Of a stretch of DNA of 44,031 nucleotides, positions 1 to 44,031 are shown piece by piece. The number at the start of each line of letters is the position of its first letter. The stretch's first letter is position 1. The position numbers and the translations under genes were made by a program. The notes under the pieces are model-generated. The model saw nothing but the letters and a program-made list of their open reading frames with translations. It was not told the origin of the DNA and did not search any database. The DNA is from Pseudomonadota bacterium. GTDB taxonomy: Bacteria; Desulfobacterota; WTBG01; JAGOGO01. The DNA is taken from positions 1 through 44,031 of the forward strand of contig JAZDOO010000224.1 of assembly GCA_043798555.1 (NCBI GenBank), in the 5' to 3' direction.

Positions 1-9
1 TATAGGTGT

Positions 10-84
10 GGTGAGTGTAGCTCAGGTGGTTAGAGCACTGGGTTGTGGCCCCAGAGGCCGAGGGTTCGAGTCCCTTCACTCACC
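10..84 (+). tRNA. tRNA-His (anticodon GTG)
   Basis: Cloverleaf folded by eye. Acceptor GTGAGTG/CACTCAC. Extra 5' G-1 (pos 10) lies opposite discriminator C84, as in bacterial tRNA-His. Anticodon loop TTGTGGC. GGTTCGAGTCC T-arm. CCA not encoded. Confidence 0.9.
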
Positions 85-90
85 CTTTAG

Positions 91-163
91 CGCCCGTAGC
101 TCAGTTGGATAGAGCGTCGGACTTCGAATCCGCAGGTCGCCCGTTCAAGTCGGGCCGGGCGTG
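91..163 (+). tRNA. tRNA-Arg (anticodon TCG)
   Basis: Acceptor GCGCCCG/CGGGCGT (G1-U72). D-arm GCTCAGTTGGATAGAGC. Anticodon loop CTTCGAA. T-arm GCCCGTTCAAGTCGGGC. Confidence 0.9.
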
Positions 164-167
164 TAAC

Positions 168-240
168 GGGCCGTTAGCTCAACTGGTAGAGCAACTGACT
201 CTTAATCAGTAGGCTTGGGGTTCGAGCCCCCGACGGCCCA
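168..240 (+). tRNA. tRNA-Lys (anticodon CTT), intact copy; its 3' part is attL of the island
   Basis: Acceptor GGGCCGT/ACGGCCC. Anticodon stem-loop ACTGA-CTCTTAA-TCAGT. T-arm TGGGGTTCGAGCCCCG. Confidence 0.92.
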
Positions 241-241
241 T
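193..241. repeat. attL: 49-bp direct repeat (3' 48 nt of tRNA-Lys plus 1 nt)
   Basis: AACTGACTCTTAATCAGTAGGCTTGGGGTTCGAGCCCCCGACGGCCCAT is identical, base for base, to 10075-10123. Confidence 0.88.
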
Positions 242-259
242 AATGATTTACTTAACAAA

Positions 260-302
260 AATAAGAAGTTATCGAATATATCGCTGACTTCTTATTTTTT
301 TT
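260..302 (+). terminator. Rho-independent terminator downstream of the rebuilt tRNA-Lys
   Basis: 10-bp stem AATAAGAAGT (260-269) / ACTTCTTATT (287-296), followed by a T-run through 302. Confidence 0.6.
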
Positions 303-309
303 CTCGTGA

Positions 310-331
310 TTTTTGCTAACTTATTGCTAAC
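310..331. repeat. 22-bp repeat TTTTTGCTAACTTATTGCTAAC (candidate integrase arm-type site, P' side)
   Basis: Identical to 9929-9950. Contains GCTAAC twice at 11-bp periodicity. Lies ~70 bp inside attL. Confidence 0.7.
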
Positions 332-733
332 ATTTCCAAGTCTTTCAGATTACTTTTGGAAATAAGCGATTGATTATAATTGTTCTAATTCTGAATATAT
401 GATATAAAATTATAAAATTTTTCAATACCATTGTAGGCGAAAGGTTTGTTGAACTTTTCGTCTAAGAATCCCGAGTAGTTCCATCAAGTTGCATTCTGTC
501 ATTTATGTACTGTAGGGAAGCGATTTTGAGGTTTCCCTGGAATCTACATTTTTCGCAATGACAGGCCAGGAGCTTTACTCCCACATTGACCCTATAACCT
601 TTCGGTTGCAACTTGTCATGAGGGTGATAATAGCGGATACTCGTATTATATTTCTGAAAGTAGCCTCTCAAATAGGTTTGTCCTGTTTGAGGGGCTTTTG
701 TTTTGAAGTATTATGATGAAAAGGAGGAGAGAA

Positions 734-2615
734 ATGAGGTCACAAAAATCAAAAACAGTGAAAAAAATTATTGTGTTACTCCAATTGCTTTTTACTTTTT
801 CCTTAATGAGTGGTGTTTCTCAGGCTGAGACTAACGTGAGCGGTAATATATCAACCGATACAACTTGGACACTGACAAATAGTCCTTATGTTGTGACAGG
901 GACAGTACAGGTATTAAGTGGGGTAACGTTGACAATCGAGCCGGGGGTTACGGTGAAGTTCAATCAGGGTACGCTTTTGAGAATTGGCGGCGAACTTATC
1001 GCCGAGGGAACAGAAACCCAGATGATCACTTTTACTTCAAATGAACCTACTCCAAGCCCAGGGGACTGGGGGCCGATAGAGTTTGTAGAAGGTGCGGTGG
1101 GTAGCACGCTTGATGAAAATGGGGAATATGTGAGTGGTTCAATCATCAAGTTTTGCCATGTTGAGTACGGGGAAGGAATAAGGGCGAAGGAGCTTTATAT
1201 CGGATATAGTAATTTCTGTAACAATCATATCGCTATGACCATATTCAACCCAAGTACTATTAAGCATAATAGGATTTTCAATAATTACCTTGGAATTGGC
1301 ACTGGATACAACTTCTTTGGTTCTCCTGGACTAATAATTACTGAGAACGTTGTTACAAACAATACAGAGGGAATCAGTGTATATACGCTCTCGTGTAACA
1401 TTACTGGAAACACTTATTAGCAATAATAGTAGCAACGGAATTAGAGTAAGTAATGGGCTAACTACAATTTCTGGGAATAATCTTTTCGGAAATGGTCAAT
1501 ATGAAATTTTTAACGATATGTCAGGAGACATCACCGCCATAAACAACTGGTGGGGAACAACAAATATTTCTGAAATAGAAGTAAAAATATACGATTACTA
1601 TGATGATATTACCAGAGGTGAGGTTACTTTTCAGCCTTTTGCGTTATCCCCTTTCCCGACCCCTGAAGGTGCCCTTATTGCCCTTTTTACCGCCACTCCC
1701 CTGTCCGGCAATGCTCCTTTAACGGTTTCATTTACCGATCAATCAATTGGAGATCCTACGTCATGGCTATGGAATTTTGGAGATAGCCAAACAAGCACCG
1801 AACAAAATCCAACTCATATTTATGCTTCTGCGGGAACTTATACGGTTAGTCTAACTGTTTCTAATGCTTCTGGATCTGATACGATGACCAGAACCAACTA
1901 TATTACTGTTAACCCAAGCACAGTAGCCACCTTAGAACTAACCATTGTTGACAAAGACACCAGACAACCACTGAATGCTGCCTCAATAGAACTCTTTAAA
2001 TGGAATGAAGGACTGAATGAGTGGGAAATTTACAGGCAAGCGCAGACTGATGTAAACGGACAATATGCCTCTGGTGATCTGGAGGGCGGGGATTATGTAG
2101 TTAGGGCTTATAAGAAGGGAACGAACGGAAAATCAGAGTGGTTTGAATATTATCCTGAGTGGTACAATAATGTTCCAGGGTCAATGAATAAAATAAATAA
2201 CGCCACCTCAATACACCTTGAACCAGGTGGTTCAATCGAAGCGACCCATGATCTAAATAAAGTTCCGGTAAAGGTAGAAATTAGTTACAGGAACAACCGG
2301 ATTTCATCTGCCGGCGGTGATTTCAGTTACAGCGTGGTAATCGAAAACCGGACTAATCAGTCCCTCAGTCTTAAACGCTGGGTAACAGTAAAAGGAAGCA
2401 GTCCTTGGGATATGTCAACAGATTTTCAACAGGGGAATATCATACCATTCACCCTTAGCCCCTTTCAAAGAATTGTGCCCAAAAGCCACCTAATTCTGCC
2501 CGCTAATGCCCCGGATGGTGAGTATGGTATTACAGCATTTGTAGGAGCGTCCGCGAACAGTCCATGGGAAGCAATCAATTCAGCTTCCTGCTCTTTGTAC
2601 AAAGGAACGCCTTAA
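734..2615 (+). pseudogene. Secreted parallel beta-helix / PKD / carboxypeptidase-regulatory-like surface protein, interrupted by a +1 frameshift at ~1414
   Basis: ORFs 713-1420 and 1350-2615 overlap in different frames. RBS AAGGAGGA precedes the ATG at 734. Signal peptide ends in VSQA/ET. Repeats of the type I-x-x-N-x-I-x-N-N-x-x-G-I-x-V continue across the frame change: deleting one T at 1414/1415 gives ...ITGNTISNNSSNGIRV. PKD-like segment FTATPLSGNAPLTVSFTDQS...WNFGD...NPTHIY...GTYTVSLTVSN. Confidence 0.7.
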
Positions 2616-2792
2616 AATAATGTTAATAACGTTTTTCCTTAAACGCAGGGCCACAGAAAGCTTAAAAACCGTCAAAAACTAAACTAAATCGTAAGAAATC
2701 GGAAAAAATTTTGTGGTCGAGACCCCGCACCAAAAACAAGGGGGGGCATGCTTACGATAAACCGAGGGGTACTTAAGACTCTCCTATTGCTT

Positions 2793-3017
2793 TTATCTTC
2801 CCTTTTCGTACTTTTCAAGATACTCCTCAATCGCCTCATCCAGCAGTTCTCCTGTCAACTTCCCTTCCCTGATTGCAAGTGCCCTTAACCTTCTCCATAG
2901 CACGTCATCAATTGAGACCCCTATTTTCACCCTCGACACCCTTTCTTCATTCCCCTTTCTTACCGGTCTCCCTCGCCTTTTTATCAATCTCGGTTTCTCT
3001 TTGCTCGTTTCAGTCAT
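2793..3017 (-). CDS. Ribbon-helix-helix (CopG/Arc-like) DNA-binding protein
   Basis: C-terminal VKIGVSIDDVLWRRLRALAIREGKLTGELLDEAIEEYL fits a beta-strand-helix-helix pattern. ATG at 3017 has a GAAAGG RBS. The track ORF extends to a TTG at 3053, overlapping the recombinase stop. Co-oriented directly downstream of the recombinase. Confidence 0.6.
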   Translation of the reverse strand: MTETSKEKPRLIKRRGRPVRKGNEERVSRVKIGVSIDDVLWRRLRALAIREGKLTGELLDEAIEEYLEKYEKGR

Positions 3018-3043
3018 AAGCCTTTCCCTTTCCCCTAATTCCA

Positions 3044-3730
3044 CTAATTCCAAAGCCCTTTGATTTGGTTACTGATAGCCTCGTCCGTGACGTCAGCATA
3101 AACCAGGGTGGATTGGATAGAAACGTGCCTCAATTGCTTCTGTACCACCCTGAGATCCCTCTCTTTGGAGTAAAGTTCAACAGCGTAAGAGTGGCGTAAA
3201 GCGTGTACTGATTTCCCTGGTTCATAGAGATCGAGTTCTTTGAGGTACTTTTTTACGATTTGCTGGATCGCTTGGCTCGTCCAAGTGCCCCTTTGTCCAA
3301 TAAACAAATAGTCATCCTCTCCTGATCCTTCCCCCCTCTCGTTTTTCCATTTCAAAAACTGTTTCAAGTGCTTTTTGAGGGATTCATTGATAACAACATG
3401 ACCGGAGACTTTCCCTTTTCCTTCTCTGACAAAAAGCTTGCTTTCACCATAACCCATTTTAACATCACCACACCTCAAATTTGCCGCTTCCGATACCCTG
3501 AGACCAGTTGAAGTCAAAAGATCGATAGCCATCCATTCCCTGACTCCCGTAATCTTCCGTTTCTTTTCGTTAATCTCAGCCTGATCCCTAACCCTTCGTC
3601 TCATTAACTTTATCTGTTTTTCGTTGAAATATTTGATGCCGTCAACAGATTTGATTCTTGCTTTTCTCTTTCTTGTGATGCGTTTTTCAGCCGGGAAGTT
3701 GATCACGGTTGGTGATTGATCGAGTCTCAT
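3044..3730 (-). CDS. Small tyrosine recombinase (catalytic domain only, 228 aa)
   Basis: Catalytic signature visible: GLRVSEA (Arg I), HALRHSYA (H-x-x-R), LRHVSIQSTLVYADV (His/Tyr nucleophile region). RBS AGGAGGGG. No N-terminal arm- or core-binding domain of usual length. Confidence 0.85.
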   Translation of the reverse strand: MRLDQSPTVINFPAEKRITRKRKARIKSVDGIKYFNEKQIKLMRRRVRDQAEINEKKRKITGVREWMAIDLLTSTGLRVSEAANLRCGDVKMGYGESKLFVREGKGKVSGHVVINESLKKHLKQFLKWKNERGEGSGEDDYLFIGQRGTWTSQAIQQIVKKYLKELDLYEPGKSVHALRHSYAVELYSKERDLRVVQKQLRHVSIQSTLVYADVTDEAISNQIKGLWN

Positions 3731-3756
3731 TTTGCCCCTCCTTTCGTCTCAATAAA

Positions 3757-3837
3757 GTTTTCTATTGAGTTTTCAGACTGCTTTGAAACGAAATATCGGG
3801 GGTTTTCAGCGTCTGTAAATGCAAAACTCAATAGAAA
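3757..3837. promoter_or_regulatory. Perfect 16-bp inverted repeat flanking a 49-bp spacer, 27 bp upstream of the small recombinase
   Basis: TTTTCTATTGAGTTTT (3757-3772) and AAAACTCAATAGAAAA (3822-3837) are exact reverse complements. GTTTTCAG occurs twice across this region (3769-3776, overlapping the end of the left arm, and 3801-3808 in the spacer). Confidence 0.6.
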
Positions 3838-4223
3838 ATCGTTATTATGTTTTGAGTTTATTATCTGTGCCATCTTTATTATCTATATTATATAAATAAT
3901 TTTTTAAAGTCAAGAATAAAATGAAAAATTGATGATGGTCACCGTTAGTTTGTTGCTGCTCCTTGTGAAACCAGCTTAAAAAAGAGGAAACCAAGTTTTG
4001 ATTTGGCTGATGGCTGAGATTAAACTTTTATGTAGAAGTATGAAAGAGGTTTTCCTTTCAAGGCAGGCAGGTTAAAATTAGCGTATGGGCTTAGAGGAAA
4101 TGTCAAGCGATAAACTATATGCTATTGCATGGCTGATAATCTTGGAAGATTTTGAAGTCTTTCAAGCTTTCAAGGCTTAGAAACTAAAGAACTTGACCCC
4201 TAAAAACAATTATCTCATCAAAT

Positions 4224-4658
4224 TTATGGTTTAGGTTTAAGCATAATGAGGGTTCTCGAATATGGTGGCTCTTGTCCCACCCCGCTCCACCGTTGGACAA
4301 TGATATTATTGCCCATGAAAAGGATTCCTAATACCCCTCCTTGACATGTGGCAAAGAGGAATTTCTGACCTCCAGGTCTAACGGAGTAAATACTAATCAC
4401 TCTGTCATATACATCAGGTGTTCCCACTCCCATCAGTACACAGTATTTGAATATAGGATTGTTCGCCGCGTCACGACCAACGATAACATTGCCCGCTACG
4501 AAAACAGAACCCAATTCCCCTATTGGATCTATACCATCATCTTCGAATTCTGTAATTATACTCTGCGTATACTGTTCCATAGCATACCCGTCAAGCCAAG
4601 GGTATTCGGCTTGGACTGTGGTTGCTATTAATAGTACCAATAAAGTGACCAGCAACAT
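4224..4658 (-). CDS. Exported protein of unknown function (144 aa)
   Basis: ATG with GGAGGG RBS. N-terminal signal peptide MLLVTLLVLLIATTVQA/EY. No recognisable family. Confidence 0.6.
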   Translation of the reverse strand: MLLVTLLVLLIATTVQAEYPWLDGYAMEQYTQSIITEFEDDGIDPIGELGSVFVAGNVIVGRDAANNPIFKYCVLMGVGTPDVYDRVISIYSVRPGGQKFLFATCQGGVLGILFMGNNIIVQRWSGVGQEPPYSRTLIMLKPKP

Positions 4659-4845
4659 AATCCTACCCTCCTTCCTTAGTTATCTTCTCCTTATCAAACG
4701 TCAGATTTTTCCCAAAATTACCCTTTCCTCAATAGTTTGGTTTGTACCCCTGAAAGACCATCCAAAATACAGTGGTGAAGGTTTAATTCGCGGAATTTTG
4801 CAAAATACTAAGTACCCATCTCAAATCCAACGCTCCAGGGATAAC

Positions 4846-4884
4846 AAAAAACCCCATTTACCTCAGTATGAGAGAAATGGGGTT
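4846..4884 (-). terminator. Rho-independent terminator (minus strand) downstream of the lipoprotein gene
   Basis: 10-bp stem AACCCCATTT (4850-4859) / AAATGGGGTT (4875-4884). The A-run at 4846-4851 reads as a U-tract on the minus strand. Confidence 0.5.
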
Positions 4885-5183
4885 CTGGTATTTGCTCCAT
4901 AAAACCCTCCGTTAGGGGTCATAAAAACTATTGGTTTCCATTGGATAATAAAATTGCTACCACAAAATATTCTCTTCGTCAAGAAATTTAGAGAGCTAAT
5001 TGTTGAAAGGACTTGTAACAGAAATATTTTCGGAAAAAGGCCTTTGTTGTGGGTTATGTACCATTTAAAGGTGACTAATGTACTTATTTGACCTATGGAA
5101 AGCCACCTTACTTTATTCGAGGCTAAACATTTCAGAAAAGCGCCTCGCTGTTGGCATTCAGGTGGAGCAAACTGTCAGACAGG

Positions 5184-5774
5184 TCACGGACTTGGTTTAT
5201 CATCCTTGATATTGAAACAATTACAGAGTGCTTCATTTAAACCCCATGTTATGCCTTTCTTGACACGTTCACCAGCTTGTTTGCAGTCCATCCAATCTGT
5301 TCTTTTTCCCAGCAAATAGTCCATTCTCGCCCAAAAAACATCATATATTGCTGTTCCTTGAACTGGGGTGCCAGCCATAGGCAATGTTGTAGCCGTCCAT
5401 GACCCACTGGTTGTTGCCATAGGGGCAATCGTTTGGCTCTGGGTATTAACTTGGACGGACACCTTAACCCCGTTTTGTGCCGATTTGGTCGTGACTCGCC
5501 AATAGTCCGTACCGGATGCAGCCGCCAAGACCACATATACAAGCCAATTTCTTGTAGCGTATAACTCGTCTTCAGCGTGAACTATCTTAAAGTCATTCCC
5601 ATCTGCTAATCGAAAAAGTCTTTCAGCTGCTTTAAGGACTTCATCCTTACTCACCCCATCGTAATAGCGTGTTGTAGTATCTAACCATTCTTCTCTTGTA
5701 AGTTGAGGCTTAGTAGTAGCACAACCAGCAAAAACTATACACAATGAAACGACCGATACTATAACTCTTTTCAT
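5184..5774 (-). CDS. Lipoprotein of unknown function
   Basis: Internal start MKRVIVSVVSLCIVFAGC has a lipobox (VFAG/C). The longer track ORF (to 5846) adds an implausible N-terminus. Confidence 0.7.
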   Translation of the reverse strand: MKRVIVSVVSLCIVFAGCATTKPQLTREEWLDTTTRYYDGVSKDEVLKAAERLFRLADGNDFKIVHAEDELYATRNWLVYVVLAAASGTDYWRVTTKSAQNGVKVSVQVNTQSQTIAPMATTSGSWTATTLPMAGTPVQGTAIYDVFWARMDYLLGKRTDWMDCKQAGERVKKGITWGLNEALCNCFNIKDDKPSP

Positions 5775-6211
5775 TTTCCCTTTTGTCTTACAATACTTTT
5801 TATACACTGCACCAAATTTGAATATAATGAAGCAAAAATATATCAATACTGAATCAAGTTAGATCAATACTGCCTCATAAAACCCCAAAATTTTTGGTAT
5901 AAGAGCACGATTTAAAGAGTGGTGCTGCTACCCCGCAAAGATTGCATTTATTGAAACAAGCTAATCCCGCAAAATTACACCAACCAAACAAGCCGAACCA
6001 CCCACATGAGGCAATAAGGCATATTGATCTAAGTGATTCATGGACTCATTCTCTCCTCCTCAGAAATCTCCAGTTCCGCTTGCAATTCGATATTAACTTG
6101 TGTTTCGAGAACAGGAATTATTAAAAACTCAAATAAGGAAAAAGTCAAGGAGTACAAACTTTTGGTATTGGATAACGGCAAAATTTAAAACCAAGCCACC
6201 CAAAAATTGAG

Positions 6212-6451
6212 TTAAGAACCACCTTTCAACTTTGCCCTAAAACTTGCCTCAAGCTGATCATAATAATTTGGTTTACCATCAACCTCAGGATCATACTCCT
6301 CAAGCTGACTATTGATCAACCTATGGTAAGCGTTCACTAACTGACTTAACCGCCCGATTTTTTCGCTCCCGCATCCCTTCTTCTGCCTGATGTCTCTGCA
6401 AATAGCCTTAATAACCCCTTCAACGTTTTTTATTACCTGTTCAGTGCCCAT
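6212..6451 (-). CDS. Hypothetical protein (79 aa)
   Basis: ATG preceded by AAGGGGA. Hydrophilic and helical-looking. No family recognised. Confidence 0.45.
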   Translation of the reverse strand: MGTEQVIKNVEGVIKAICRDIRQKKGCGSEKIGRLSQLVNAYHRLINSQLEEYDPEVDGKPNYYDQLEASFRAKLKGGS

Positions 6452-6735
6452 ACTCTGTTCCCCTTTACAGCTAAAAAAATTTATTGTGCATGTTTGTGCT
6501 TGACATCAAGTCCCTCCCACTTCCCTGCTGTTACAAATAACCCAAACCTGCTTTACCATTAACCCAAGATAATTTCATGGTTACAGCGTTCTCAGTATCC
6601 GGTGTCTGTCATTCTGGCAATAAAACGGGCAAAGTATTCCTTTAAATAAAAAAGTCGTCTTTTTCGCTTCAAAACCAGCTTATTTTTTCTATGCAGTGAG
6701 AAACACTACTCACATCGAGATCGTCACTTTTAGAG

Positions 6736-6990
6736 TCAAATTTCGATAGCATGCTCACTCTGTAGAGATTTTTCAGTTTGTCTCTGACAGTCTCTTTCTC
6801 GCTCTTCCATGCCGTTGCGGAAAGGAAACAGGGGACACAGGGTATCCGTGCACTCCTTAACAATCATTCCAGCTTTCACGTAAGGTGTCCCCACTGAACC
6901 TCCCCGGTGACCATCATACCCGAAGCACTCCCTACAATGTAAAACTATTGCCTGACCCCGCGTTAACCTTTTACCTTCCATAACCATCAC
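6736..6990 (-). CDS. Small Cys-rich (zinc-binding type) protein typical of phage/plasmid modules
   Basis: C-x2-C ... C-x5-CPLFPFRNG resembles the C..C...C....CPL(W/Y)P(Y/F)R proteins common on mobile elements. Start ambiguous (GTG 6990, ATG 6987 or ATG 6981). Confidence 0.55.
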   Translation of the reverse strand: MMVMEGKRLTRGQAIVLHCRECFGYDGHRGGSVGTPYVKAGMIVKECTDTLCPLFPFRNGMEERERDCQRQTEKSLQSEHAIEI

Positions 6991-7030
6991 CTCTCATCTT
7001 TAGAATAGAAAATCCTTTGATCATCAAAAT

Positions 7031-8008
7031 CTAACACCGAGTTCTTGCATGGAACTCTAAGGTCGCTTCCGGAATAATCCTGTTCTGTTGTTCCAGAGGA
7101 ATAAGAAAACGGGAATAATTCGGAAGACCGTTAACCTTGGACTTGTACTCCTCGACAACCTCCATCATAGGCTTGTCCAGGGCGCAACGTATCCAACAGC
7201 TCCGTATGTGTTGTCTAAGGAGCGCTCCAGAGCCAGGTCTTCGCTGATCCGCTTTTGCAATCTGTTTTCTGTACTTCTTGGTGAGGTATTTATCAATCTT
7301 TTCCCAATCCCACCGCTTGAATTCAAAAAACTTACTAATATCCACACTCACCCCATTAGCCAAACTTGAGAGCGAGATACCCAAATCCCTAATCTTATTT
7401 CGGTGCAGTTCAAGCTCTAATCTCACATAATCCTTCAATTCCGCATCTTTCGGTCTCGGATAAACCCTAATGCCCCTGATGGAGTGTCTGATGTCGTTGG
7501 TATAATAGGTATCTTCGTACTTCCTTGCTGAATTTCTTTGGTATTTCAGAAAAAGATGTCTTTCCAGGAATTCCTTGAAACCCCAAATATTAATAACGTA
7601 AAAATCCCATGCTAATTCTATTTTGCTGATCTTTGGGGAGATTGAGAGCTTGATAAAAATAGAATTGATCCTCTGCATAATTTCAGGATGAGGTTGATGA
7701 AGGGCTATGAAAAATTGAGGTCTTATGAGATTAATTTTAGGTGCATAGAAGAGGTCAATGGTGTCTGGGGGACTTTGGTACACTCTTTTTCTTGTATATA
7801 TTCCCCTTGTCAAACGATGATCTTTAAATACCCTATAGAATTGCTTTAACTCGTTATCCAAGGTAGTGAAATCAGTGGTTAGGCAGGATAAAATGATTAC
7901 GTCTATGCTTGTTTTTATAGTGATTTCAGATAGATCGAAAGGGAAATAATCATTCTCTATATAACTATTACGTCTGTCAGCCTTCAAACCAATGGTTTTC
8001 TTTCCCAT
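7031..8008 (-). CDS. Putative replication-initiation (Rep_trans-like) protein
   Basis: 325-345 aa ORF between the Zn protein and the excisionase-like gene. Segment IRVYPRPKD...YVRLELELHR resembles the R-x-Y-x-K ... R-x-E-x-E core of rolling-circle/Rep_trans initiators. Weak, by-eye assignment. Start uncertain (ATG 8008 or TTG 8068). Confidence 0.45.
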   Translation of the reverse strand: MGKKTIGLKADRRNSYIENDYFPFDLSEITIKTSIDVIILSCLTTDFTTLDNELKQFYRVFKDHRLTRGIYTRKRVYQSPPDTIDLFYAPKINLIRPQFFIALHQPHPEIMQRINSIFIKLSISPKISKIELAWDFYVINIWGFKEFLERHLFLKYQRNSARKYEDTYYTNDIRHSIRGIRVYPRPKDAELKDYVRLELELHRNKIRDLGISLSSLANGVSVDISKFFEFKRWDWEKIDKYLTKKYRKQIAKADQRRPGSGALLRQHIRSCWIRCALDKPMMEVVEEYKSKVNGLPNYSRFLIPLEQQNRIIPEATLEFHARTRC

Positions 8009-8074
8009 AGTTTCATGCTCTCTGATGCAAGAGGGAGCGTTCCAGGGTTTCCACCATGTGTCCACCAAAGGCGA

Positions 8075-8308
8075 TTAAGATGGCCTCCCTGCAATTTCGT
8101 CCAAAGAATTTCTCGTAAGAACCGGGTTCTGCCTGAGCCAGCCCTCCACATCGTCAAAGAAATAGTAAATCCTGCGACCCCTGACATAGTAACGAGGTCC
8201 AAGCTTTTGATACCTCCAATTAGCCAAGGTTCCCTTCGGAATGCCCCAGGTGGCCTCAACCTGCTCTGGTGTGTAAGCCCGTTTGGTCAAATTTACCTTG
8301 TGCCTCAT
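8075..8308 (-). CDS. Excisionase / AlpA-MerR-type helix-turn-helix protein
   Basis: 77 aa with AGGAGG RBS. YTPEQVEATWGIPKGTLANWRYQKLGPRYYVRGRRIYYFFDDVEGWL matches the small HTH excisionase pattern. Lies downstream of the integrase gene, separated by a 367-bp gap. Confidence 0.7.
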   Translation of the reverse strand: MRHKVNLTKRAYTPEQVEATWGIPKGTLANWRYQKLGPRYYVRGRRIYYFFDDVEGWLRQNPVLTRNSLDEIAGRPS

Positions 8309-8675
8309 AACAACCTCCTTGCTGCTTCATTAGTGAGATCAAAGAATCACTAAACATTATATCACATTTTTTTGTTTTCTTAACGAAAAAAATGAAATAA
8401 TTTCGCATACATACTTCTGATATACTCTATACATTAAAATTCTTATGACGGATCTGTAAATGATTAAAAAGAAAGTGTGGAGGTGAAGGGAACCTTACAA
8501 ATTCTTGCTATAGACCTTAAGAGAAAAGATGCAAAGGCTATTGGGGGAGGTTATTGTTTTTGAGGGTTAGGAAAAAATCAAAGATTATCATGCAAAGAAT
8601 AAGAACTTGTGCGAAGGACTCTTGAAATGAGCAATTGATAAGTTTGAGGGTACCAAAGTCAGATGGCATCCTATC

Positions 8676-9824
8676 TCAGATTAGGGCTTCTTTCGATTGG
8701 GTCAGCCTTCGATTAAAAGTTTCTTCAAGCCTCAAAACAGCAGCTTTCTTATGGTCTGGGCTTAAATGAGCATATCGGTTAGTCATCTGGGTATTCTTAT
8801 GTCCGAGCAAGTCTCTTAGTGTAATAAGCGATTCTCCCTGCATTGCCAGCCAGCTTGCAAATGTATGCCGTAAAGAATGGAACGTTATCCTTTGCCGTGA
8901 ATCCTCTACCCCTTTATTTAATCCAAGCTTCTCTACAACCCTTCCGAACGCTCCAGATAACCACCGAATCTTCCCTCCATGTCTTCTATCTTTAAACACG
9001 TACTCATTTAACGACTCAGGAGTATAATAGTCAGAAAGTATTTCTTTAATTGCTGTGGTCATATATGCTTTTCGGGACTCCCGGTTTTTAGGGTCGGAAA
9101 TATTTATGAGTCCATTTTCCAAATCTAAATCCTGCATTTTCAGATTAAATATTTCCCCTGCCCTAACCCCGCAGTAAAGCGATAAGAATGCCATATCGTG
9201 ACTCTGTTTTGAGACTTTTCTCAATTCTGCTAACAACAAGTTAGCTTCTTCAAAACTTAAAAATCGCTGTCTTTGATTATTAAGGGTAGGAATCTTTACA
9301 CCTTTGACGGGATTCTCACCTTGATACTTACCCCACATGAGAGCTTTGTTAACCATCTGCCGAAAAAGCTTCAGACAATGGGCAGCGGTTGCACGGGAGA
9401 GCCCTTTCTGCAAGATTTCGATTTTCATTTTCTCTAAATCAAATGCTGAGATTTGATCTAATTGCTTATCATCAAAACGGTGCGAGAGGTGATTTTTGTA
9501 AAGGTTCGAATCATCATACCCATTCCGGGCCTTATTTTCTGTCGCCCATTTTAAGTATTCAGTCGCAATATCCTTAAACATGGGTATCTTTTTCTTTTTT
9601 GGGAGTTCCTCCCCATGCCTGATATTTCGCAACCGCTCAGACCGAATTTGAGAAGCCAATTTTGCAGAGTACCCTTCGCTCAGCCAGCCCGCTTTTTCCC
9701 ATTTTAACCGTCCGTTGACTCTGTAATCAATGTCGAAACAAACATCAGGTTTACCGTTATGAGTTCTCTTTTCAGAAATTCTCTCACAAACCCCTATGTA
9801 CCGAGTTCCTTTTCGTTTAGACAT
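8676..9824 (-). CDS. int: Tyrosine integrase with N-terminal arm-binding-type domain
   Basis: 382 aa. GVRAGEI (Arg I), HSLRHTFASW (H-x-x-R-H), LLGHKNTQMTNRYAHL (His...Tyr). N-terminal ~80 aa beta-rich region typical of Arm DNA-binding domains. Adjacent to attR. Confidence 0.92.
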   Translation of the reverse strand: MSKRKGTRYIGVCERISEKRTHNGKPDVCFDIDYRVNGRLKWEKAGWLSEGYSAKLASQIRSERLRNIRHGEELPKKKKIPMFKDIATEYLKWATENKARNGYDDSNLYKNHLSHRFDDKQLDQISAFDLEKMKIEILQKGLSRATAAHCLKLFRQMVNKALMWGKYQGENPVKGVKIPTLNNQRQRFLSFEEANLLLAELRKVSKQSHDMAFLSLYCGVRAGEIFNLKMQDLDLENGLINISDPKNRESRKAYMTTAIKEILSDYYTPESLNEYVFKDRRHGGKIRWLSGAFGRVVEKLGLNKGVEDSRQRITFHSLRHTFASWLAMQGESLITLRDLLGHKNTQMTNRYAHLSPDHKKAAVLRLEETFNRRLTQSKEALI

Positions 9825-9928
9825 TATTACACCACCTCACTTTTGACTTGATTTAAATTTTTGTTTAAGATAAGTAATTGTAAATTTTTCATACAAATAA
9901 GCGCTATTTGTTCACTTTAATTAATCAC

Positions 9929-9950
9929 TTTTTGCTAACTTATTGCTAAC
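9929..9950. repeat. Second copy of the 22-bp GCTAAC repeat (candidate arm-type site, P side), centred in an imperfect palindrome 9911-9975
   Basis: Identical to 310-331. Flanked by GTTCACTTTA (9911-9920) and TAAAGTGAAC (9966-9975), and by ATCAC/GTGAT. Confidence 0.7.
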
Positions 9951-10074
9951 GTTTTCTGTGATATAAAGTGAACGTTGTTGAAGATAGACAAATCTATAAA
10001 TTGTATAAGTAGTTTAAATTAAATGATTTATAATGTCAAGTGATTTTTAGTGAATAATGATAAAGGATGGGCTA

Positions 10075-10123
10075 AACTGACTCTTAATCAGTAGGCTTGG
10101 GGTTCGAGCCCCCGACGGCCCAT
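10075..10123. repeat. attR: displaced 3' fragment of tRNA-Lys
   Basis: 49/49 identity with 193-241. The preceding sequence (GATGGGCTA) has no acceptor or D-arm, so this is not a functional tRNA. Confidence 0.88.
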
Positions 10124-10169
10124 CGTTTTTATTATTGGTAGGCTCCGTTCACTTTCTTAAGGCTTTTTT

Positions 10170-10249
10170 GCGAGAGTGGCGGAATTGGCAGACGCACTGG
10201 ATTTAGGATCCAGCGGGAAACCGTGGGGGTTCAAATCCCCCCTCTCGCA
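10170..10249 (+). tRNA. tRNA-Leu (anticodon TAG)
   Basis: Acceptor GCGAGAG/CTCTCGC. Anticodon stem-loop CTGGA-TTTAGGA-TCCAG. Long variable arm GCGGGAAACCGT. T-arm GGGGGTTCAAATCCCCC. Confidence 0.9.
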
Positions 10250-10286
10250 TTTAAACCCATAACCTTTTTTAAAAAGAAAGGAAGAA

Positions 10287-11591
10287 ATGGACCTTCAGAT
10301 CACTGTCAATGACCTTAGCACCGTTGAAAAACAAATCCAGGTGACCATCCCCGCGAATATGATTGACCAGGAACTGGATAAATATTATGGAAATCTTCGC
10401 AAGTCAGTAAAAATTAAGGGGTTTCGTCCTGGAAAAGTCCCGCGTTCGCTCTTGGAACGATTTTACGGGAAACAAGCGAATACCGAGGTACTCACTAATC
10501 TTATCAATGAAACGTTTAAGGATGCCATTAAAGAGAAAAACCTTCATCCGGTTTCTCAACCCATTGTTAATAACGATAAATTTGAAAAAAGCAAGGATTT
10601 TACCTATACCGCCAGAGTGGAAGTGCCTCCAAACATAGAATTAAAAGGTGACTACCTGGGATTGGAAATGGAACAGGAAACAATCCAGGTTACGGAAGAT
10701 GATGTGGATAAGCACTTAGAAGAAATGCGTAATTTCCATGCCCAACTCAAGGCAGTGGAGCCTGACCGTCCCATTCACGCGGGTGATTTTGTCGTTCTCG
10801 ACCTTACCACTTATATCGAAGGTATCCCCCTTAAGGGAGGTATCGTTAAGGATAAATTAATAGAAATTAAGCCGGAAGCATTTTTTCCCGGATTTACAAA
10901 CCAGTTAATCGGCTTAAGGCGAGAAGCAACCCGTGAAATCACCATTACCCTTCCTGAAGACTATAAAGAAAAGGAACTGGCAGGGAAAAACATCACCTTT
11001 CACGTCACCATAAAAGAAATAAAAGAAAAAATCATCCCTTCCCTTGATGATAATTTTGCGCGGGACATGGGAGAATTCGAAACCTTGTCAGAACTTAGGG
11101 AGCAGGTGAGGAAAGAGATAACCGCTCGGGAGGAGCAACGGGTCCGATCTATTCTTTACACTAACCTGGTTCAAAAAATCGTTGAAAACAACCCCTTTGA
11201 AGTCCCCCCTTCCCTAATCGAAAAACAAGCTGCCTACTTGATTTCTGAAGCTCGATCCCGTTTGATAAAACAGGGGATTCAGATTGATTCCTCAACCACC
11301 GCCGTAAACCGCGAGTTAAGCGAAGCATATCGGCCTATTGCTGAACTCCAGGTGAAGCGTTCTTTCATCCTTGAAGAAATTGCTAAAAAAGAGGGTATAG
11401 CAGTGCCACCGTCAGAGATCAAAGAATATCTTGATAAGGTAGCTGCAGCCACCGGTCAGAATGTGCATGCAATTCCTGATCTCGAGGAGCGAGAAGAAGC
11501 CAAAAAGCATATTGCCTCCAGGTTATTAGAGGAAAAGACCCTTGCTTTTTTAACAGAAAGGGCTAATATTACAGTAGTAGCGAAAAAATAA
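10287..11591 (+). CDS. tig: Trigger factor
   Basis: 434 aa. N-terminal ribosome-binding signature GFRPGKVP. Gene order tig-clpP-clpX-lon. Confidence 0.95.
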   Translation: MDLQITVNDLSTVEKQIQVTIPANMIDQELDKYYGNLRKSVKIKGFRPGKVPRSLLERFYGKQANTEVLTNLINETFKDAIKEKNLHPVSQPIVNNDKFEKSKDFTYTARVEVPPNIELKGDYLGLEMEQETIQVTEDDVDKHLEEMRNFHAQLKAVEPDRPIHAGDFVVLDLTTYIEGIPLKGGIVKDKLIEIKPEAFFPGFTNQLIGLRREATREITITLPEDYKEKELAGKNITFHVTIKEIKEKIIPSLDDNFARDMGEFETLSELREQVRKEITAREEQRVRSILYTNLVQKIVENNPFEVPPSLIEKQAAYLISEARSRLIKQGIQIDSSTTAVNRELSEAYRPIAELQVKRSFILEEIAKKEGIAVPPSEIKEYLDKVAAATGQNVHAIPDLEEREEAKKHIASRLLEEKTLAFLTERANITVVAKK

Positions 11592-11621
11592 AAACCCTGA
11601 AAAAGGAGGTCTGAATTTCTG

Positions 11622-12233
11622 ATGTTAATTCCCATTGTTATTGAACAGACGAGCCGTGGTGAACGTGCATATGATATTTATTCACGTTTGTTAAAAGATC
11701 GCATTATCATGCTCGGTACTCCCATTGATGATGCAATTGCCAACTTAGTGATCGCCCAGATGCTTTTTCTCGAATCCGAGGATCCAGATAAAGATCTTTA
11801 CCTTTATCTCAATACCCCTGGGGGTCATGTTACTGCTGGGCTTGCCATTTATGATACCATCCAGTACATAAAACCGAATGTGTGCACCATTTGTATTGGG
11901 CAGGCAGCGAGTATGGGGGCGTTACTCCTTGCTGCTGGTGCTTCCGGGAAGCGCTTCGCCCTCCCTCACTCCCGAATTTTAATCCATCAACCCATGGGGG
12001 AATTCCAGGGACAGGCCTCAGACATAGACATTCACGCCCGGGAAATCCTTCGAATGAGGGAAGAGCTTGATAAAATCATGACTAAGCATACCAAACAACC
12101 ATTTGATAAAATTCGACGGGATACTGAGCGGGATTTCTTTATGACCGGCGAGGAAGCTAAAAAGTACGGCATTGTTGATGAAGTGATCGAAAAAAATCCT
12201 CATCGCGAGGTGGATCTTAAAACCATTAAATAA
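11622..12233 (+). CDS. clpP: ATP-dependent Clp protease proteolytic subunit
   Basis: Near-canonical ClpP sequence ([24 protein letters not shown] active-site Ser, IHQP). Confidence 0.97.
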
Positions 12234-12247
12234 AGGAGAGCGCATCA

Positions 12248-13501
12248 GTGAGTAAAAAAAACTCAGATAAGTACAATAATCTCTTTTGTTCCTTTTGCGG
12301 AAAAAGTCAAGAAGAGGTGAAAAAGCTTATTGCTGGCCCCTCCGTATATATCTGTGATGAATGCATCGAGCTCTGCAATGATATCATTGCCGAGGAGTAT
12401 GAAAGGGAAGACACTGCCCGAAGAAAAACAAAGATTCTCAAACCCGTGGAAATAAAGCAAGCTCTGGACGAATACGTTATTGGCCAGGAGCGCGCGAAAA
12501 GAATTCTTTCAGTTGCGGTTCACAACCATTATAAACGAATTGAAGCCCGGCACTCAGCGGACGATGTCGAGTTGCAAAAAAGCAATATCCTCCTGGTTGG
12601 CCCCACTGGTACGGGAAAAACCCTGTTAGCCCAGACCCTGGCCCGTATCCTGAATGTCCCTTTTACCATCGCTGATGCCACTACTCTTACCGAAGCTGGA
12701 TACGTAGGCGAAGATGTGGAAAATATCATTTTAAGCTTACTTCAGGTGGCAGATTATGACATTGAACGCGCATCAAAAGGAATTATTTACATTGATGAAA
12801 TTGATAAAATTTCCCGAAAAACTGATTCGCCTTCCATTACCCGAGATGTATCAGGCGAAGGGGTACAACAAGCCCTTTTGAAAATTATTGAAGGCACCAC
12901 CGCCAATGTTCCCCCAAAAGGGGGGAGAAAACATCCCCAACAGGAATTTCTTCAGGTGGATACCACGAACATTCTATTCATTTGCGGAGGCACCTTTAAC
13001 GGTATTGAAGCGATTATCGAAAAACGCCTCGGCCAAAATGTCATGGGGTTTACTGGCAACATTAAAAGTAAGAAAAACAGAAACATTTCTGCCCTTCTGG
13101 CCGCAGTTCAACCCGAGGATCTGCTTAAATTTGGACTTATCCCTGAGCTTATCGGCCGTTTACCGGTAATTGCCACCTTAGAAGAACTTTCCGAAGAGGC
13201 ACTGGTTGATATTTTAGTGGAACCGAAGAATGCATTGGTAAAACAGTACCAGAAATTATTTTCCTTTGAAAATGTGAAACTTCGTTTTACCGAGGGAGGA
13301 CTCAGAGCCATTGCCAAGGTAGCCATTAAGCGCAAATCCGGCGCTCGCGGGTTAAGGGCCATTATAGAAGATATCATGCTTGAAATCATGTATGAAACTC
13401 CTTCGCAGCCGAGCATCAAGGAGTGCATTATCGGTGAAGATGTAGTGTTAAAAAATGAAAAGCCGCTGATTCTTTACGAGAAAGAAATCAAATCTGCATA
13501 A
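12248..13501 (+). CDS. clpX: ATP-dependent Clp protease ATP-binding subunit ClpX
   Basis: GTG start with AAGGAGAG RBS. N-terminal zinc motif CSFCGK...CDEC. Walker A GPTGTGKT. Confidence 0.97.
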
Positions 13502-13518
13502 CCCTCACGGAAAAAAAG

Positions 13519-15966
13519 ATGATTTTCAAGACCTCAAAGGAACAACTCCTCAATTTCATGCGCGAAAAAGATAAACTCTATCCGCTTTTGCCCTTGAGAG
13601 ATATTGTGCTTTTTCCGCATATGGTTGTTCCCCTTTTTGTTGGTCGCACCAAGTCCATCAGGGCATTAGAGGAAGCCCTTAGGAAAGATAGGTTTATTTT
13701 CATGGCATCCCAGAAAAAGGCCAAGGATGATAATCCGGTTGAGGACGACATCCATAAGGTAGGAACAATAGGAACTGTTCTCCAGCTTCTCCGCCTCCCC
13801 GATGGAGGGGTAAAAGCTTTAATCGAAGGAAAATATCGGGGAGCCATAAGGGAGTACCTTCCCAGTCCTGATTACTTTCAGGTTCTCGTAAGAGAACTAA
13901 ATGACCCATGCGAGATCACTGCCGAGATTGAAGCACTCATGCGGAGCGTTCATTCGACCTTTGAAACTTACGTGAAATTGAATAAAAAGGTTCCTCCGGA
14001 AATGTTGGTTTCCGTGAGCTCCATTGACGACCCAGCCCGACTGACGGATACGATTGCGGCCCATTTAACCATAAAATTAGAAGACAAACAAAAACTCCTG
14101 GAAATCGAAGACCCAAAAGAAAGGTTGGAACAGCTCTATAGTTACATGGAGGCCGAAATCGAAATTCTTGCGATTGAGAAAAGAATCCGCAATCGGGTCA
14201 AGAAACAGATGGAGAAGACCCAGAAAGAATATTATCTTACCGAACAAATGCGGGCCATTCAAAAAGAAATGGGGGAAAAGGATGATGTTACTTCCGAGTT
14301 AAAGGAACTGGAAGAGCAAATAAAAAAGAAAAAAATGTCCCCTGAAGCTACTGAGAAGGTAAAGAACGAGTTCAAAAAATTAAAAATGATGCCTCCCATG
14401 TCGGCTGAAGTTACCGTGGTGAGAAACTACATTGACTGGATACTTTCTCTGCCCTGGTACGAAAAAACGGAAACAAAACTTGATATTGAGAAAGCACAAC
14501 GCATTCTCGATGAAGATCATTACGGACTCAAAGAACCAAAGGAACGAATTTTGGAATACTTAGCGGTTCAAAGTCTGGTAGAAAAAATTAAGGGACCAAT
14601 CCTTTGTTTTGTTGGCCCACCGGGAGTGGGAAAAACTTCCCTTGCCAAATCCATCGCTCGGGCAACGGGGCGAAATTTTGTCCGCCTTTCCTTAGGCGGG
14701 GTAAGGGATGAAGCAGAAATACGAGGCCACCGGAGAACCTACATTGGAGCCCTCCCGGGGAAGATCCTTCAGCACTTGAAAAAAGCCGGGTCCAATAATC
14801 CGGTTTTTCTCCTGGATGAAGTGGATAAAATGAGCACTGATTTTAGGGGAGATCCTTCGGCCGCTTTGTTGGAGGTTTTAGACCCAGAACAAAATCATAC
14901 TTTCAATGACCATTACATTGATATAGATTATGACCTATCCGAAGTGATGTTCATAACCACAGCGAATACCTTGCCCGGCATTCTTCCTCCCCTCCAGGAT
15001 CGAATGGAAATCATCCGTTTATCGGGATACACTGAAGACGAAAAGCTGAGTATCGCGCGACTCTTTCTTGTTCCCAAGCAGATCAAGACCAATGGTCTGA
15101 CTGAACACAACATCGGCTTTTCAGACAAAGCCATCCTTAGCATTATTCGGAGGTATACGCGCGAGGCTGGGGTTCGTAATTTAGAGCGGGAGATAGCCGC
15201 AGTGTGCCGGAAAGTAGCCAAAGAAGTGGTTCGGAAAGGAAAAGCCACTTCTCTCCACATTACTACCCAAAATATATCAAAATTTTTGGGGGTCTATAAG
15301 TTTCGCTACGGCACGGCAGAGGATAAAGACGAGATTGGCATGGCCACTGGATTAGCCTGGACCGAGGCCGGAGGAGAGCTTCTCGCCATCGAGGCGACCA
15401 TCGTTCCGGGAAAAGGGAAACTGGCCCTTACAGGTAAACTGGGAGACGTGATGCAGGAATCTGCCCAGGCAGCCTTGACCTATGTTCGGTCCCGCGGGGA
15501 ACGACTGGGGTTGGCTAAGGACTTCTTCCAGAATATTGATATTCATATTCACGTCCCCGAAGGAGCCATCCCCAAAGATGGCCCTTCTGCCGGCATTGCC
15601 ATGGTTACCTCTTTGGCTTCAGCTCTGATCAAAAGACCAGTGTGCAAAGATATTGCCATGACCGGAGAAATTACCCTTCGAGGAAAGGTGCTCCCCATTG
15701 GAGGGCTGAAGGAGAAACTTATCGCTGCCCACCGCGGCAATGTTTCTACCGTAATCATACCCCGGGACAATGAAAAAGACCTTAAGGAAATCCCCCCCCG
15801 GATACTAAATGACCTTACTATAATTTTGGTGGAACATGTTGATGAGGTACTCCGGCGGGCACTCATTCTGGATGACCCGGAGAGCTTATTAAGAGAAAAA
15901 ATTGAAAGCGCTCAGGAATTTTTCCAGCCCTCTCAAGAGGCCGCTGGAGAAATGGTAACTCATTAG
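13519..15966 (+). CDS. lon: Lon protease (LonA)
   Basis: 815 aa. Lon N-domain [12 protein letters not shown]. Walker [10 protein letters not shown]. Protease Ser motif PKDGPSAG. Confidence 0.97.
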
Positions 15967-15988
15967 TATATGAAATAACTATATGTAT

Positions 15989-16061
15989 GGGCGGATAGCT
16001 CAGGTGGGAGAGCGCCGGCCTTACAAGCCGGAGGTCGTAGGTTCAAATCCTGCTCCGCCTA
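15989..16061 (+). tRNA. tRNA-Val (anticodon TAC)
   Basis: Acceptor GGGCGGA/TCCGCCT. Anticodon stem-loop CCGGC-CTTACAA-GCCGG. T-arm GTAGGTTCAAATCCTGC. Confidence 0.9.
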
Positions 16062-16073
16062 TTGCAGTAATGT

Positions 16074-16107
16074 AAAGGCCTTTGAAGAAAATTCTAAGGC
16101 CTTTTTT
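16074..16107 (+). terminator. Rho-independent terminator after lon/tRNA-Val
   Basis: AAAGGCC (16074-16080) pairs with GGCCTTT (16098-16104), followed by a T-run to 16107. Confidence 0.6.
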
Positions 16108-16124
16108 AATGTAACAAAATGAAT

Positions 16125-16665
16125 TAAACAACCTTCGACTACAAGTCGAGGGGTTTTACGAGGGGTCGATTTCAAATCGACTGTCATCCGCAATCGATTC
16201 GCCCTCTTGCTCTTCTTGAATGTATTGTTGGATCATCTCATCCGTAATATTGCCCTAACTGACGGCAAGATAGCCACGCGCCCAGAAATGCTTGCCCCAA
16301 AATTGCTTCCTCAGATGCGAAAACTCTGAAAGCAGTATGCGGGAGCTGATCCCCTTTAGCCACTGCATGATCTTGCTGACATCTTGTGTAGGACGATAGG
16401 AAACAAAGAGATGGACGTGATCGCTCGACACTTTTCCCGATATGATGTCAATCTCATGCTCCAGGGCAATCTGACGAATGATGTCACGGGCCCGTATCGC
16501 CACCTGTCCCGTCAAAACGCGTTTCCTGTATTTCGGAATCCAGACCAGGTGGATTTTAAGATCTGTTTTGGTGTGAGCACCAAGCTGGTAACGTCGCATA
16601 GCGACAGATTATAATCTTTTCTTCGCCTGAAGGCGAGGGATTTCAACCATCCCCGAAAGGGACAT
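16125..16665 (-). mobile_element. IS200/IS605-family insertion sequence (tnpA-only, ~540 bp) with subterminal hairpins
   Basis: Y1 HUH transposase ORF. Hairpins at 16132-16153 and 16165-16181 at one end, and CTTCGCC-TGAA-GGCGAGG plus TCCC-CGAAA-GGGA (16621-16665) at the other. Both ends recur at 43653-43867. Confidence 0.8.
16156..16599 (-). pseudogene. tnpA: IS200-type Y1 transposase TnpA with in-frame TAG at codon 115 (16255-16257)
   Basis: HLVWIPKYRKRVL and the HUH motif DHVHLFV are present. The ORF stops after ...WARGYLAVS. The same frame continues GNITDEMIQQYIQEEQEGESIADDSRFEIDPS to a TAA at 16156-16158. The Tyr in MIQQYI sits 63 residues after the second His of HUH, where the catalytic Tyr is expected. 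Confidence 0.8.
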
Positions 16666-16947
16666 TTACCCCCCCACTGCGGGGGGCATAAAATAGACTA
16701 CGGTTCCGTCCTGTAGGGAAGTATTCATCCCTTCTAAGAAGCGGTGGTCTTTATTGCCTACAATAATCATAATCGGGAATTTAGCCGACTCTCTCGGCCG
16801 AAGTTCCATCTCTTTTTCTTTTCCATACATCTCACCGATCCTGGTAATCAAGTTATCAAGGGTGCTTTGATCGGGTAACTCCACCTCAAATTCTTTCTGA
16901 TTGAAAAGGTCTTGGAGGTGACCGTAAATCTTAACTTTTACTTTCAC
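16666..16947 (-). CDS. MoaD/ThiS-family ubiquitin-like sulfur-carrier protein
   Basis: 93 aa. MKVKVKIYG start (GTG). C-terminal ...PPAVGG di-glycine. Directly downstream of an AOR gene, as in the AOR-associated MoaD-like genes I recall from other operons. Confidence 0.7.
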   Translation of the reverse strand: MKVKVKIYGHLQDLFNQKEFEVELPDQSTLDNLITRIGEMYGKEKEMELRPRESAKFPIMIIVGNKDHRFLEGMNTSLQDGTVVYFMPPAVGG

Positions 16948-16995
16948 TGTTTTGAATATGGATTACCCATCAAGTGCGGAATGACATTAAACATT

Positions 16996-18855
16996 TTACC
17001 CCTTCATGATGTTTTCAATATCTCTGGCAGCTGATTCCAGGCCTAATTTTCGCAGTTTTTCCGGTGAAGGGATACCTTCTGCATTCCATTCTCGGGCTTG
17101 ATAATATTCTTGTATCATATCCTGTAGTTTTGAGACCGTCTGTCCTGTGGCGGCTTCGGCTTCAAGGAGAGGTTCCTTTTGTATCCGTTCCGGAAGGGTA
17201 TCGTCTTTGCTTCCGAAGCCTTCCCGAATGTCAAAAGCCCGTTCCAGGTTGTATACTCGGTCAGCAGCATTGAAAAGATACTCCGGATTACCAAATTCTT
17301 TCATGCCTGTAGCTGAGGCTAATAATTTACCCAAAATGTCGGGAGTAATCATCCCCATACCTCCCGGAAACGTACAGACGATGCCAAACTCGCAAACGGT
17401 AACCAAATCTTGGTTCCATCTACAAACATCACCTTTTCCCTCCTCAGAAAAACGTTCCACCGGCCTGGGGAAAGGACTGTTGAAAATCTCCTGGGAAGAA
17501 TAGCCAATGTTATGGTTTGCCCCCACCACCGAGGTGGCATAGTTAAGCCCCTGGTTCTTGGCCGCCCGGGGATCATAGGCCGGCATTTCCAGCCCTTTCA
17601 CTTCCATGGCATATTTATAAGCCTCCCCTCCGATCCTTTCTGCCATTTTTCGGGTTCCCTCAGCCAACAGATCACCAAACCCTTCCCGCCGGGCAATCTT
17701 ATTAATCAGTTTCATCATGGCTTCGTGGTTCCCGTAGGTGAGTTCCAGTCCGTCAGTATCATTGGCAGTGATGATTCCCTTTTCGAATAACTCAAAAGCA
17801 AAACCGATCGTACTGCCAGTACTGATGGTGTCAAGACCGAGGTCATCGCAAAGGGCATCAGCAGCAATAATGGCACCGATTTCGTTATTTTCCACGGGTC
17901 CGCTAAAAGCCCAGATGCTCTCATAATCAGGTCCACCTTCCGCTCCCGCATAGGGTCCTTCGGTAACTTTGAAAACATTCCCGCAGTGTATTAAACAACC
18001 ATAACACGCTTCATTACTGACTTTAAGCTTTTTGAAAGCTTCAGCATTAAACTTTTCAAATCCTTTTATAGTCCCCTTGCGAAAGTTTCGGACGGGGAAT
18101 ATTCCCAGCCCCACCATGTGGTCAACCATACCCGGCGTTCCGGCTTCAGAAAAAAACTCAAATATTTCTCCGGCCTTGATCCCTTCGATCTCCTCCCGGA
18201 TAAGTTTTTTAAACTCCTCCGGATCGGGAATATCTAACGGGCCGATAGCATTCACCGCCACCGCTTTTAAGTTTTTTGACCCCATGACCGTCCCTACCCC
18301 ACCCCGGGCACAAATACGTCTCCCATTTACCACGCCGGAGTAAAGCACACCGTGTTCCGCTGCCGGACCTATACAAGCAGTTCGAGTCTTTTTCCCATGG
18401 AGGGTTTCCAATTTTTCCTGAGTCTTCAGGGTATCTAACCCCCAGAGGTCCTTCGCATCTCTCAGGTCCCCTTTTCCTTTCTCAACATAAAGATATACCG
18501 ACTTTTCTGCCTTGCCCTCACACAAGATAAAATCATACCCGGCAAAGTTAAGCGCTGCCCCGAAATTGGCTCCTCCTACGGAACGGATATAAGCCCCGGT
18601 AAGCGGGCTTTTGGTGATGACCATCCAGCGGGAGCAGGACTGGGCTCCGCTTCCGGCCAGAGGACCGGTGAGAAGGATTAGTTTGTTCTCTGGACCCAAA
18701 GGATCTGCTTTGGGAGCTATTTCATCATAAAGGTACTTAATTCCGAGACCCCGGCCACCAATAAAATTCATAACCACTTCCGAAGGAATCTTTTCCTCTT
18801 TGACACTACCCGAGGTAAGGTTTACTCGTAAGTATTTTCTTATTTTGGGTATCAC
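16996..18855 (-). CDS. aor: Tungsten-type aldehyde:ferredoxin oxidoreductase (AOR family)
   Basis: 619 aa. GTG start with AAGGAG RBS. N-terminal LRVNLTSG...GGRGLG. Pterin and 4Fe-4S region with C-x2-C-x3-C (CYGCLIHCG). Length and layout typical of the AOR family. Confidence 0.9.
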   Translation of the reverse strand: MIPKIRKYLRVNLTSGSVKEEKIPSEVVMNFIGGRGLGIKYLYDEIAPKADPLGPENKLILLTGPLAGSGAQSCSRWMVITKSPLTGAYIRSVGGANFGAALNFAGYDFILCEGKAEKSVYLYVEKGKGDLRDAKDLWGLDTLKTQEKLETLHGKKTRTACIGPAAEHGVLYSGVVNGRRICARGGVGTVMGSKNLKAVAVNAIGPLDIPDPEEFKKLIREEIEGIKAGEIFEFFSEAGTPGMVDHMVGLGIFPVRNFRKGTIKGFEKFNAEAFKKLKVSNEACYGCLIHCGNVFKVTEGPYAGAEGGPDYESIWAFSGPVENNEIGAIIAADALCDDLGLDTISTGSTIGFAFELFEKGIITANDTDGLELTYGNHEAMMKLINKIARREGFGDLLAEGTRKMAERIGGEAYKYAMEVKGLEMPAYDPRAAKNQGLNYATSVVGANHNIGYSSQEIFNSPFPRPVERFSEEGKGDVCRWNQDLVTVCEFGIVCTFPGGMGMITPDILGKLLASATGMKEFGNPEYLFNAADRVYNLERAFDIREGFGSKDDTLPERIQKEPLLEAEAATGQTVSKLQDMIQEYYQAREWNAEGIPSPEKLRKLGLESAARDIENIMKG

Positions 18856-19021
18856 TTTCCGTCACTCCTTTATATCAAAATCCCCTCTCACTCCCCTTTA
18901 CAAAAGGGGAGAACCAATAAATCCCCCTTTTTATGAAGAGGGGGTTTTAATGCTTTCTTGTGACTTTATCAGTTATGGAGGTTAGTAAAAAGGACCTGTT
19001 AGCAACTCCCTCGGGATAGTT

Positions 19022-20644
19022 TTAAAAGGGAGGAATTCCTTTCTCTCGAGCCTTTTTTATCATTTCTGGTTCCGGCCACCACTTCGTTATCCCCAGATCC
19101 TCGCAAATGGCATCCGCGGCCAGATACCCATTGGCCATTAATATCGTTCCACCGGGGTAGGTACAAGCTCCTCCCAAATAGAGACCCTTAATGGGTGAAC
19201 GGTGATTTGAACACTCTTCATTTGGTCTGATATAGCCCATCTGGAAGGGATGGTATGCTCCTTGTTTATAAGAACCTTTCACCATGTCTTTGAATTTGTT
19301 AGCATAACCAATGGGAGTGGAAACGTAAACACTTCTGATAGCATCCTCAGTCATATTGGGAGCATACGACCGCAAAAGTTCAATCAGCTTTTCCGCTTCT
19401 TTGGTATAAAAAGCATAGTTCCACCATTTCTCCGCTCCACCATCAGCCAAATCATAAGGCACATGGGTCTGAAGAATTCCCGTATGTTTTCCGGGATGCC
19501 GGCACTGGGTGGGATCATGGATGGTAGGAATGGTACAGTGAGCAATAGGTTTATCAGGAATCCTCTTCTCTTCTATGGCTTTATAGTGCTCCAGATAATC
19601 ATCTATGGTTTCACATCCTAAGATGGTAATCAGGGCTTGATTTAGTTCGGAATCTTTATATTGAGGCGCCTCTTCCAAAGCCAGGTGCACCCCAAAAAAG
19701 GCCCAGTGCTCCCACATCCACAGCTTGATTCCTTCAACAAACTCTGAAGGCAAATGGTCTTCTCCTACTAAATTCAGGAAGGTTTGATGGAGGTCAATAG
19801 TACTTAATACTGCCTGAGATTCATAAGTTGTCCCGTCCTCCATTTCTACCCCTCTGGCCTCACCATTTATCACCATGATCCGTTTAACATCCTGAGAAGT
19901 AAGCACTACTCCCTTATTTTCCAAAATATTTTTGATAAGCGACTGAGTGAGGGCATGGGAACCAGTCTTACAAATCCGGTAACTACTGGTACGGTTAAAG
20001 TAAAGAGGAATAAGGTACCCTAACCCTGACTGTTCAGGCTCCAATCCCCAAAAACAAATGGCATTGATCATTAAGCCCCGGATATATGGGTCAGAAAACC
20101 ACTCTTCCACCAGATCCCGGGGGGTCTTTTCGGTCAATTCAAACATTTCCTGACCCATTTCAAGGGCCTCCATCTGGGCAGCAATCTCTAAGGTGCCTCG
20201 GGGCTGGACATAGGTGTAAGGTGCTAAGAAATCATCCGTCCACACTTTAAACTTAGCATAAAGGTTTCGATAGGCATCAGCATCCTTCTGGGAAAACTTT
20301 GCAAACGATTGGCAGGTTTTTTCTACGTCATTATAAATACCTACCCATTTTCCATTCTTTAAGGGCATTGCAATCTGGAGCGAAGGGAAAATATGGTGCA
20401 ATGAATACTTTTTCTCTAATTCCAGATCAGTATAGGCCGGTGCGTAATCTACCATCATCATATAAATAGCGTGGGTATTATGGTAATATCCGGCAGTGGT
20501 AACTTCTTCGGTAGCGAGTCCTCCACCCATCTCATATCGTTTTTCTAAGACCAGCACTTTCTGTCCGGCGCGGGCCAGGTAAGCGCCTGCCAACAACCCA
20601 TTGGGACCACCTCCGAGGATGATGGTGTCAAACTTTTTTTCCAT
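19022..20644 (-). CDS. CrtI/phytoene-desaturase-family FAD-dependent oxidoreductase (canonical FAD motifs)
   Basis: Start refined to the ATG at 20644 (GGAGGA RBS). DTIILGGGPNGLLAGAYLARAGQKVLVLEKRYEMGGG gives GxGxxG plus E-x5-GG. Paralogous to the upstream gene (shared FAKFSQKDADAY). Confidence 0.8.
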   Translation of the reverse strand: MEKKFDTIILGGGPNGLLAGAYLARAGQKVLVLEKRYEMGGGLATEEVTTAGYYHNTHAIYMMMVDYAPAYTDLELEKKYSLHHIFPSLQIAMPLKNGKWVGIYNDVEKTCQSFAKFSQKDADAYRNLYAKFKVWTDDFLAPYTYVQPRGTLEIAAQMEALEMGQEMFELTEKTPRDLVEEWFSDPYIRGLMINAICFWGLEPEQSGLGYLIPLYFNRTSSYRICKTGSHALTQSLIKNILENKGVVLTSQDVKRIMVINGEARGVEMEDGTTYESQAVLSTIDLHQTFLNLVGEDHLPSEFVEGIKLWMWEHWAFFGVHLALEEAPQYKDSELNQALITILGCETIDDYLEHYKAIEEKRIPDKPIAHCTIPTIHDPTQCRHPGKHTGILQTHVPYDLADGGAEKWWNYAFYTKEAEKLIELLRSYAPNMTEDAIRSVYVSTPIGYANKFKDMVKGSYKQGAYHPFQMGYIRPNEECSNHRSPIKGLYLGGACTYPGGTILMANGYLAADAICEDLGITKWWPEPEMIKKAREKGIPPF

Positions 20645-20728
20645 TAGTATCCTCCTTTTTCTTAAACGTTCGGTCTCTCTACCTTTCTCAGTAAAAGGAA
20701 ACAAACGTTACCAAGACCTATAAACACC

Positions 20729-22369
20729 TTAATAAGCCCTTCCTTTCTCTTCCCAGGGCTTCCGGAGACCCAAGTCTTCGGCCATTACTTTATAGGCACA
20801 ATATCCCTGCATGGAATTAGCCCCCCCAAAGGGGTGCCAGCCAGCTCCGGTGGCGTAAAGACCCTTGACTGGCGTCCGACCCGAGGCTAGGTTGGGTGTG
20901 GGCCGATTCCTGCCGATCTGGGATAAACAGCCGTCAATAACCACTATGTTACCGGCTTTTCCCCAATTGCGAGCGTGCTTCGAGCTATAATGAGGCGTGA
21001 TGGGTAAGTACCCGATTACGTTATCCCAGGTCATGTTCGGAGCATACTTCTGCCAGTACTTCAGAATCTCGTCTGCATGGCGTTTCTCGTACTCTTTCCA
21101 CTCCTTCTCGGAAAGACACCAAGCTGGTTGCAGATAGGTCTCAGTGAGGACTACATGTTTTCCTGCTGGGGCATATTGAGGGTCAATAATGCAGTGGTCG
21201 CTCACCACCATCCCCAGATGGTCGGGATCTGGAAATAATCCCATTCTTCTTCTCGCATTCTCCTTTATTACTTCGTTAATATCTTTACTTCCCAGGACGC
21301 CCCAACCCATGTACTTGCAGTCCGGATCGAAGACTTCTGCCTTGTATTTAGGGCGTTCGTGTAGTGCCCAGGTGTACCACCCGATAGTTACAAAATCCAT
21401 TTCCAGATTTTTTACCCTCTTTACATCTATCGGGTCAAAATATTCTGGCCCCACCAGTTCAAAGACAAACTGGTAAGGGTCAACCCCAATGAGCACCGCA
21501 TATTTTGCTTCGATTTCAGTGCCGTCTTCCAGACGGATACCCTTTGCTCGTCCATTTTCGATGAGTACTTTTTTTACTGGTTTGCGGGTAAATACCTTAC
21601 CGCCGTACTGGAGAATCACCCTCTGCATGGCGTGGGCAAGTTGATGGTTTCCGCCTTTAACCACCCCAAAATCAATCGAGTAAGGTAACCAGACCGCAGT
21701 ACACAGGAGGCCCTGAGCCCAGCCATCCGGCACAACGCCTTGGGACTGAATTGGCCTCAAAAAGGAGGCTTGTATTTCCGGGCTTTCAAACACATCCCGA
21801 TAAAACTGGATGGGAGACATAGAAAGCCACAGCGGATCAATCCCGGCGTCGGGATTTCGTATCAATCGATCAAAAGCGTCTTCCTTACCGTAGGGAACTG
21901 CAGGATTAAAACACCATTCTAACAGGGCCGGTTCCCAGTACTTTTGAATCTTATCGTACATCCATAACCAGGTGTCAGCATCCTTTTGGCTGAAGCGGGC
22001 AAATAGTTTTGCAGTCTTTTCCTGGTTCGGATCAGTTGTCCTGGAATAGGTGCCAACCCATGTATCATCTTCTAAGATCACTACTGCGGTGTTCACTTTG
22101 TGATCCTGGTAGATAGCTCCATATTCCTTCCATTCCGGAATGTCTTCCCAGAGGGGGCGGTGATAATTTAGCCAGCTATTATGGGCATGCGAACACTGGT
22201 GGGCGACAAATCCGGGCGCAGCCGCTTCCTCCTGGCAAAAGCCCGAAAAAAGCTCATGGCGCTCTTCAAAAAGCCCTACACTCATCCCCCCATATTTGGT
22301 GAGGTACATTGCTGTCACTCCTGCCTTTTGTCCCCCCACAATTACCACATCAAAACTCATGTCAGCCAT
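20729..22369 (-). CDS. CrtI-family paralog with degenerate dinucleotide-binding motifs
   Basis: 546 aa with AAGGAGGG RBS. The N-terminus reads VVIVGGQKAGV...LFEERHELFSGF where GxGxxG and GG are expected. Shares FARFSQKDADTW and overall length with 19022-20644. Confidence 0.75.
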   Translation of the reverse strand: MADMSFDVVIVGGQKAGVTAMYLTKYGGMSVGLFEERHELFSGFCQEEAAAPGFVAHQCSHAHNSWLNYHRPLWEDIPEWKEYGAIYQDHKVNTAVVILEDDTWVGTYSRTTDPNQEKTAKLFARFSQKDADTWLWMYDKIQKYWEPALLEWCFNPAVPYGKEDAFDRLIRNPDAGIDPLWLSMSPIQFYRDVFESPEIQASFLRPIQSQGVVPDGWAQGLLCTAVWLPYSIDFGVVKGGNHQLAHAMQRVILQYGGKVFTRKPVKKVLIENGRAKGIRLEDGTEIEAKYAVLIGVDPYQFVFELVGPEYFDPIDVKRVKNLEMDFVTIGWYTWALHERPKYKAEVFDPDCKYMGWGVLGSKDINEVIKENARRRMGLFPDPDHLGMVVSDHCIIDPQYAPAGKHVVLTETYLQPAWCLSEKEWKEYEKRHADEILKYWQKYAPNMTWDNVIGYLPITPHYSSKHARNWGKAGNIVVIDGCLSQIGRNRPTPNLASGRTPVKGLYATGAGWHPFGGANSMQGYCAYKVMAEDLGLRKPWEEKGRAY

Positions 22370-22444
22370 GATAACATCCCTCCTTTAACTCCAGGGTTCA
22401 GAAGCGTAATCGTTTTTTACACAAGACGGTAAAACTCTGTTCAA

Positions 22445-23206
22445 TTACCAGCAAACTTGGCCACCGTCACACTCCAAGGTCTGGCCAGTGACAAAATCTG
22501 AATCATCCGAAGCCAAAAAAACAAAGGTTCCCATCAGATCATCCGTTTCACAACTCCTCTTAAAGCACTGTAACTGGGCACATCCTTCTTTCATTCCCGG
22601 GTTTTCACCCGCCATGCGAAGGCCAGCTTCACTCATGGTAAATGCCGGAGACACAGCGTTCACATTAATCCCGAATTCTCCCAGTTCATTCGCTAAAACC
22701 CGGGCGATTCCTATCACCGCTCCCTTTGAAGCCGTGTAATGACAGAGCAGTGTAAACCCAGCAAGGAAGGTGCCCGAAGAGAGATTGATTATTTTGCCCT
22801 TTCTCTGAGCCTTCATTTGTGAAACTACCGCTTTCGAGCAGAGCCACACCCCTTTCACGTTCACTGCCATCACCCGGTCCCATTCCTCTACGGTTATTTC
22901 CTCAAAAAGCTTGAGCGGAAGTCCGTAAAAAATAGCAGCATTATTAACCAAAACATCAATTCTACCAAAATGGTCAACTGTCTTTCTGGCCATCTCTACG
23001 GTATCTTTTTCCGAAGACACATCAGTTCTTAAGGCTAAGGCTTCTCCCCCCGCGTCTTTTATTTCCCGGGCTACCTTTTCCGCATTTTCTTTTACAATTT
23101 CTGCAATGACTACCTTTGCCCCTTCCTTAGCATAACGAAGGGCAATGGCCCTGCCAATGCCTCTTCCCCCACCAGTGATAATGGCTACCTTATCTTTTAA
23201 GAGCAT
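22445..23206 (-). CDS. Short-chain dehydrogenase/reductase (classical SDR)
   Basis: Start at the ATG at 23206 (AAGGAGGAAGG RBS). TGGGRGIGRAIA, NNAAI and YTASKGAV (Y-x3-K) all present. Confidence 0.9.
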   Translation of the reverse strand: MLLKDKVAIITGGGRGIGRAIALRYAKEGAKVVIAEIVKENAEKVAREIKDAGGEALALRTDVSSEKDTVEMARKTVDHFGRIDVLVNNAAIFYGLPLKLFEEITVEEWDRVMAVNVKGVWLCSKAVVSQMKAQRKGKIINLSSGTFLAGFTLLCHYTASKGAVIGIARVLANELGEFGINVNAVSPAFTMSEAGLRMAGENPGMKEGCAQLQCFKRSCETDDLMGTFVFLASDDSDFVTGQTLECDGGQVCW

Positions 23207-23267
23207 TACCTTCCTCCTTATCACCTGAAAAACAAATTTATTAATTATTTGTTACAAAAACTCACCA

Positions 23268-24026
23268 TTAATGCACTACCAAAGCACCATCACAGGCGAT
23301 TAATTGGCCAGTAAAGAAGTCTGAATCATCAGAAGCGAGGAAGACCACGGTCCCAGCCACATCCTCTGGCTTCTCATTCCGTTTGATAGCCTGTTGGCTG
23401 ATAATAGACTCTCCAAAGTCAGGGGGGAGATTCTTTATAGACATTCCTTCCACTTCGGGGATATAGCTGACGCTCACCGTATTCACGCAGATGTTCCAAT
23501 CCCCTAATTCTCTTGCCAAACTTCGAGTCATAAGGTACATCGCTCCCCGGGAGGTGACATAGGGCAGGAGAAAGGGTTGGCCCGAAAAAATCTTACTGGT
23601 GGTAAAGTTAATGATCTTGCCTTTTTTTTGACTTTTCATCTGACCCACAACTGCCTTTACACAAAGAAAACTTCCTTTAATATTGAAAGCCATTATTCTA
23701 TCCCATTCTTCTGATCCCCATTTTTCAATGGGCTGAAAAGCTTCCGGAAGCATCACTGCACTGTTAACCAAAATATCAATGCTCCCGTATTTTTCTATAA
23801 CCTTTTTCACCATAGCCTGAGTGCTTTCCTCATTGGTGATGTCAACCTCCAAAGCCATGGCTTCCCCATTACCTCTACTAATAGACTCCTTAACGGTTTC
23901 TGCTCTGGCTCTATTTTGATCAGTGACAACCACTTTTGCACCCTCAGAAGCTATCCGTAAGGCCACTGCCTCTGCTAATTTATTTCCCACTCCAGTAACC
24001 ACTGCCACTTTATCTTTTAATCTCAT
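23268..24026 (-). CDS. SDR-family paralog with non-canonical cofactor and catalytic motifs
   Basis: TGVGNKLAEAVA in place of TGxxxGIG, NSAVM in place of NNAG, YVTSRGAM (Y-x3-R in place of Y-x3-K). AGGAGGGG RBS. Confidence 0.8.
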   Translation of the reverse strand: MRLKDKVAVVTGVGNKLAEAVALRIASEGAKVVVTDQNRARAETVKESISRGNGEAMALEVDITNEESTQAMVKKVIEKYGSIDILVNSAVMLPEAFQPIEKWGSEEWDRIMAFNIKGSFLCVKAVVGQMKSQKKGKIINFTTSKIFSGQPFLLPYVTSRGAMYLMTRSLARELGDWNICVNTVSVSYIPEVEGMSIKNLPPDFGESIISQQAIKRNEKPEDVAGTVVFLASDDSDFFTGQLIACDGALVVH

Positions 24027-24114
24027 TTATTCCCCTCCTGAAAGTTGTTTCGGACAAAAGCGAATAAAAAAGATATACGCCTTTGTCCGAAACCCTTAAC
24101 GAACGACAATAAGG

Positions 24115-24423
24115 CTAAAAATCATCCGATAGCTTTGGATTTTTCAATGTCCTAAAGCCAAAAAGAACAAATTTTATAATTGACGGCTTTAATGCCATTT
24201 TTATCACCTGCAGCAAACCCCTAAAAGTCAAAGCTGCTCTTATCCGCCAGCGCACCGGCGTAGTAGATTGGATATGGAGCACCAGCATATCGTCAACAAC
24301 CATGATATCCGCGGGCTCACCTTGAAGCATCGTTTTGCCTAAGCCCGTTGACCTGAAACGGAGGGGATAGTAATCTGGTTTCCTTCCTTCCTTTTTACCC
24401 TCTCCTTTTTTGACCTCGTCCAT
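24115..24423 (-). CDS. Hypothetical protein (~102 aa)
   Basis: ATG at 24423 is preceded by GGAGGAGG. Lys/Glu-rich N-terminus. No family recognised. The track ORF extends to 24462. Confidence 0.5.
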   Translation of the reverse strand: MDEVKKGEGKKEGRKPDYYPLRFRSTGLGKTMLQGEPADIMVVDDMLVLHIQSTTPVRWRIRAALTFRGLLQVIKMALKPSIIKFVLFGFRTLKNPKLSDDF

Positions 24424-24627
24424 TTTAACCTCCTCCACTTTTCTTTCAATGGGCGTAGACATTGAAGTCCCTTTCTATTCCTTATTTATTCCTTGAGAAT
24501 ATGCTGCAATAGTGACCAATCATTGCTTCAATTGATTCAACTGAAAGTCAGCTTTGTTCGGATAATACGGATTCAAAAAGAGGAATTGATTATCTTTCCC
24601 AAAAACAGGGTTTATTATGAGAGATGA

Positions 24628-24876
24628 TCAAATTTGAGTATAAAAAACAGTAGTGCATTTCGGGCATTTTATTCGCCAGCCTATAAACAGAATTTCTTCG
24701 GTGGTTTTTAGCACGCTGTATTCCAGATCATCTTTATTACCACACTTAGGGCAGTTTATATTTTCGATTTTGACATCCACGGGCGTGCCCTTCTTTTCCA
24801 ATCGTTTCTCAGATTCTTTATGCCCAGTGTCTCTTGACGTGTCCCATTTCTTGACTATTTCGTCCCAATCCGCCAA
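24628..24876 (-). CDS. Small zinc-ribbon protein, possible UbiD-partner (BsdD/VdcD-like) subunit
   Basis: 82 aa. TTG start with GAGGTGA RBS. CPKC-x25-CPKC zinc ribbon. Sits 108 nt downstream of the UbiD gene. Confidence 0.5.
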   Translation of the reverse strand: MADWDEIVKKWDTSRDTGHKESEKRLEKKGTPVDVKIENINCPKCGNKDDLEYSVLKTTEEILFIGWRIKCPKCTTVFYTQI

Positions 24877-24921
24877 GGCTTCACCTCATCTAAGCTTCAG
24901 GTTTCTCAATCAACAATGTAT

Positions 24922-24970
24922 CTATCTTCACCCCGGCAGAAGCAGTCATCTTCCGCCAGGCTGAAGATAG
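24922..24970 (-). promoter_or_regulatory. Intercistronic stem-loop between the UbiD and zinc-ribbon genes
   Basis: CTATCTTCA (24922-24930) pairs with TGAAGATAG (24962-24970). The stem is extended by CC/GG and GGC/GCC pairs. Confidence 0.5.
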
Positions 24971-24984
24971 TTCGAATATTAGAC

Positions 24985-26571
24985 TTACCTGGATATTTTC
25001 CCGGTCTTTACGTCATCAATGCATTCCGGAGTCCACCAGTAGTCGAAGGGGCCTCTCGGGTTCCCAACATAATCCTTCACTGGCTTTATGCCGTATTCTT
25101 CCCAGCGCGCATTCACATATTCCATGATTTCCGGAGCAGGGCGATTAAGCGGAGGGAACTTCAACGGGATGCCCTTGTTTACTCCTTCCGATCCCCAGAT
25201 CGGATTGGGTGCCCAATCATACGGCCTGGTGGCATCAATTAACATTCTGTCCATAAACCCCCGCTTTTCCGGTTCCACTGAGGGGTCAATCGAGAGCCCA
25301 TAGGTCTTAGGGTAAATATAGACATCTCTCCCCGGACTGCACCTGAAGGTTATTGCCCAATTCACCAATTCAGCATTCCAGGGGTCAATATCTTCGTCCA
25401 CCACGGTTATGTATTTAAAGCAGGTCCAGGCAATCGGGGTGGAGAAAAGCGCAAATGCTACCCGCTGGGCATGGCCAACGCAGGTAGGCTTGACGGATAC
25501 ATTAACGTTCATGGCAAATCCACCGGTTGGTATGCAGGCTGCATTACGTACTGATGGAACTCCAGATCGTTCTAACTGATCTAACACAAATGCGGTGATT
25601 GCGACCGACGACATTATATGACTCGCGTTGACGGGGTAACCTTCAACAGTCCCTTCGAAAATAGGGTCATCTCGATAAGTAATTGCCGAGACCCGAATCA
25701 CCGGCTTAGGTCCGGGCATACCTCCATAGAACCCGGTAAATTCACCGAACGGTCCCTCCACATGCTGATCTTTCGGATCAACGGTCCCTTCCACGATAAT
25801 CTCCGCATTGGCGGGAACGACGAGTGGCACGGTCTCACATTCTACCATCTCAATCGGTTTTCCGATAATGCCTCCAGCATAATCAAATTCGCAGTCACCC
25901 ACTGCAAGGGGAGAGGTAGATAAAAGGTTCTCAACCGGATGCATTCCAATTGCAATCGCTACCGGAAACTTCTCGCCTCGTTCAATCCATTTGTTGTACT
26001 GATACCCGACATGAGCCCGACCAGGTTCCATCAAAATAGTCATGCTCCGTTCATCTACTAACATCTGCCGATAGTTCCCGCAATTGATCCATCCCGTCTC
26101 CGGATCTTTGGATATAACCCCGGTCATGGTTCCGAAGTACCTGTTTCCATCCCGCTCATGCCAGTAGGGAACAGGAAACTTTGTAAGATCAGCCTTCTTG
26201 CCCAAGTCGATATTTTGCTTACACGGAGCCGATTTTTTGTCCACCAGTACCGGCTTTATGGGATTTCGCAAGCGCCTTCGATATTCGGCAATTAATTCGG
26301 ACGGGTAATTTCCTTTTTTGGGCATATCCATTGCCATTGCTAAACGAACGTAACTCTGGAGCGAACCGGTGAAAAGTTTATTCGGGCCTGGAGCCGGATA
26401 GTCCTTAATATTTTCAAAAAGAAAGGCAGGGGCAGTCTGTCCCATGGTATCCCACCCTCTCCGGGTAACCGCTGCAGCCTCATACTTCCAATCCACTTGT
26501 TTCTTAATTCTGCATAACTGACCTTCACTTTCGAGTAATTTTAACCATTCTCTCATATCTTTTACCGGCAT
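24985..26571 (-). CDS. UbiD-family (prFMN-dependent) decarboxylase/carboxylase
   Basis: Start refined to the ATG at 26571 (AAGGAGG RBS). The N-terminus MPVKDMREWLKLLESEGQLCRIKKQVD...PAFLFENIKDY parallels E. coli UbiD (LRDFLTLLEQQGELKRI...PALLFENPKGY). 528 aa. Confidence 0.9.
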   Translation of the reverse strand: MPVKDMREWLKLLESEGQLCRIKKQVDWKYEAAAVTRRGWDTMGQTAPAFLFENIKDYPAPGPNKLFTGSLQSYVRLAMAMDMPKKGNYPSELIAEYRRRLRNPIKPVLVDKKSAPCKQNIDLGKKADLTKFPVPYWHERDGNRYFGTMTGVISKDPETGWINCGNYRQMLVDERSMTILMEPGRAHVGYQYNKWIERGEKFPVAIAIGMHPVENLLSTSPLAVGDCEFDYAGGIIGKPIEMVECETVPLVVPANAEIIVEGTVDPKDQHVEGPFGEFTGFYGGMPGPKPVIRVSAITYRDDPIFEGTVEGYPVNASHIMSSVAITAFVLDQLERSGVPSVRNAACIPTGGFAMNVNVSVKPTCVGHAQRVAFALFSTPIAWTCFKYITVVDEDIDPWNAELVNWAITFRCSPGRDVYIYPKTYGLSIDPSVEPEKRGFMDRMLIDATRPYDWAPNPIWGSEGVNKGIPLKFPPLNRPAPEIMEYVNARWEEYGIKPVKDYVGNPRGPFDYWWTPECIDDVKTGKISR

Positions 26572-26888
26572 AGGTATAACCTCCTTTATTTCCACTTGAA
26601 CTATTATTATAAACTACTGGAATATTTTCATCGCTTATTCACCCTCGATCCTTTTTCTCACCTCCTTTTTTACTCTTTAGAATACTCATTCTTATTAGAG
26701 ACTAAACTCTATGCATCCCCCCTTTCTTGCATAGACGCATGTTTAAGACCACTACGAAGCTAAAACTGGTGCTCTTTTTTTGGTGAGTGATTATTGTTAC
26801 TATCAATCAATGATCATGGAGTTTGAGAGGGGGAAAACTCCCCCTCTTCTCTCGATATGTGATGAAGTAATAGCCTCCCCTACGCTTA

Positions 26889-28124
26889 CTATTTCATGAT
26901 ACGGCCGTAGCCATATTTCTTCAGCGTGGTGGTCGTAAATTTATCGGGCTGAACCCCGCCGAGCTTTTCCGTTTCTTCATTAATGGCGATTTTATAAAGC
27001 ACCGGAGTGCAGTGAGAATTCTGGACATCAACAGCATTGGCAAAGCTCCAGTTAAGCATCTTATATTCCGGATCGTAATGAGTATACTCGAAAAGAACTT
27101 TCCAGAGCTCTCCCTTTCGGTCATAACAATCCGCCTGAGGAGTGTCCCACCACTCGCCGTCGATAAACATGACCCTTTTGGTATAAGGGTGGCGTGGATT
27201 TTTGGGAATCCCTTCAACAACGTAAATATCCCTCAATTGGTAAGGCTGTTCTAAAACACACCAGCTGTTGGTGCCACCCCACTTGATCGGCCGTCCTTCA
27301 TCTATGGTGGCATATCTTTGAATATACATTTTCTGTTTCTTGACAAAATTCCAGTTCTGGTCTTCGACTTTGTCATTATAACAGTACATATCCTCAAGGG
27401 ACCAGTCACTTCCCAGAAGAGGGTCGCTTCGCTGGGCAGAGGCCATCCGCCGGATTCGTCGCACCGCGGGAATGTAAGCCCAGCTGTCGTCAATTTTCGC
27501 GGGGTCCATGTAGCGCTTGATAAGAAAAGCTACCCCGGCCACATCCAGCGGGTCGGAGAAAGCGAGCAATTCCTGCCAGCGGACCTTTTCAGGGTTCGGG
27601 ATGTCGGGCAGCACGGCTCGTCCCAGCCAGTAGAGCTGGTCGACTTTCATGCTGAGGACTCTCTCAATTTTGTTGTTTTTGCCTCGATACACCAGATCAA
27701 TGTATTCGTAGATCAGTTCATCGGGACGGAGACGGTATTCGACATTGTAACCGATTTTGTAACCAGCCTTGGGATCGTTGACATCGATGCTGGGAAAAGG
27801 GAGACCTCGGGTATACCCCTGAAAATAATTGGTTGATTGGTCCAGGGTCACCTGTGGCGAGTACTGAGCGGTGTACTCCTTGTATTTCGGATTATGCTCA
27901 AAGGTTTGAGCCTCCCCGACGGGGATCGTCATACCCTCATTAGCGACCATATGGTTAACCCCCGGGGAAAGGTATTCCTTCAAATTGTTCAGCTTCGAGG
28001 CGTCGATGGCATCTCCGGGATTAAGACCCGCATCATCTGCAGCCAGAGCATCGGATACCATGCCGGTTATCAGCAGAAAGGCTATAAAAAATAACCCAAT
28101 TATTCTCAGTTGCCTTTTTATCAT
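26889..28124 (-). CDS. DUF1329-family (LolA-like) periplasmic/outer-membrane-associated protein
   Basis: Signal peptide ...SDALA/ADD. C-terminal YTKRVMFIDGEWWDTPQADCYDRKGELWKV matches the characteristic Y-x-KR-x-x-x-ID...D-x-YD-x-x-G-x-LWK block. Paired with DUF1302. Confidence 0.75.
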   Translation of the reverse strand: MIKRQLRIIGLFFIAFLLITGMVSDALAADDAGLNPGDAIDASKLNNLKEYLSPGVNHMVANEGMTIPVGEAQTFEHNPKYKEYTAQYSPQVTLDQSTNYFQGYTRGLPFPSIDVNDPKAGYKIGYNVEYRLRPDELIYEYIDLVYRGKNNKIERVLSMKVDQLYWLGRAVLPDIPNPEKVRWQELLAFSDPLDVAGVAFLIKRYMDPAKIDDSWAYIPAVRRIRRMASAQRSDPLLGSDWSLEDMYCYNDKVEDQNWNFVKKQKMYIQRYATIDEGRPIKWGGTNSWCVLEQPYQLRDIYVVEGIPKNPRHPYTKRVMFIDGEWWDTPQADCYDRKGELWKVLFEYTHYDPEYKMLNWSFANAVDVQNSHCTPVLYKIAINEETEKLGGVQPDKFTTTTLKKYGYGRIMK

Positions 28125-28184
28125 GATGGTTTACCTCCTCTTGAAAAATAGAATGTTTGATCTGTTGATTGCTAAACACTCTCC

Positions 28185-28215
28185 GCAGAATTTCTATCAG
28201 TGTGAGAAATTCTGC
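28185..28215 (-). promoter_or_regulatory. Intercistronic stem-loop between the DUF1302 and DUF1329 genes
   Basis: Perfect 10-bp stem GCAGAATTTC / GAAATTCTGC with an 11-nt loop. Confidence 0.5.
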
Positions 28216-28230
28216 ATGACAAAACGCTAC

Positions 28231-29853
28231 CTAAAATTGATATTGAATGTTGAAATAGAGTTCGTCGTTATGTCGCGCTGAACATATGAGACCCCCTAAA
28301 CTGCTTGTATCCCGGACTAAATTTCTCTCTCTTCCCCAGATGAGATTTGATCCCACCTTGTAAATCCAGTGATTGCCGTGGATGTACTGGAGGGAAAGCA
28401 AGGCCAGCCCTGCATTTGAAGTGAAGTCGTACGCAAACCCCCAAAACGGACGGAGTCGTCCGTTCACATAGTCGGTCCAGCCAACAAATGAGGCCACAAA
28501 TTCAGTAGACTGCACCGGGTAAGGGCCGTCCATAATCCGAATCCCATCCCGGTTCAGGATATGGGTTCCGAACAGCTGAGCGGTGAGAAAGAAGCTCTGC
28601 ATGGGGTTGAGGAGCCGTATCCAGGTGGGGCGGTCCCAGCCGATAACGTATCGGATAACGTCCCGATCCAAGGTACTATCAAGATTACCACCCGGGGCGA
28701 AGACCTCCGCAGCGTAATTATTAAAATCTCCGGGCTTAACATTAGCGGCATCTCGTATGCCGAGGGCGTTGATCGCGTCAATCGTATGGGGTCTCCCCTT
28801 GATAAAAAGAAATTCCGTCCTCAAAATGGACTTGGTAAACCGGCTTTCATCGTATTCGGCAGTGAACCCGATCCACTGGGCCCGGGGATATTCCCGAAGA
28901 ATAAGGGATTCGTCAACTACCCCGGTTGCAAACAAGTTTAGAAACATGTCTCTGAGATTGAGCACAAAACTATCCACCGGGGCATTGAAATAATTGAGAG
29001 TGAAATTGACATGCCCGGTGGTAGCCTCAAATCTAAAGCCCCATTCGAAATTGTCCTTGCCGTAATGACGGTTCTGTCTCTGCCAGTGATGCATGCCCGG
29101 TTCGGGAATCACATTCCAGGGCAGTCCCTCGTAGCCCAGGTAGTCCCCGGTGAAATCTCCCGGGTTAAAGACGAATTCAAAAGCTACGTCAGCGAGGGGA
29201 CCGACGTCACCAATATCATAAATGCCTTGCATAATGTGGAGGGGAATGCGGGTTTCTTCGACACCCTCAAAGATGAAATGCCAGCTAAAGTCCTGGGGAT
29301 TGATAACATCTGCCAGTCGAAAGAGGTCTGATCGCCCCCAGGTGACGATCTGTTTCCCCAGTCTCAGGTTCAATCTTCCGATATCAAAGGCTACAAGGTA
29401 TTCTTTAAACCAGGCCCAGGTGTTGTGGTATCCTTTCCAGGAATAGTCATCTCGATCACCATGGTGTAAGCCTGCTCCAGGCCGGGTCAGAAAGCCAGTT
29501 TGTTTATCTGGCCTATAATTGGGGAACATAACGCCGCCCCAGGTCTTGTTGTCCGAATACATATCAAAGGCGGCATCGTAGAAAGGCTCAAGCGTGCCAA
29601 AAAAGGTCACGTTTCTCAGGTAGCCGATTCGATCGGCAACATTCGCCAGCATCTCCAGACGTAAGGTAGTACGGTTTTGAATGTGCTCGAAATCTCTCTG
29701 AAGATTATCAATGCGAAAGACTTGCTGGTTCCTTAGGTACCCCTTAATTTCAATTCGATCGCACGCTAACTTAAACGCCTTGGTTTCTGATCCAAAGGCA
29801 ACAATGAGAAATAAAGACAAAATTCCGATTAAAAACAATTTTTTTCTTTTCAT
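28231..29853 (-). CDS. DUF1302-family outer-membrane beta-barrel protein
   Basis: Start refined to the ATG at 29853 (GGAGGAG RBS). Signal peptide MKRKKLFLIGILSLFLIVAFGSETKA. Aromatic-rich with a C-terminal ...NIQYQF (terminal Phe, OMP-like). Upstream partner of DUF1329. Confidence 0.7.
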   Translation of the reverse strand: MKRKKLFLIGILSLFLIVAFGSETKAFKLACDRIEIKGYLRNQQVFRIDNLQRDFEHIQNRTTLRLEMLANVADRIGYLRNVTFFGTLEPFYDAAFDMYSDNKTWGGVMFPNYRPDKQTGFLTRPGAGLHHGDRDDYSWKGYHNTWAWFKEYLVAFDIGRLNLRLGKQIVTWGRSDLFRLADVINPQDFSWHFIFEGVEETRIPLHIMQGIYDIGDVGPLADVAFEFVFNPGDFTGDYLGYEGLPWNVIPEPGMHHWQRQNRHYGKDNFEWGFRFEATTGHVNFTLNYFNAPVDSFVLNLRDMFLNLFATGVVDESLILREYPRAQWIGFTAEYDESRFTKSILRTEFLFIKGRPHTIDAINALGIRDAANVKPGDFNNYAAEVFAPGGNLDSTLDRDVIRYVIGWDRPTWIRLLNPMQSFFLTAQLFGTHILNRDGIRIMDGPYPVQSTEFVASFVGWTDYVNGRLRPFWGFAYDFTSNAGLALLSLQYIHGNHWIYKVGSNLIWGRERNLVRDTSSLGGLICSARHNDELYFNIQYQF

Positions 29854-29981
29854 AGCACTCCTCCTTCTGGCAAGTACCTTCATTAATAATGAAAAACTAT
29901 CCTTTTCTTTTTCGTTATCCCCTCCTTTCATCCGGTAATGGTAAATAAATTTCACTCTGAAACCACCTTATTCTTCCTTCC

Positions 29982-30632
29982 TTAATGGGAAGAAACTTCC
30001 TTAATGGGAAGAAACTTAATCGCTTTCATTTCTCCTTGAACTACTCCATAAAAAACGGAAATAATGATAATGTCTACCAGTTGCTCTAAAGATAGGCGCC
30101 CATCTTCCCTAAACCAACGATAGGCCCAATTTATCATTCCGAGTATCATGAAGGTTACAATTGAACATTCTTTTGTTTTAAGAAGGTCTCTTTCTCCTAT
30201 AATTTTGAGTTGATAGTAATAAAGGTTATAAATTTTCTGGTTAAGGAACGTTATTCGTTCCGCTAATTTTCCTGATAAATTGTATCCTTCTTCAATAAAA
30301 ACTTTATGTTTTTTTCTTTTCTTTATCACCAGGTAAAGGTGGCGATACACCATATTGGCAAGTTTGTCCAAAGGGTCATCCACCTGATTTATTACTGTCT
30401 CCAACGCATTAATTACTTCTAACCCACTTGATTCGATGACTTCAAAAAGGAGGTGCTCTTTGTTCTTAAAATAATAATAAATAGAAGGATTGGGTATATT
30501 AAGCCTTCCGGTGACATCTCTAATAGATGTCCTCCCATATCCGAATTCATAAAACAAGTTTGTCGCTTCTTCTATTATAGCTTCTTTTGTGTTTTTTTTA
30601 GGGCTTACTTTATTGATTGCAGCTTCTTCCAT
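29982..30632 (-). CDS. TetR/AcrR-family transcriptional regulator
   Basis: N-terminal HTH: IIEEATNLFYEFGYGRTSIRDVTGRLNIPNPSIYYYFKNKEHLL. 216 aa. Divergent from the transporter/CoA-ligase operon. Confidence 0.9.
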   Translation of the reverse strand: MEEAAINKVSPKKNTKEAIIEEATNLFYEFGYGRTSIRDVTGRLNIPNPSIYYYFKNKEHLLFEVIESSGLEVINALETVINQVDDPLDKLANMVYRHLYLVIKKRKKHKVFIEEGYNLSGKLAERITFLNQKIYNLYYYQLKIIGERDLLKTKECSIVTFMILGMINWAYRWFREDGRLSLEQLVDIIIISVFYGVVQGEMKAIKFLPIKEVSSH

Positions 30633-30737
30633 TTCCCAATTGTTCTTCTTTCAGATACAGTTCATTTTTAACACATCATACCAATCCAAAGCAAAACAAA
30701 TCAGAAATTTTTAACAAAGTATTCTCTCAAAGTTTTT

Positions 30738-30753
30738 ATTAACGTTCGCTAAA
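30738..30753. promoter_or_regulatory. Dyad-symmetric 16-mer (candidate TetR operator, tetR-proximal copy)
   Basis: ATTAACGTTCGCTAAA. Bases 30739-30753 are the exact reverse complement of 30979-30993. Internal symmetry TTTAnCGnnCGnTAAA. Confidence 0.55.
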
Positions 30754-30926
30754 ATTTATATTTTAAATTGTCGGTGTTGTCAAGAAAAAAATCACTTTTG
30801 TCAATTTTGAGTAGCTCTGGAAAATGGGAGGTAAATAATCAAAGTTTATTTTTGTGGTATCTTCGGGTTGAAATCTTTCGAATAGTTTGAGGGCTGAGAT
30901 TTTTTTTGTTACTCCACATTTAAAGC

Positions 30927-30955
30927 TTGACAAACAAAAATTGTTGTTGTTAATA
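30927..30955 (+). promoter_or_regulatory. Candidate sigma70-type promoter for the 31052-> operon
   Basis: TTGACA (30927-30932), 17-nt spacer, TTAATA (30950-30955). Overlapped by the TTGTTAATAA repeats. Confidence 0.45.
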
Positions 30956-30978
30956 ATTGTTAATAAATTGTTAATAAA
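30947..30978. repeat. Three tandem copies of TTGTTAATAA(A)
   Basis: Copies at 30947-30956, 30957-30967 and 30968-30978, preceded by TTGTTG. They lie between the putative -10 and the operator-like 16-mer. Confidence 0.8.
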
Positions 30979-30994
30979 TTTAGCGAACGTTAAA
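30979..30994. promoter_or_regulatory. Dyad-symmetric 16-mer (candidate TetR operator, operon-proximal copy)
   Basis: TTTAGCGAACGTTAAA, 58 nt upstream of the ATG at 31052. Inverted copy of 30738-30753. Confidence 0.55.
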
Positions 30995-31051
30995 TAAATC
31001 AGTCTTGCCTTTAAACCTCAATCATCTATCTTCCTATTTGGACAAAAAGTT

Positions 31052-32122
31052 ATGAGCACAAGCAATTTAAGAAACTTATTGTATTCTTTTTTCCGCTTAA
31101 GGGAGGAGTTATCTCGAAATAGTTACTTTCTCTTTATCTGCCTCAGCTTTCTTTTTTTGGGTTCGGGAGGCTGTATAAAACACTCGGTGGAAATTGAGGA
31201 AAGGACTTCGGCAATCCATTACAACGACCGGTTTTATGATATTTCGGTAGTGGATCAAAGTAACATTTGGGTTGTGGGGTTCTACGGCAAGATCATTCAT
31301 TCTAAAGACCAGGGGAAAACGTGGTCTATTCAAAAGAGCGGTACTAAAAATGCCCTCACTGGGGTCAGCTTTGCTAATCTTTCCGATGGGTGGATAACGA
31401 CGCTCACCGGAAAAATTCTCCATACTTCAGATGGGGGTGAAACGTGGCAGCTTCAGGAAAGCGGAACCGAGAATGCACTTATGGATGTGGAGTTTTTAGA
31501 TAAATCCCACGGATGGGTTGTGGGCGCTAACAATACTGTTTTAAAAACGGAGAATGGTGGAAAAGAATGGGAAACTTTTAATCCCCCTGCTGAGGTCATT
31601 GAAGATGCAACGGAAGGCATCATTGATACTGAAGAAGCAATCCTCAATGCAATCCATTTCTTAGATCTCATGAATGGTTGGGCGGTGGGAGAATATGGGA
31701 TGGTATATCGAACCAATGACGGAGGGATAACCTGGGTTAAGAAGAATGCTGGAATTACTTTTGGAGACTATCTGTTTGACGTCCATTTTGCCACCCCTGA
31801 AAAAGGTTGGATCGTTGGCATCGGCGGGAGAATCTTTAGAACCGATGACGGTGGAGAACACTGGACTCCTTTTACCTCTCCTACGGAGAACGCATTATAT
31901 ACTATCAGTTCTACCAACGGTCAGGTCTTAGCTGCAGGCACAAAAGGAACTCTGTTAATGTGCAATAGTAACGAGTGGAAACATTGTGACAGCCATTTAC
32001 CCTCCTTAAGCTGGTTTCGGAGCATCAAATTCATCAATGAAAATAGCGGATGGATTGTGGGAGGGACGGGTACCATCCTTAGGACTACTAACGGGGGAAA
32101 AGAATGGGTGGCAATGAAGTAA
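31052..32122 (+). CDS. Ycf48-like / BNR (Asp-box) beta-propeller lipoprotein
   Basis: Lipobox LGSGG/C. Six Asp-box-like repeats (SKDQGKTW, TSDGGETW, TENGGKEW, TNDGGITW, TDDGGEHW, TTNGGKEW). Confidence 0.85.
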   Translation: MSTSNLRNLLYSFFRLREELSRNSYFLFICLSFLFLGSGGCIKHSVEIEERTSAIHYNDRFYDISVVDQSNIWVVGFYGKIIHSKDQGKTWSIQKSGTKNALTGVSFANLSDGWITTLTGKILHTSDGGETWQLQESGTENALMDVEFLDKSHGWVVGANNTVLKTENGGKEWETFNPPAEVIEDATEGIIDTEEAILNAIHFLDLMNGWAVGEYGMVYRTNDGGITWVKKNAGITFGDYLFDVHFATPEKGWIVGIGGRIFRTDDGGEHWTPFTSPTENALYTISSTNGQVLAAGTKGTLLMCNSNEWKHCDSHLPSLSWFRSIKFINENSGWIVGGTGTILRTTNGGKEWVAMK

Positions 32123-32171
32123 GTCTGAAATTCAGCCAATACTAATCCTAACCACATGAATTAATACACAT

Positions 32172-34514
32172 ATGGACACGTTAAACAAAAAAATTGCCGG
32201 GTTTATTATCGGAAGGCGAAAATGGATTATTGCGGTTATGATAGTGGTAACCATTTTTTTTGGTTACCATATTAGCAGGGTGGAGATGTTCACAGAATTC
32301 TCTGACCTGCTGCCTCAGAAGCATCCTTATATTAAAATTCATAATCGTTTTCAGAAGGAATTTGGGGGGGCAAATGTCATTACCATCGCCATTGAGGTTA
32401 AAAATGGCACCATATTTAATAAGGAAACCCTGGCGAAACTGATTCGGCTAACCGACAATGTTGATTTACTCCCGGGAGTGAATCATTATCAGGTAGCATC
32501 ATTAGCGCACCGGAAGGTGCGCTACACTGAAGCTACGCCTGACGGAGGTCTGGTAGTTAAGCAGTTTCTTGAAGAAGTACCTCAAACCCAGAAGCAAATT
32601 GAGGTGCTCAAAAATTTAGTCCATACCAACGACCAGGTCTATGGAAAATTTGTCTCCTTAGATGACAAGGCTGCTCTCATCACTGCAGGATTTATCGAAG
32701 GGAGAATTGACTACAAAAATCTTTTTCTTAAGATAAAAAAGCTCCTTGATGCGGAAAAAGATGAAAACACGGAAATCTACGCCGGTGGATATCCAATGCT
32801 GGTGGGTTGGGTATACTACTATGCAGGAGAGACGTTTTTCATTTTTGGTATTACCGCACTCGTTATGATTCTGCTCCTCTTATTCTATTTTAGAAGCGTC
32901 GAAGGGGTTATCATCCCCATAATTGCTGCTATTATCAGCGGGATTTGGGGGCTGGGGTTTGTCGGAATTCTTGGGTACAACCTCGATCCTCTCGTCCTGG
33001 TCGTTCCTCTATTGATCACTGCCCGGGCCATCAGCCACTCGGTGCAGATGGTAGAGCGCTATCTGGAAGAAGTTCATGTACTTAAAAACGTTAAAGAGGC
33101 AGCCACCAAGGCCGTGGAAGAGTTATTTCTTCCTGGTATCTTAGGGATCGTCACCGATTCCGCCGGCATTTTTGTAATTGCAGTGGGCACCATCCCCCAG
33201 ATGGTGAAGTTAGCGCACTTCTGTTCTTTTTGGGCGGTGACGATCATTTTTTCAGTGTTAATCCTCACTCCGATTCTGCTTTCGTATTTTCCCGCACCGA
33301 AAAAGATTGGGCGTAAGGGCCCCACCGATGCTTTAGTATATCATGTAGCCGGATGGTCCTTTGGATACAAAAAATGGATTGCTTTGGGGGTTACTGCAGT
33401 TCTCATCACCCTTGGTTTTTACTATTCGTCGGGCATCGTGGTGGGAGACGCCCGCCCTGGGTCTCCAATCCTCTGGCCCGATAGTGAATTCAATGTTAGC
33501 GAGAAACAAATAAACAAAAATTTCCCCGGTTCAAATATTTTGATCGTGGTTTTGGAGGGAGATAAGCCCGATACCCTCAAACGGCCCGAGGTGTTGCAAA
33601 AGATGTTAGACTTCGCTCGCTACATGGAAACCAACCCTAATGTGGGAGGGTCATTGTCTTTGGTAGACATCCTTTTGGGGGTTACCCGGGTTTTTCATAA
33701 CGATGATCCCCGGTGGGCAATGATAGACCCTGACCCGATTATTGTTGGAAATTATCTTTTTCTTTATACTGCCGGAGCACCGGTGCCCAATATTTTAGGA
33801 CCTTATACCAGTTATGACTTCCGGAATGCTAATATTGCCTTTTATTATAAAGACCATAAGGGAGACACTATTCGTCAAGCCATAGCCCAGGCAAAAAAGT
33901 TCATCAACGAAAACCCCATCCAAGGAGCCCAATTTAAACTGGCAGGGGGACTCATAGGAACCGTGGCAGCAGTAAATGAGGAAATCACCTATTCTAACAA
34001 CATGACCATCCTGCTTATTTTTATTATAATTTATCTTTTTGTGGCGATAAGTTACCGTTCTTTTGTCGCCGGATTTCTTATTGTAATTCCGCTTGCTTTA
34101 GCTAATGTTCTCACTGCCGCTTACATGGCCATAAACAAGATTGGGCTCAACATCAACACCCTTCCGGTAGCATCCCTCGGGGTAGGGGTGGGAGTGGATT
34201 ACTCAATCTATATCATTGATCGCATTAAACAAGAATATCGAAGGCTTGGGAATGTGGAGAATGCAATTCATTTGGCAGTAAATACCACGGGAAAAGCGGT
34301 GAGCTTCACGGCTACGACCTTAGTGGGAGGAATCATTTTATGGTACTTCCTTTCCAACCTCAGGTTCCAGGCAGAGATGAGTATCTTACTCTCCTTATTA
34401 ATGATTATCAATATGCTGGGCGCCATGATTTTGGTCCCAGTTCTGTTTTCTATAATAAAGCCGAAGTTCATCCAACGCCTTACGAACGAGAGGGAAAAGA
34501 ATACACCCATTTAA
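32172..34514 (+). CDS. RND-superfamily (MMPL/HpnN-like) inner-membrane transporter
   Basis: 780 aa. Two-fold architecture: TM1, a large soluble loop and a 5-TM bundle, repeated twice. Genomic partner of DUF1302/DUF1329/BNR genes. Confidence 0.85.
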   Translation: MDTLNKKIAGFIIGRRKWIIAVMIVVTIFFGYHISRVEMFTEFSDLLPQKHPYIKIHNRFQKEFGGANVITIAIEVKNGTIFNKETLAKLIRLTDNVDLLPGVNHYQVASLAHRKVRYTEATPDGGLVVKQFLEEVPQTQKQIEVLKNLVHTNDQVYGKFVSLDDKAALITAGFIEGRIDYKNLFLKIKKLLDAEKDENTEIYAGGYPMLVGWVYYYAGETFFIFGITALVMILLLLFYFRSVEGVIIPIIAAIISGIWGLGFVGILGYNLDPLVLVVPLLITARAISHSVQMVERYLEEVHVLKNVKEAATKAVEELFLPGILGIVTDSAGIFVIAVGTIPQMVKLAHFCSFWAVTIIFSVLILTPILLSYFPAPKKIGRKGPTDALVYHVAGWSFGYKKWIALGVTAVLITLGFYYSSGIVVGDARPGSPILWPDSEFNVSEKQINKNFPGSNILIVVLEGDKPDTLKRPEVLQKMLDFARYMETNPNVGGSLSLVDILLGVTRVFHNDDPRWAMIDPDPIIVGNYLFLYTAGAPVPNILGPYTSYDFRNANIAFYYKDHKGDTIRQAIAQAKKFINENPIQGAQFKLAGGLIGTVAAVNEEITYSNNMTILLIFIIIYLFVAISYRSFVAGFLIVIPLALANVLTAAYMAINKIGLNINTLPVASLGVGVGVDYSIYIIDRIKQEYRRLGNVENAIHLAVNTTGKAVSFTATTLVGGIILWYFLSNLRFQAEMSILLSLLMIINMLGAMILVPVLFSIIKPKFIQRLTNEREKNTPI

Positions 34515-34600
34515 TCCCTGCTAACCGGTTCGATAGGGCGTTTTTAGTAATTGGTAATACCTGAGTGTATCCAAGATCATATGAAAGGAGAGGACTGATT

Positions 34601-35998
34601 ATGGCAAAAAAAGTCAATTCTGCAAATTTATTTGACCCCAAGATGGAAACCCTCTCTCCAGCAGAGGTCAGGGAGTATCAGTTTCAAAAAGTAAAAAACC
34701 TTATCGAATGGGTTTATGGAAAAACCGAATTTTTTCGCAACCGCTTGAAAGAAGCTAAGGTAACTCCGGATGACATCAAGACCTGGGATGATTTCCGAAA
34801 CCGGATTCCGTTCATAAGCAAAAAAGATTTAGTTAAGGATCAGGGAAAAAATCCCCCATTTGGTACCCGGCTCTGTGTTCCCCGGAAAGAATTACGAGGA
34901 ATGCATATAACCAGTGGAACTTCGGGGCAAGGTCAGGAAGTTTATGGACTCACTCAAAATGATCTTGTTTATTGTGGCCAGGGTTATGGAGCATCGCTTT
35001 ATTCCATGGGGGTTAGGAAAGGGGATTTGGTTGCTCATTTCTTTCCCATCGCTACGATGGCAGGGGGGTTAGCCTCCATCGAGGGTCTTAAAGCCATAGA
35101 AGCCCACCCCATGTTCCTTGCTTTCTTTGATACCAAAAGTAAAATCGGACACATGGTAAAATATAATCCCGAGTGCCTGTTGACCACCCCAGCCTATTTA
35201 AGTCGCATCACTGTCCTTTGCGAAGAGATGGGAATCGAACCCAGAAAGACTTTTACGAACCTGCGCATTATTACTCTCTCCACTGAAAACTTTCCCCGTC
35301 AATGGGCGGAAAAAATGCAGGAGACGTGGGGGGCGACGATTCATGATTGTTACGGGTCCTCACAGATCGGCACAAACTACGGGTACACTTGTGAACCGGG
35401 ATCTGCCTCCGAAGGAAAAGAAAGCTTTTACCATCTGGCAGAACATCTGGCGCTGGTGGAGGTCTTGAACCCGGAAACTAATGAGCCAGTCCAGTATGGA
35501 GAAGAGGGCGAACCAGTGGTTACTACTTTTAGCCGTGAGGCTTCGCCTTTGCTTCGTTTTCGGTCAAGCGATAAAGTACGCTTACTGCCTCCGGAACCTT
35601 GCGATTGTGGCCGCACTTCCCATAGATGGGAAATTGGTAACATCTCCCGCTATGACGATATGATTAAGATGAAGGGCATCAATGTCTGGCCGGCTGCTAT
35701 CAATGACGTGATCTTTTCTTACCCGGAAATTGACGAATATAATGGACGAGTTTTTATTGATACAAAAGGGGTGGAACATATCAAAATCACATTTGAGTTC
35801 AAATATTCAGTAACGGATGAAAATCTGAAAAAACATATTCTGTCGGAGCTGCCTGGGAAAATGCGGGATAAGATAGGACTGAATATCGACTTCAATGCAG
35901 TTCCTTATGGAACCATTGAGCGATTTGAATATAAAACCAGACGATGGACAGATGAGAGAAAGGAAGGACTGAAGCAAGTAAAATTTATTGAAAAGTAA
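34601..35998 (+). CDS. Phenylacetate-CoA ligase (PaaK)/F390-synthetase-family aryl/acyl-CoA ligase
   Basis: Start refined to the ATG at 34601 (AAGGAGAGG RBS). Family-typical N-terminus (ETLSPAEVREYQFQKVKNLIEWVY...FFRNRL). AMP motif TSGTSGQGQE. ~465 aa. Confidence 0.85.
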   Translation: MAKKVNSANLFDPKMETLSPAEVREYQFQKVKNLIEWVYGKTEFFRNRLKEAKVTPDDIKTWDDFRNRIPFISKKDLVKDQGKNPPFGTRLCVPRKELRGMHITSGTSGQGQEVYGLTQNDLVYCGQGYGASLYSMGVRKGDLVAHFFPIATMAGGLASIEGLKAIEAHPMFLAFFDTKSKIGHMVKYNPECLLTTPAYLSRITVLCEEMGIEPRKTFTNLRIITLSTENFPRQWAEKMQETWGATIHDCYGSSQIGTNYGYTCEPGSASEGKESFYHLAEHLALVEVLNPETNEPVQYGEEGEPVVTTFSREASPLLRFRSSDKVRLLPPEPCDCGRTSHRWEIGNISRYDDMIKMKGINVWPAAINDVIFSYPEIDEYNGRVFIDTKGVEHIKITFEFKYSVTDENLKKHILSELPGKMRDKIGLNIDFNAVPYGTIERFEYKTRRWTDERKEGLKQVKFIEK

Positions 35999-36042
35999 AC
36001 TGCGCAATAATGAGCCGTAGTGAAAATGGAGGTAAAGAATAA

Positions 36043-38340
36043 ATGGCCGAATATGCAATCATAGGCAAATCAGTGCCCAAGGTAGATGCAGTTCCAAAAG
36101 TCACTGGTGCTGCCAGATATGCCGGAGACATATTTTTACCCAGAATGCTGTGCGGGAAAATTCTAAGAAGCCCGCATCCCCATGCTCGAATCCTTAACAT
36201 CAATACCAGCAAGGCAGAAAGGTTGTTGGGGGTAAAAGCGGTTATCACCGGTAAACGCGATACCGCGGAGGTAAGATACGGGTTATTTCCCGGCACAAGG
36301 GATGAGTACGCCCTGGCTACTGATAAGGTCCGCTATGTCGGAGACGAAGTAGCCGCAGTAGCAGCTCTTGATGAAGATACGGCAGAAGAGGCTCTGGAGC
36401 TTATTGCAGTCGAGTACGAAGTGCTTCCTGCGGTCTATGATCCCATCGAGGCCATGAAAGAAGGTGCTCCACAACTTCATGATTTTAAGCCCCGAAACAA
36501 AAGTATCGTCGTTGACATAGAGCTTGGTGATGTGGAAAAAGCTTTTAAGGAATCAAATTATATCCGTGAAGATCACTTCGATACCGTAGCATTGACGCAC
36601 TGCATTCCGGAACTCTACGGAGCTATTGCCACGTGTGATCCCTCAGGCTACATTGATGTATGGGTCAATAATCAAGCCCCATTTATCAAACAAAAGGCCC
36701 TCTCCACCACCATGAGGATACCGGAACAGAAGATCAGACTGCACCGGCCTTATCTTGGTGGCGCCTTTGGGAGTCAATCCGAGATGCTGAAGGCAGAGTT
36801 TGTTGCCGCGATGCTTGCTCGCAAAACAAGGAGACCGGTGAGAGTATTTCTCACCCGGGAGGAAACAAATTCAGGGAGTGCCCGGCAGAAGCATCCTTAT
36901 CATATGGACATTAAGACCGGTGTTAAGAAGGATGGAACCATAAAGGTAATCTCCATTAACAGTATCAATGACGGCGGGGCTTACATCAGTATTGGAGCGA
37001 TCACCAATGTCTGTGGAACAATTTGTACCTTAGGTATGTATCCCAGGATAGAGGCCTATAAATACCATTGCGACCGGGTCTGTACCAATAAACCCCCGAA
37101 AGGTGCCATGCGCGGCAACGGAGGGCAGCAGATCCAGTTTGCAGTGGAAAGCCAGGTTGATTTAATCGCCCGGGATCTGGGAATTGATCCGATAGAAATG
37201 AGAGCAAAAAATGCAGCTCGTACCGGAGACGTAAATCCCCATAAGGGTGTGATAAATAGCAGTGCCTTTCCTGATACCATCAGAGAAGCCGCAAAGGCAG
37301 CAGGGTGGAAACAAAAAGTTGGGAAACTCCCGCCTTATAAGGGTATCGGAGTGGGATGTGCCACTTATTTTCATTCCTTTGATTATGGATACCGTACTGC
37401 GTCGGCTGCCTTTATTAAGTTTAATGAGGAAGGAGAGATCACCATATTCAGTGGCAACGTGGATAATGGGATGGGGAATGAGACCATGCTTTGTGCGATT
37501 GCTGCCGAAGAACTCGGGGCCCGTTTAGAAAACATACGGTTAGTGAATGGCGATACCTTACTTACCCCCAACGACCCTGGAACTCATACGATGTCTGCGA
37601 CTACCACCAGCGGAATGGCGATGAAGGTAGCGGCTACGGATGCTAAACGTCAGCTTTTTGAGGTTGCCGCTGAGGTATTAAAAGCTGATCCGGAACGTCT
37701 GGAATCGAAAGAGGGAAAAATTTTTATCAAGGGACGCCCGGATAAAACAATTTCTTTCCGTGATGCCATCAGGGCTGGCCTTTTAAAAGGACAGGTGGTT
37801 TTGGGAAAAGGTCATTTTCAACCTCACCTCGATCCTCTTGATTGGTACGGCGGTGGGATTATGGGTCAGATGGTGGGCGGCTATAGCTATGCAACGACTA
37901 TCGCTGAAGTTGAAATTGATAGAGACACAGGGCAGATAAAGGTGCCTAAGCTTACCGTGGCTTATGATTGTGGTAAGCCTCTTAACCCGCAGATTGTCCA
38001 TGGACTGATTCACGGATCAACAATGTTCTGTTTAGGACAGGCAATGTACGAAGAAATCTATTTAGACAAAGGGCAGGTAATGAACCCTACTTATTTAGAT
38101 TATACCCTTCCTACTTCATTACAGATGCCGGTGATCGAATCAATTATTGTGAAGTCCGAGCATCCTGATGGTCCTTTTGGCGCAAAAGGGCTCGATGCTT
38201 CGGTCCACTCCGTGAACGCTGCTATTGCTAATGCGGTCCACGATGCTATCGGGGTGAGGATTAAAGAGGTTCCCATAACGGCAGAAAAAGTTCTCAAGGC
38301 ATTAGAAGAAAAAGAGAAAAAAGGCGCTCATCGAAAGTGA
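36043..38340 (+). CDS. Xanthine-oxidase-family molybdopterin subunit (4-hydroxybenzoyl-CoA reductase alpha-like)
   Basis: 765 aa. N-terminal a/b-hammerhead signature GKSVPKVDAVPKVTGAARYAGD. Followed by the FAD and 2Fe-2S subunits. Confidence 0.9.
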   Translation: MAEYAIIGKSVPKVDAVPKVTGAARYAGDIFLPRMLCGKILRSPHPHARILNINTSKAERLLGVKAVITGKRDTAEVRYGLFPGTRDEYALATDKVRYVGDEVAAVAALDEDTAEEALELIAVEYEVLPAVYDPIEAMKEGAPQLHDFKPRNKSIVVDIELGDVEKAFKESNYIREDHFDTVALTHCIPELYGAIATCDPSGYIDVWVNNQAPFIKQKALSTTMRIPEQKIRLHRPYLGGAFGSQSEMLKAEFVAAMLARKTRRPVRVFLTREETNSGSARQKHPYHMDIKTGVKKDGTIKVISINSINDGGAYISIGAITNVCGTICTLGMYPRIEAYKYHCDRVCTNKPPKGAMRGNGGQQIQFAVESQVDLIARDLGIDPIEMRAKNAARTGDVNPHKGVINSSAFPDTIREAAKAAGWKQKVGKLPPYKGIGVGCATYFHSFDYGYRTASAAFIKFNEEGEITIFSGNVDNGMGNETMLCAIAAEELGARLENIRLVNGDTLLTPNDPGTHTMSATTTSGMAMKVAATDAKRQLFEVAAEVLKADPERLESKEGKIFIKGRPDKTISFRDAIRAGLLKGQVVLGKGHFQPHLDPLDWYGGGIMGQMVGGYSYATTIAEVEIDRDTGQIKVPKLTVAYDCGKPLNPQIVHGLIHGSTMFCLGQAMYEEIYLDKGQVMNPTYLDYTLPTSLQMPVIESIIVKSEHPDGPFGAKGLDASVHSVNAAIANAVHDAIGVRIKEVPITAEKVLKALEEKEKKGAHRK

Positions 38341-38361
38341 AATGTTTAAAAGGAGAGGACA

Positions 38362-40767
38362 ATGCGTTTACCAAAGTTTGACTATTTAGCCCCAAAGACC
38401 AGAGAGGAGTTATCGTCTTTGCTCTTGAAATACAAGGATGGGGCCAAGATTTTGGGAGGAGGAACAGAACTGCTCGTTTCCATGAAACAGAACATACTCA
38501 CTCCCCGGTACGTGATAAACCTTAAAACCGTTTCCGGGTTAGACTACATAACAAGTAACCATGAGGGAGGAATGAGCATCGGGGCCTTAACTACCCTCAA
38601 CAGGATTGAAGAGTCGCCGGAAGTAAAGAGCACTTTCCCGGTTTTAGCTCAGGCTGCTGGCAGTGTCGCCTCTCCTCATATCCGGCAGATGGCAACCATC
38701 GGAGGTAATATATGTTTAGATGCACGTTGTGGGTATTACAATCAGTCCAAGGAATGGAGAAAGGTACGGGAGACCTGTCTCAAGCAGGGAGGTACTGTTT
38801 GCCATGCAGTTAATAGTCTCTGTGAAAGTGCATGTCCAATCCATATGGATGTTTCCGGATATATAGCCCTCATTGCCGAAGGTCGTATTGAAGAGGCCCT
38901 GGAGATCATCAGGGATACTAATCCGTTGGCCGGAATTTGTGGCCGGGTCTGTCATCATCCCTGTGAAACTGTTTGCCGACGGGGAGAGCTGGATGCACCA
39001 ATAGCTATTGCTGCCCTGAAAAGATTTGCTGTGGACTATGGAGCAAAAAAAGGAATACAAACCCCCATTCGTAAAGCAACGCCAAAAGGAATTAAGGTAG
39101 CCATTGTGGGGTCTGGTCCTGGTGGGTTAACCGCCGCTTATCATCTTGCTCGATGGGGTTATGAGGTCACCGTGTTTGAAGCACTCCCCGTTGCTGGGGG
39201 AGCAATCGCCTGGGGAATTCCAGAGTACCGTCTCCCTCGAGAAATATTACAGGCAGATATTCAGTTTATCACTGATCTTGGAGTAGAAATCAAAACCAAC
39301 AGCCCCGTGGGGAAAGATGGAATTTCCTTCAAGAGCCTGACCAGGCAAGGTTATAAAGCACTCTTTCTCGACACCGGTGCCGGGGAAGGCTATGAGCTTC
39401 CCATCCAAGGCACCACCTTAAAAAATGTCTTAAAAGGGGTTGAGTTTCTTAAGAGATTAAATTTTAAGGAAAAAATAACGGTTGGCAAAATGACTGTCGT
39501 TATTGGGGGAGGCAATGTGGCCATTGATGTGGCCAAGTGTGCCTTACGGCTCGGAGCAAAAGAAGTTCAGCTTGCCTGCCTTGAATCTCGAGATGAAATG
39601 CCTGCCATCCCGGAAGAAATAGAAGAGGCTGAGGTTTTAGGGGTAAAGCTCCATTGCGGCTGGGGCCCGATAAGGATTATAGAAGGAAACGGTGCCGCCC
39701 GAGGGGTTGAGTTACAAAAGTGTATCTCGGTATTTGATCGCGACTGGAAGTTTAATCCTGCGTATGATGAGAACGTGAGAATGATCTTAGATGCGGATAC
39801 GGTCATTATTGCCGTTGGCCAGGTCCCTGATCTTTCCTTTTTGGAAGGATCCGGGGTGAAGATCAGTGGGAACAAAATTCCGGTAGATTCCGTTACCTTG
39901 GCTACCAATAAGCCAGGAATATTTGCCGGCGGGGATGTGGTTACCGGACCTGGAAAAATAGTCGGAGCCATGAGCGCGGGTTTGAATGCTGCTATATCCA
40001 TAGATAACTACCTTCAAGGAAAAGAGCTTTATCAGGACAGAACGCTTCCATCATTTAAAAAAACGCTCATATGCCGTTCCAGTGAAGAAAAAGGGTTTTC
40101 GCGGCAAGAGATGCCTTCCCTCCCATTGGCAGAAAGGCTAAAGGGGTTTAAAGAGGTTAATTTGGGATTCACTTCGGAGATGGCCCAAAAAGAAGCCTCC
40201 CGATGCTTGAACTGTGGGGCGGATGAGTGTGCTGCCATATTTTCAGCAGATACAGTTCCCGCTCTCATCGCCTTGGGCGCTAATGTAAAAATAGTAAAAG
40301 CCGGCGACGAGAACATTATTCCTCTGGAGGCATTTTACACCGGGGAAGGGAAGAAGGTTAATATTCTTACCTCAGATGAATTTATCACTGAAATTCAAAT
40401 CCCTGCACTTCCACCGCATAGTGGAGGAGTATACTTAAAACATTCGGTAAGAAATGTAATTGATTTTCCTCTTCTGGGAGTTGCAACCGTCATCACCCTA
40501 AGTAATAAGAGTGTCTGTAAAGAACTAAAGATAGTGGTCTGCGGAGCCAGTTCTGCACCGTTTAGGGCAACAGAAGCAGAAAACCTCCTTAAAGGGAAAA
40601 AAGCGAATGAAAAGATTATTCAGGAAGCTGCTCAGGAAGCTGCTGCCAAGGCGAGGATCATATCTACCGGAGGAAGGGCAGTAAGCCTGAATTACCGAAA
40701 AAAAATAATCATGGGATTGGTAAATAAATCAATACATCAAGCCTGGAAACAGGCCCTATCGAATTAA
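38362..40767 (+). CDS. Chimeric FAD subunit: CoxM/HcrB-like FAD-binding subunit with a GltD/NfnB-like NAD(P)H:flavin FeS module nested in its [4Fe-4S] loop
   Basis: aa 1-150 are CoxM-type (ILGGGTELL...ATIGGNICLDARCGYYNQSKEWRKVRETCLKQGGTVCHAV). aa ~151-622 are GltD-like (CESACP..., GICGRVCHHPCETVC, VAIVGSGPGGLTAAYHL, VVIGGGNVAIDVA, IFAGGDVV, ...RCLNCGADE). aa 623-801 resume CoxM-type sequence (CAAIFSADTVPALIALGA...VIDFPLLGVA...) and the C-terminal domain. Confidence 0.85.
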   Translation: MRLPKFDYLAPKTREELSSLLLKYKDGAKILGGGTELLVSMKQNILTPRYVINLKTVSGLDYITSNHEGGMSIGALTTLNRIEESPEVKSTFPVLAQAAGSVASPHIRQMATIGGNICLDARCGYYNQSKEWRKVRETCLKQGGTVCHAVNSLCESACPIHMDVSGYIALIAEGRIEEALEIIRDTNPLAGICGRVCHHPCETVCRRGELDAPIAIAALKRFAVDYGAKKGIQTPIRKATPKGIKVAIVGSGPGGLTAAYHLARWGYEVTVFEALPVAGGAIAWGIPEYRLPREILQADIQFITDLGVEIKTNSPVGKDGISFKSLTRQGYKALFLDTGAGEGYELPIQGTTLKNVLKGVEFLKRLNFKEKITVGKMTVVIGGGNVAIDVAKCALRLGAKEVQLACLESRDEMPAIPEEIEEAEVLGVKLHCGWGPIRIIEGNGAARGVELQKCISVFDRDWKFNPAYDENVRMILDADTVIIAVGQVPDLSFLEGSGVKISGNKIPVDSVTLATNKPGIFAGGDVVTGPGKIVGAMSAGLNAAISIDNYLQGKELYQDRTLPSFKKTLICRSSEEKGFSRQEMPSLPLAERLKGFKEVNLGFTSEMAQKEASRCLNCGADECAAIFSADTVPALIALGANVKIVKAGDENIIPLEAFYTGEGKKVNILTSDEFITEIQIPALPPHSGGVYLKHSVRNVIDFPLLGVATVITLSNKSVCKELKIVVCGASSAPFRATEAENLLKGKKANEKIIQEAAQEAAAKARIISTGGRAVSLNYRKKIIMGLVNKSIHQAWKQALSN

Positions 40768-40829
40768 CCACCGCTAAACAAAAACGCCAAAGTGATAGCT
40801 TGGATGTAAGCTCTTAGGGGGATTGTAAA

Positions 40830-41285
40830 ATGAAGCAGACGATGAATTTCAAAGTAAACGGAGAACACTATGAGTTGTTAGTAGATACCCGCAGCACCCT
40901 CCTGGAGGTTTTGAGGGAAGAAATTGGTCTCACCGGCACCAAGGAAGGTTGTAGTCTGGGGGCATGCGGGACCTGTACGGTCATATTAGATGGTAAGCCT
41001 GTACTTTCCTGTTTAGTTTTAGCTGTTGATGCCGAAGGCAAGGAAGTTCTCACGATCGAGGGACTCGCCCAGGGCGATACCCTCCACCCGATCCAAAAAG
41101 CTTTTGTTGAGCATGGAGCCATCCAGTGCGGATATTGCACTCCGGGGATGGTAATGTCCGCCAAGGCATTATTGGATCAAAACCCTAAGCCAGGCTATGA
41201 GGAAATTAAAAAAGCCATTTCAGGAAACATCTGCCGTTGCACTGGCTATACGAAAATTATAGAAGCTATTCAGTCGGTAAAATAA
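40830..41285 (+). CDS. Xanthine-oxidase-family [2Fe-2S] small subunit
   Basis: 151 aa. GCSLGACGTCTV (plant-type cluster) plus QCGYCTPG...CRCTGY (second cluster). Confidence 0.92.
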   Translation: MKQTMNFKVNGEHYELLVDTRSTLLEVLREEIGLTGTKEGCSLGACGTCTVILDGKPVLSCLVLAVDAEGKEVLTIEGLAQGDTLHPIQKAFVEHGAIQCGYCTPGMVMSAKALLDQNPKPGYEEIKKAISGNICRCTGYTKIIEAIQSVK

Positions 41286-41339
41286 CAATAGTAAACCATT
41301 ACTAACTAAAAGTCCTTATTCCCAAAAAGGAGGTTTAAA

Positions 41340-42482
41340 ATGGCATTAGATTGGATACCACGAGCTCCCAAGAATGAAAAACGACACTTTCACTTTGGCG
41401 ATGAAAAATATCTGGGGACAGAGCCACCCTGTACCATGTATGAAAAGAAGCCATTACTTGATCCTGATGGAAATATATCCGAAGGTCTGTACGTGGCCTG
41501 GATCACCCTCAATAACCCCGCTCAATTCAATTCATATACTTCAGAGATGGTCAAAGGGACAGCAGTTGCTTTTGATAAAGCCGCCAATGATGACAGTGTT
41601 GTAGCAGTTATTTTTACCGGGGCAGGAGATAAAGCCTTTTGTACTGGTGGTAATGTGGAGGAGTATACAAAATACTATGCCCACAGACCACAAGACTGCC
41701 ATCACTATATGACACCCTACTGGCATCTTTTCGAAAGTGTCTGGAATTCTGCCAAACCTTTTATCCGCCGGGCCAATGGAATAAGTATTGGAGGTGGTGA
41801 AGAAATCGGAGGGGTCTGTGACTTAACCATAGCTTCCGACCTGGCTACTTTTGGACAGGTGGGACCCCAGCATGGTTCAGTGCCCATGGGAGGTGCCTGC
41901 CAATTCAAACCAATGGAAATGACCATCCAGGATGCAATGTGGAACTCTATATCGTGTGAACAATGGAGTGCCTACACAATGTATCGAAAAAATTATATTC
42001 ATCAGGTAGTCCCCGTGCTTAAGAAAGATGGTACGTTCATCCGGAACCCCTTGGTCATCACTGATAAGTACGTGGAGGACGGAGAAATTGTATACGGAGA
42101 ATTTAAGACTGGTGCCGAGGCAAAAAAGGCAAAGGAGTTGGTTGATACCTTGCCCCGCGATCTTTCGCTCTTAGATAAAGCGTGCACGGATGTGGCCTGG
42201 AGGTTTGCCAATTTATTTCCTGGATGTGTTGGCTTAGCCTTAGCCATGGTTCGATCAGTCAAAAAGTTGGCCTACGACCGGACCAGAGGAGAGCTACCCT
42301 GGTGGTTTGCGGCAAATGCAGGCTGCTTTGGGGAGTACGACATGGGCATGAGTTCTTTCTTTACCCGGAAAATAACCGGAAAGGGAAACATTGATATTTT
42401 ACAATACCGTCGAATGTTAGCTGAGGGACACCCCGTAGACGAGGAATTGTTTGAAGCAGTTATGCCCAAACCGAAGAAGTAG
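41340..42482 (+). CDS. Crotonase-superfamily ring-opening hydrolase, BamA/Oah-like (6-oxocyclohex-1-ene-1-carbonyl-CoA hydrolase family)
   Basis: 380 aa, long for a crotonase and matching Oah/BamA. LNNPAQFNSYTSEMV corresponds to the ...QYNSYTT... block targeted by bamA marker primers. FTGAGDKAFCTGGN and a GGGEEIG oxyanion region. Confidence 0.72.
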   Translation: MALDWIPRAPKNEKRHFHFGDEKYLGTEPPCTMYEKKPLLDPDGNISEGLYVAWITLNNPAQFNSYTSEMVKGTAVAFDKAANDDSVVAVIFTGAGDKAFCTGGNVEEYTKYYAHRPQDCHHYMTPYWHLFESVWNSAKPFIRRANGISIGGGEEIGGVCDLTIASDLATFGQVGPQHGSVPMGGACQFKPMEMTIQDAMWNSISCEQWSAYTMYRKNYIHQVVPVLKKDGTFIRNPLVITDKYVEDGEIVYGEFKTGAEAKKAKELVDTLPRDLSLLDKACTDVAWRFANLFPGCVGLALAMVRSVKKLAYDRTRGELPWWFAANAGCFGEYDMGMSSFFTRKITGKGNIDILQYRRMLAEGHPVDEELFEAVMPKPKK

Positions 42483-42491
42483 GAGAACGTC

Positions 42492-43655
42492 ATGAACTTT
42501 GATCTCACTGAAGAACAGCTAATGATGCGACAATTAGCCCGGGATTTTGCTCTGAAAGAAATTAAACCCGTAGTGGATAAGGATGAAGCCAGCCACCGCT
42601 TTCAGAGCGAATTGGTTAAAAAAATGGGAGAGCTGGGATTTTTCGGGTGTATCATTCCTGAAGAGTATGGAGGGTCAAACACTGGATTTGTTACCCATGC
42701 TCTCATTACCGAAGAAATTGCCCGGGTAAGCGGTTCTCTTCGGGCACCATTTAATGCGCAGGCAATGGGCACTGCTCGGGAAATTTTTCAATACGGGAAC
42801 GAGGAGCAGAGAAAAAAGTATATCCCCAGGTTGGTGAGTGCGGAATGGCTGGGGTGTATCTGTATCACTGAGCCGAATGCTGGTTCCGATGTAGCCTCAA
42901 TGCGAACCAAAGCCGTAAGGCATGGAGATCACTATCTCATAAACGGCTCGAAGAACTGGATCACTTATGGAGAGGTAGCGGACATAGGAATTGTTTATGC
43001 CTATACCGACCAGGAGAAAAAACACAACGGTATTTCCGCCTTCATTGTTGATATGCATTCCGCCGGCATCTCTACTGCGTCAATGGGAGAAAAAATGGGC
43101 TGGAATGCCTGTCCCACCAGCGAAGTTTTTTTCGAAGAAGTAAAGGTTCCCGGGGAGAATTTAATGGGTAACGCAGGAGAAGGCTTTAAATATTGCATGG
43201 GGGGATTGGATAATACCAGATTATCAGCCGCGGCTGGTGCCGTGGGGGTTGCACAGGGACTGCTGGACGAAAGCATCAGGTACGCCACCGAACGGGAACA
43301 ATTTGGTAAACCCATTGCTCAATTCCAGATGGTTCAGGAGGTGATTGCCCGGATGGCAACCGATATTGATGCTGCCCGGCTTCTCACCTATCGTTGTGCA
43401 TACTTAAAAGACAAAGGAGTACCTTCTACGGTGGAGACCTCCATGGCAAAACTATTTTCTTGCGAGGTAGCATCCAGGGTGAGTGATTTAGCCCTCCAAG
43501 TTTTGGGCGCCTACGGATATTCACGGGAATATCCGGTAGAACGTTACCTGCGGGATGCAAAACTGTATCAGTTGTTAGAAGGTTCAGTCAACATCCAGAA
43601 AGTAATCATTGCCGGAGATGTCCTTGGAATCCGCCCAACGAAAAAGAAAAACTAA
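42492..43655 (+). CDS. Acyl-CoA dehydrogenase
   Basis: 387 aa. N-terminal MNFDLTEEQLMMRQLARDFA. TEPNAGSD. C-terminal YQLLEGSVNIQ (catalytic Glu region). Confidence 0.92.
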   Translation: MNFDLTEEQLMMRQLARDFALKEIKPVVDKDEASHRFQSELVKKMGELGFFGCIIPEEYGGSNTGFVTHALITEEIARVSGSLRAPFNAQAMGTAREIFQYGNEEQRKKYIPRLVSAEWLGCICITEPNAGSDVASMRTKAVRHGDHYLINGSKNWITYGEVADIGIVYAYTDQEKKHNGISAFIVDMHSAGISTASMGEKMGWNACPTSEVFFEEVKVPGENLMGNAGEGFKYCMGGLDNTRLSAAAGAVGVAQGLLDESIRYATEREQFGKPIAQFQMVQEVIARMATDIDAARLLTYRCAYLKDKGVPSTVETSMAKLFSCEVASRVSDLALQVLGAYGYSREYPVERYLRDAKLYQLLEGSVNIQKVIIAGDVLGIRPTKKKN

Positions 43656-43867
43656 ACAACCCTCGTCTGCAAGACGAGGGGTTCTAAGGCGGGTTGATTA
43701 AAATCAACTGTTTTTGTCATGCCGGACTCGATCCGGCATCCAGAAGTCCCAAGCATCGTATTCCCTGGATTCCGGCTCTATGGCCGGAATGACAAGTCGC
43801 TCGGCGACAACGTAAAACTTGCTTCGCCTGAAGGCGAGGGGTTTCAACCATCCCCGAAAGGGACACT
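43653..43867 (-). mobile_element. Transposase-less miniature derivative (MITE/PATE-like) of the IS200/IS605 element at 16125-16665
   Basis: Shares TAAACAACC plus two hairpins (43660-43680, 43693-43708) and the 45-nt CTTCGCCTGAAGGCGAGGGGTTTCAACCATCCCCGAAAGGGACA end (43822-43865) with the full element. Its interior has extra hairpins (ATGCCGGA/TCCGGCAT, TTCCGGC/GCCGGAA) and no ORF. Confidence 0.72.
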
Positions 43868-43883
43868 AAAGTGGAGGTCTTCA

Positions 43884-44031
43884 ATGGCTGGCCATAAAGA
43901 ACTTTACGATGATTATAAAATCCGGTGTGAGAAAATAAAACAAATGGGGGGAGCCAAGGCTGTGGAAACCCAGCACCAGCGGGGAAAGTGGACCGCCCGG
44001 GAAAGAGTCGAATACTTTTTTGATCCTGGTA
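43884..44031 (+). CDS. Acyl-CoA carboxyltransferase / decarboxylase alpha-type subunit (glutaconyl- or methylmalonyl-CoA decarboxylase/carboxylase family), 5' partial
   Basis: GGAGG RBS 6 nt upstream of the ATG. MAGHKELYDDYKIRCEKIKQMGGAKAVETQHQRGKWTARERVEYFFDPG matches the K-x-TARER-x-x-x-x-x-DPGS N-terminal signature of carboxyltransferases. Runs off the window. Confidence 0.75.
   Translation, partial: MAGHKELYDDYKIRCEKIKQMGGAKAVETQHQRGKWTARERVEYFFDPG

Follow-up and report, generated by a model that had tools for sequence, protein, structure and literature searches.

A described counterpart of part of the locus analysed here is the monoterpene island of Castellaniella, whose hallmark is the combination of the limonene dehydrogenase CtmAB with AmeABCD, the sole studied homologue of the envelope transport set considered below, for which monoterpene export has been shown. 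Also relevant is 4-hydroxybenzoyl-CoA reductase (HBCR), whose [4Fe-4S] cluster serves reverse electron flow; HBCR-like enzymes have been proposed to act on 4-aminobenzoyl-CoA too. The flavinylation motif of the CtmAB family is given in PMC11061730, where desaturation is also found among the reactions catalysed by CtmAB relatives. PMC12583861 states that limonene dehydrogenase requires a high-potential acceptor and argues that it could not function in sulfate reducers or methanogens. PMC8379154 describes the reversible decarboxylation of acrylic and aromatic acids by UbiD enzymes, as well as VdcD, a Zn-ribbon protein that is essential for activating the 4-hydroxybenzoate decarboxylase VdcC.

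The window (the whole 44,031-nucleotide stretch of DNA analysed) contains genes of both the CtmAB and the AmeABCD type. They lie in an island of 22 genes with short intergenic gaps throughout, arranged as two divergent arms, each same-strand, that flank a TetR gene. The minus arm spans 16666–30632, from a MoaD/ThiS-like gene through TetR, and the plus arm runs from a Ycf48/BNR gene at 31052 to the contig end. Every product listed in a preliminary description of positions 16666–44031 was found, but its statement that the genes match no described cluster is not supported: the minus arm, taken with the CoA ligase, has its counterpart in Castellaniella defragrans, in the upper limonene pathway and the AmeABCD island. 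The layout is real and no chance juxtaposition, with gene order kept in three related metagenome contigs: L005, the closest relative (DUF1302-TetR//BNR-RND-ligase-Mo alpha/beta/gamma, 66–94% identity), L006 (the plus-arm genes BNR-RND-ligase-Mo alpha/beta/gamma, 54–84%) and L086 (DUF1329-UbiD-Zn ribbon-115-aa ORF-SDR, 75–93%). The left edge reads lon, tRNA-Val, IS200 transposase, the last being a boundary marker with no role in the pathway. The edge and the minus arm comprise:

15988–16062, plus strand: tRNA-Val, the left island boundary, immediately after tig-clpP-clpX-lon
16255–16599, minus strand: IS200/IS605 Y1 transposase (Pfam Y1_Tnp, E 4e-37)
16666–16947, minus strand: MoaD/ThiS-like small protein, adjoining the AOR gene (TIGR01687 at 49.5 bits, exactly at the cut-off; Pfam ThiS)
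16996–18855, minus strand: tungsten-type aldehyde:ferredoxin oxidoreductase (AOR), AOR clade (AFOR_N, AFOR_C)
19022–20644, minus strand: CtmAB/delta-24-desaturase-family flavoprotein, His-type subunit (motif GYYHNTHA)
20729–22369, minus strand: second flavoprotein subunit, Cys-type (GFVAHQCS, with Cys at the flavinylation His position)
22445–23224, minus strand: SDR 1, putatively alcohol to aldehyde
23268–24026, minus strand: SDR 2 (78% identity in L086)
24115–24462, minus strand: small conserved protein of 115 aa (core of ~80 aa, RSTGLGKTEL...PVxW)
24628–24876, minus strand: Zn-ribbon protein with two CPKC knuckles, the partner of this UbiD subclade
24985–26595, minus strand: UbiD-family prFMN (de)carboxylase, 536 aa, with a C-terminal extension (TIGR00148 at 317 bits, cut-off 245)
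26889–28124, minus strand: DUF1329/LolA-like periplasmic protein, AmeB-like (domain search)
28231–29955, minus strand: DUF1302 outer-membrane protein, AmeA-like (domain search)
29982–30632, minus strand: TetR regulator with a TetR_C_24 domain (domain search)

The two paralogous flavoproteins belong to the limonene dehydrogenase (CtmAB)/sterol delta-24-desaturase family, as judged from their 27% mutual identity, the flavinylation motif and partner genes that share a locus in almost all of 75 loci. The earlier label of a CrtI-family pair is correct for the superfamily and not for the family, the match to the CrtI structure 4DGK being 35 bits. The His-type ORF could be extended to 20704 with a TTG start, while homologues start at the Met of 20644; its motif His is kept in 110 of 111 homologues. 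The Cys of the other subunit is common to 21 of 79 homologues, most of the nearest relatives among them. The 115-aa protein gave no match in Pfam or NCBIfam, and its AF2 model (pLDDT 86.6) gave no fold match in the PDB. Its gene and the NfnB-like insertion in Mo beta described below had both been missed in the preliminary description. The family comprises 73 cluster representatives, and a homologue lies ≤6 kb from a CtmAB-like pair in 47 of 75 loci. SDR, tungsten AOR and UbiD genes accompany such pairs less often, adjoining them in 20, 12 and 10 of 81 fetched loci, respectively (duplicate contigs included). Sources of the cassette loci are Chloroflexota, Desulfobacteraceae, Desulfonema and ‘Desulfobacterium’ TRIP AH-1, and the 115-aa protein is a recurrent third partner of CtmAB-like pairs across phyla.

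Orthologues of SDR 1, at 48–60% identity, occur in many CtmAB-like cassettes. The tungsten enzyme scores 421 bits to the AOR of P. furiosus (1AOR) and 378 to that of Aromatoleum (8C0Z), versus 301 to FOR and 210 to BamB, which places it in the true AOR clade, with a predicted aldehyde-to-acid step; the MoaD/ThiS-like protein is probably a pterin-cofactor sulfur carrier. With a CtmAB-family flavoenzyme, SDRs and this AOR, the methyl-to-acid module proposed earlier is plausible.

UbiD and its Zn-ribbon partner resemble VdcCD, a 4-hydroxybenzoate decarboxylase. The UbiD scores 305 bits against the VdcC model and 272 against that of phenylphosphate carboxylase alpha, both under cut-off, and its PDB matches include 6H6X (227 bits) and ShVdcC 7AE4 (223 bits). 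The Zn-ribbon protein gave no family or PDB match, and the pairing first noted from this DNA proved to be conserved: the gene directly adjoins UbiD homologues in 12 metagenome loci, with 75% identity in L086.

The divergent spacer and the plus arm comprise:

30739–30752, plus strand: operator-like 14-mer TTAACGTTCGCTAA, copy 1, in the TetR/BNR spacer
30980–30993, minus strand: the 14-mer, copy 2, inverted, 241 bp from copy 1
31052–32122, plus strand: Ycf48/BNR-repeat periplasmic protein, AmeC-like (domain search)
32172–34514, plus strand: HAE3-family RND inner-membrane transporter, AmeD-like (TIGR00921, MMPL)
34565–35998, plus strand: PaaK-like acid-CoA ligase (AMP-binding_C_2)
36043–38340, plus strand: Mo alpha, molybdopterin subunit of an HBCR-like enzyme (structure and model matches)
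38362–40767, plus strand: Mo beta, FAD subunit, 801 aa, with the HBCR-type [4Fe-4S] loop kept
40830–41285, plus strand: Mo gamma, 2x[2Fe-2S] subunit (Fer2, Fer2_2)
41340–42482, plus strand: BamA/Oah-type 6-oxocyclohex-1-ene-1-carbonyl-CoA ring hydrolase, sister subclade (TIGR03200 at 408 bits, under the 464 cut-off)
42492–43655, plus strand: non-decarboxylating glutaryl-CoA dehydrogenase, Desulfococcus Acd type (NF045552 at 486 bits, over the 470 cut-off)
43884–44031, plus strand: carboxyltransferase N-terminus, glutaconyl-/methylmalonyl-CoA decarboxylase alpha family (TIGR01117, E 1.4e-10, 41 residues)

Family membership identifies the DUF1329, DUF1302, Ycf48/BNR and RND genes as an AmeABCD-type set. 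A role in hydrophobic-substrate uptake had been suggested; the families stand, the direction is not supported, and the one studied homologue exports. The division of this set between the arms ties them together as one unit. The whole window contains the 14-mer only twice, both times between TetR and the BNR gene; the corresponding spacer of L005 holds two related sites separated by 240 bp. Split transporter and conserved operator-like spacing make the suggested co-regulation of the arms plausible, and the whole island is probably under one regulator, whose best NCBIfam match, though sub-threshold, is of the acyl-CoA-sensing FadR type.

The ligase scores 183–192 bits against PaaK models, far under their cut-offs, and 152 bits to PDB 4R1L. 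The Mo enzyme is closer to HBCR than to other solved xanthine-oxidase-family enzymes: Mo alpha scores 493 bits to Thauera HcrA (1RM6_A) and 280 to the next structure. Mo beta retains the loop cysteines C123, C139, C147 and C623, and between the third and fourth of these [4Fe-4S] ligands carries an NfnB-like module of ~470 residues (about 150–620) with two [4Fe-4S] clusters, FAD and an NAD(P)H site (266–345 bits to Nfn/Stn-type subunits versus 173 to GltD). The description of an HBCR-like enzyme is therefore apt as to nearest relative and cluster loop, and is qualified by the 38% identity of Mo alpha to HcrA and its TIGR03194 score of 692 bits, under the 994 cut-off. As the Mo subunits that other lineages carry within CtmAB cassettes lie just as far from HcrA, a 4-hydroxyaryl-CoA may not be the substrate.

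The hydrolase sits in the BamA-type clade, as had been suggested, with 96 bits to BadI and relatives at 63–67% identity in clusters of SDR-Had-Oah-Dch plus glutaconyl-CoA decarboxylase. The proposed acyl-CoA dehydrogenase scores above threshold in the curated model for glutaryl-CoA dehydrogenase. The carboxyltransferase is of the family named but is an N-terminal stub, its first 49 codons (43884–44030) preceding the contig end. No dearomatising reductase (BCR), Dch or Had is encoded within the window, and in L005 the place of the hydrolase behind the Mo genes is taken by an OYE-type gene, so the lower-pathway genes are no fixed part of the unit.

Our preferred but tentative reading is that of one TetR-controlled catabolic island, a convergent funnel onto one 4-hydroxybenzoate-type aromatic acid whose target would be a hydrophobic, toxic, methyl-bearing ring compound. 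The preliminary interpretation is partly supported: methyl oxidation, CoA activation and HBCR-likeness are retained, novelty and uptake are not. The AmeABCD-like four-part RND system would deal with the compound at the envelope, by export or import. The CtmAB-family flavoenzyme and its 115-aa partner may catalyse water-dependent hydroxylation of an allylic or benzylic methyl, after which SDRs would yield the aldehyde and the AOR the acid; in parallel, the VdcCD-like pair may interconvert this acid and the congener that lacks the carboxyl group. The ligase would form the CoA thioester, and the HBCR-like enzyme would reductively remove the para substituent, with electrons predicted to enter by way of the built-in NfnB-like NAD(P)H module and the [4Fe-4S] cluster kept from HBCR; the architecture itself is evident from the sequence, whereas the direction of electron flow and any bifurcation are inferred. 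The product would enter the benzoyl-CoA route, for which the window offers the BamA-type hydrolase, glutaryl-CoA dehydrogenase and the start of a glutaconyl-CoA decarboxylase; BCR, Dch and Had must then be encoded elsewhere. This reading is weakened by the Cys-type subunit, which lacks the flavinylation His, and by desaturation among CtmAB relatives; by the need for a high-potential acceptor (PMC12583861), none being encoded in the window; by the 4-aminobenzoyl-CoA proposed for HBCR-like enzymes; by the CtmAB-associated UbiDs of other phyla, which form a different subclade (32–39% identity) without a Zn ribbon; and by the absence from the window of UbiX as well as BCR, Dch and Had, together with the OYE-type gene of L005.

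A rather unlikely alternative is that the pathway serves a non-phenolic terpenoid, in the manner of limonene or p-cymene. The CtmAB-like enzyme, SDR and AOR would give a perillate- or cumate-like acid, from which the ligase would make the CoA ester; the HBCR-like enzyme, likened to AtcABC acting on steroid ring A, would act on the alicyclic enoyl-/dienoyl-CoA as a hydroxylase/dehydrogenase that uses water, pass electrons to NAD(P)+ via the NfnB-like module and supply the oxo group for the Oah-type hydrolase, leaving a substituted glutaryl-CoA for Acd and the carboxyltransferase. This agrees with the Castellaniella hallmark, the lack of Dch, Had and dearomatising reductase in the window, and the perillyl-CoA route, which likewise runs via substituted pimeloyl- and glutaryl-CoA. 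Other CtmAB-like loci moreover hold isoprenoid-type genes (hydantoinase/acetone-carboxylase-like, thiolase with DUF35, B12 mutase), and L046 and L023 have XDH-type Mo subunits within their CtmAB cassettes. However, the HBCR-characteristic loop is kept, the hydrolase clade is found in canonical benzoyl-CoA clusters, UbiD with its Zn ribbon looks like a decarboxylase of phenolic acids, and a plain hydratase and dehydrogenase would suffice for the proposed Mo reaction.

Many lineages have the cassette but not the plus-arm genes, the island edge is marked by a transposase and a tRNA gene, and L005 shows that what follows the Mo genes can be exchanged. These points suit two functionally separate modules that are mere neighbours, a mobile methyl-oxidation/UbiD cassette for another hydrophobic compound and a 4-hydroxybenzoate-type ligase/reductase with lower-pathway genes. 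We consider that improbable, given a transporter spread over both arms, operator-like sites facing both, short gaps throughout, the joining of DUF1329 directly to UbiD, Zn ribbon, 115-aa gene and SDR in L086 and, in L005, a run of genes from DUF1302 through TetR into the plus arm. Oxidative removal of a methyl branch seems very doubtful: CtmAB-like enzyme, SDR and AOR would convert an allylic methyl to a conjugated carboxyl and UbiD would decarboxylate the acrylic-type acid, a net anaerobic demethylation clearing a blocking substituent ahead of CoA-dependent degradation. UbiDs of two subclades directly adjoin CtmAB-like pairs in several phyla, with tandem pair-UbiD sets in TRIP AH-1 and UbiX in L046, and the reversible decarboxylation known for UbiD enzymes covers acrylic and aromatic acids (PMC8379154). 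The scheme is nevertheless purely inferential and has no precedent in the searchable literature; a ligase for the acid is available in the window, and the window UbiD belongs to the Zn-ribbon subclade known from aromatic-acid contexts (in L099, alongside HpaB, an aldehyde dehydrogenase and a ligase).

Under the preferred funnel onto a 4-hydroxybenzoate-type acid, the genes point to a class and not to a nameable compound: in this oxygen-avoiding bacterium, the substrate is most likely an alkylphenol, or a phenolic or aromatic terpenoid.

Every gene product named for the island in the preliminary description was confirmed by ORF listing together with Pfam and NCBIfam scans. The island comprises 22 genes in two divergent same-strand arrays, referred to here as the minus and plus arms, which flank a TetR gene and have a GC content of ~0.45-0.48 throughout. 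Upstream of the island lie tig-clpP-clpX-lon, then a tRNA-Val gene, then an IS200 Y1 transposase gene, and its right end is the end of the contig, within the carboxyltransferase gene. The following features serve as reference points.

15988-16062, tRNA-Val, upstream of the island
16255-16599, IS200 Y1 transposase, upstream of the island
19022-20644, minus strand, flavoprotein subunit 1
20729-22369, minus strand, flavoprotein subunit 2
24115-24462, minus strand, ORF encoding a 115-aa protein
24985-26595, minus strand, UbiD
29982-30632, minus strand, TetR regulator between the arms

A genome-collection scan with DUF1329 found no close relative among GTDB species representatives. The gene order is reproduced by three metagenome contigs, L005, L006 and L086. 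The proteins of L005 are 66% (DUF1302), 70% (TetR), 68% (BNR), 73% (RND) and 90% (ligase) identical to those of the window, and its Mo alpha, beta and gamma subunits 95, 86 and 87%, respectively; L006 carries the same plus-arm genes as L005 at 54-84%. For L086 the identities are 81% for DUF1329, 93% for UbiD, 76% for the ORF encoding a Zn-ribbon protein, 93% for the 115-aa ORF and 78% for SDR2. An Rfam scan of the window returned tRNAs only, with no Moco or other riboswitch. The promoter and terminator scan gave counts equal to those of shuffled controls, and operon boundaries were not drawn from it.

Two stretches near the ends of the window deserve separate mention. Positions 1-10250 open with a tRNA-His/Arg/Lys cluster (11-240) and close with tRNA-Leu (10169-10250); they contain two phage-type integrase genes (3044-3730 and 8676-9824) and, before the tRNA-Leu, a gene for a PKD-domain protein as well as several ORFs that match no family, at a GC content of ~0.40. 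The stretch has the appearance of an integrated mobile element that is unrelated to the island. At the other end, a structured spacer of 228 bp (43656-43883) separates the acyl-CoA dehydrogenase gene (acd) from the carboxyltransferase gene. A GC-rich hairpin lies immediately 3' of the acd stop and is followed by the inverted repeat TTGTCATGCCGG / CCGGAATGACAA at 43714 / 43784. The spacer may mark a boundary of transcription or be a small repeat element.

The two flavoproteins, of 540 and 546 aa and encoded by adjacent genes, had been labelled as CrtI-family proteins. Their similarity to CrtI proper is marginal, whereas the flavin-binding motif of subunit 1 and a mutual identity of 27% are features of the CtmAB family. 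The corresponding values are 27% for CtmA and CtmB (PMC4109377) and 26% for the subunits of sterol delta-24 desaturase (PMC11061730), and the family motif for covalent flavin attachment, G-F-L/R-X-N/S-T/L-H-A, is expected near the N-terminus of both subunits (PMC11061730). In subunit 1 the motif reads GYYHNTHA, with the His kept in 110/111 homologues. In subunit 2 it reads GFVAHQCS, where Cys replaces the His and a His follows two residues further on; this Cys state recurs in 21 of 79 homologues, among them the majority of the nearest. The sterol delta-24 desaturase of Sterolibacterium denitrificans shares the flavoenzyme family, the heterodimer architecture and the covalent-flavin His motif, but it desaturates rather than hydroxylates, has the His in both of its subunits, and belongs to a steroid side-chain context. 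Neither CtmA/CtmB nor the desaturase subunits are among the 120 matches listed in the homologue search. A 560-aa ORF form of the flavoprotein has no exact match on record and was discarded; the protein in fact starts with the Met at 20644. The CtmAB-like family itself is large in uncultured anaerobes and frequently multicopy per genome, with 1,699 matches in Chloroflexota/Dehalococcoidia, Desulfobacteraceae, Syntrophales, Binatia and Nitrospiria.

To place the pair in context, window proteins were compared with 81 fetched loci, or 75 once duplicate contigs were removed. Direct adjacency of the two subunit genes is seen in 51 of these 75; most others have them on one strand with a few kb in between. 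A homologue of the 115-aa protein occurs at most 6 kb from the pair in 47/75 loci (e.g. L007, L012, L026, L039, L054, L066 and L071). Before duplicate removal, an SDR orthologue (up to 60% identity) was present in 20 of the 81 loci, an AOR in 12 and a UbiD in 10. The combination of AOR, pair and SDR is found with UbiD in the Chloroflexota loci L007/L083, in Desulfobacteraceae UBA5623 and in the Desulfonema limicola MAG locus L046; it is also seen in 'Desulfobacterium' TRIP AH-1, whose locus L023 is the only combined cassette without UbiD. For the Cys-type subunit 2 and its AOR or UbiD neighbours, the counts are too few to claim a link. We found no description of CtmAB with UbiD in the searchable literature.

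The cassettes differ in what surrounds them. In L046 the cassette is accompanied by UbiX, a lipocalin-like protein and an XDH-type Mo subunit. In that locus, positions 11651-13293, after the cassette, encode a PNPOx-like protein, a UbiX-type flavoprotein and the lipocalin-like protein, and an HcrA-like Mo subunit gene sits between the SDR and AOR genes, with no Fe-S or FAD subunit genes adjoining it. In L023 of TRIP AH-1 a PaaK-like ligase and an HcrA-like Mo subunit adjoin the pair. Two further loci from this organism, L019 and L025, belong to one scaffold (LT984855.1) with several tandem CtmAB-like pairs, each adjoining UbiD; these tandem sets are a large paralogue expansion. The scaffold also encodes an AOR, DUF1302/DUF1329, a sigma-54 PAS regulator and an IS200-type transposase.

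The 115-aa protein has a core of ~80 aa (RSTGLGKTEL...PVxW) and belongs to a family of 73 cluster representatives that lacks any annotation. An alignment-based AlphaFold model predicts a fold of four strands and two helices (pLDDT 86.6), while the single-sequence prediction was unusable (pLDDT 42). No PDB counterpart of the fold was detected, the best Foldseek match against the PDB having an E value of 0.4. For this nameless family, the 115-aa protein supplies a genomic context.

Judged by sequence, the island AOR is a true AOR-clade tungsten enzyme. It has AFOR_N and AFOR_C domains, is closest to characterised AORs (421 bits to Pyrococcus furiosus AOR and 378 bits to Aromatoleum AOR) and not to FOR, WOR5 or BamB, and is adjoined by a MoaD-like gene. 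The UbiD exceeds the cut-off of the general model TIGR00148 (317 bits against 245) and stays under that of the VdcC-specific model (305 bits against 650). Its best specific matches, both sub-threshold, are VdcC and the phenylphosphate carboxylase alpha subunit, and ShVdcC is its second-best structure. VdcD is a two-CXXC Zn ribbon and an essential activator of the 4-hydroxybenzoate/vanillate decarboxylase VdcC (PMC8379154). Compared with VdcCD of Sedimentibacter hydroxybenzoicus (PDB 7AE4), the island shares a UbiD catalytic subunit (223 bits) beside a protein with two CXXC knuckles, but its UbiD has a C-terminal extension and there is no UbiX (VdcB) in the island. The Zn-ribbon ORF gave only generic zinc-ribbon noise against Pfam, NCBIfam and the PDB, and no similarity to VdcD.

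That the Zn-ribbon protein is a partner of UbiD, as first proposed, is upheld by conserved adjacency. In a UbiD-centred metagenome scan, a subclade at 44-55% identity has a Zn-ribbon homologue adjoining UbiD in 11 loci, and with the near relative L086 this makes 12 loci in which UbiD is directly beside the Zn-ribbon ORF. The CtmAB-adjacent UbiDs of other phyla form a different subclade, without the Zn ribbon. In one subclade member, L099, UbiD is accompanied by HpaB, an aldehyde dehydrogenase, a ligase and an HcrA-like fragment. Among UbiDs from beyond the window's lineage, the nearest (55% identical, L087:9995-11763) overlaps a Zn-ribbon ORF on an archaeal contig whose neighbouring genes are housekeeping ones (thermosome, tRNA-intron endonuclease, pyrBI and nrdD). 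The subclade is therefore not confined to catabolic islands; we set aside the idea of an archaeal-type UbiD, as this housekeeping context carries no substrate information.

The Mo enzyme had been described as resembling 4-hydroxybenzoyl-CoA reductase (HBCR), and this holds in part. The best structure for Mo alpha is Thauera HcrA (493 bits, against 280 for the next structure), but the two are only 38% identical, and the TIGR03194 score of 692 bits is under the equivalog cut-off of 994. Mo beta, at 801 aa, aligns with HcrB (~324 aa) on either side of an insertion of ~470 residues. Its residues C123, C139, C147 and C623 align with C122, C138, C146 and C155 of HcrB, which we take to be the ligands of the extra [4Fe-4S] cluster, and the four cysteines are kept in 70-71 of 74 fusion proteins. 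The insertion is an NfnB-like module placed between the third and fourth cluster ligands. It scores 266-345 bits against NfnB/NfnL/StnC-type subunits and 173 bits against GltD, and keeps seven Fe-S cysteines and a FAD/NAD(P)H fold. The island enzyme differs in this from Thauera HBCR, which takes its electrons from ferredoxin, and likewise from the NfnAB/Stn-type bifurcating transhydrogenases that share the module, as here it interrupts the [4Fe-4S] loop of a flavoprotein of the xanthine oxidase family and has no NfnA partner. The fusion architecture is common at up to 41% identity (Dehalococcoidia, Anaerolineae, NaphS2 and others); we found no description of an HBCR with an Nfn/GltD fusion in the searchable literature. 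HBCR-like enzymes are candidates for reductive deamination too.

For the lower pathway, the hydrolase scores 408 bits against TIGR03200, under the cut-off of 464, and 96 bits against BadI. It is 53-56% identical to proteins named Oah by NCBI annotation, and its relatives at 63-67% lie within SDR-Had-Oah-Dch clusters together with glutaconyl-CoA decarboxylase genes; neither Had nor Dch accompanies the hydrolase in the window. The acyl-CoA dehydrogenase passes the equivalog for the non-decarboxylating, Desulfococcus-type glutaryl-CoA dehydrogenase (NF045552, 486 bits against 470). In L005 the gene after Mo gamma (13013-13429) begins like an Old Yellow Enzyme or 2,4-dienoyl-CoA-reductase-type flavoprotein instead of an Oah-type hydrolase, and the lower-pathway genes are therefore a variable appendage.

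The proposed hydrophobic-substrate uptake set is present as four families, but uptake as such is unproven. The set is a complete AmeABCD complement (DUF1302, DUF1329/LolA-like, COG4447/Ycf48-like BNR and HAE3 RND pump; 574/411/356/780 aa, compared with 605/451/316/787 aa for AmeA-D). AmeABCD of Castellaniella defragrans is located in the monoterpene island and induced on monoterpenes (PMC6394551; PMC4109377), and its role in export and tolerance was demonstrated in that organism by deletion and dye experiments (PMC6394551). The four families are co-fit in Pseudomonas on fatty esters, so for the window set either transport direction is possible. The genes do not form one co-linear ameABCD cassette. 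Those resembling ameA and ameB belong to the minus arm and those resembling ameC and ameD to the plus arm, with TetR between, and L005 has its set split in the same way. This split ties the arms to one function.

In the AT-rich spacer of 419 bp between TetR and BNR, TTAACGTTCGCTAA occurs as two inverted copies, at 30739 and 30980, with no further matches in the window at up to 2 mismatches (chance expectation 0.35 per window; 2 or more matches in 5/100 shuffles). The equivalent spacer of L005 has two related sites, 240 bp apart. TetR carries a TetR_C_24 domain, and its best match, sub-threshold, is the acyl-CoA-sensing FadR type. Together, the candidate sites, their spacing in L005 and the regulator family make co-regulation of both arms plausible.

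We compared the island as a whole with two known systems. With the limonene island of C. defragrans it shares a heterodimer-type flavoprotein pair (~27% identical) whose subunit 1 carries the flavin-binding motif, nearby alcohol, aldehyde and CoA-ligase steps, and the AmeABCD four-protein set. It differs in having SDRs for the MDR GeoA, a tungsten AOR for the NAD-dependent GeoB and a PaaK-like ligase for GeoC, in lacking the CtmEF ferredoxin and reductase and the mrc ring-cleavage genes, in the Cys instead of the flavinylation His in one subunit, and in a transporter spread over two divergent arms. From the AOR, the Acd/Gcd type and the homologue taxa, the host appears to be a strict anaerobe. 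The p-cresol/phenol/4-hydroxybenzoate funnel of Geobacter metallireducens and Thauera aromatica consists of PCMH, phenylphosphate carboxylase, 4-hydroxybenzoate-CoA ligase and HBCR. Here the shared logic would be methyl oxidation and carboxylation to a 4-hydroxy acid, CoA ligation and Mo-dependent dehydroxylation. Also shared is a Mo enzyme of three subunits in which the [4Fe-4S] cysteines specific to HBCR are present. Instead of PCMH, which is a flavocytochrome of the VAO-type family, the island has a candidate methyl hydroxylase of the CtmAB-like family; it has no phenylphosphate synthase, and its UbiD is of the single-subunit Zn-ribbon type.

In the scheme that we propose, methyl oxidation and (de)carboxylation would both lead to one single carboxylic acid, which would undergo CoA ligation and then an HBCR-type reaction, with BamA/Acd/Gcd-type steps last. 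We favour a 4-hydroxybenzoate-like acid as this hub on three grounds, namely a UbiD like that of VdcCD, the retention of the HBCR cluster and the context of the BamA clade. A terpenoid substrate is kept alive as a reading by the CtmAB and AmeABCD components and by the neighbours of other CtmAB-like loci, where hydantoinase/acetone-carboxylase-like, thiolase with DUF35 and B12-mutase genes point to substrates that are branched and isoprenoid-type. The main mechanistic objection to the proposed scheme is the redox demand of limonene dehydrogenase (PMC12583861).

We consider it rather unlikely, on present evidence, that the island unites two undescribed systems, a methyl-oxidising CtmAB-like cassette and a self-contained bifurcating HBCR-type aryl-CoA reductase. 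The cassette may be widespread in strict anaerobes and may combine a CtmAB-like enzyme having a Cys-type subunit with the ~80-aa protein, SDR, AOR and prFMN-UbiD; it may turn the methyl groups of hydrocarbons into acids with neither oxygen nor fumarate addition, or remove methyl branches in the form of CO2. In place of ferredoxin, the NfnB-like module may use flavin-based electron bifurcation to supply low-potential electrons from NADPH.

The HBCR-like enzyme with its NfnB-type module is a concrete, testable candidate for the way in which obligate anaerobes drive reductive dehydroxylation without a dedicated ferredoxin system. Fumarate addition is the usual explanation for oxygen-free methyl attack in strict anaerobes. 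A flavin-dependent methyl hydroxylase of the limonene-dehydrogenase family, present in Desulfobacterota, Chloroflexota and Binatia and linked with AOR and UbiD, would be a second general route beside it. Its genes would provide markers by which the turnover of terpenoids, alkylphenols or hydrocarbons could be followed in sediments and aquifers.

Follow-up and report, generated by a model that had tools for sequence, protein, structure and literature searches.

A GltD-like pyridine-nucleotide module nested in the [4Fe-4S] loop of an HcrB/CoxM-type FAD subunit

Introduction

4-Hydroxybenzoyl-CoA reductase of Thauera aromatica (HcrABC; PDB 1RM6/1SB3), an enzyme of anaerobic aromatic degradation, is composed of a molybdenum-containing alpha subunit, an FAD-containing beta subunit and a gamma subunit with two [2Fe-2S] clusters. 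Work by Unciuleac et al. from 2004, whose title, as cited in PMC11760930, contains the phrase "inverted electron flow", reportedly placed the entry of ferredoxin electrons at the [4Fe-4S] cluster of the FAD subunit, and Boll's work reportedly assigned very low potentials to this cluster and to the Mo(V/IV) couple. Other xanthine-oxidase-family molybdenum enzymes also act in the reductive direction, with activities that depend on NAD(P)H or are stimulated by it: XdhD-YgfM of Escherichia coli converts uric acid to 2,8-dioxopurine (PMC12507026), and UcdCFO of Enterocloster converts urolithin C to urolithin A (PMC11760930).

Pyridine nucleotides are handled by a different fold in GltD and in NfnB/NfnL of NfnAB (NfnSL; 5JCA, 4YLF), which carries FAD, a nicotinamide site and two [4Fe-4S] clusters. 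In NfnB, R201 is hydrogen bonded to the flavin N5, and a YRR motif binds the 2'-phosphate of NADPH (PMC7596348). DsrL-1 proteins of the GltD family lack YRR and were NAD(H) specific in assays; in DsrL, an NAD-type site goes with the oxidative direction, NAD+ being the better acceptor in vivo (PMC7596348). StnC (8OH5) and NfnA of the Bfu-type NfnABC complexes (9BOV, 9N5U) contain a module of this fold in which a C-x3-CP motif is followed by the Rossmann folds and then by EA-x-RC-x2-C. Its FAD is an NADPH port at the end of the chain and is explicitly nonbifurcating (PMC11829005, PMC10482914); R239 of StnC, the equivalent of NfnB R201, does not form the hydrogen bond to N5 (PMC10482914). The hosts of these modules are NuoG/Fdh-like, with NuoE/F-like bifurcating partners, and in StnC the module is itself nested, between residues 1 to 101 and the rest of the NuoG-like domain (PMC10482914).

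Here, we describe a GltD-like module that is nested in a CoxM/HcrB-type FAD subunit. No paper describing such a fusion was found, in line with an earlier note on this DNA that knew of no characterized enzyme of this kind; the architecture is not unique, however, but common to a large uncharacterized family.

Results and Discussion

Nested architecture of the beta subunit

The analyzed stretch of DNA (44,031 nucleotides, here called the window) contains an intact open reading frame (ORF) preceded by a strong ribosome binding site (AAGGAG, 7 nt 5' of the ORF). It encodes an HcrB/CoxM-type FAD subunit in which a 472-aa GltD-like module lies exactly between Cys ligands 3 and 4 of the HcrB-type [4Fe-4S] loop. 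All of the following features lie on the plus strand.

38362..40767, +: beta subunit with nested GltD-like module, 801 aa (Pfam, NCBIfam, PDB alignment, conservation, AF2)
38362..38811, +: host N-part, aa 1-150, with the N-terminal half of FAD_binding_5 and ligands C123, C139 and C147 (Pfam 5-121; HcrB 28-149)
38713..38802, +: host [4Fe-4S] loop, C118/C123/C139/C147
38812..40227, +: insert, aa 151-622, a StnC/NfnA-type GltD-like cassette with predicted FAD, NAD(H) site and two [4Fe-4S] clusters (PRK12771 149-623)
38809..39054, +: Fer4_20 region, aa 150-231, with predicted proximal ligands C158, C197, C201 and K220 and predicted distal ligands C154 and C205 (Pfam, alignment)
39094..39147, +: FAD dinucleotide-binding motif of the insert, VAIVGSGPGGLTAAYHL, aa 245-262 (Pyr_redox_2, NAD_binding_8)
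39490..39585, +: nicotinamide-nucleotide Rossmann motif, aa 377-408, running from VVIGGGNVAIDVA (aa 379-391) to ACLE (conservation, motif comparison)
40108..40230, +: cassette C-terminal element, aa 583-623, with predicted distal ligands C615 and C618 and with C623 as ligand 4 of the host cluster (NfnI-L 10-49)
40228..40767, +: host C-part, aa 623-801, with the remaining FAD_binding_5 and CO_deh_flav_C (CO_deh_flav_C 692-793; XdhB models 619-798; HcrB 155-322)

The Pfam scan returned FAD_binding_5 (5-121), Fer4_20 (150-231), Pyr_redox_2 (245-540), a second stretch of FAD_binding_5 and CO_deh_flav_C (692-793), the order that the earlier note had predicted. Both domains of the FAD subunit scored above the Pfam thresholds (PF00941, 139 bits with a cut-off of 27; PF03450, 54 bits with a cut-off of 25.5), and those of the module reached 99.9 (PF14691, Fer4_20) and 107.5 bits (PF07992, Pyr_redox_2). 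The NCBIfam models for HcrB (TIGR03195) and XdhB each matched in two stretches flanking a PRK12771-type module (149-623); the HcrB score of 214 bits over both stretches was below the equivalog cut-off of 404.55. When residues 158-619 were removed, the excised host aligned to crystallized T. aromatica HcrB (1rm6_B) as one stretch covering residues 28-322 of 324, with HcrB Cys122/138/146/155 in register with query Cys123/139/147/623 ("adeC" ending in C623 was placed on "sdrC155"). The insert thus takes the place of the linker from the third to the fourth ligand, as the earlier note had proposed, except that this linker has 8 residues in HcrB and not 6. The architecture is thus nested and not end to end.

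The same alignment weakened another claim, that the loop defines 4-hydroxybenzoyl-CoA reductases: the excised host also aligned through the loop with PaoB (5g5g_B), which binds a [4Fe-4S] cluster there, and with 5y6q_B, where two of the four ligand Cys were kept in the alignment shown.

Across 45 nested proteins (35-86% identity), 12 loop and cluster Cys residues were invariant, as were the GxGxxG and host FAD motifs. The invariant positions include G33, G34, T112, G115, N116, C118, C123, C139 and C147 of the host N-part as well as C623, so that all four host-cluster Cys are conserved; in the insert, they include C154, C158, C197, C201, C205, C615 and C618, then A247, G250, G252, P253 and G255 of the FAD motif and G382, G383, G384, A387 and D389 of the nicotinamide motif. 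The AF2 model of the 801-aa protein (pLDDT 82.7) was confident for both host parts and low only at the Cys loops, which were modelled without cofactors. Its Foldseek matches were mostly to the insert.

Type of cassette and predicted nucleotide specificity

Residues 153-620 were collinear with residues 103-568 of 9bov_A, 8oh5_C and 9n5u_A (344 bits), and the same three chains were the top Foldseek matches of the insert, making StnC and Bfu-type NfnA its closest relatives in sequence and fold. NfnB and GltD share the fold at a greater distance (5jca_L, TMt 0.81 and 39% identity; range for NfnB/NfnL and GltD, TMt 0.77-0.81 and 36-39% identity). The flavin, nicotinamide and Fe-S motifs named in the earlier note were found at their positions and are retained: C154-x3-C158-P159 opens the cassette, followed by GICGRVCHHPCETVC (aa 191-205), VAIVGSGPGGLTAAYHL (aa 246-262) and IFAGGDVV (aa 520-527), and C615-x2-C618-x4-C623, then AAIFSADTVPAL, closes it. 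In the alignment with 5jca_L, query 583-622 corresponded to chain residues 10-49 and query 154-552 to 52-471. The EA-x-RC-x2-C element, N-terminal in NfnB and GltD, is thus C-terminal in the insert, and the split that the earlier note had read as a circular permutation or a sharing of cysteines is real with respect to NfnB. The permuted order is nevertheless a trait inherited with the StnC/PRK12771-type cassette and not made by the present insertion, and sharing is not needed, since 11 invariant Cys plus Lys220 suffice as ligands for three separate clusters. Both termini of the cassette end at the distal [4Fe-4S] cluster, which allows it to be spliced into a loop.

By alignment offset, C158/C197/C201/K220 correspond to Cys108/147/151/Lys170, the ligands of the A7 cluster in Csac NfnA (PMC11829005). 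K220 aligned with StnC K170 and with the proximal-cluster Glu of Pf NfnI-L, and Lys was present at this position in 5/5 sequences of the window clade. The insert is of the StnC/NfnA(Bfu) type and would, by analogy, act as a nonbifurcating pyridine-nucleotide port. The designation "NfnB-like, potentially bifurcating" could not be upheld, given this collinearity, Lys instead of Glu at position 220 and the lack of an NfnA-like or ferredoxin gene nearby.

The insert differs from StnC and NfnA in its acceptor, a Mo-enzyme chain, and in its nucleotide site. C406-L407-E408 stands where the NADPH-binding YRR, absent here unlike in NfnB, would be; YRR was present in 40 of the 46 nearest free modules. 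This replacement predicts specificity for NADH and not NADPH, so the site proposed earlier for "NAD(P)H" is kept but probably serves only the first of the two.

Operon and proposed function

The beta gene is part of an operon whose other members are listed below.

34565..35998, +: PaaK-family aryl/arylacetate-CoA ligase, at the start of the operon (Pfam AMP-binding and AMP-binding_C_2; NCBIfam PaaK 183-192 bits, below cut-off)
36043..38340, +: HcrA-like molybdopterin-binding alpha subunit (Pfam Ald_Xan_dh_C, MoCoBD_1, MoCoBD_2)
40830..41285, +: gamma subunit with two [2Fe-2S] clusters (Pfam Fer2 and Fer2_2; TIGR03193 183 bits, below the cut-off of 257.8)
41340..42482, +: Oah/BamA-like homologue of the ring-cleaving 6-oxocyclohex-1-ene-1-carbonyl-CoA hydrolase (TIGR03200 408 bits, cut-off 464, model 11-360 of 360)
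42492..43655, +: acyl-CoA dehydrogenase (Pfam Acyl-CoA_dh_N, _M and _1)

The best PDB match of the alpha subunit was HcrA over its full length (1rm6_A, 493 bits; next match, 280), which by far was also its best NCBIfam match (TIGR03194, 692 bits, below the cut-off of 994.55). All three subunits scored below the HcrABC equivalog cut-offs, and the substrate may therefore not be 4-hydroxybenzoyl-CoA. The alpha and gamma subunits were 73% and 75% identical to the partners of an un-inserted beta subunit (locus L006), whose genes have the alpha-beta-gamma order of the window, a difference from Thauera. The position of the CoA ligase is conserved in two related loci (L004 and L005), and a UbiD-family (de)carboxylase is encoded about 9 kb upstream. 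The window ORFs (16-44 kb) included no NfnA-like, NuoE/F-like or ferredoxin gene, although a partner gene could lie outside them.

The best explanation, which we hold with somewhat more than even confidence, is an HcrABC-like reductase with a built-in nonbifurcating NADH entry port that dehydroxylates a 4-hydroxybenzoyl-CoA-like substrate. The bacterium is an uncultured, strictly anaerobic member of the Thermodesulfobacteriota, and genes 36043-41285 would encode an HcrABC-like xanthine-oxidase-family Mo enzyme whose beta subunit acquired a self-contained pyridine-nucleotide:iron-sulfur oxidoreductase cassette. By analogy, electrons would pass from NADH to the insert FAD, the proximal [4Fe-4S] (C158, C197, C201, K220), the distal [4Fe-4S] (C154, C205, C615, C618) and the host [4Fe-4S] (C123, C139, C147, C623), and then via the host FAD and the two [2Fe-2S] clusters of gamma to the Mo cofactor of alpha and the substrate. 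We infer the NADH specificity, the direction of electron flow, the substrate and the cluster-to-cluster distances; the evidence is consistent with the earlier proposal of a pyridine-nucleotide module wired into a [4Fe-4S]-FAD-2x[2Fe-2S]-Mo chain. An aryl-CoA resembling 4-hydroxybenzoyl-CoA would be supplied by the adjoining CoA ligase and be reductively dehydroxylated, and the product would enter a benzoyl-CoA-type pathway. The module would stand in, as a simple electron port, for the soluble low-potential ferredoxin of the Thauera enzyme, and NADH in place of ferredoxin would then probably power this step of aromatic degradation in a strict anaerobe.

This explanation is supported by the match to HcrA, by the ligase, hydrolase, dehydrogenase and (de)carboxylase genes, by the lack of neighbouring ferredoxin or NfnA-like genes and by the precedent of NAD(P)H-driven reductive dehydroxylation in XdhD-YgfM (PMC12507026) and UcdCFO (PMC11760930). 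These two enzymes differ, however, in having ordinary FAD subunits without a GltD-like insert, UcdC also lacking the [4Fe-4S] loop, and NAD(P)H presumably acts on their host FAD. Against the explanation, the ligase is PaaK type and not benzoate-CoA-ligase type. With potentials as low as those reported for Thauera, NADH electrons would moreover move partly uphill, unless the potentials are retuned or energy is coupled.

In the opposite, oxidative direction, an aryl-CoA or heteroaryl substrate would be hydroxylated with water and the insert would serve as an exit port to NAD+. Most members of the xanthine oxidase family are hydroxylases, and CoxM/HcrB-type FAD subunits presumably lack an intrinsic NAD site, which an added module would supply. 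The CLE site parallels DsrL-1, where such sites mark oxidation (PMC7596348), a correlation that also speaks against the reductase. The subthreshold HcrA score and a second nested family with generic XdhA-like alpha subunits in nonaromatic contexts (see below) point the same way. We nevertheless consider oxidation unlikely: the reductase HcrA is the closest characterized relative of alpha by a wide margin, the low-potential-type [4Fe-4S] loop, the hallmark of "inverted electron flow", is retained, and the upstream ligase with the downstream BamA-like hydrolase and acyl-CoA dehydrogenase fits a benzoyl-CoA-type funnel in a strict anaerobe.

An energy-coupled enzyme, working by flavin-based bifurcation or confurcation, could take two forms. 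Strongly exergonic dehydroxylation with NADH might drive ferredoxin reduction, the host [4Fe-4S] still being the ferredoxin port, or NADH and reduced ferredoxin might donate jointly, with the branch point at one or the other FAD. The fold is that which bifurcates in NfnB, and R290, the equivalent of NfnB R201, is invariant; StnC, however, keeps this Arg as R239 without the N5 hydrogen bond (PMC10482914). Two flavins per subunit are common in bifurcating systems, the host cluster lies where the insert chain meets the host FAD and perhaps the surface of the protein, a three-way position at which the Thauera enzyme reportedly takes up ferredoxin electrons, and the separately evolved nested family has the NfnB-type Glu ligand in 40 of 40 sequences. 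The predicted chain is linear, however, and the window lacks the partner genes named above, which makes energy coupling quite improbable.

Occurrence and origin of the nested architecture

Four homologues of 801 aa each (70-86% identity) were found in other assemblies (ENA, JGI, Logan) with an identical junction layout; the two that were looked up both lay in TetR-Ycf48like-MMPL-ligase-alpha-beta-gamma synteny. More than 40 further nested proteins came from many phyla, with NaphS2 and Sporobacter termitidis as sources whose genomes are those of isolates. The junctions showed no break in GC content or composition, and the junction residues were invariant in the 45 sequences. Although the window comes from just one metagenomic contig and the exact protein has no record elsewhere, an artefact (a chimeric assembly, a frameshift joining separate genes or an end-to-end fusion misread as nesting) has a negligible chance in view of these homologues, their junctions and a host that flanks the insert on both sides and aligns to a single HcrB chain. 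These data confirm that the fusion is real; the misassembly that the earlier note had wished to exclude found no support.

The architecture recurs in a second, larger and uncharacterized nested family from Dehalococcoidia, Anaerolineae, Desulfobacteraceae, NaphS2 and Sporobacter. The beta subunits of this second family (about 785-800 aa, e.g., P0113 of NaphS2, L012 of S. termitidis and Dehalococcoidia/Anaerolineae metagenome-assembled genomes) carry the module at the same loop position, with all cluster Cys, a CLE/SLE-type nucleotide site and adjoining genes for the Mo and 2Fe-2S subunits. Comparison of the two families showed that the window family gained its insert independently, a result on which host and insert trees, alpha and gamma partners, junctions and the Lys/Glu ligand agree. 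The window host was 32-41% identical to hosts of the second family but 40-56% identical to HcrB-like proteins without an insert. All nested hosts formed one clade in 0/100 bootstraps, and all nested inserts in 0/60. The alpha subunits of the second family were only 30-31% identical to that of the window, and its gene order is gamma-alpha-beta. The N-junction has about 24 residues there versus 6 in the window clade, and the C-junction reads C-x2-C-x-C versus C-x2-C-x4-C.

A GltD-like module is nested in the FAD subunit

The gene for the FAD (beta) subunit (38362-40767, forward strand) was found to be uninterrupted; it encodes 801 aa and has AAGGAG 7 nt ahead of its ATG. All motifs quoted for this protein in an earlier, sequence-only note were located where they had been placed. 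A domain HMM scan suggested there returned the Pfam domains in the nested order that had been predicted:

aa 5-121 plus a second stretch, FAD_binding_5
aa 150-231, Fer4_20
aa 245-540, Pyr_redox_2
aa 692-793, CO_deh_flav_C

The NCBIfam models for HcrB (TIGR03195) and XdhB each matched in two stretches around a PRK12771-type module (149-623). After excision of residues 158-619, the protein aligned in a single stretch to Thauera aromatica HcrB (1rm6_B, 28-322 of 324) in a PDB search, with Cys123, Cys139, Cys147 and Cys623 at the positions of HcrB Cys122, Cys138, Cys146 and Cys155. With these cysteines in register, a 472-aa module stands in place of an 8-residue HcrB linker. The insertion point proposed before, between the last two cysteines of the [4Fe-4S] loop, thus held for the third and fourth ligands, while the linker had to be corrected from 6 to 8 residues. 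An AF2 model of the subunit, computed on a 45-protein alignment, reached a mean pLDDT of 82.7 and a pTM of 0.68, and low confidence was confined to the cofactor-less Cys loops (120-151 and 618-627) and a linker (563-576). When this model was submitted to Foldseek, the top 50 matches were all to the larger insert. From alignment and model confidence, the two host parts probably form one contiguous HcrB-type fold.

Four homologues of 801 aa (70-86% identity; together with the window protein, the window clade) were retrieved, each from a different assembly (ENA, JGI or Logan). The arrangement of TetR, Ycf48-like, MMPL, CoA ligase, alpha, beta and gamma genes was kept in both homologue loci looked up, and the GC content was continuous across the junctions (host N-part, 0.476; insert, 0.480; alpha, 0.477). 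The nested beta subunit is not an artefact. PaoB (5g5g_B) and 5y6q_B also aligned over the host loop region, with 5y6q_B retaining two of the four ligand cysteines in the printed alignment. PaoB binds a [4Fe-4S] cluster at the matching loop position, and the loop is therefore not exclusive to 4-hydroxybenzoyl-CoA reductase (4-HBCR), which it had been taken to define.

The same loop was probably invaded twice

A search for further proteins with the nested architecture, as the earlier note had advised, yielded a large second family: many proteins of ~785-800 aa in the database matches listed have the Pfam set of the window beta and 35-41% identity to it. Dehalococcoidia, Anaerolineae, KSB1, Desulfobacteraceae, Myxococcota, Actinomycetota, Clostridia and Bacteroidales were represented among the matches listed. 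Since the isolates NaphS2 (locus L001) and Sporobacter termitidis DSM 10068 (L012) belong to this family, it is experimentally accessible. The window clade was absent from the best 80 of >573 confirmed relatives among GTDB species representatives. Genes for the Mo and 2Fe-2S subunits always adjoin the second-family beta, in the order gamma-alpha-beta and in non-aromatic contexts, and the alpha subunits of L001-L003 and L012 are generic and XdhA-like.

Table. Comparison of the two nested lineages. Host and insert trees were built by neighbor joining (NJ) on sequence sets picked by similarity to the query.
Host identity, window clade to un-inserted ~333-aa HcrB-like proteins: 40-56%
Host identity, window clade to second family: 32-41%
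All nested hosts monophyletic: NJ bootstrap 0/100
Second family excluding the window clade, host tree: NJ bootstrap 100/100
Insert identity, window clade to NuoF-fused free modules: 52-55%
Insert identity, window clade to second family: 37-44%
All nested inserts monophyletic: NJ bootstrap 0/60
N-junction length: window clade, 6 residues; second family, ~24 residues
C-junction motif: window clade, C-x2-C-x4-C; second family, C-x2-C-x-C
Residue at position 220: window clade, Lys (5/5); second family, Glu of the NfnB type (40/40)

The window alpha and gamma subunits are 73% and 75% identical, respectively, to those of a locus with an un-inserted beta and alpha-beta-gamma order (L006); identity to second-family subunits is 30-31% for alpha and 49% for gamma. 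The bootstrap values of the host and insert trees, these partner identities and the junction differences ruled out a single origin of all nested betas; together with position 220, they indicate that the same host loop was taken independently by GltD cassettes twice. Such double use of one loop for a permuted GltD cassette would represent modular, convergent engineering of a redox chain by domain insertion, and the Lys-type and Glu-type lineages would serve as a natural experiment for asking what renders the fold bifurcating or nonbifurcating.

Two irregular members of the nested set were noted. On a ~2-Mb Dehalococcoidia-like contig (L002, 7626-9990), the alpha gene beside the nested beta is divided into three ORFs, reflecting a pseudogene or assembly/sequencing errors. 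A 904-aa protein from JGI (P0054) carries an extra C-terminal PF08369 domain, i.e., a further modular elaboration.

Type and origin of the inserted cassette

Insert residues 153-620 are collinear with residues 103-568 of Caldicellulosiruptor NfnA (9bov_A, 344 bits) and with Sporomusa StnC (8oh5_C), and the N-terminal 400 residues of the insert match Thermococcus NfnA (9n5u_A). These three chains were also the top Foldseek matches of the insert, with a TMt of 0.81 for classical NfnB. Against the NfnB chain 5jca_L, the order is swapped: residues 583-622 match chain residues 10-49, and residues 154-552 match 52-471. The circular permutation suspected previously is therefore real relative to NfnB; however, it is already present in the StnC/NfnA/PRK12771-type cassette and was not made by the insertion. 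The GltD domain of StnC (aa 102-565) is itself nested in a NuoG-like domain (PMC10482914). StnC and NfnA of the Bfu-type bifurcating complexes have the permuted cassette in common with the window insert, also in nested form, but the host there is NuoG-like. The cassette FAD of these complexes lies at one end of the electron chain, where it serves as an NADPH port and does not bifurcate (PMC11829005, PMC10482914).

In a segment-wise comparison, residues 154-370 and 501-620 of the insert were closest to NuoF-fused YRR/Lys-type modules, and the nicotinamide subdomain (371-500) was closest to CLES-type modules (proteins P0085, P0099 and P0097). Because of the latter segment, NuoF-fused YRR-type modules could be accepted as direct donors in part only. 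The pattern points either to a poorly sampled or unsampled donor lineage of Lys type and CLES type or to a mosaic insert.

Predicted cofactor sites

Conservation was assessed across 45 aligned nested proteins with 35-86% identity. Invariant in 45/45 were C118, C123, C139, C147, C154, C158, C197, C201, C205, C615, C618 and C623; the host FAD motif residues G33, G34, T112, G115 and N116 were likewise invariant, as were the two dinucleotide motifs in the insert (G250/G252/G255; G382-G384/D389), and conservation of C193 was not seen in this alignment. The proximal cluster of StnC/NfnA-type cassettes is bound by Cys108, Cys147, Cys151 and Lys170, the last being Glu in bifurcating NfnB (PMC11829005). 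With an offset of 50, these ligands align to C158, C197, C201 and K220 of the window protein. E202, initially a candidate for the non-Cys ligand, was superseded by position 220 after mapping on the NfnA/StnC and NfnI-L alignments. The remaining invariant cysteines C154, C205, C615 and C618 fit the distal cluster, which leaves C623, aligned to HcrB C155, for the host cluster; C118 is the counterpart of HcrB C117, a non-ligand. Three [4Fe-4S] clusters are thus predicted to be supplied by 11 Cys and Lys220 with none shared, which argues against the sharing of cysteines between host loop and insert considered in the earlier note.

Cys454 (39721-39723), in an RCxSVFD-like motif of the nicotinamide subdomain, was also invariant in 45/45 and has no predicted role as a cluster ligand.

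The insert is predicted to use NADH

NfnB binds NADPH through Y310-R311-R312, which contact its 2'-phosphate, and assays showed NAD(H) specificity for DsrL-1 proteins of the GltD family that have no YRR (PMC7596348). At the YRR position, the window beta has C406-L407-E408 (39577-39585). CLE was found in 5/5 members of the window clade, and CLE or SLE was found in 39/40 second-family members, including those of L001-L003; among the 46 free-standing GltD modules closest in sequence, 40 had the NADPH-type YRR. By parallel with DsrL-1, the replacement of YRR by CLE predicts that the window enzyme uses NADH, not NADPH. The proposal of an NAD(P)H-oxidizing insert is in line with the invariant nicotinamide motif but would be narrowed to NADH. 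The occurrence of C/S-L-E in both nested lineages suggests that cassettes linked to Mo enzymes came under convergent selection for NAD(H).

Function of the nested enzyme

Within the xanthine oxidase family, 4-HBCR is the textbook case of "inverted" electron flow, and it depends on low-potential ferredoxin. Strict anaerobes have no cheap low-potential reductant with which to feed such enzymes. The window alpha matched HcrA best, both in NCBIfam and in the PDB (493 bits versus 280 for the next match), and alpha, beta and gamma all scored under the HcrABC equivalog cut-offs. The operon comprises the following genes:

first gene, PaaK-family CoA ligase
36043-38340, forward, HcrA-like Mo subunit (alpha)
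38362-40767, forward, nested FAD subunit (beta)
40830-41285, forward, 2x[2Fe-2S] subunit (gamma)
after gamma, Oah/BamA-like hydrolase (408 bits versus a cut-off of 464)
after the hydrolase, acyl-CoA dehydrogenase

The best reading is an NADH-dependent, nonbifurcating 4-HBCR-like aryl-CoA dehydroxylase, for which we infer the substrate and the direction of electron flow from sequence. Electrons would pass from NADH via the insert FAD to the proximal and then the distal [4Fe-4S] cluster, and from there through the host [4Fe-4S] cluster, the host FAD and the 2x[2Fe-2S] clusters to Mo; the predicted complex would hold 2 FAD, 3 [4Fe-4S], 2 [2Fe-2S] and Mo per alpha-beta-gamma unit. Against this path, the Thauera 4-HBCR reportedly has very low potentials, and NADH lies above them. 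NAD(P)H-linked reductive chemistry is known in the same enzyme family from XdhD-YgfM (PMC12507026) and UcdCFO (PMC11760930), both without the insert. An NAD+-reducing hydroxylase is a less likely rival reading. YgfK, considered as a precedent for a GltD-like donor on a separate subunit (TIGR03315, 277 bits), was discarded, as it is a DPD-like substrate reductase and not the donor of XdhD (PMC12507026).

An energy-coupled enzyme, either bifurcating or confurcating, is slightly less likely still. Bifurcating NfnB has Glu at the proximal-cluster ligand position where the window insert has K220, and no ferredoxin, NfnA-like or NuoE/F-like genes were found in the window. In the bifurcating form, which we regard as the least probable, the energy drop of NADH-driven aryl dehydroxylation would reduce ferredoxin via one of the two flavins and a three-way junction at the host [4Fe-4S] cluster. 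If true, this would constitute a new class of bifurcating enzymes on the molybdenum hydroxylase scaffold, with the loop colonized by cassettes of two kinds, Lys-type in one event and Glu-type (NfnB-like) in the other.

As an NADH-dependent dehydroxylase, the enzyme with its hard-wired NADH-oxidizing flavin/Fe-S module would offer a concrete answer to electron supply in anaerobic aromatic degradation. No description of the fusion was found in the openly accessible full-text literature, and database annotations of the nested proteins are generic (e.g., "FAD-dependent oxidoreductase") or, for JGI, a composite name. The individual parts and the catalytic scaffold were all known before; new are their wiring, the convergent insertion at one loop in two lineages and the switch of electron donor that this implies, and a large unstudied Mo-enzyme family with nested architecture is brought to light.

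Genomic neighborhood

By its Lon protease, the source bacterium groups with uncultured Thermodesulfobacteriota. The genes preceding the operon include the following:

16996-18855, reverse, tungsten/molybdenum enzyme, a true aldehyde:ferredoxin oxidoreductase (AOR)
19022-26595, reverse, two CrtI/phytoene-desaturase-like flavoproteins, two SDRs and a UbiD-family (de)carboxylase
26889-28124, reverse, DUF1329 protein
28231-29955, reverse, DUF1302 protein
29982-30632, reverse, TetR regulator
31052-32122, forward, Ycf48/BNR-like protein
32172-34514, forward, MMPL/RND transporter

The AOR-family gene was rejected as BamB of a class II benzoyl-CoA reductase, its product scoring 421 bits with 1aor versus 209 bits with 4z3w. 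With the model for phenylphosphate carboxylase alpha, the UbiD-family protein scored 272 bits, under the cut-off of 565; the genes at 19022-26595 may share an aromatic or phenolic pathway with the Mo-enzyme operon. Those at 26889-34514 form a putative envelope transport set immediately upstream of this operon. TetR, Ycf48-like and MMPL genes are kept with the operon in one window-clade locus (L004), as are the Ycf48-like and MMPL genes in the other (L005), whose contig begins there.

At the start of the window, a tRNA-His/Arg/Lys cluster (11-240) and tRNA-Leu (10169-10250) flank several ORFs without a family match and two tyrosine-recombinase genes (3044-3730 and 8676-9824, both reverse); this tRNA-bracketed region may be an integrated mobile element.
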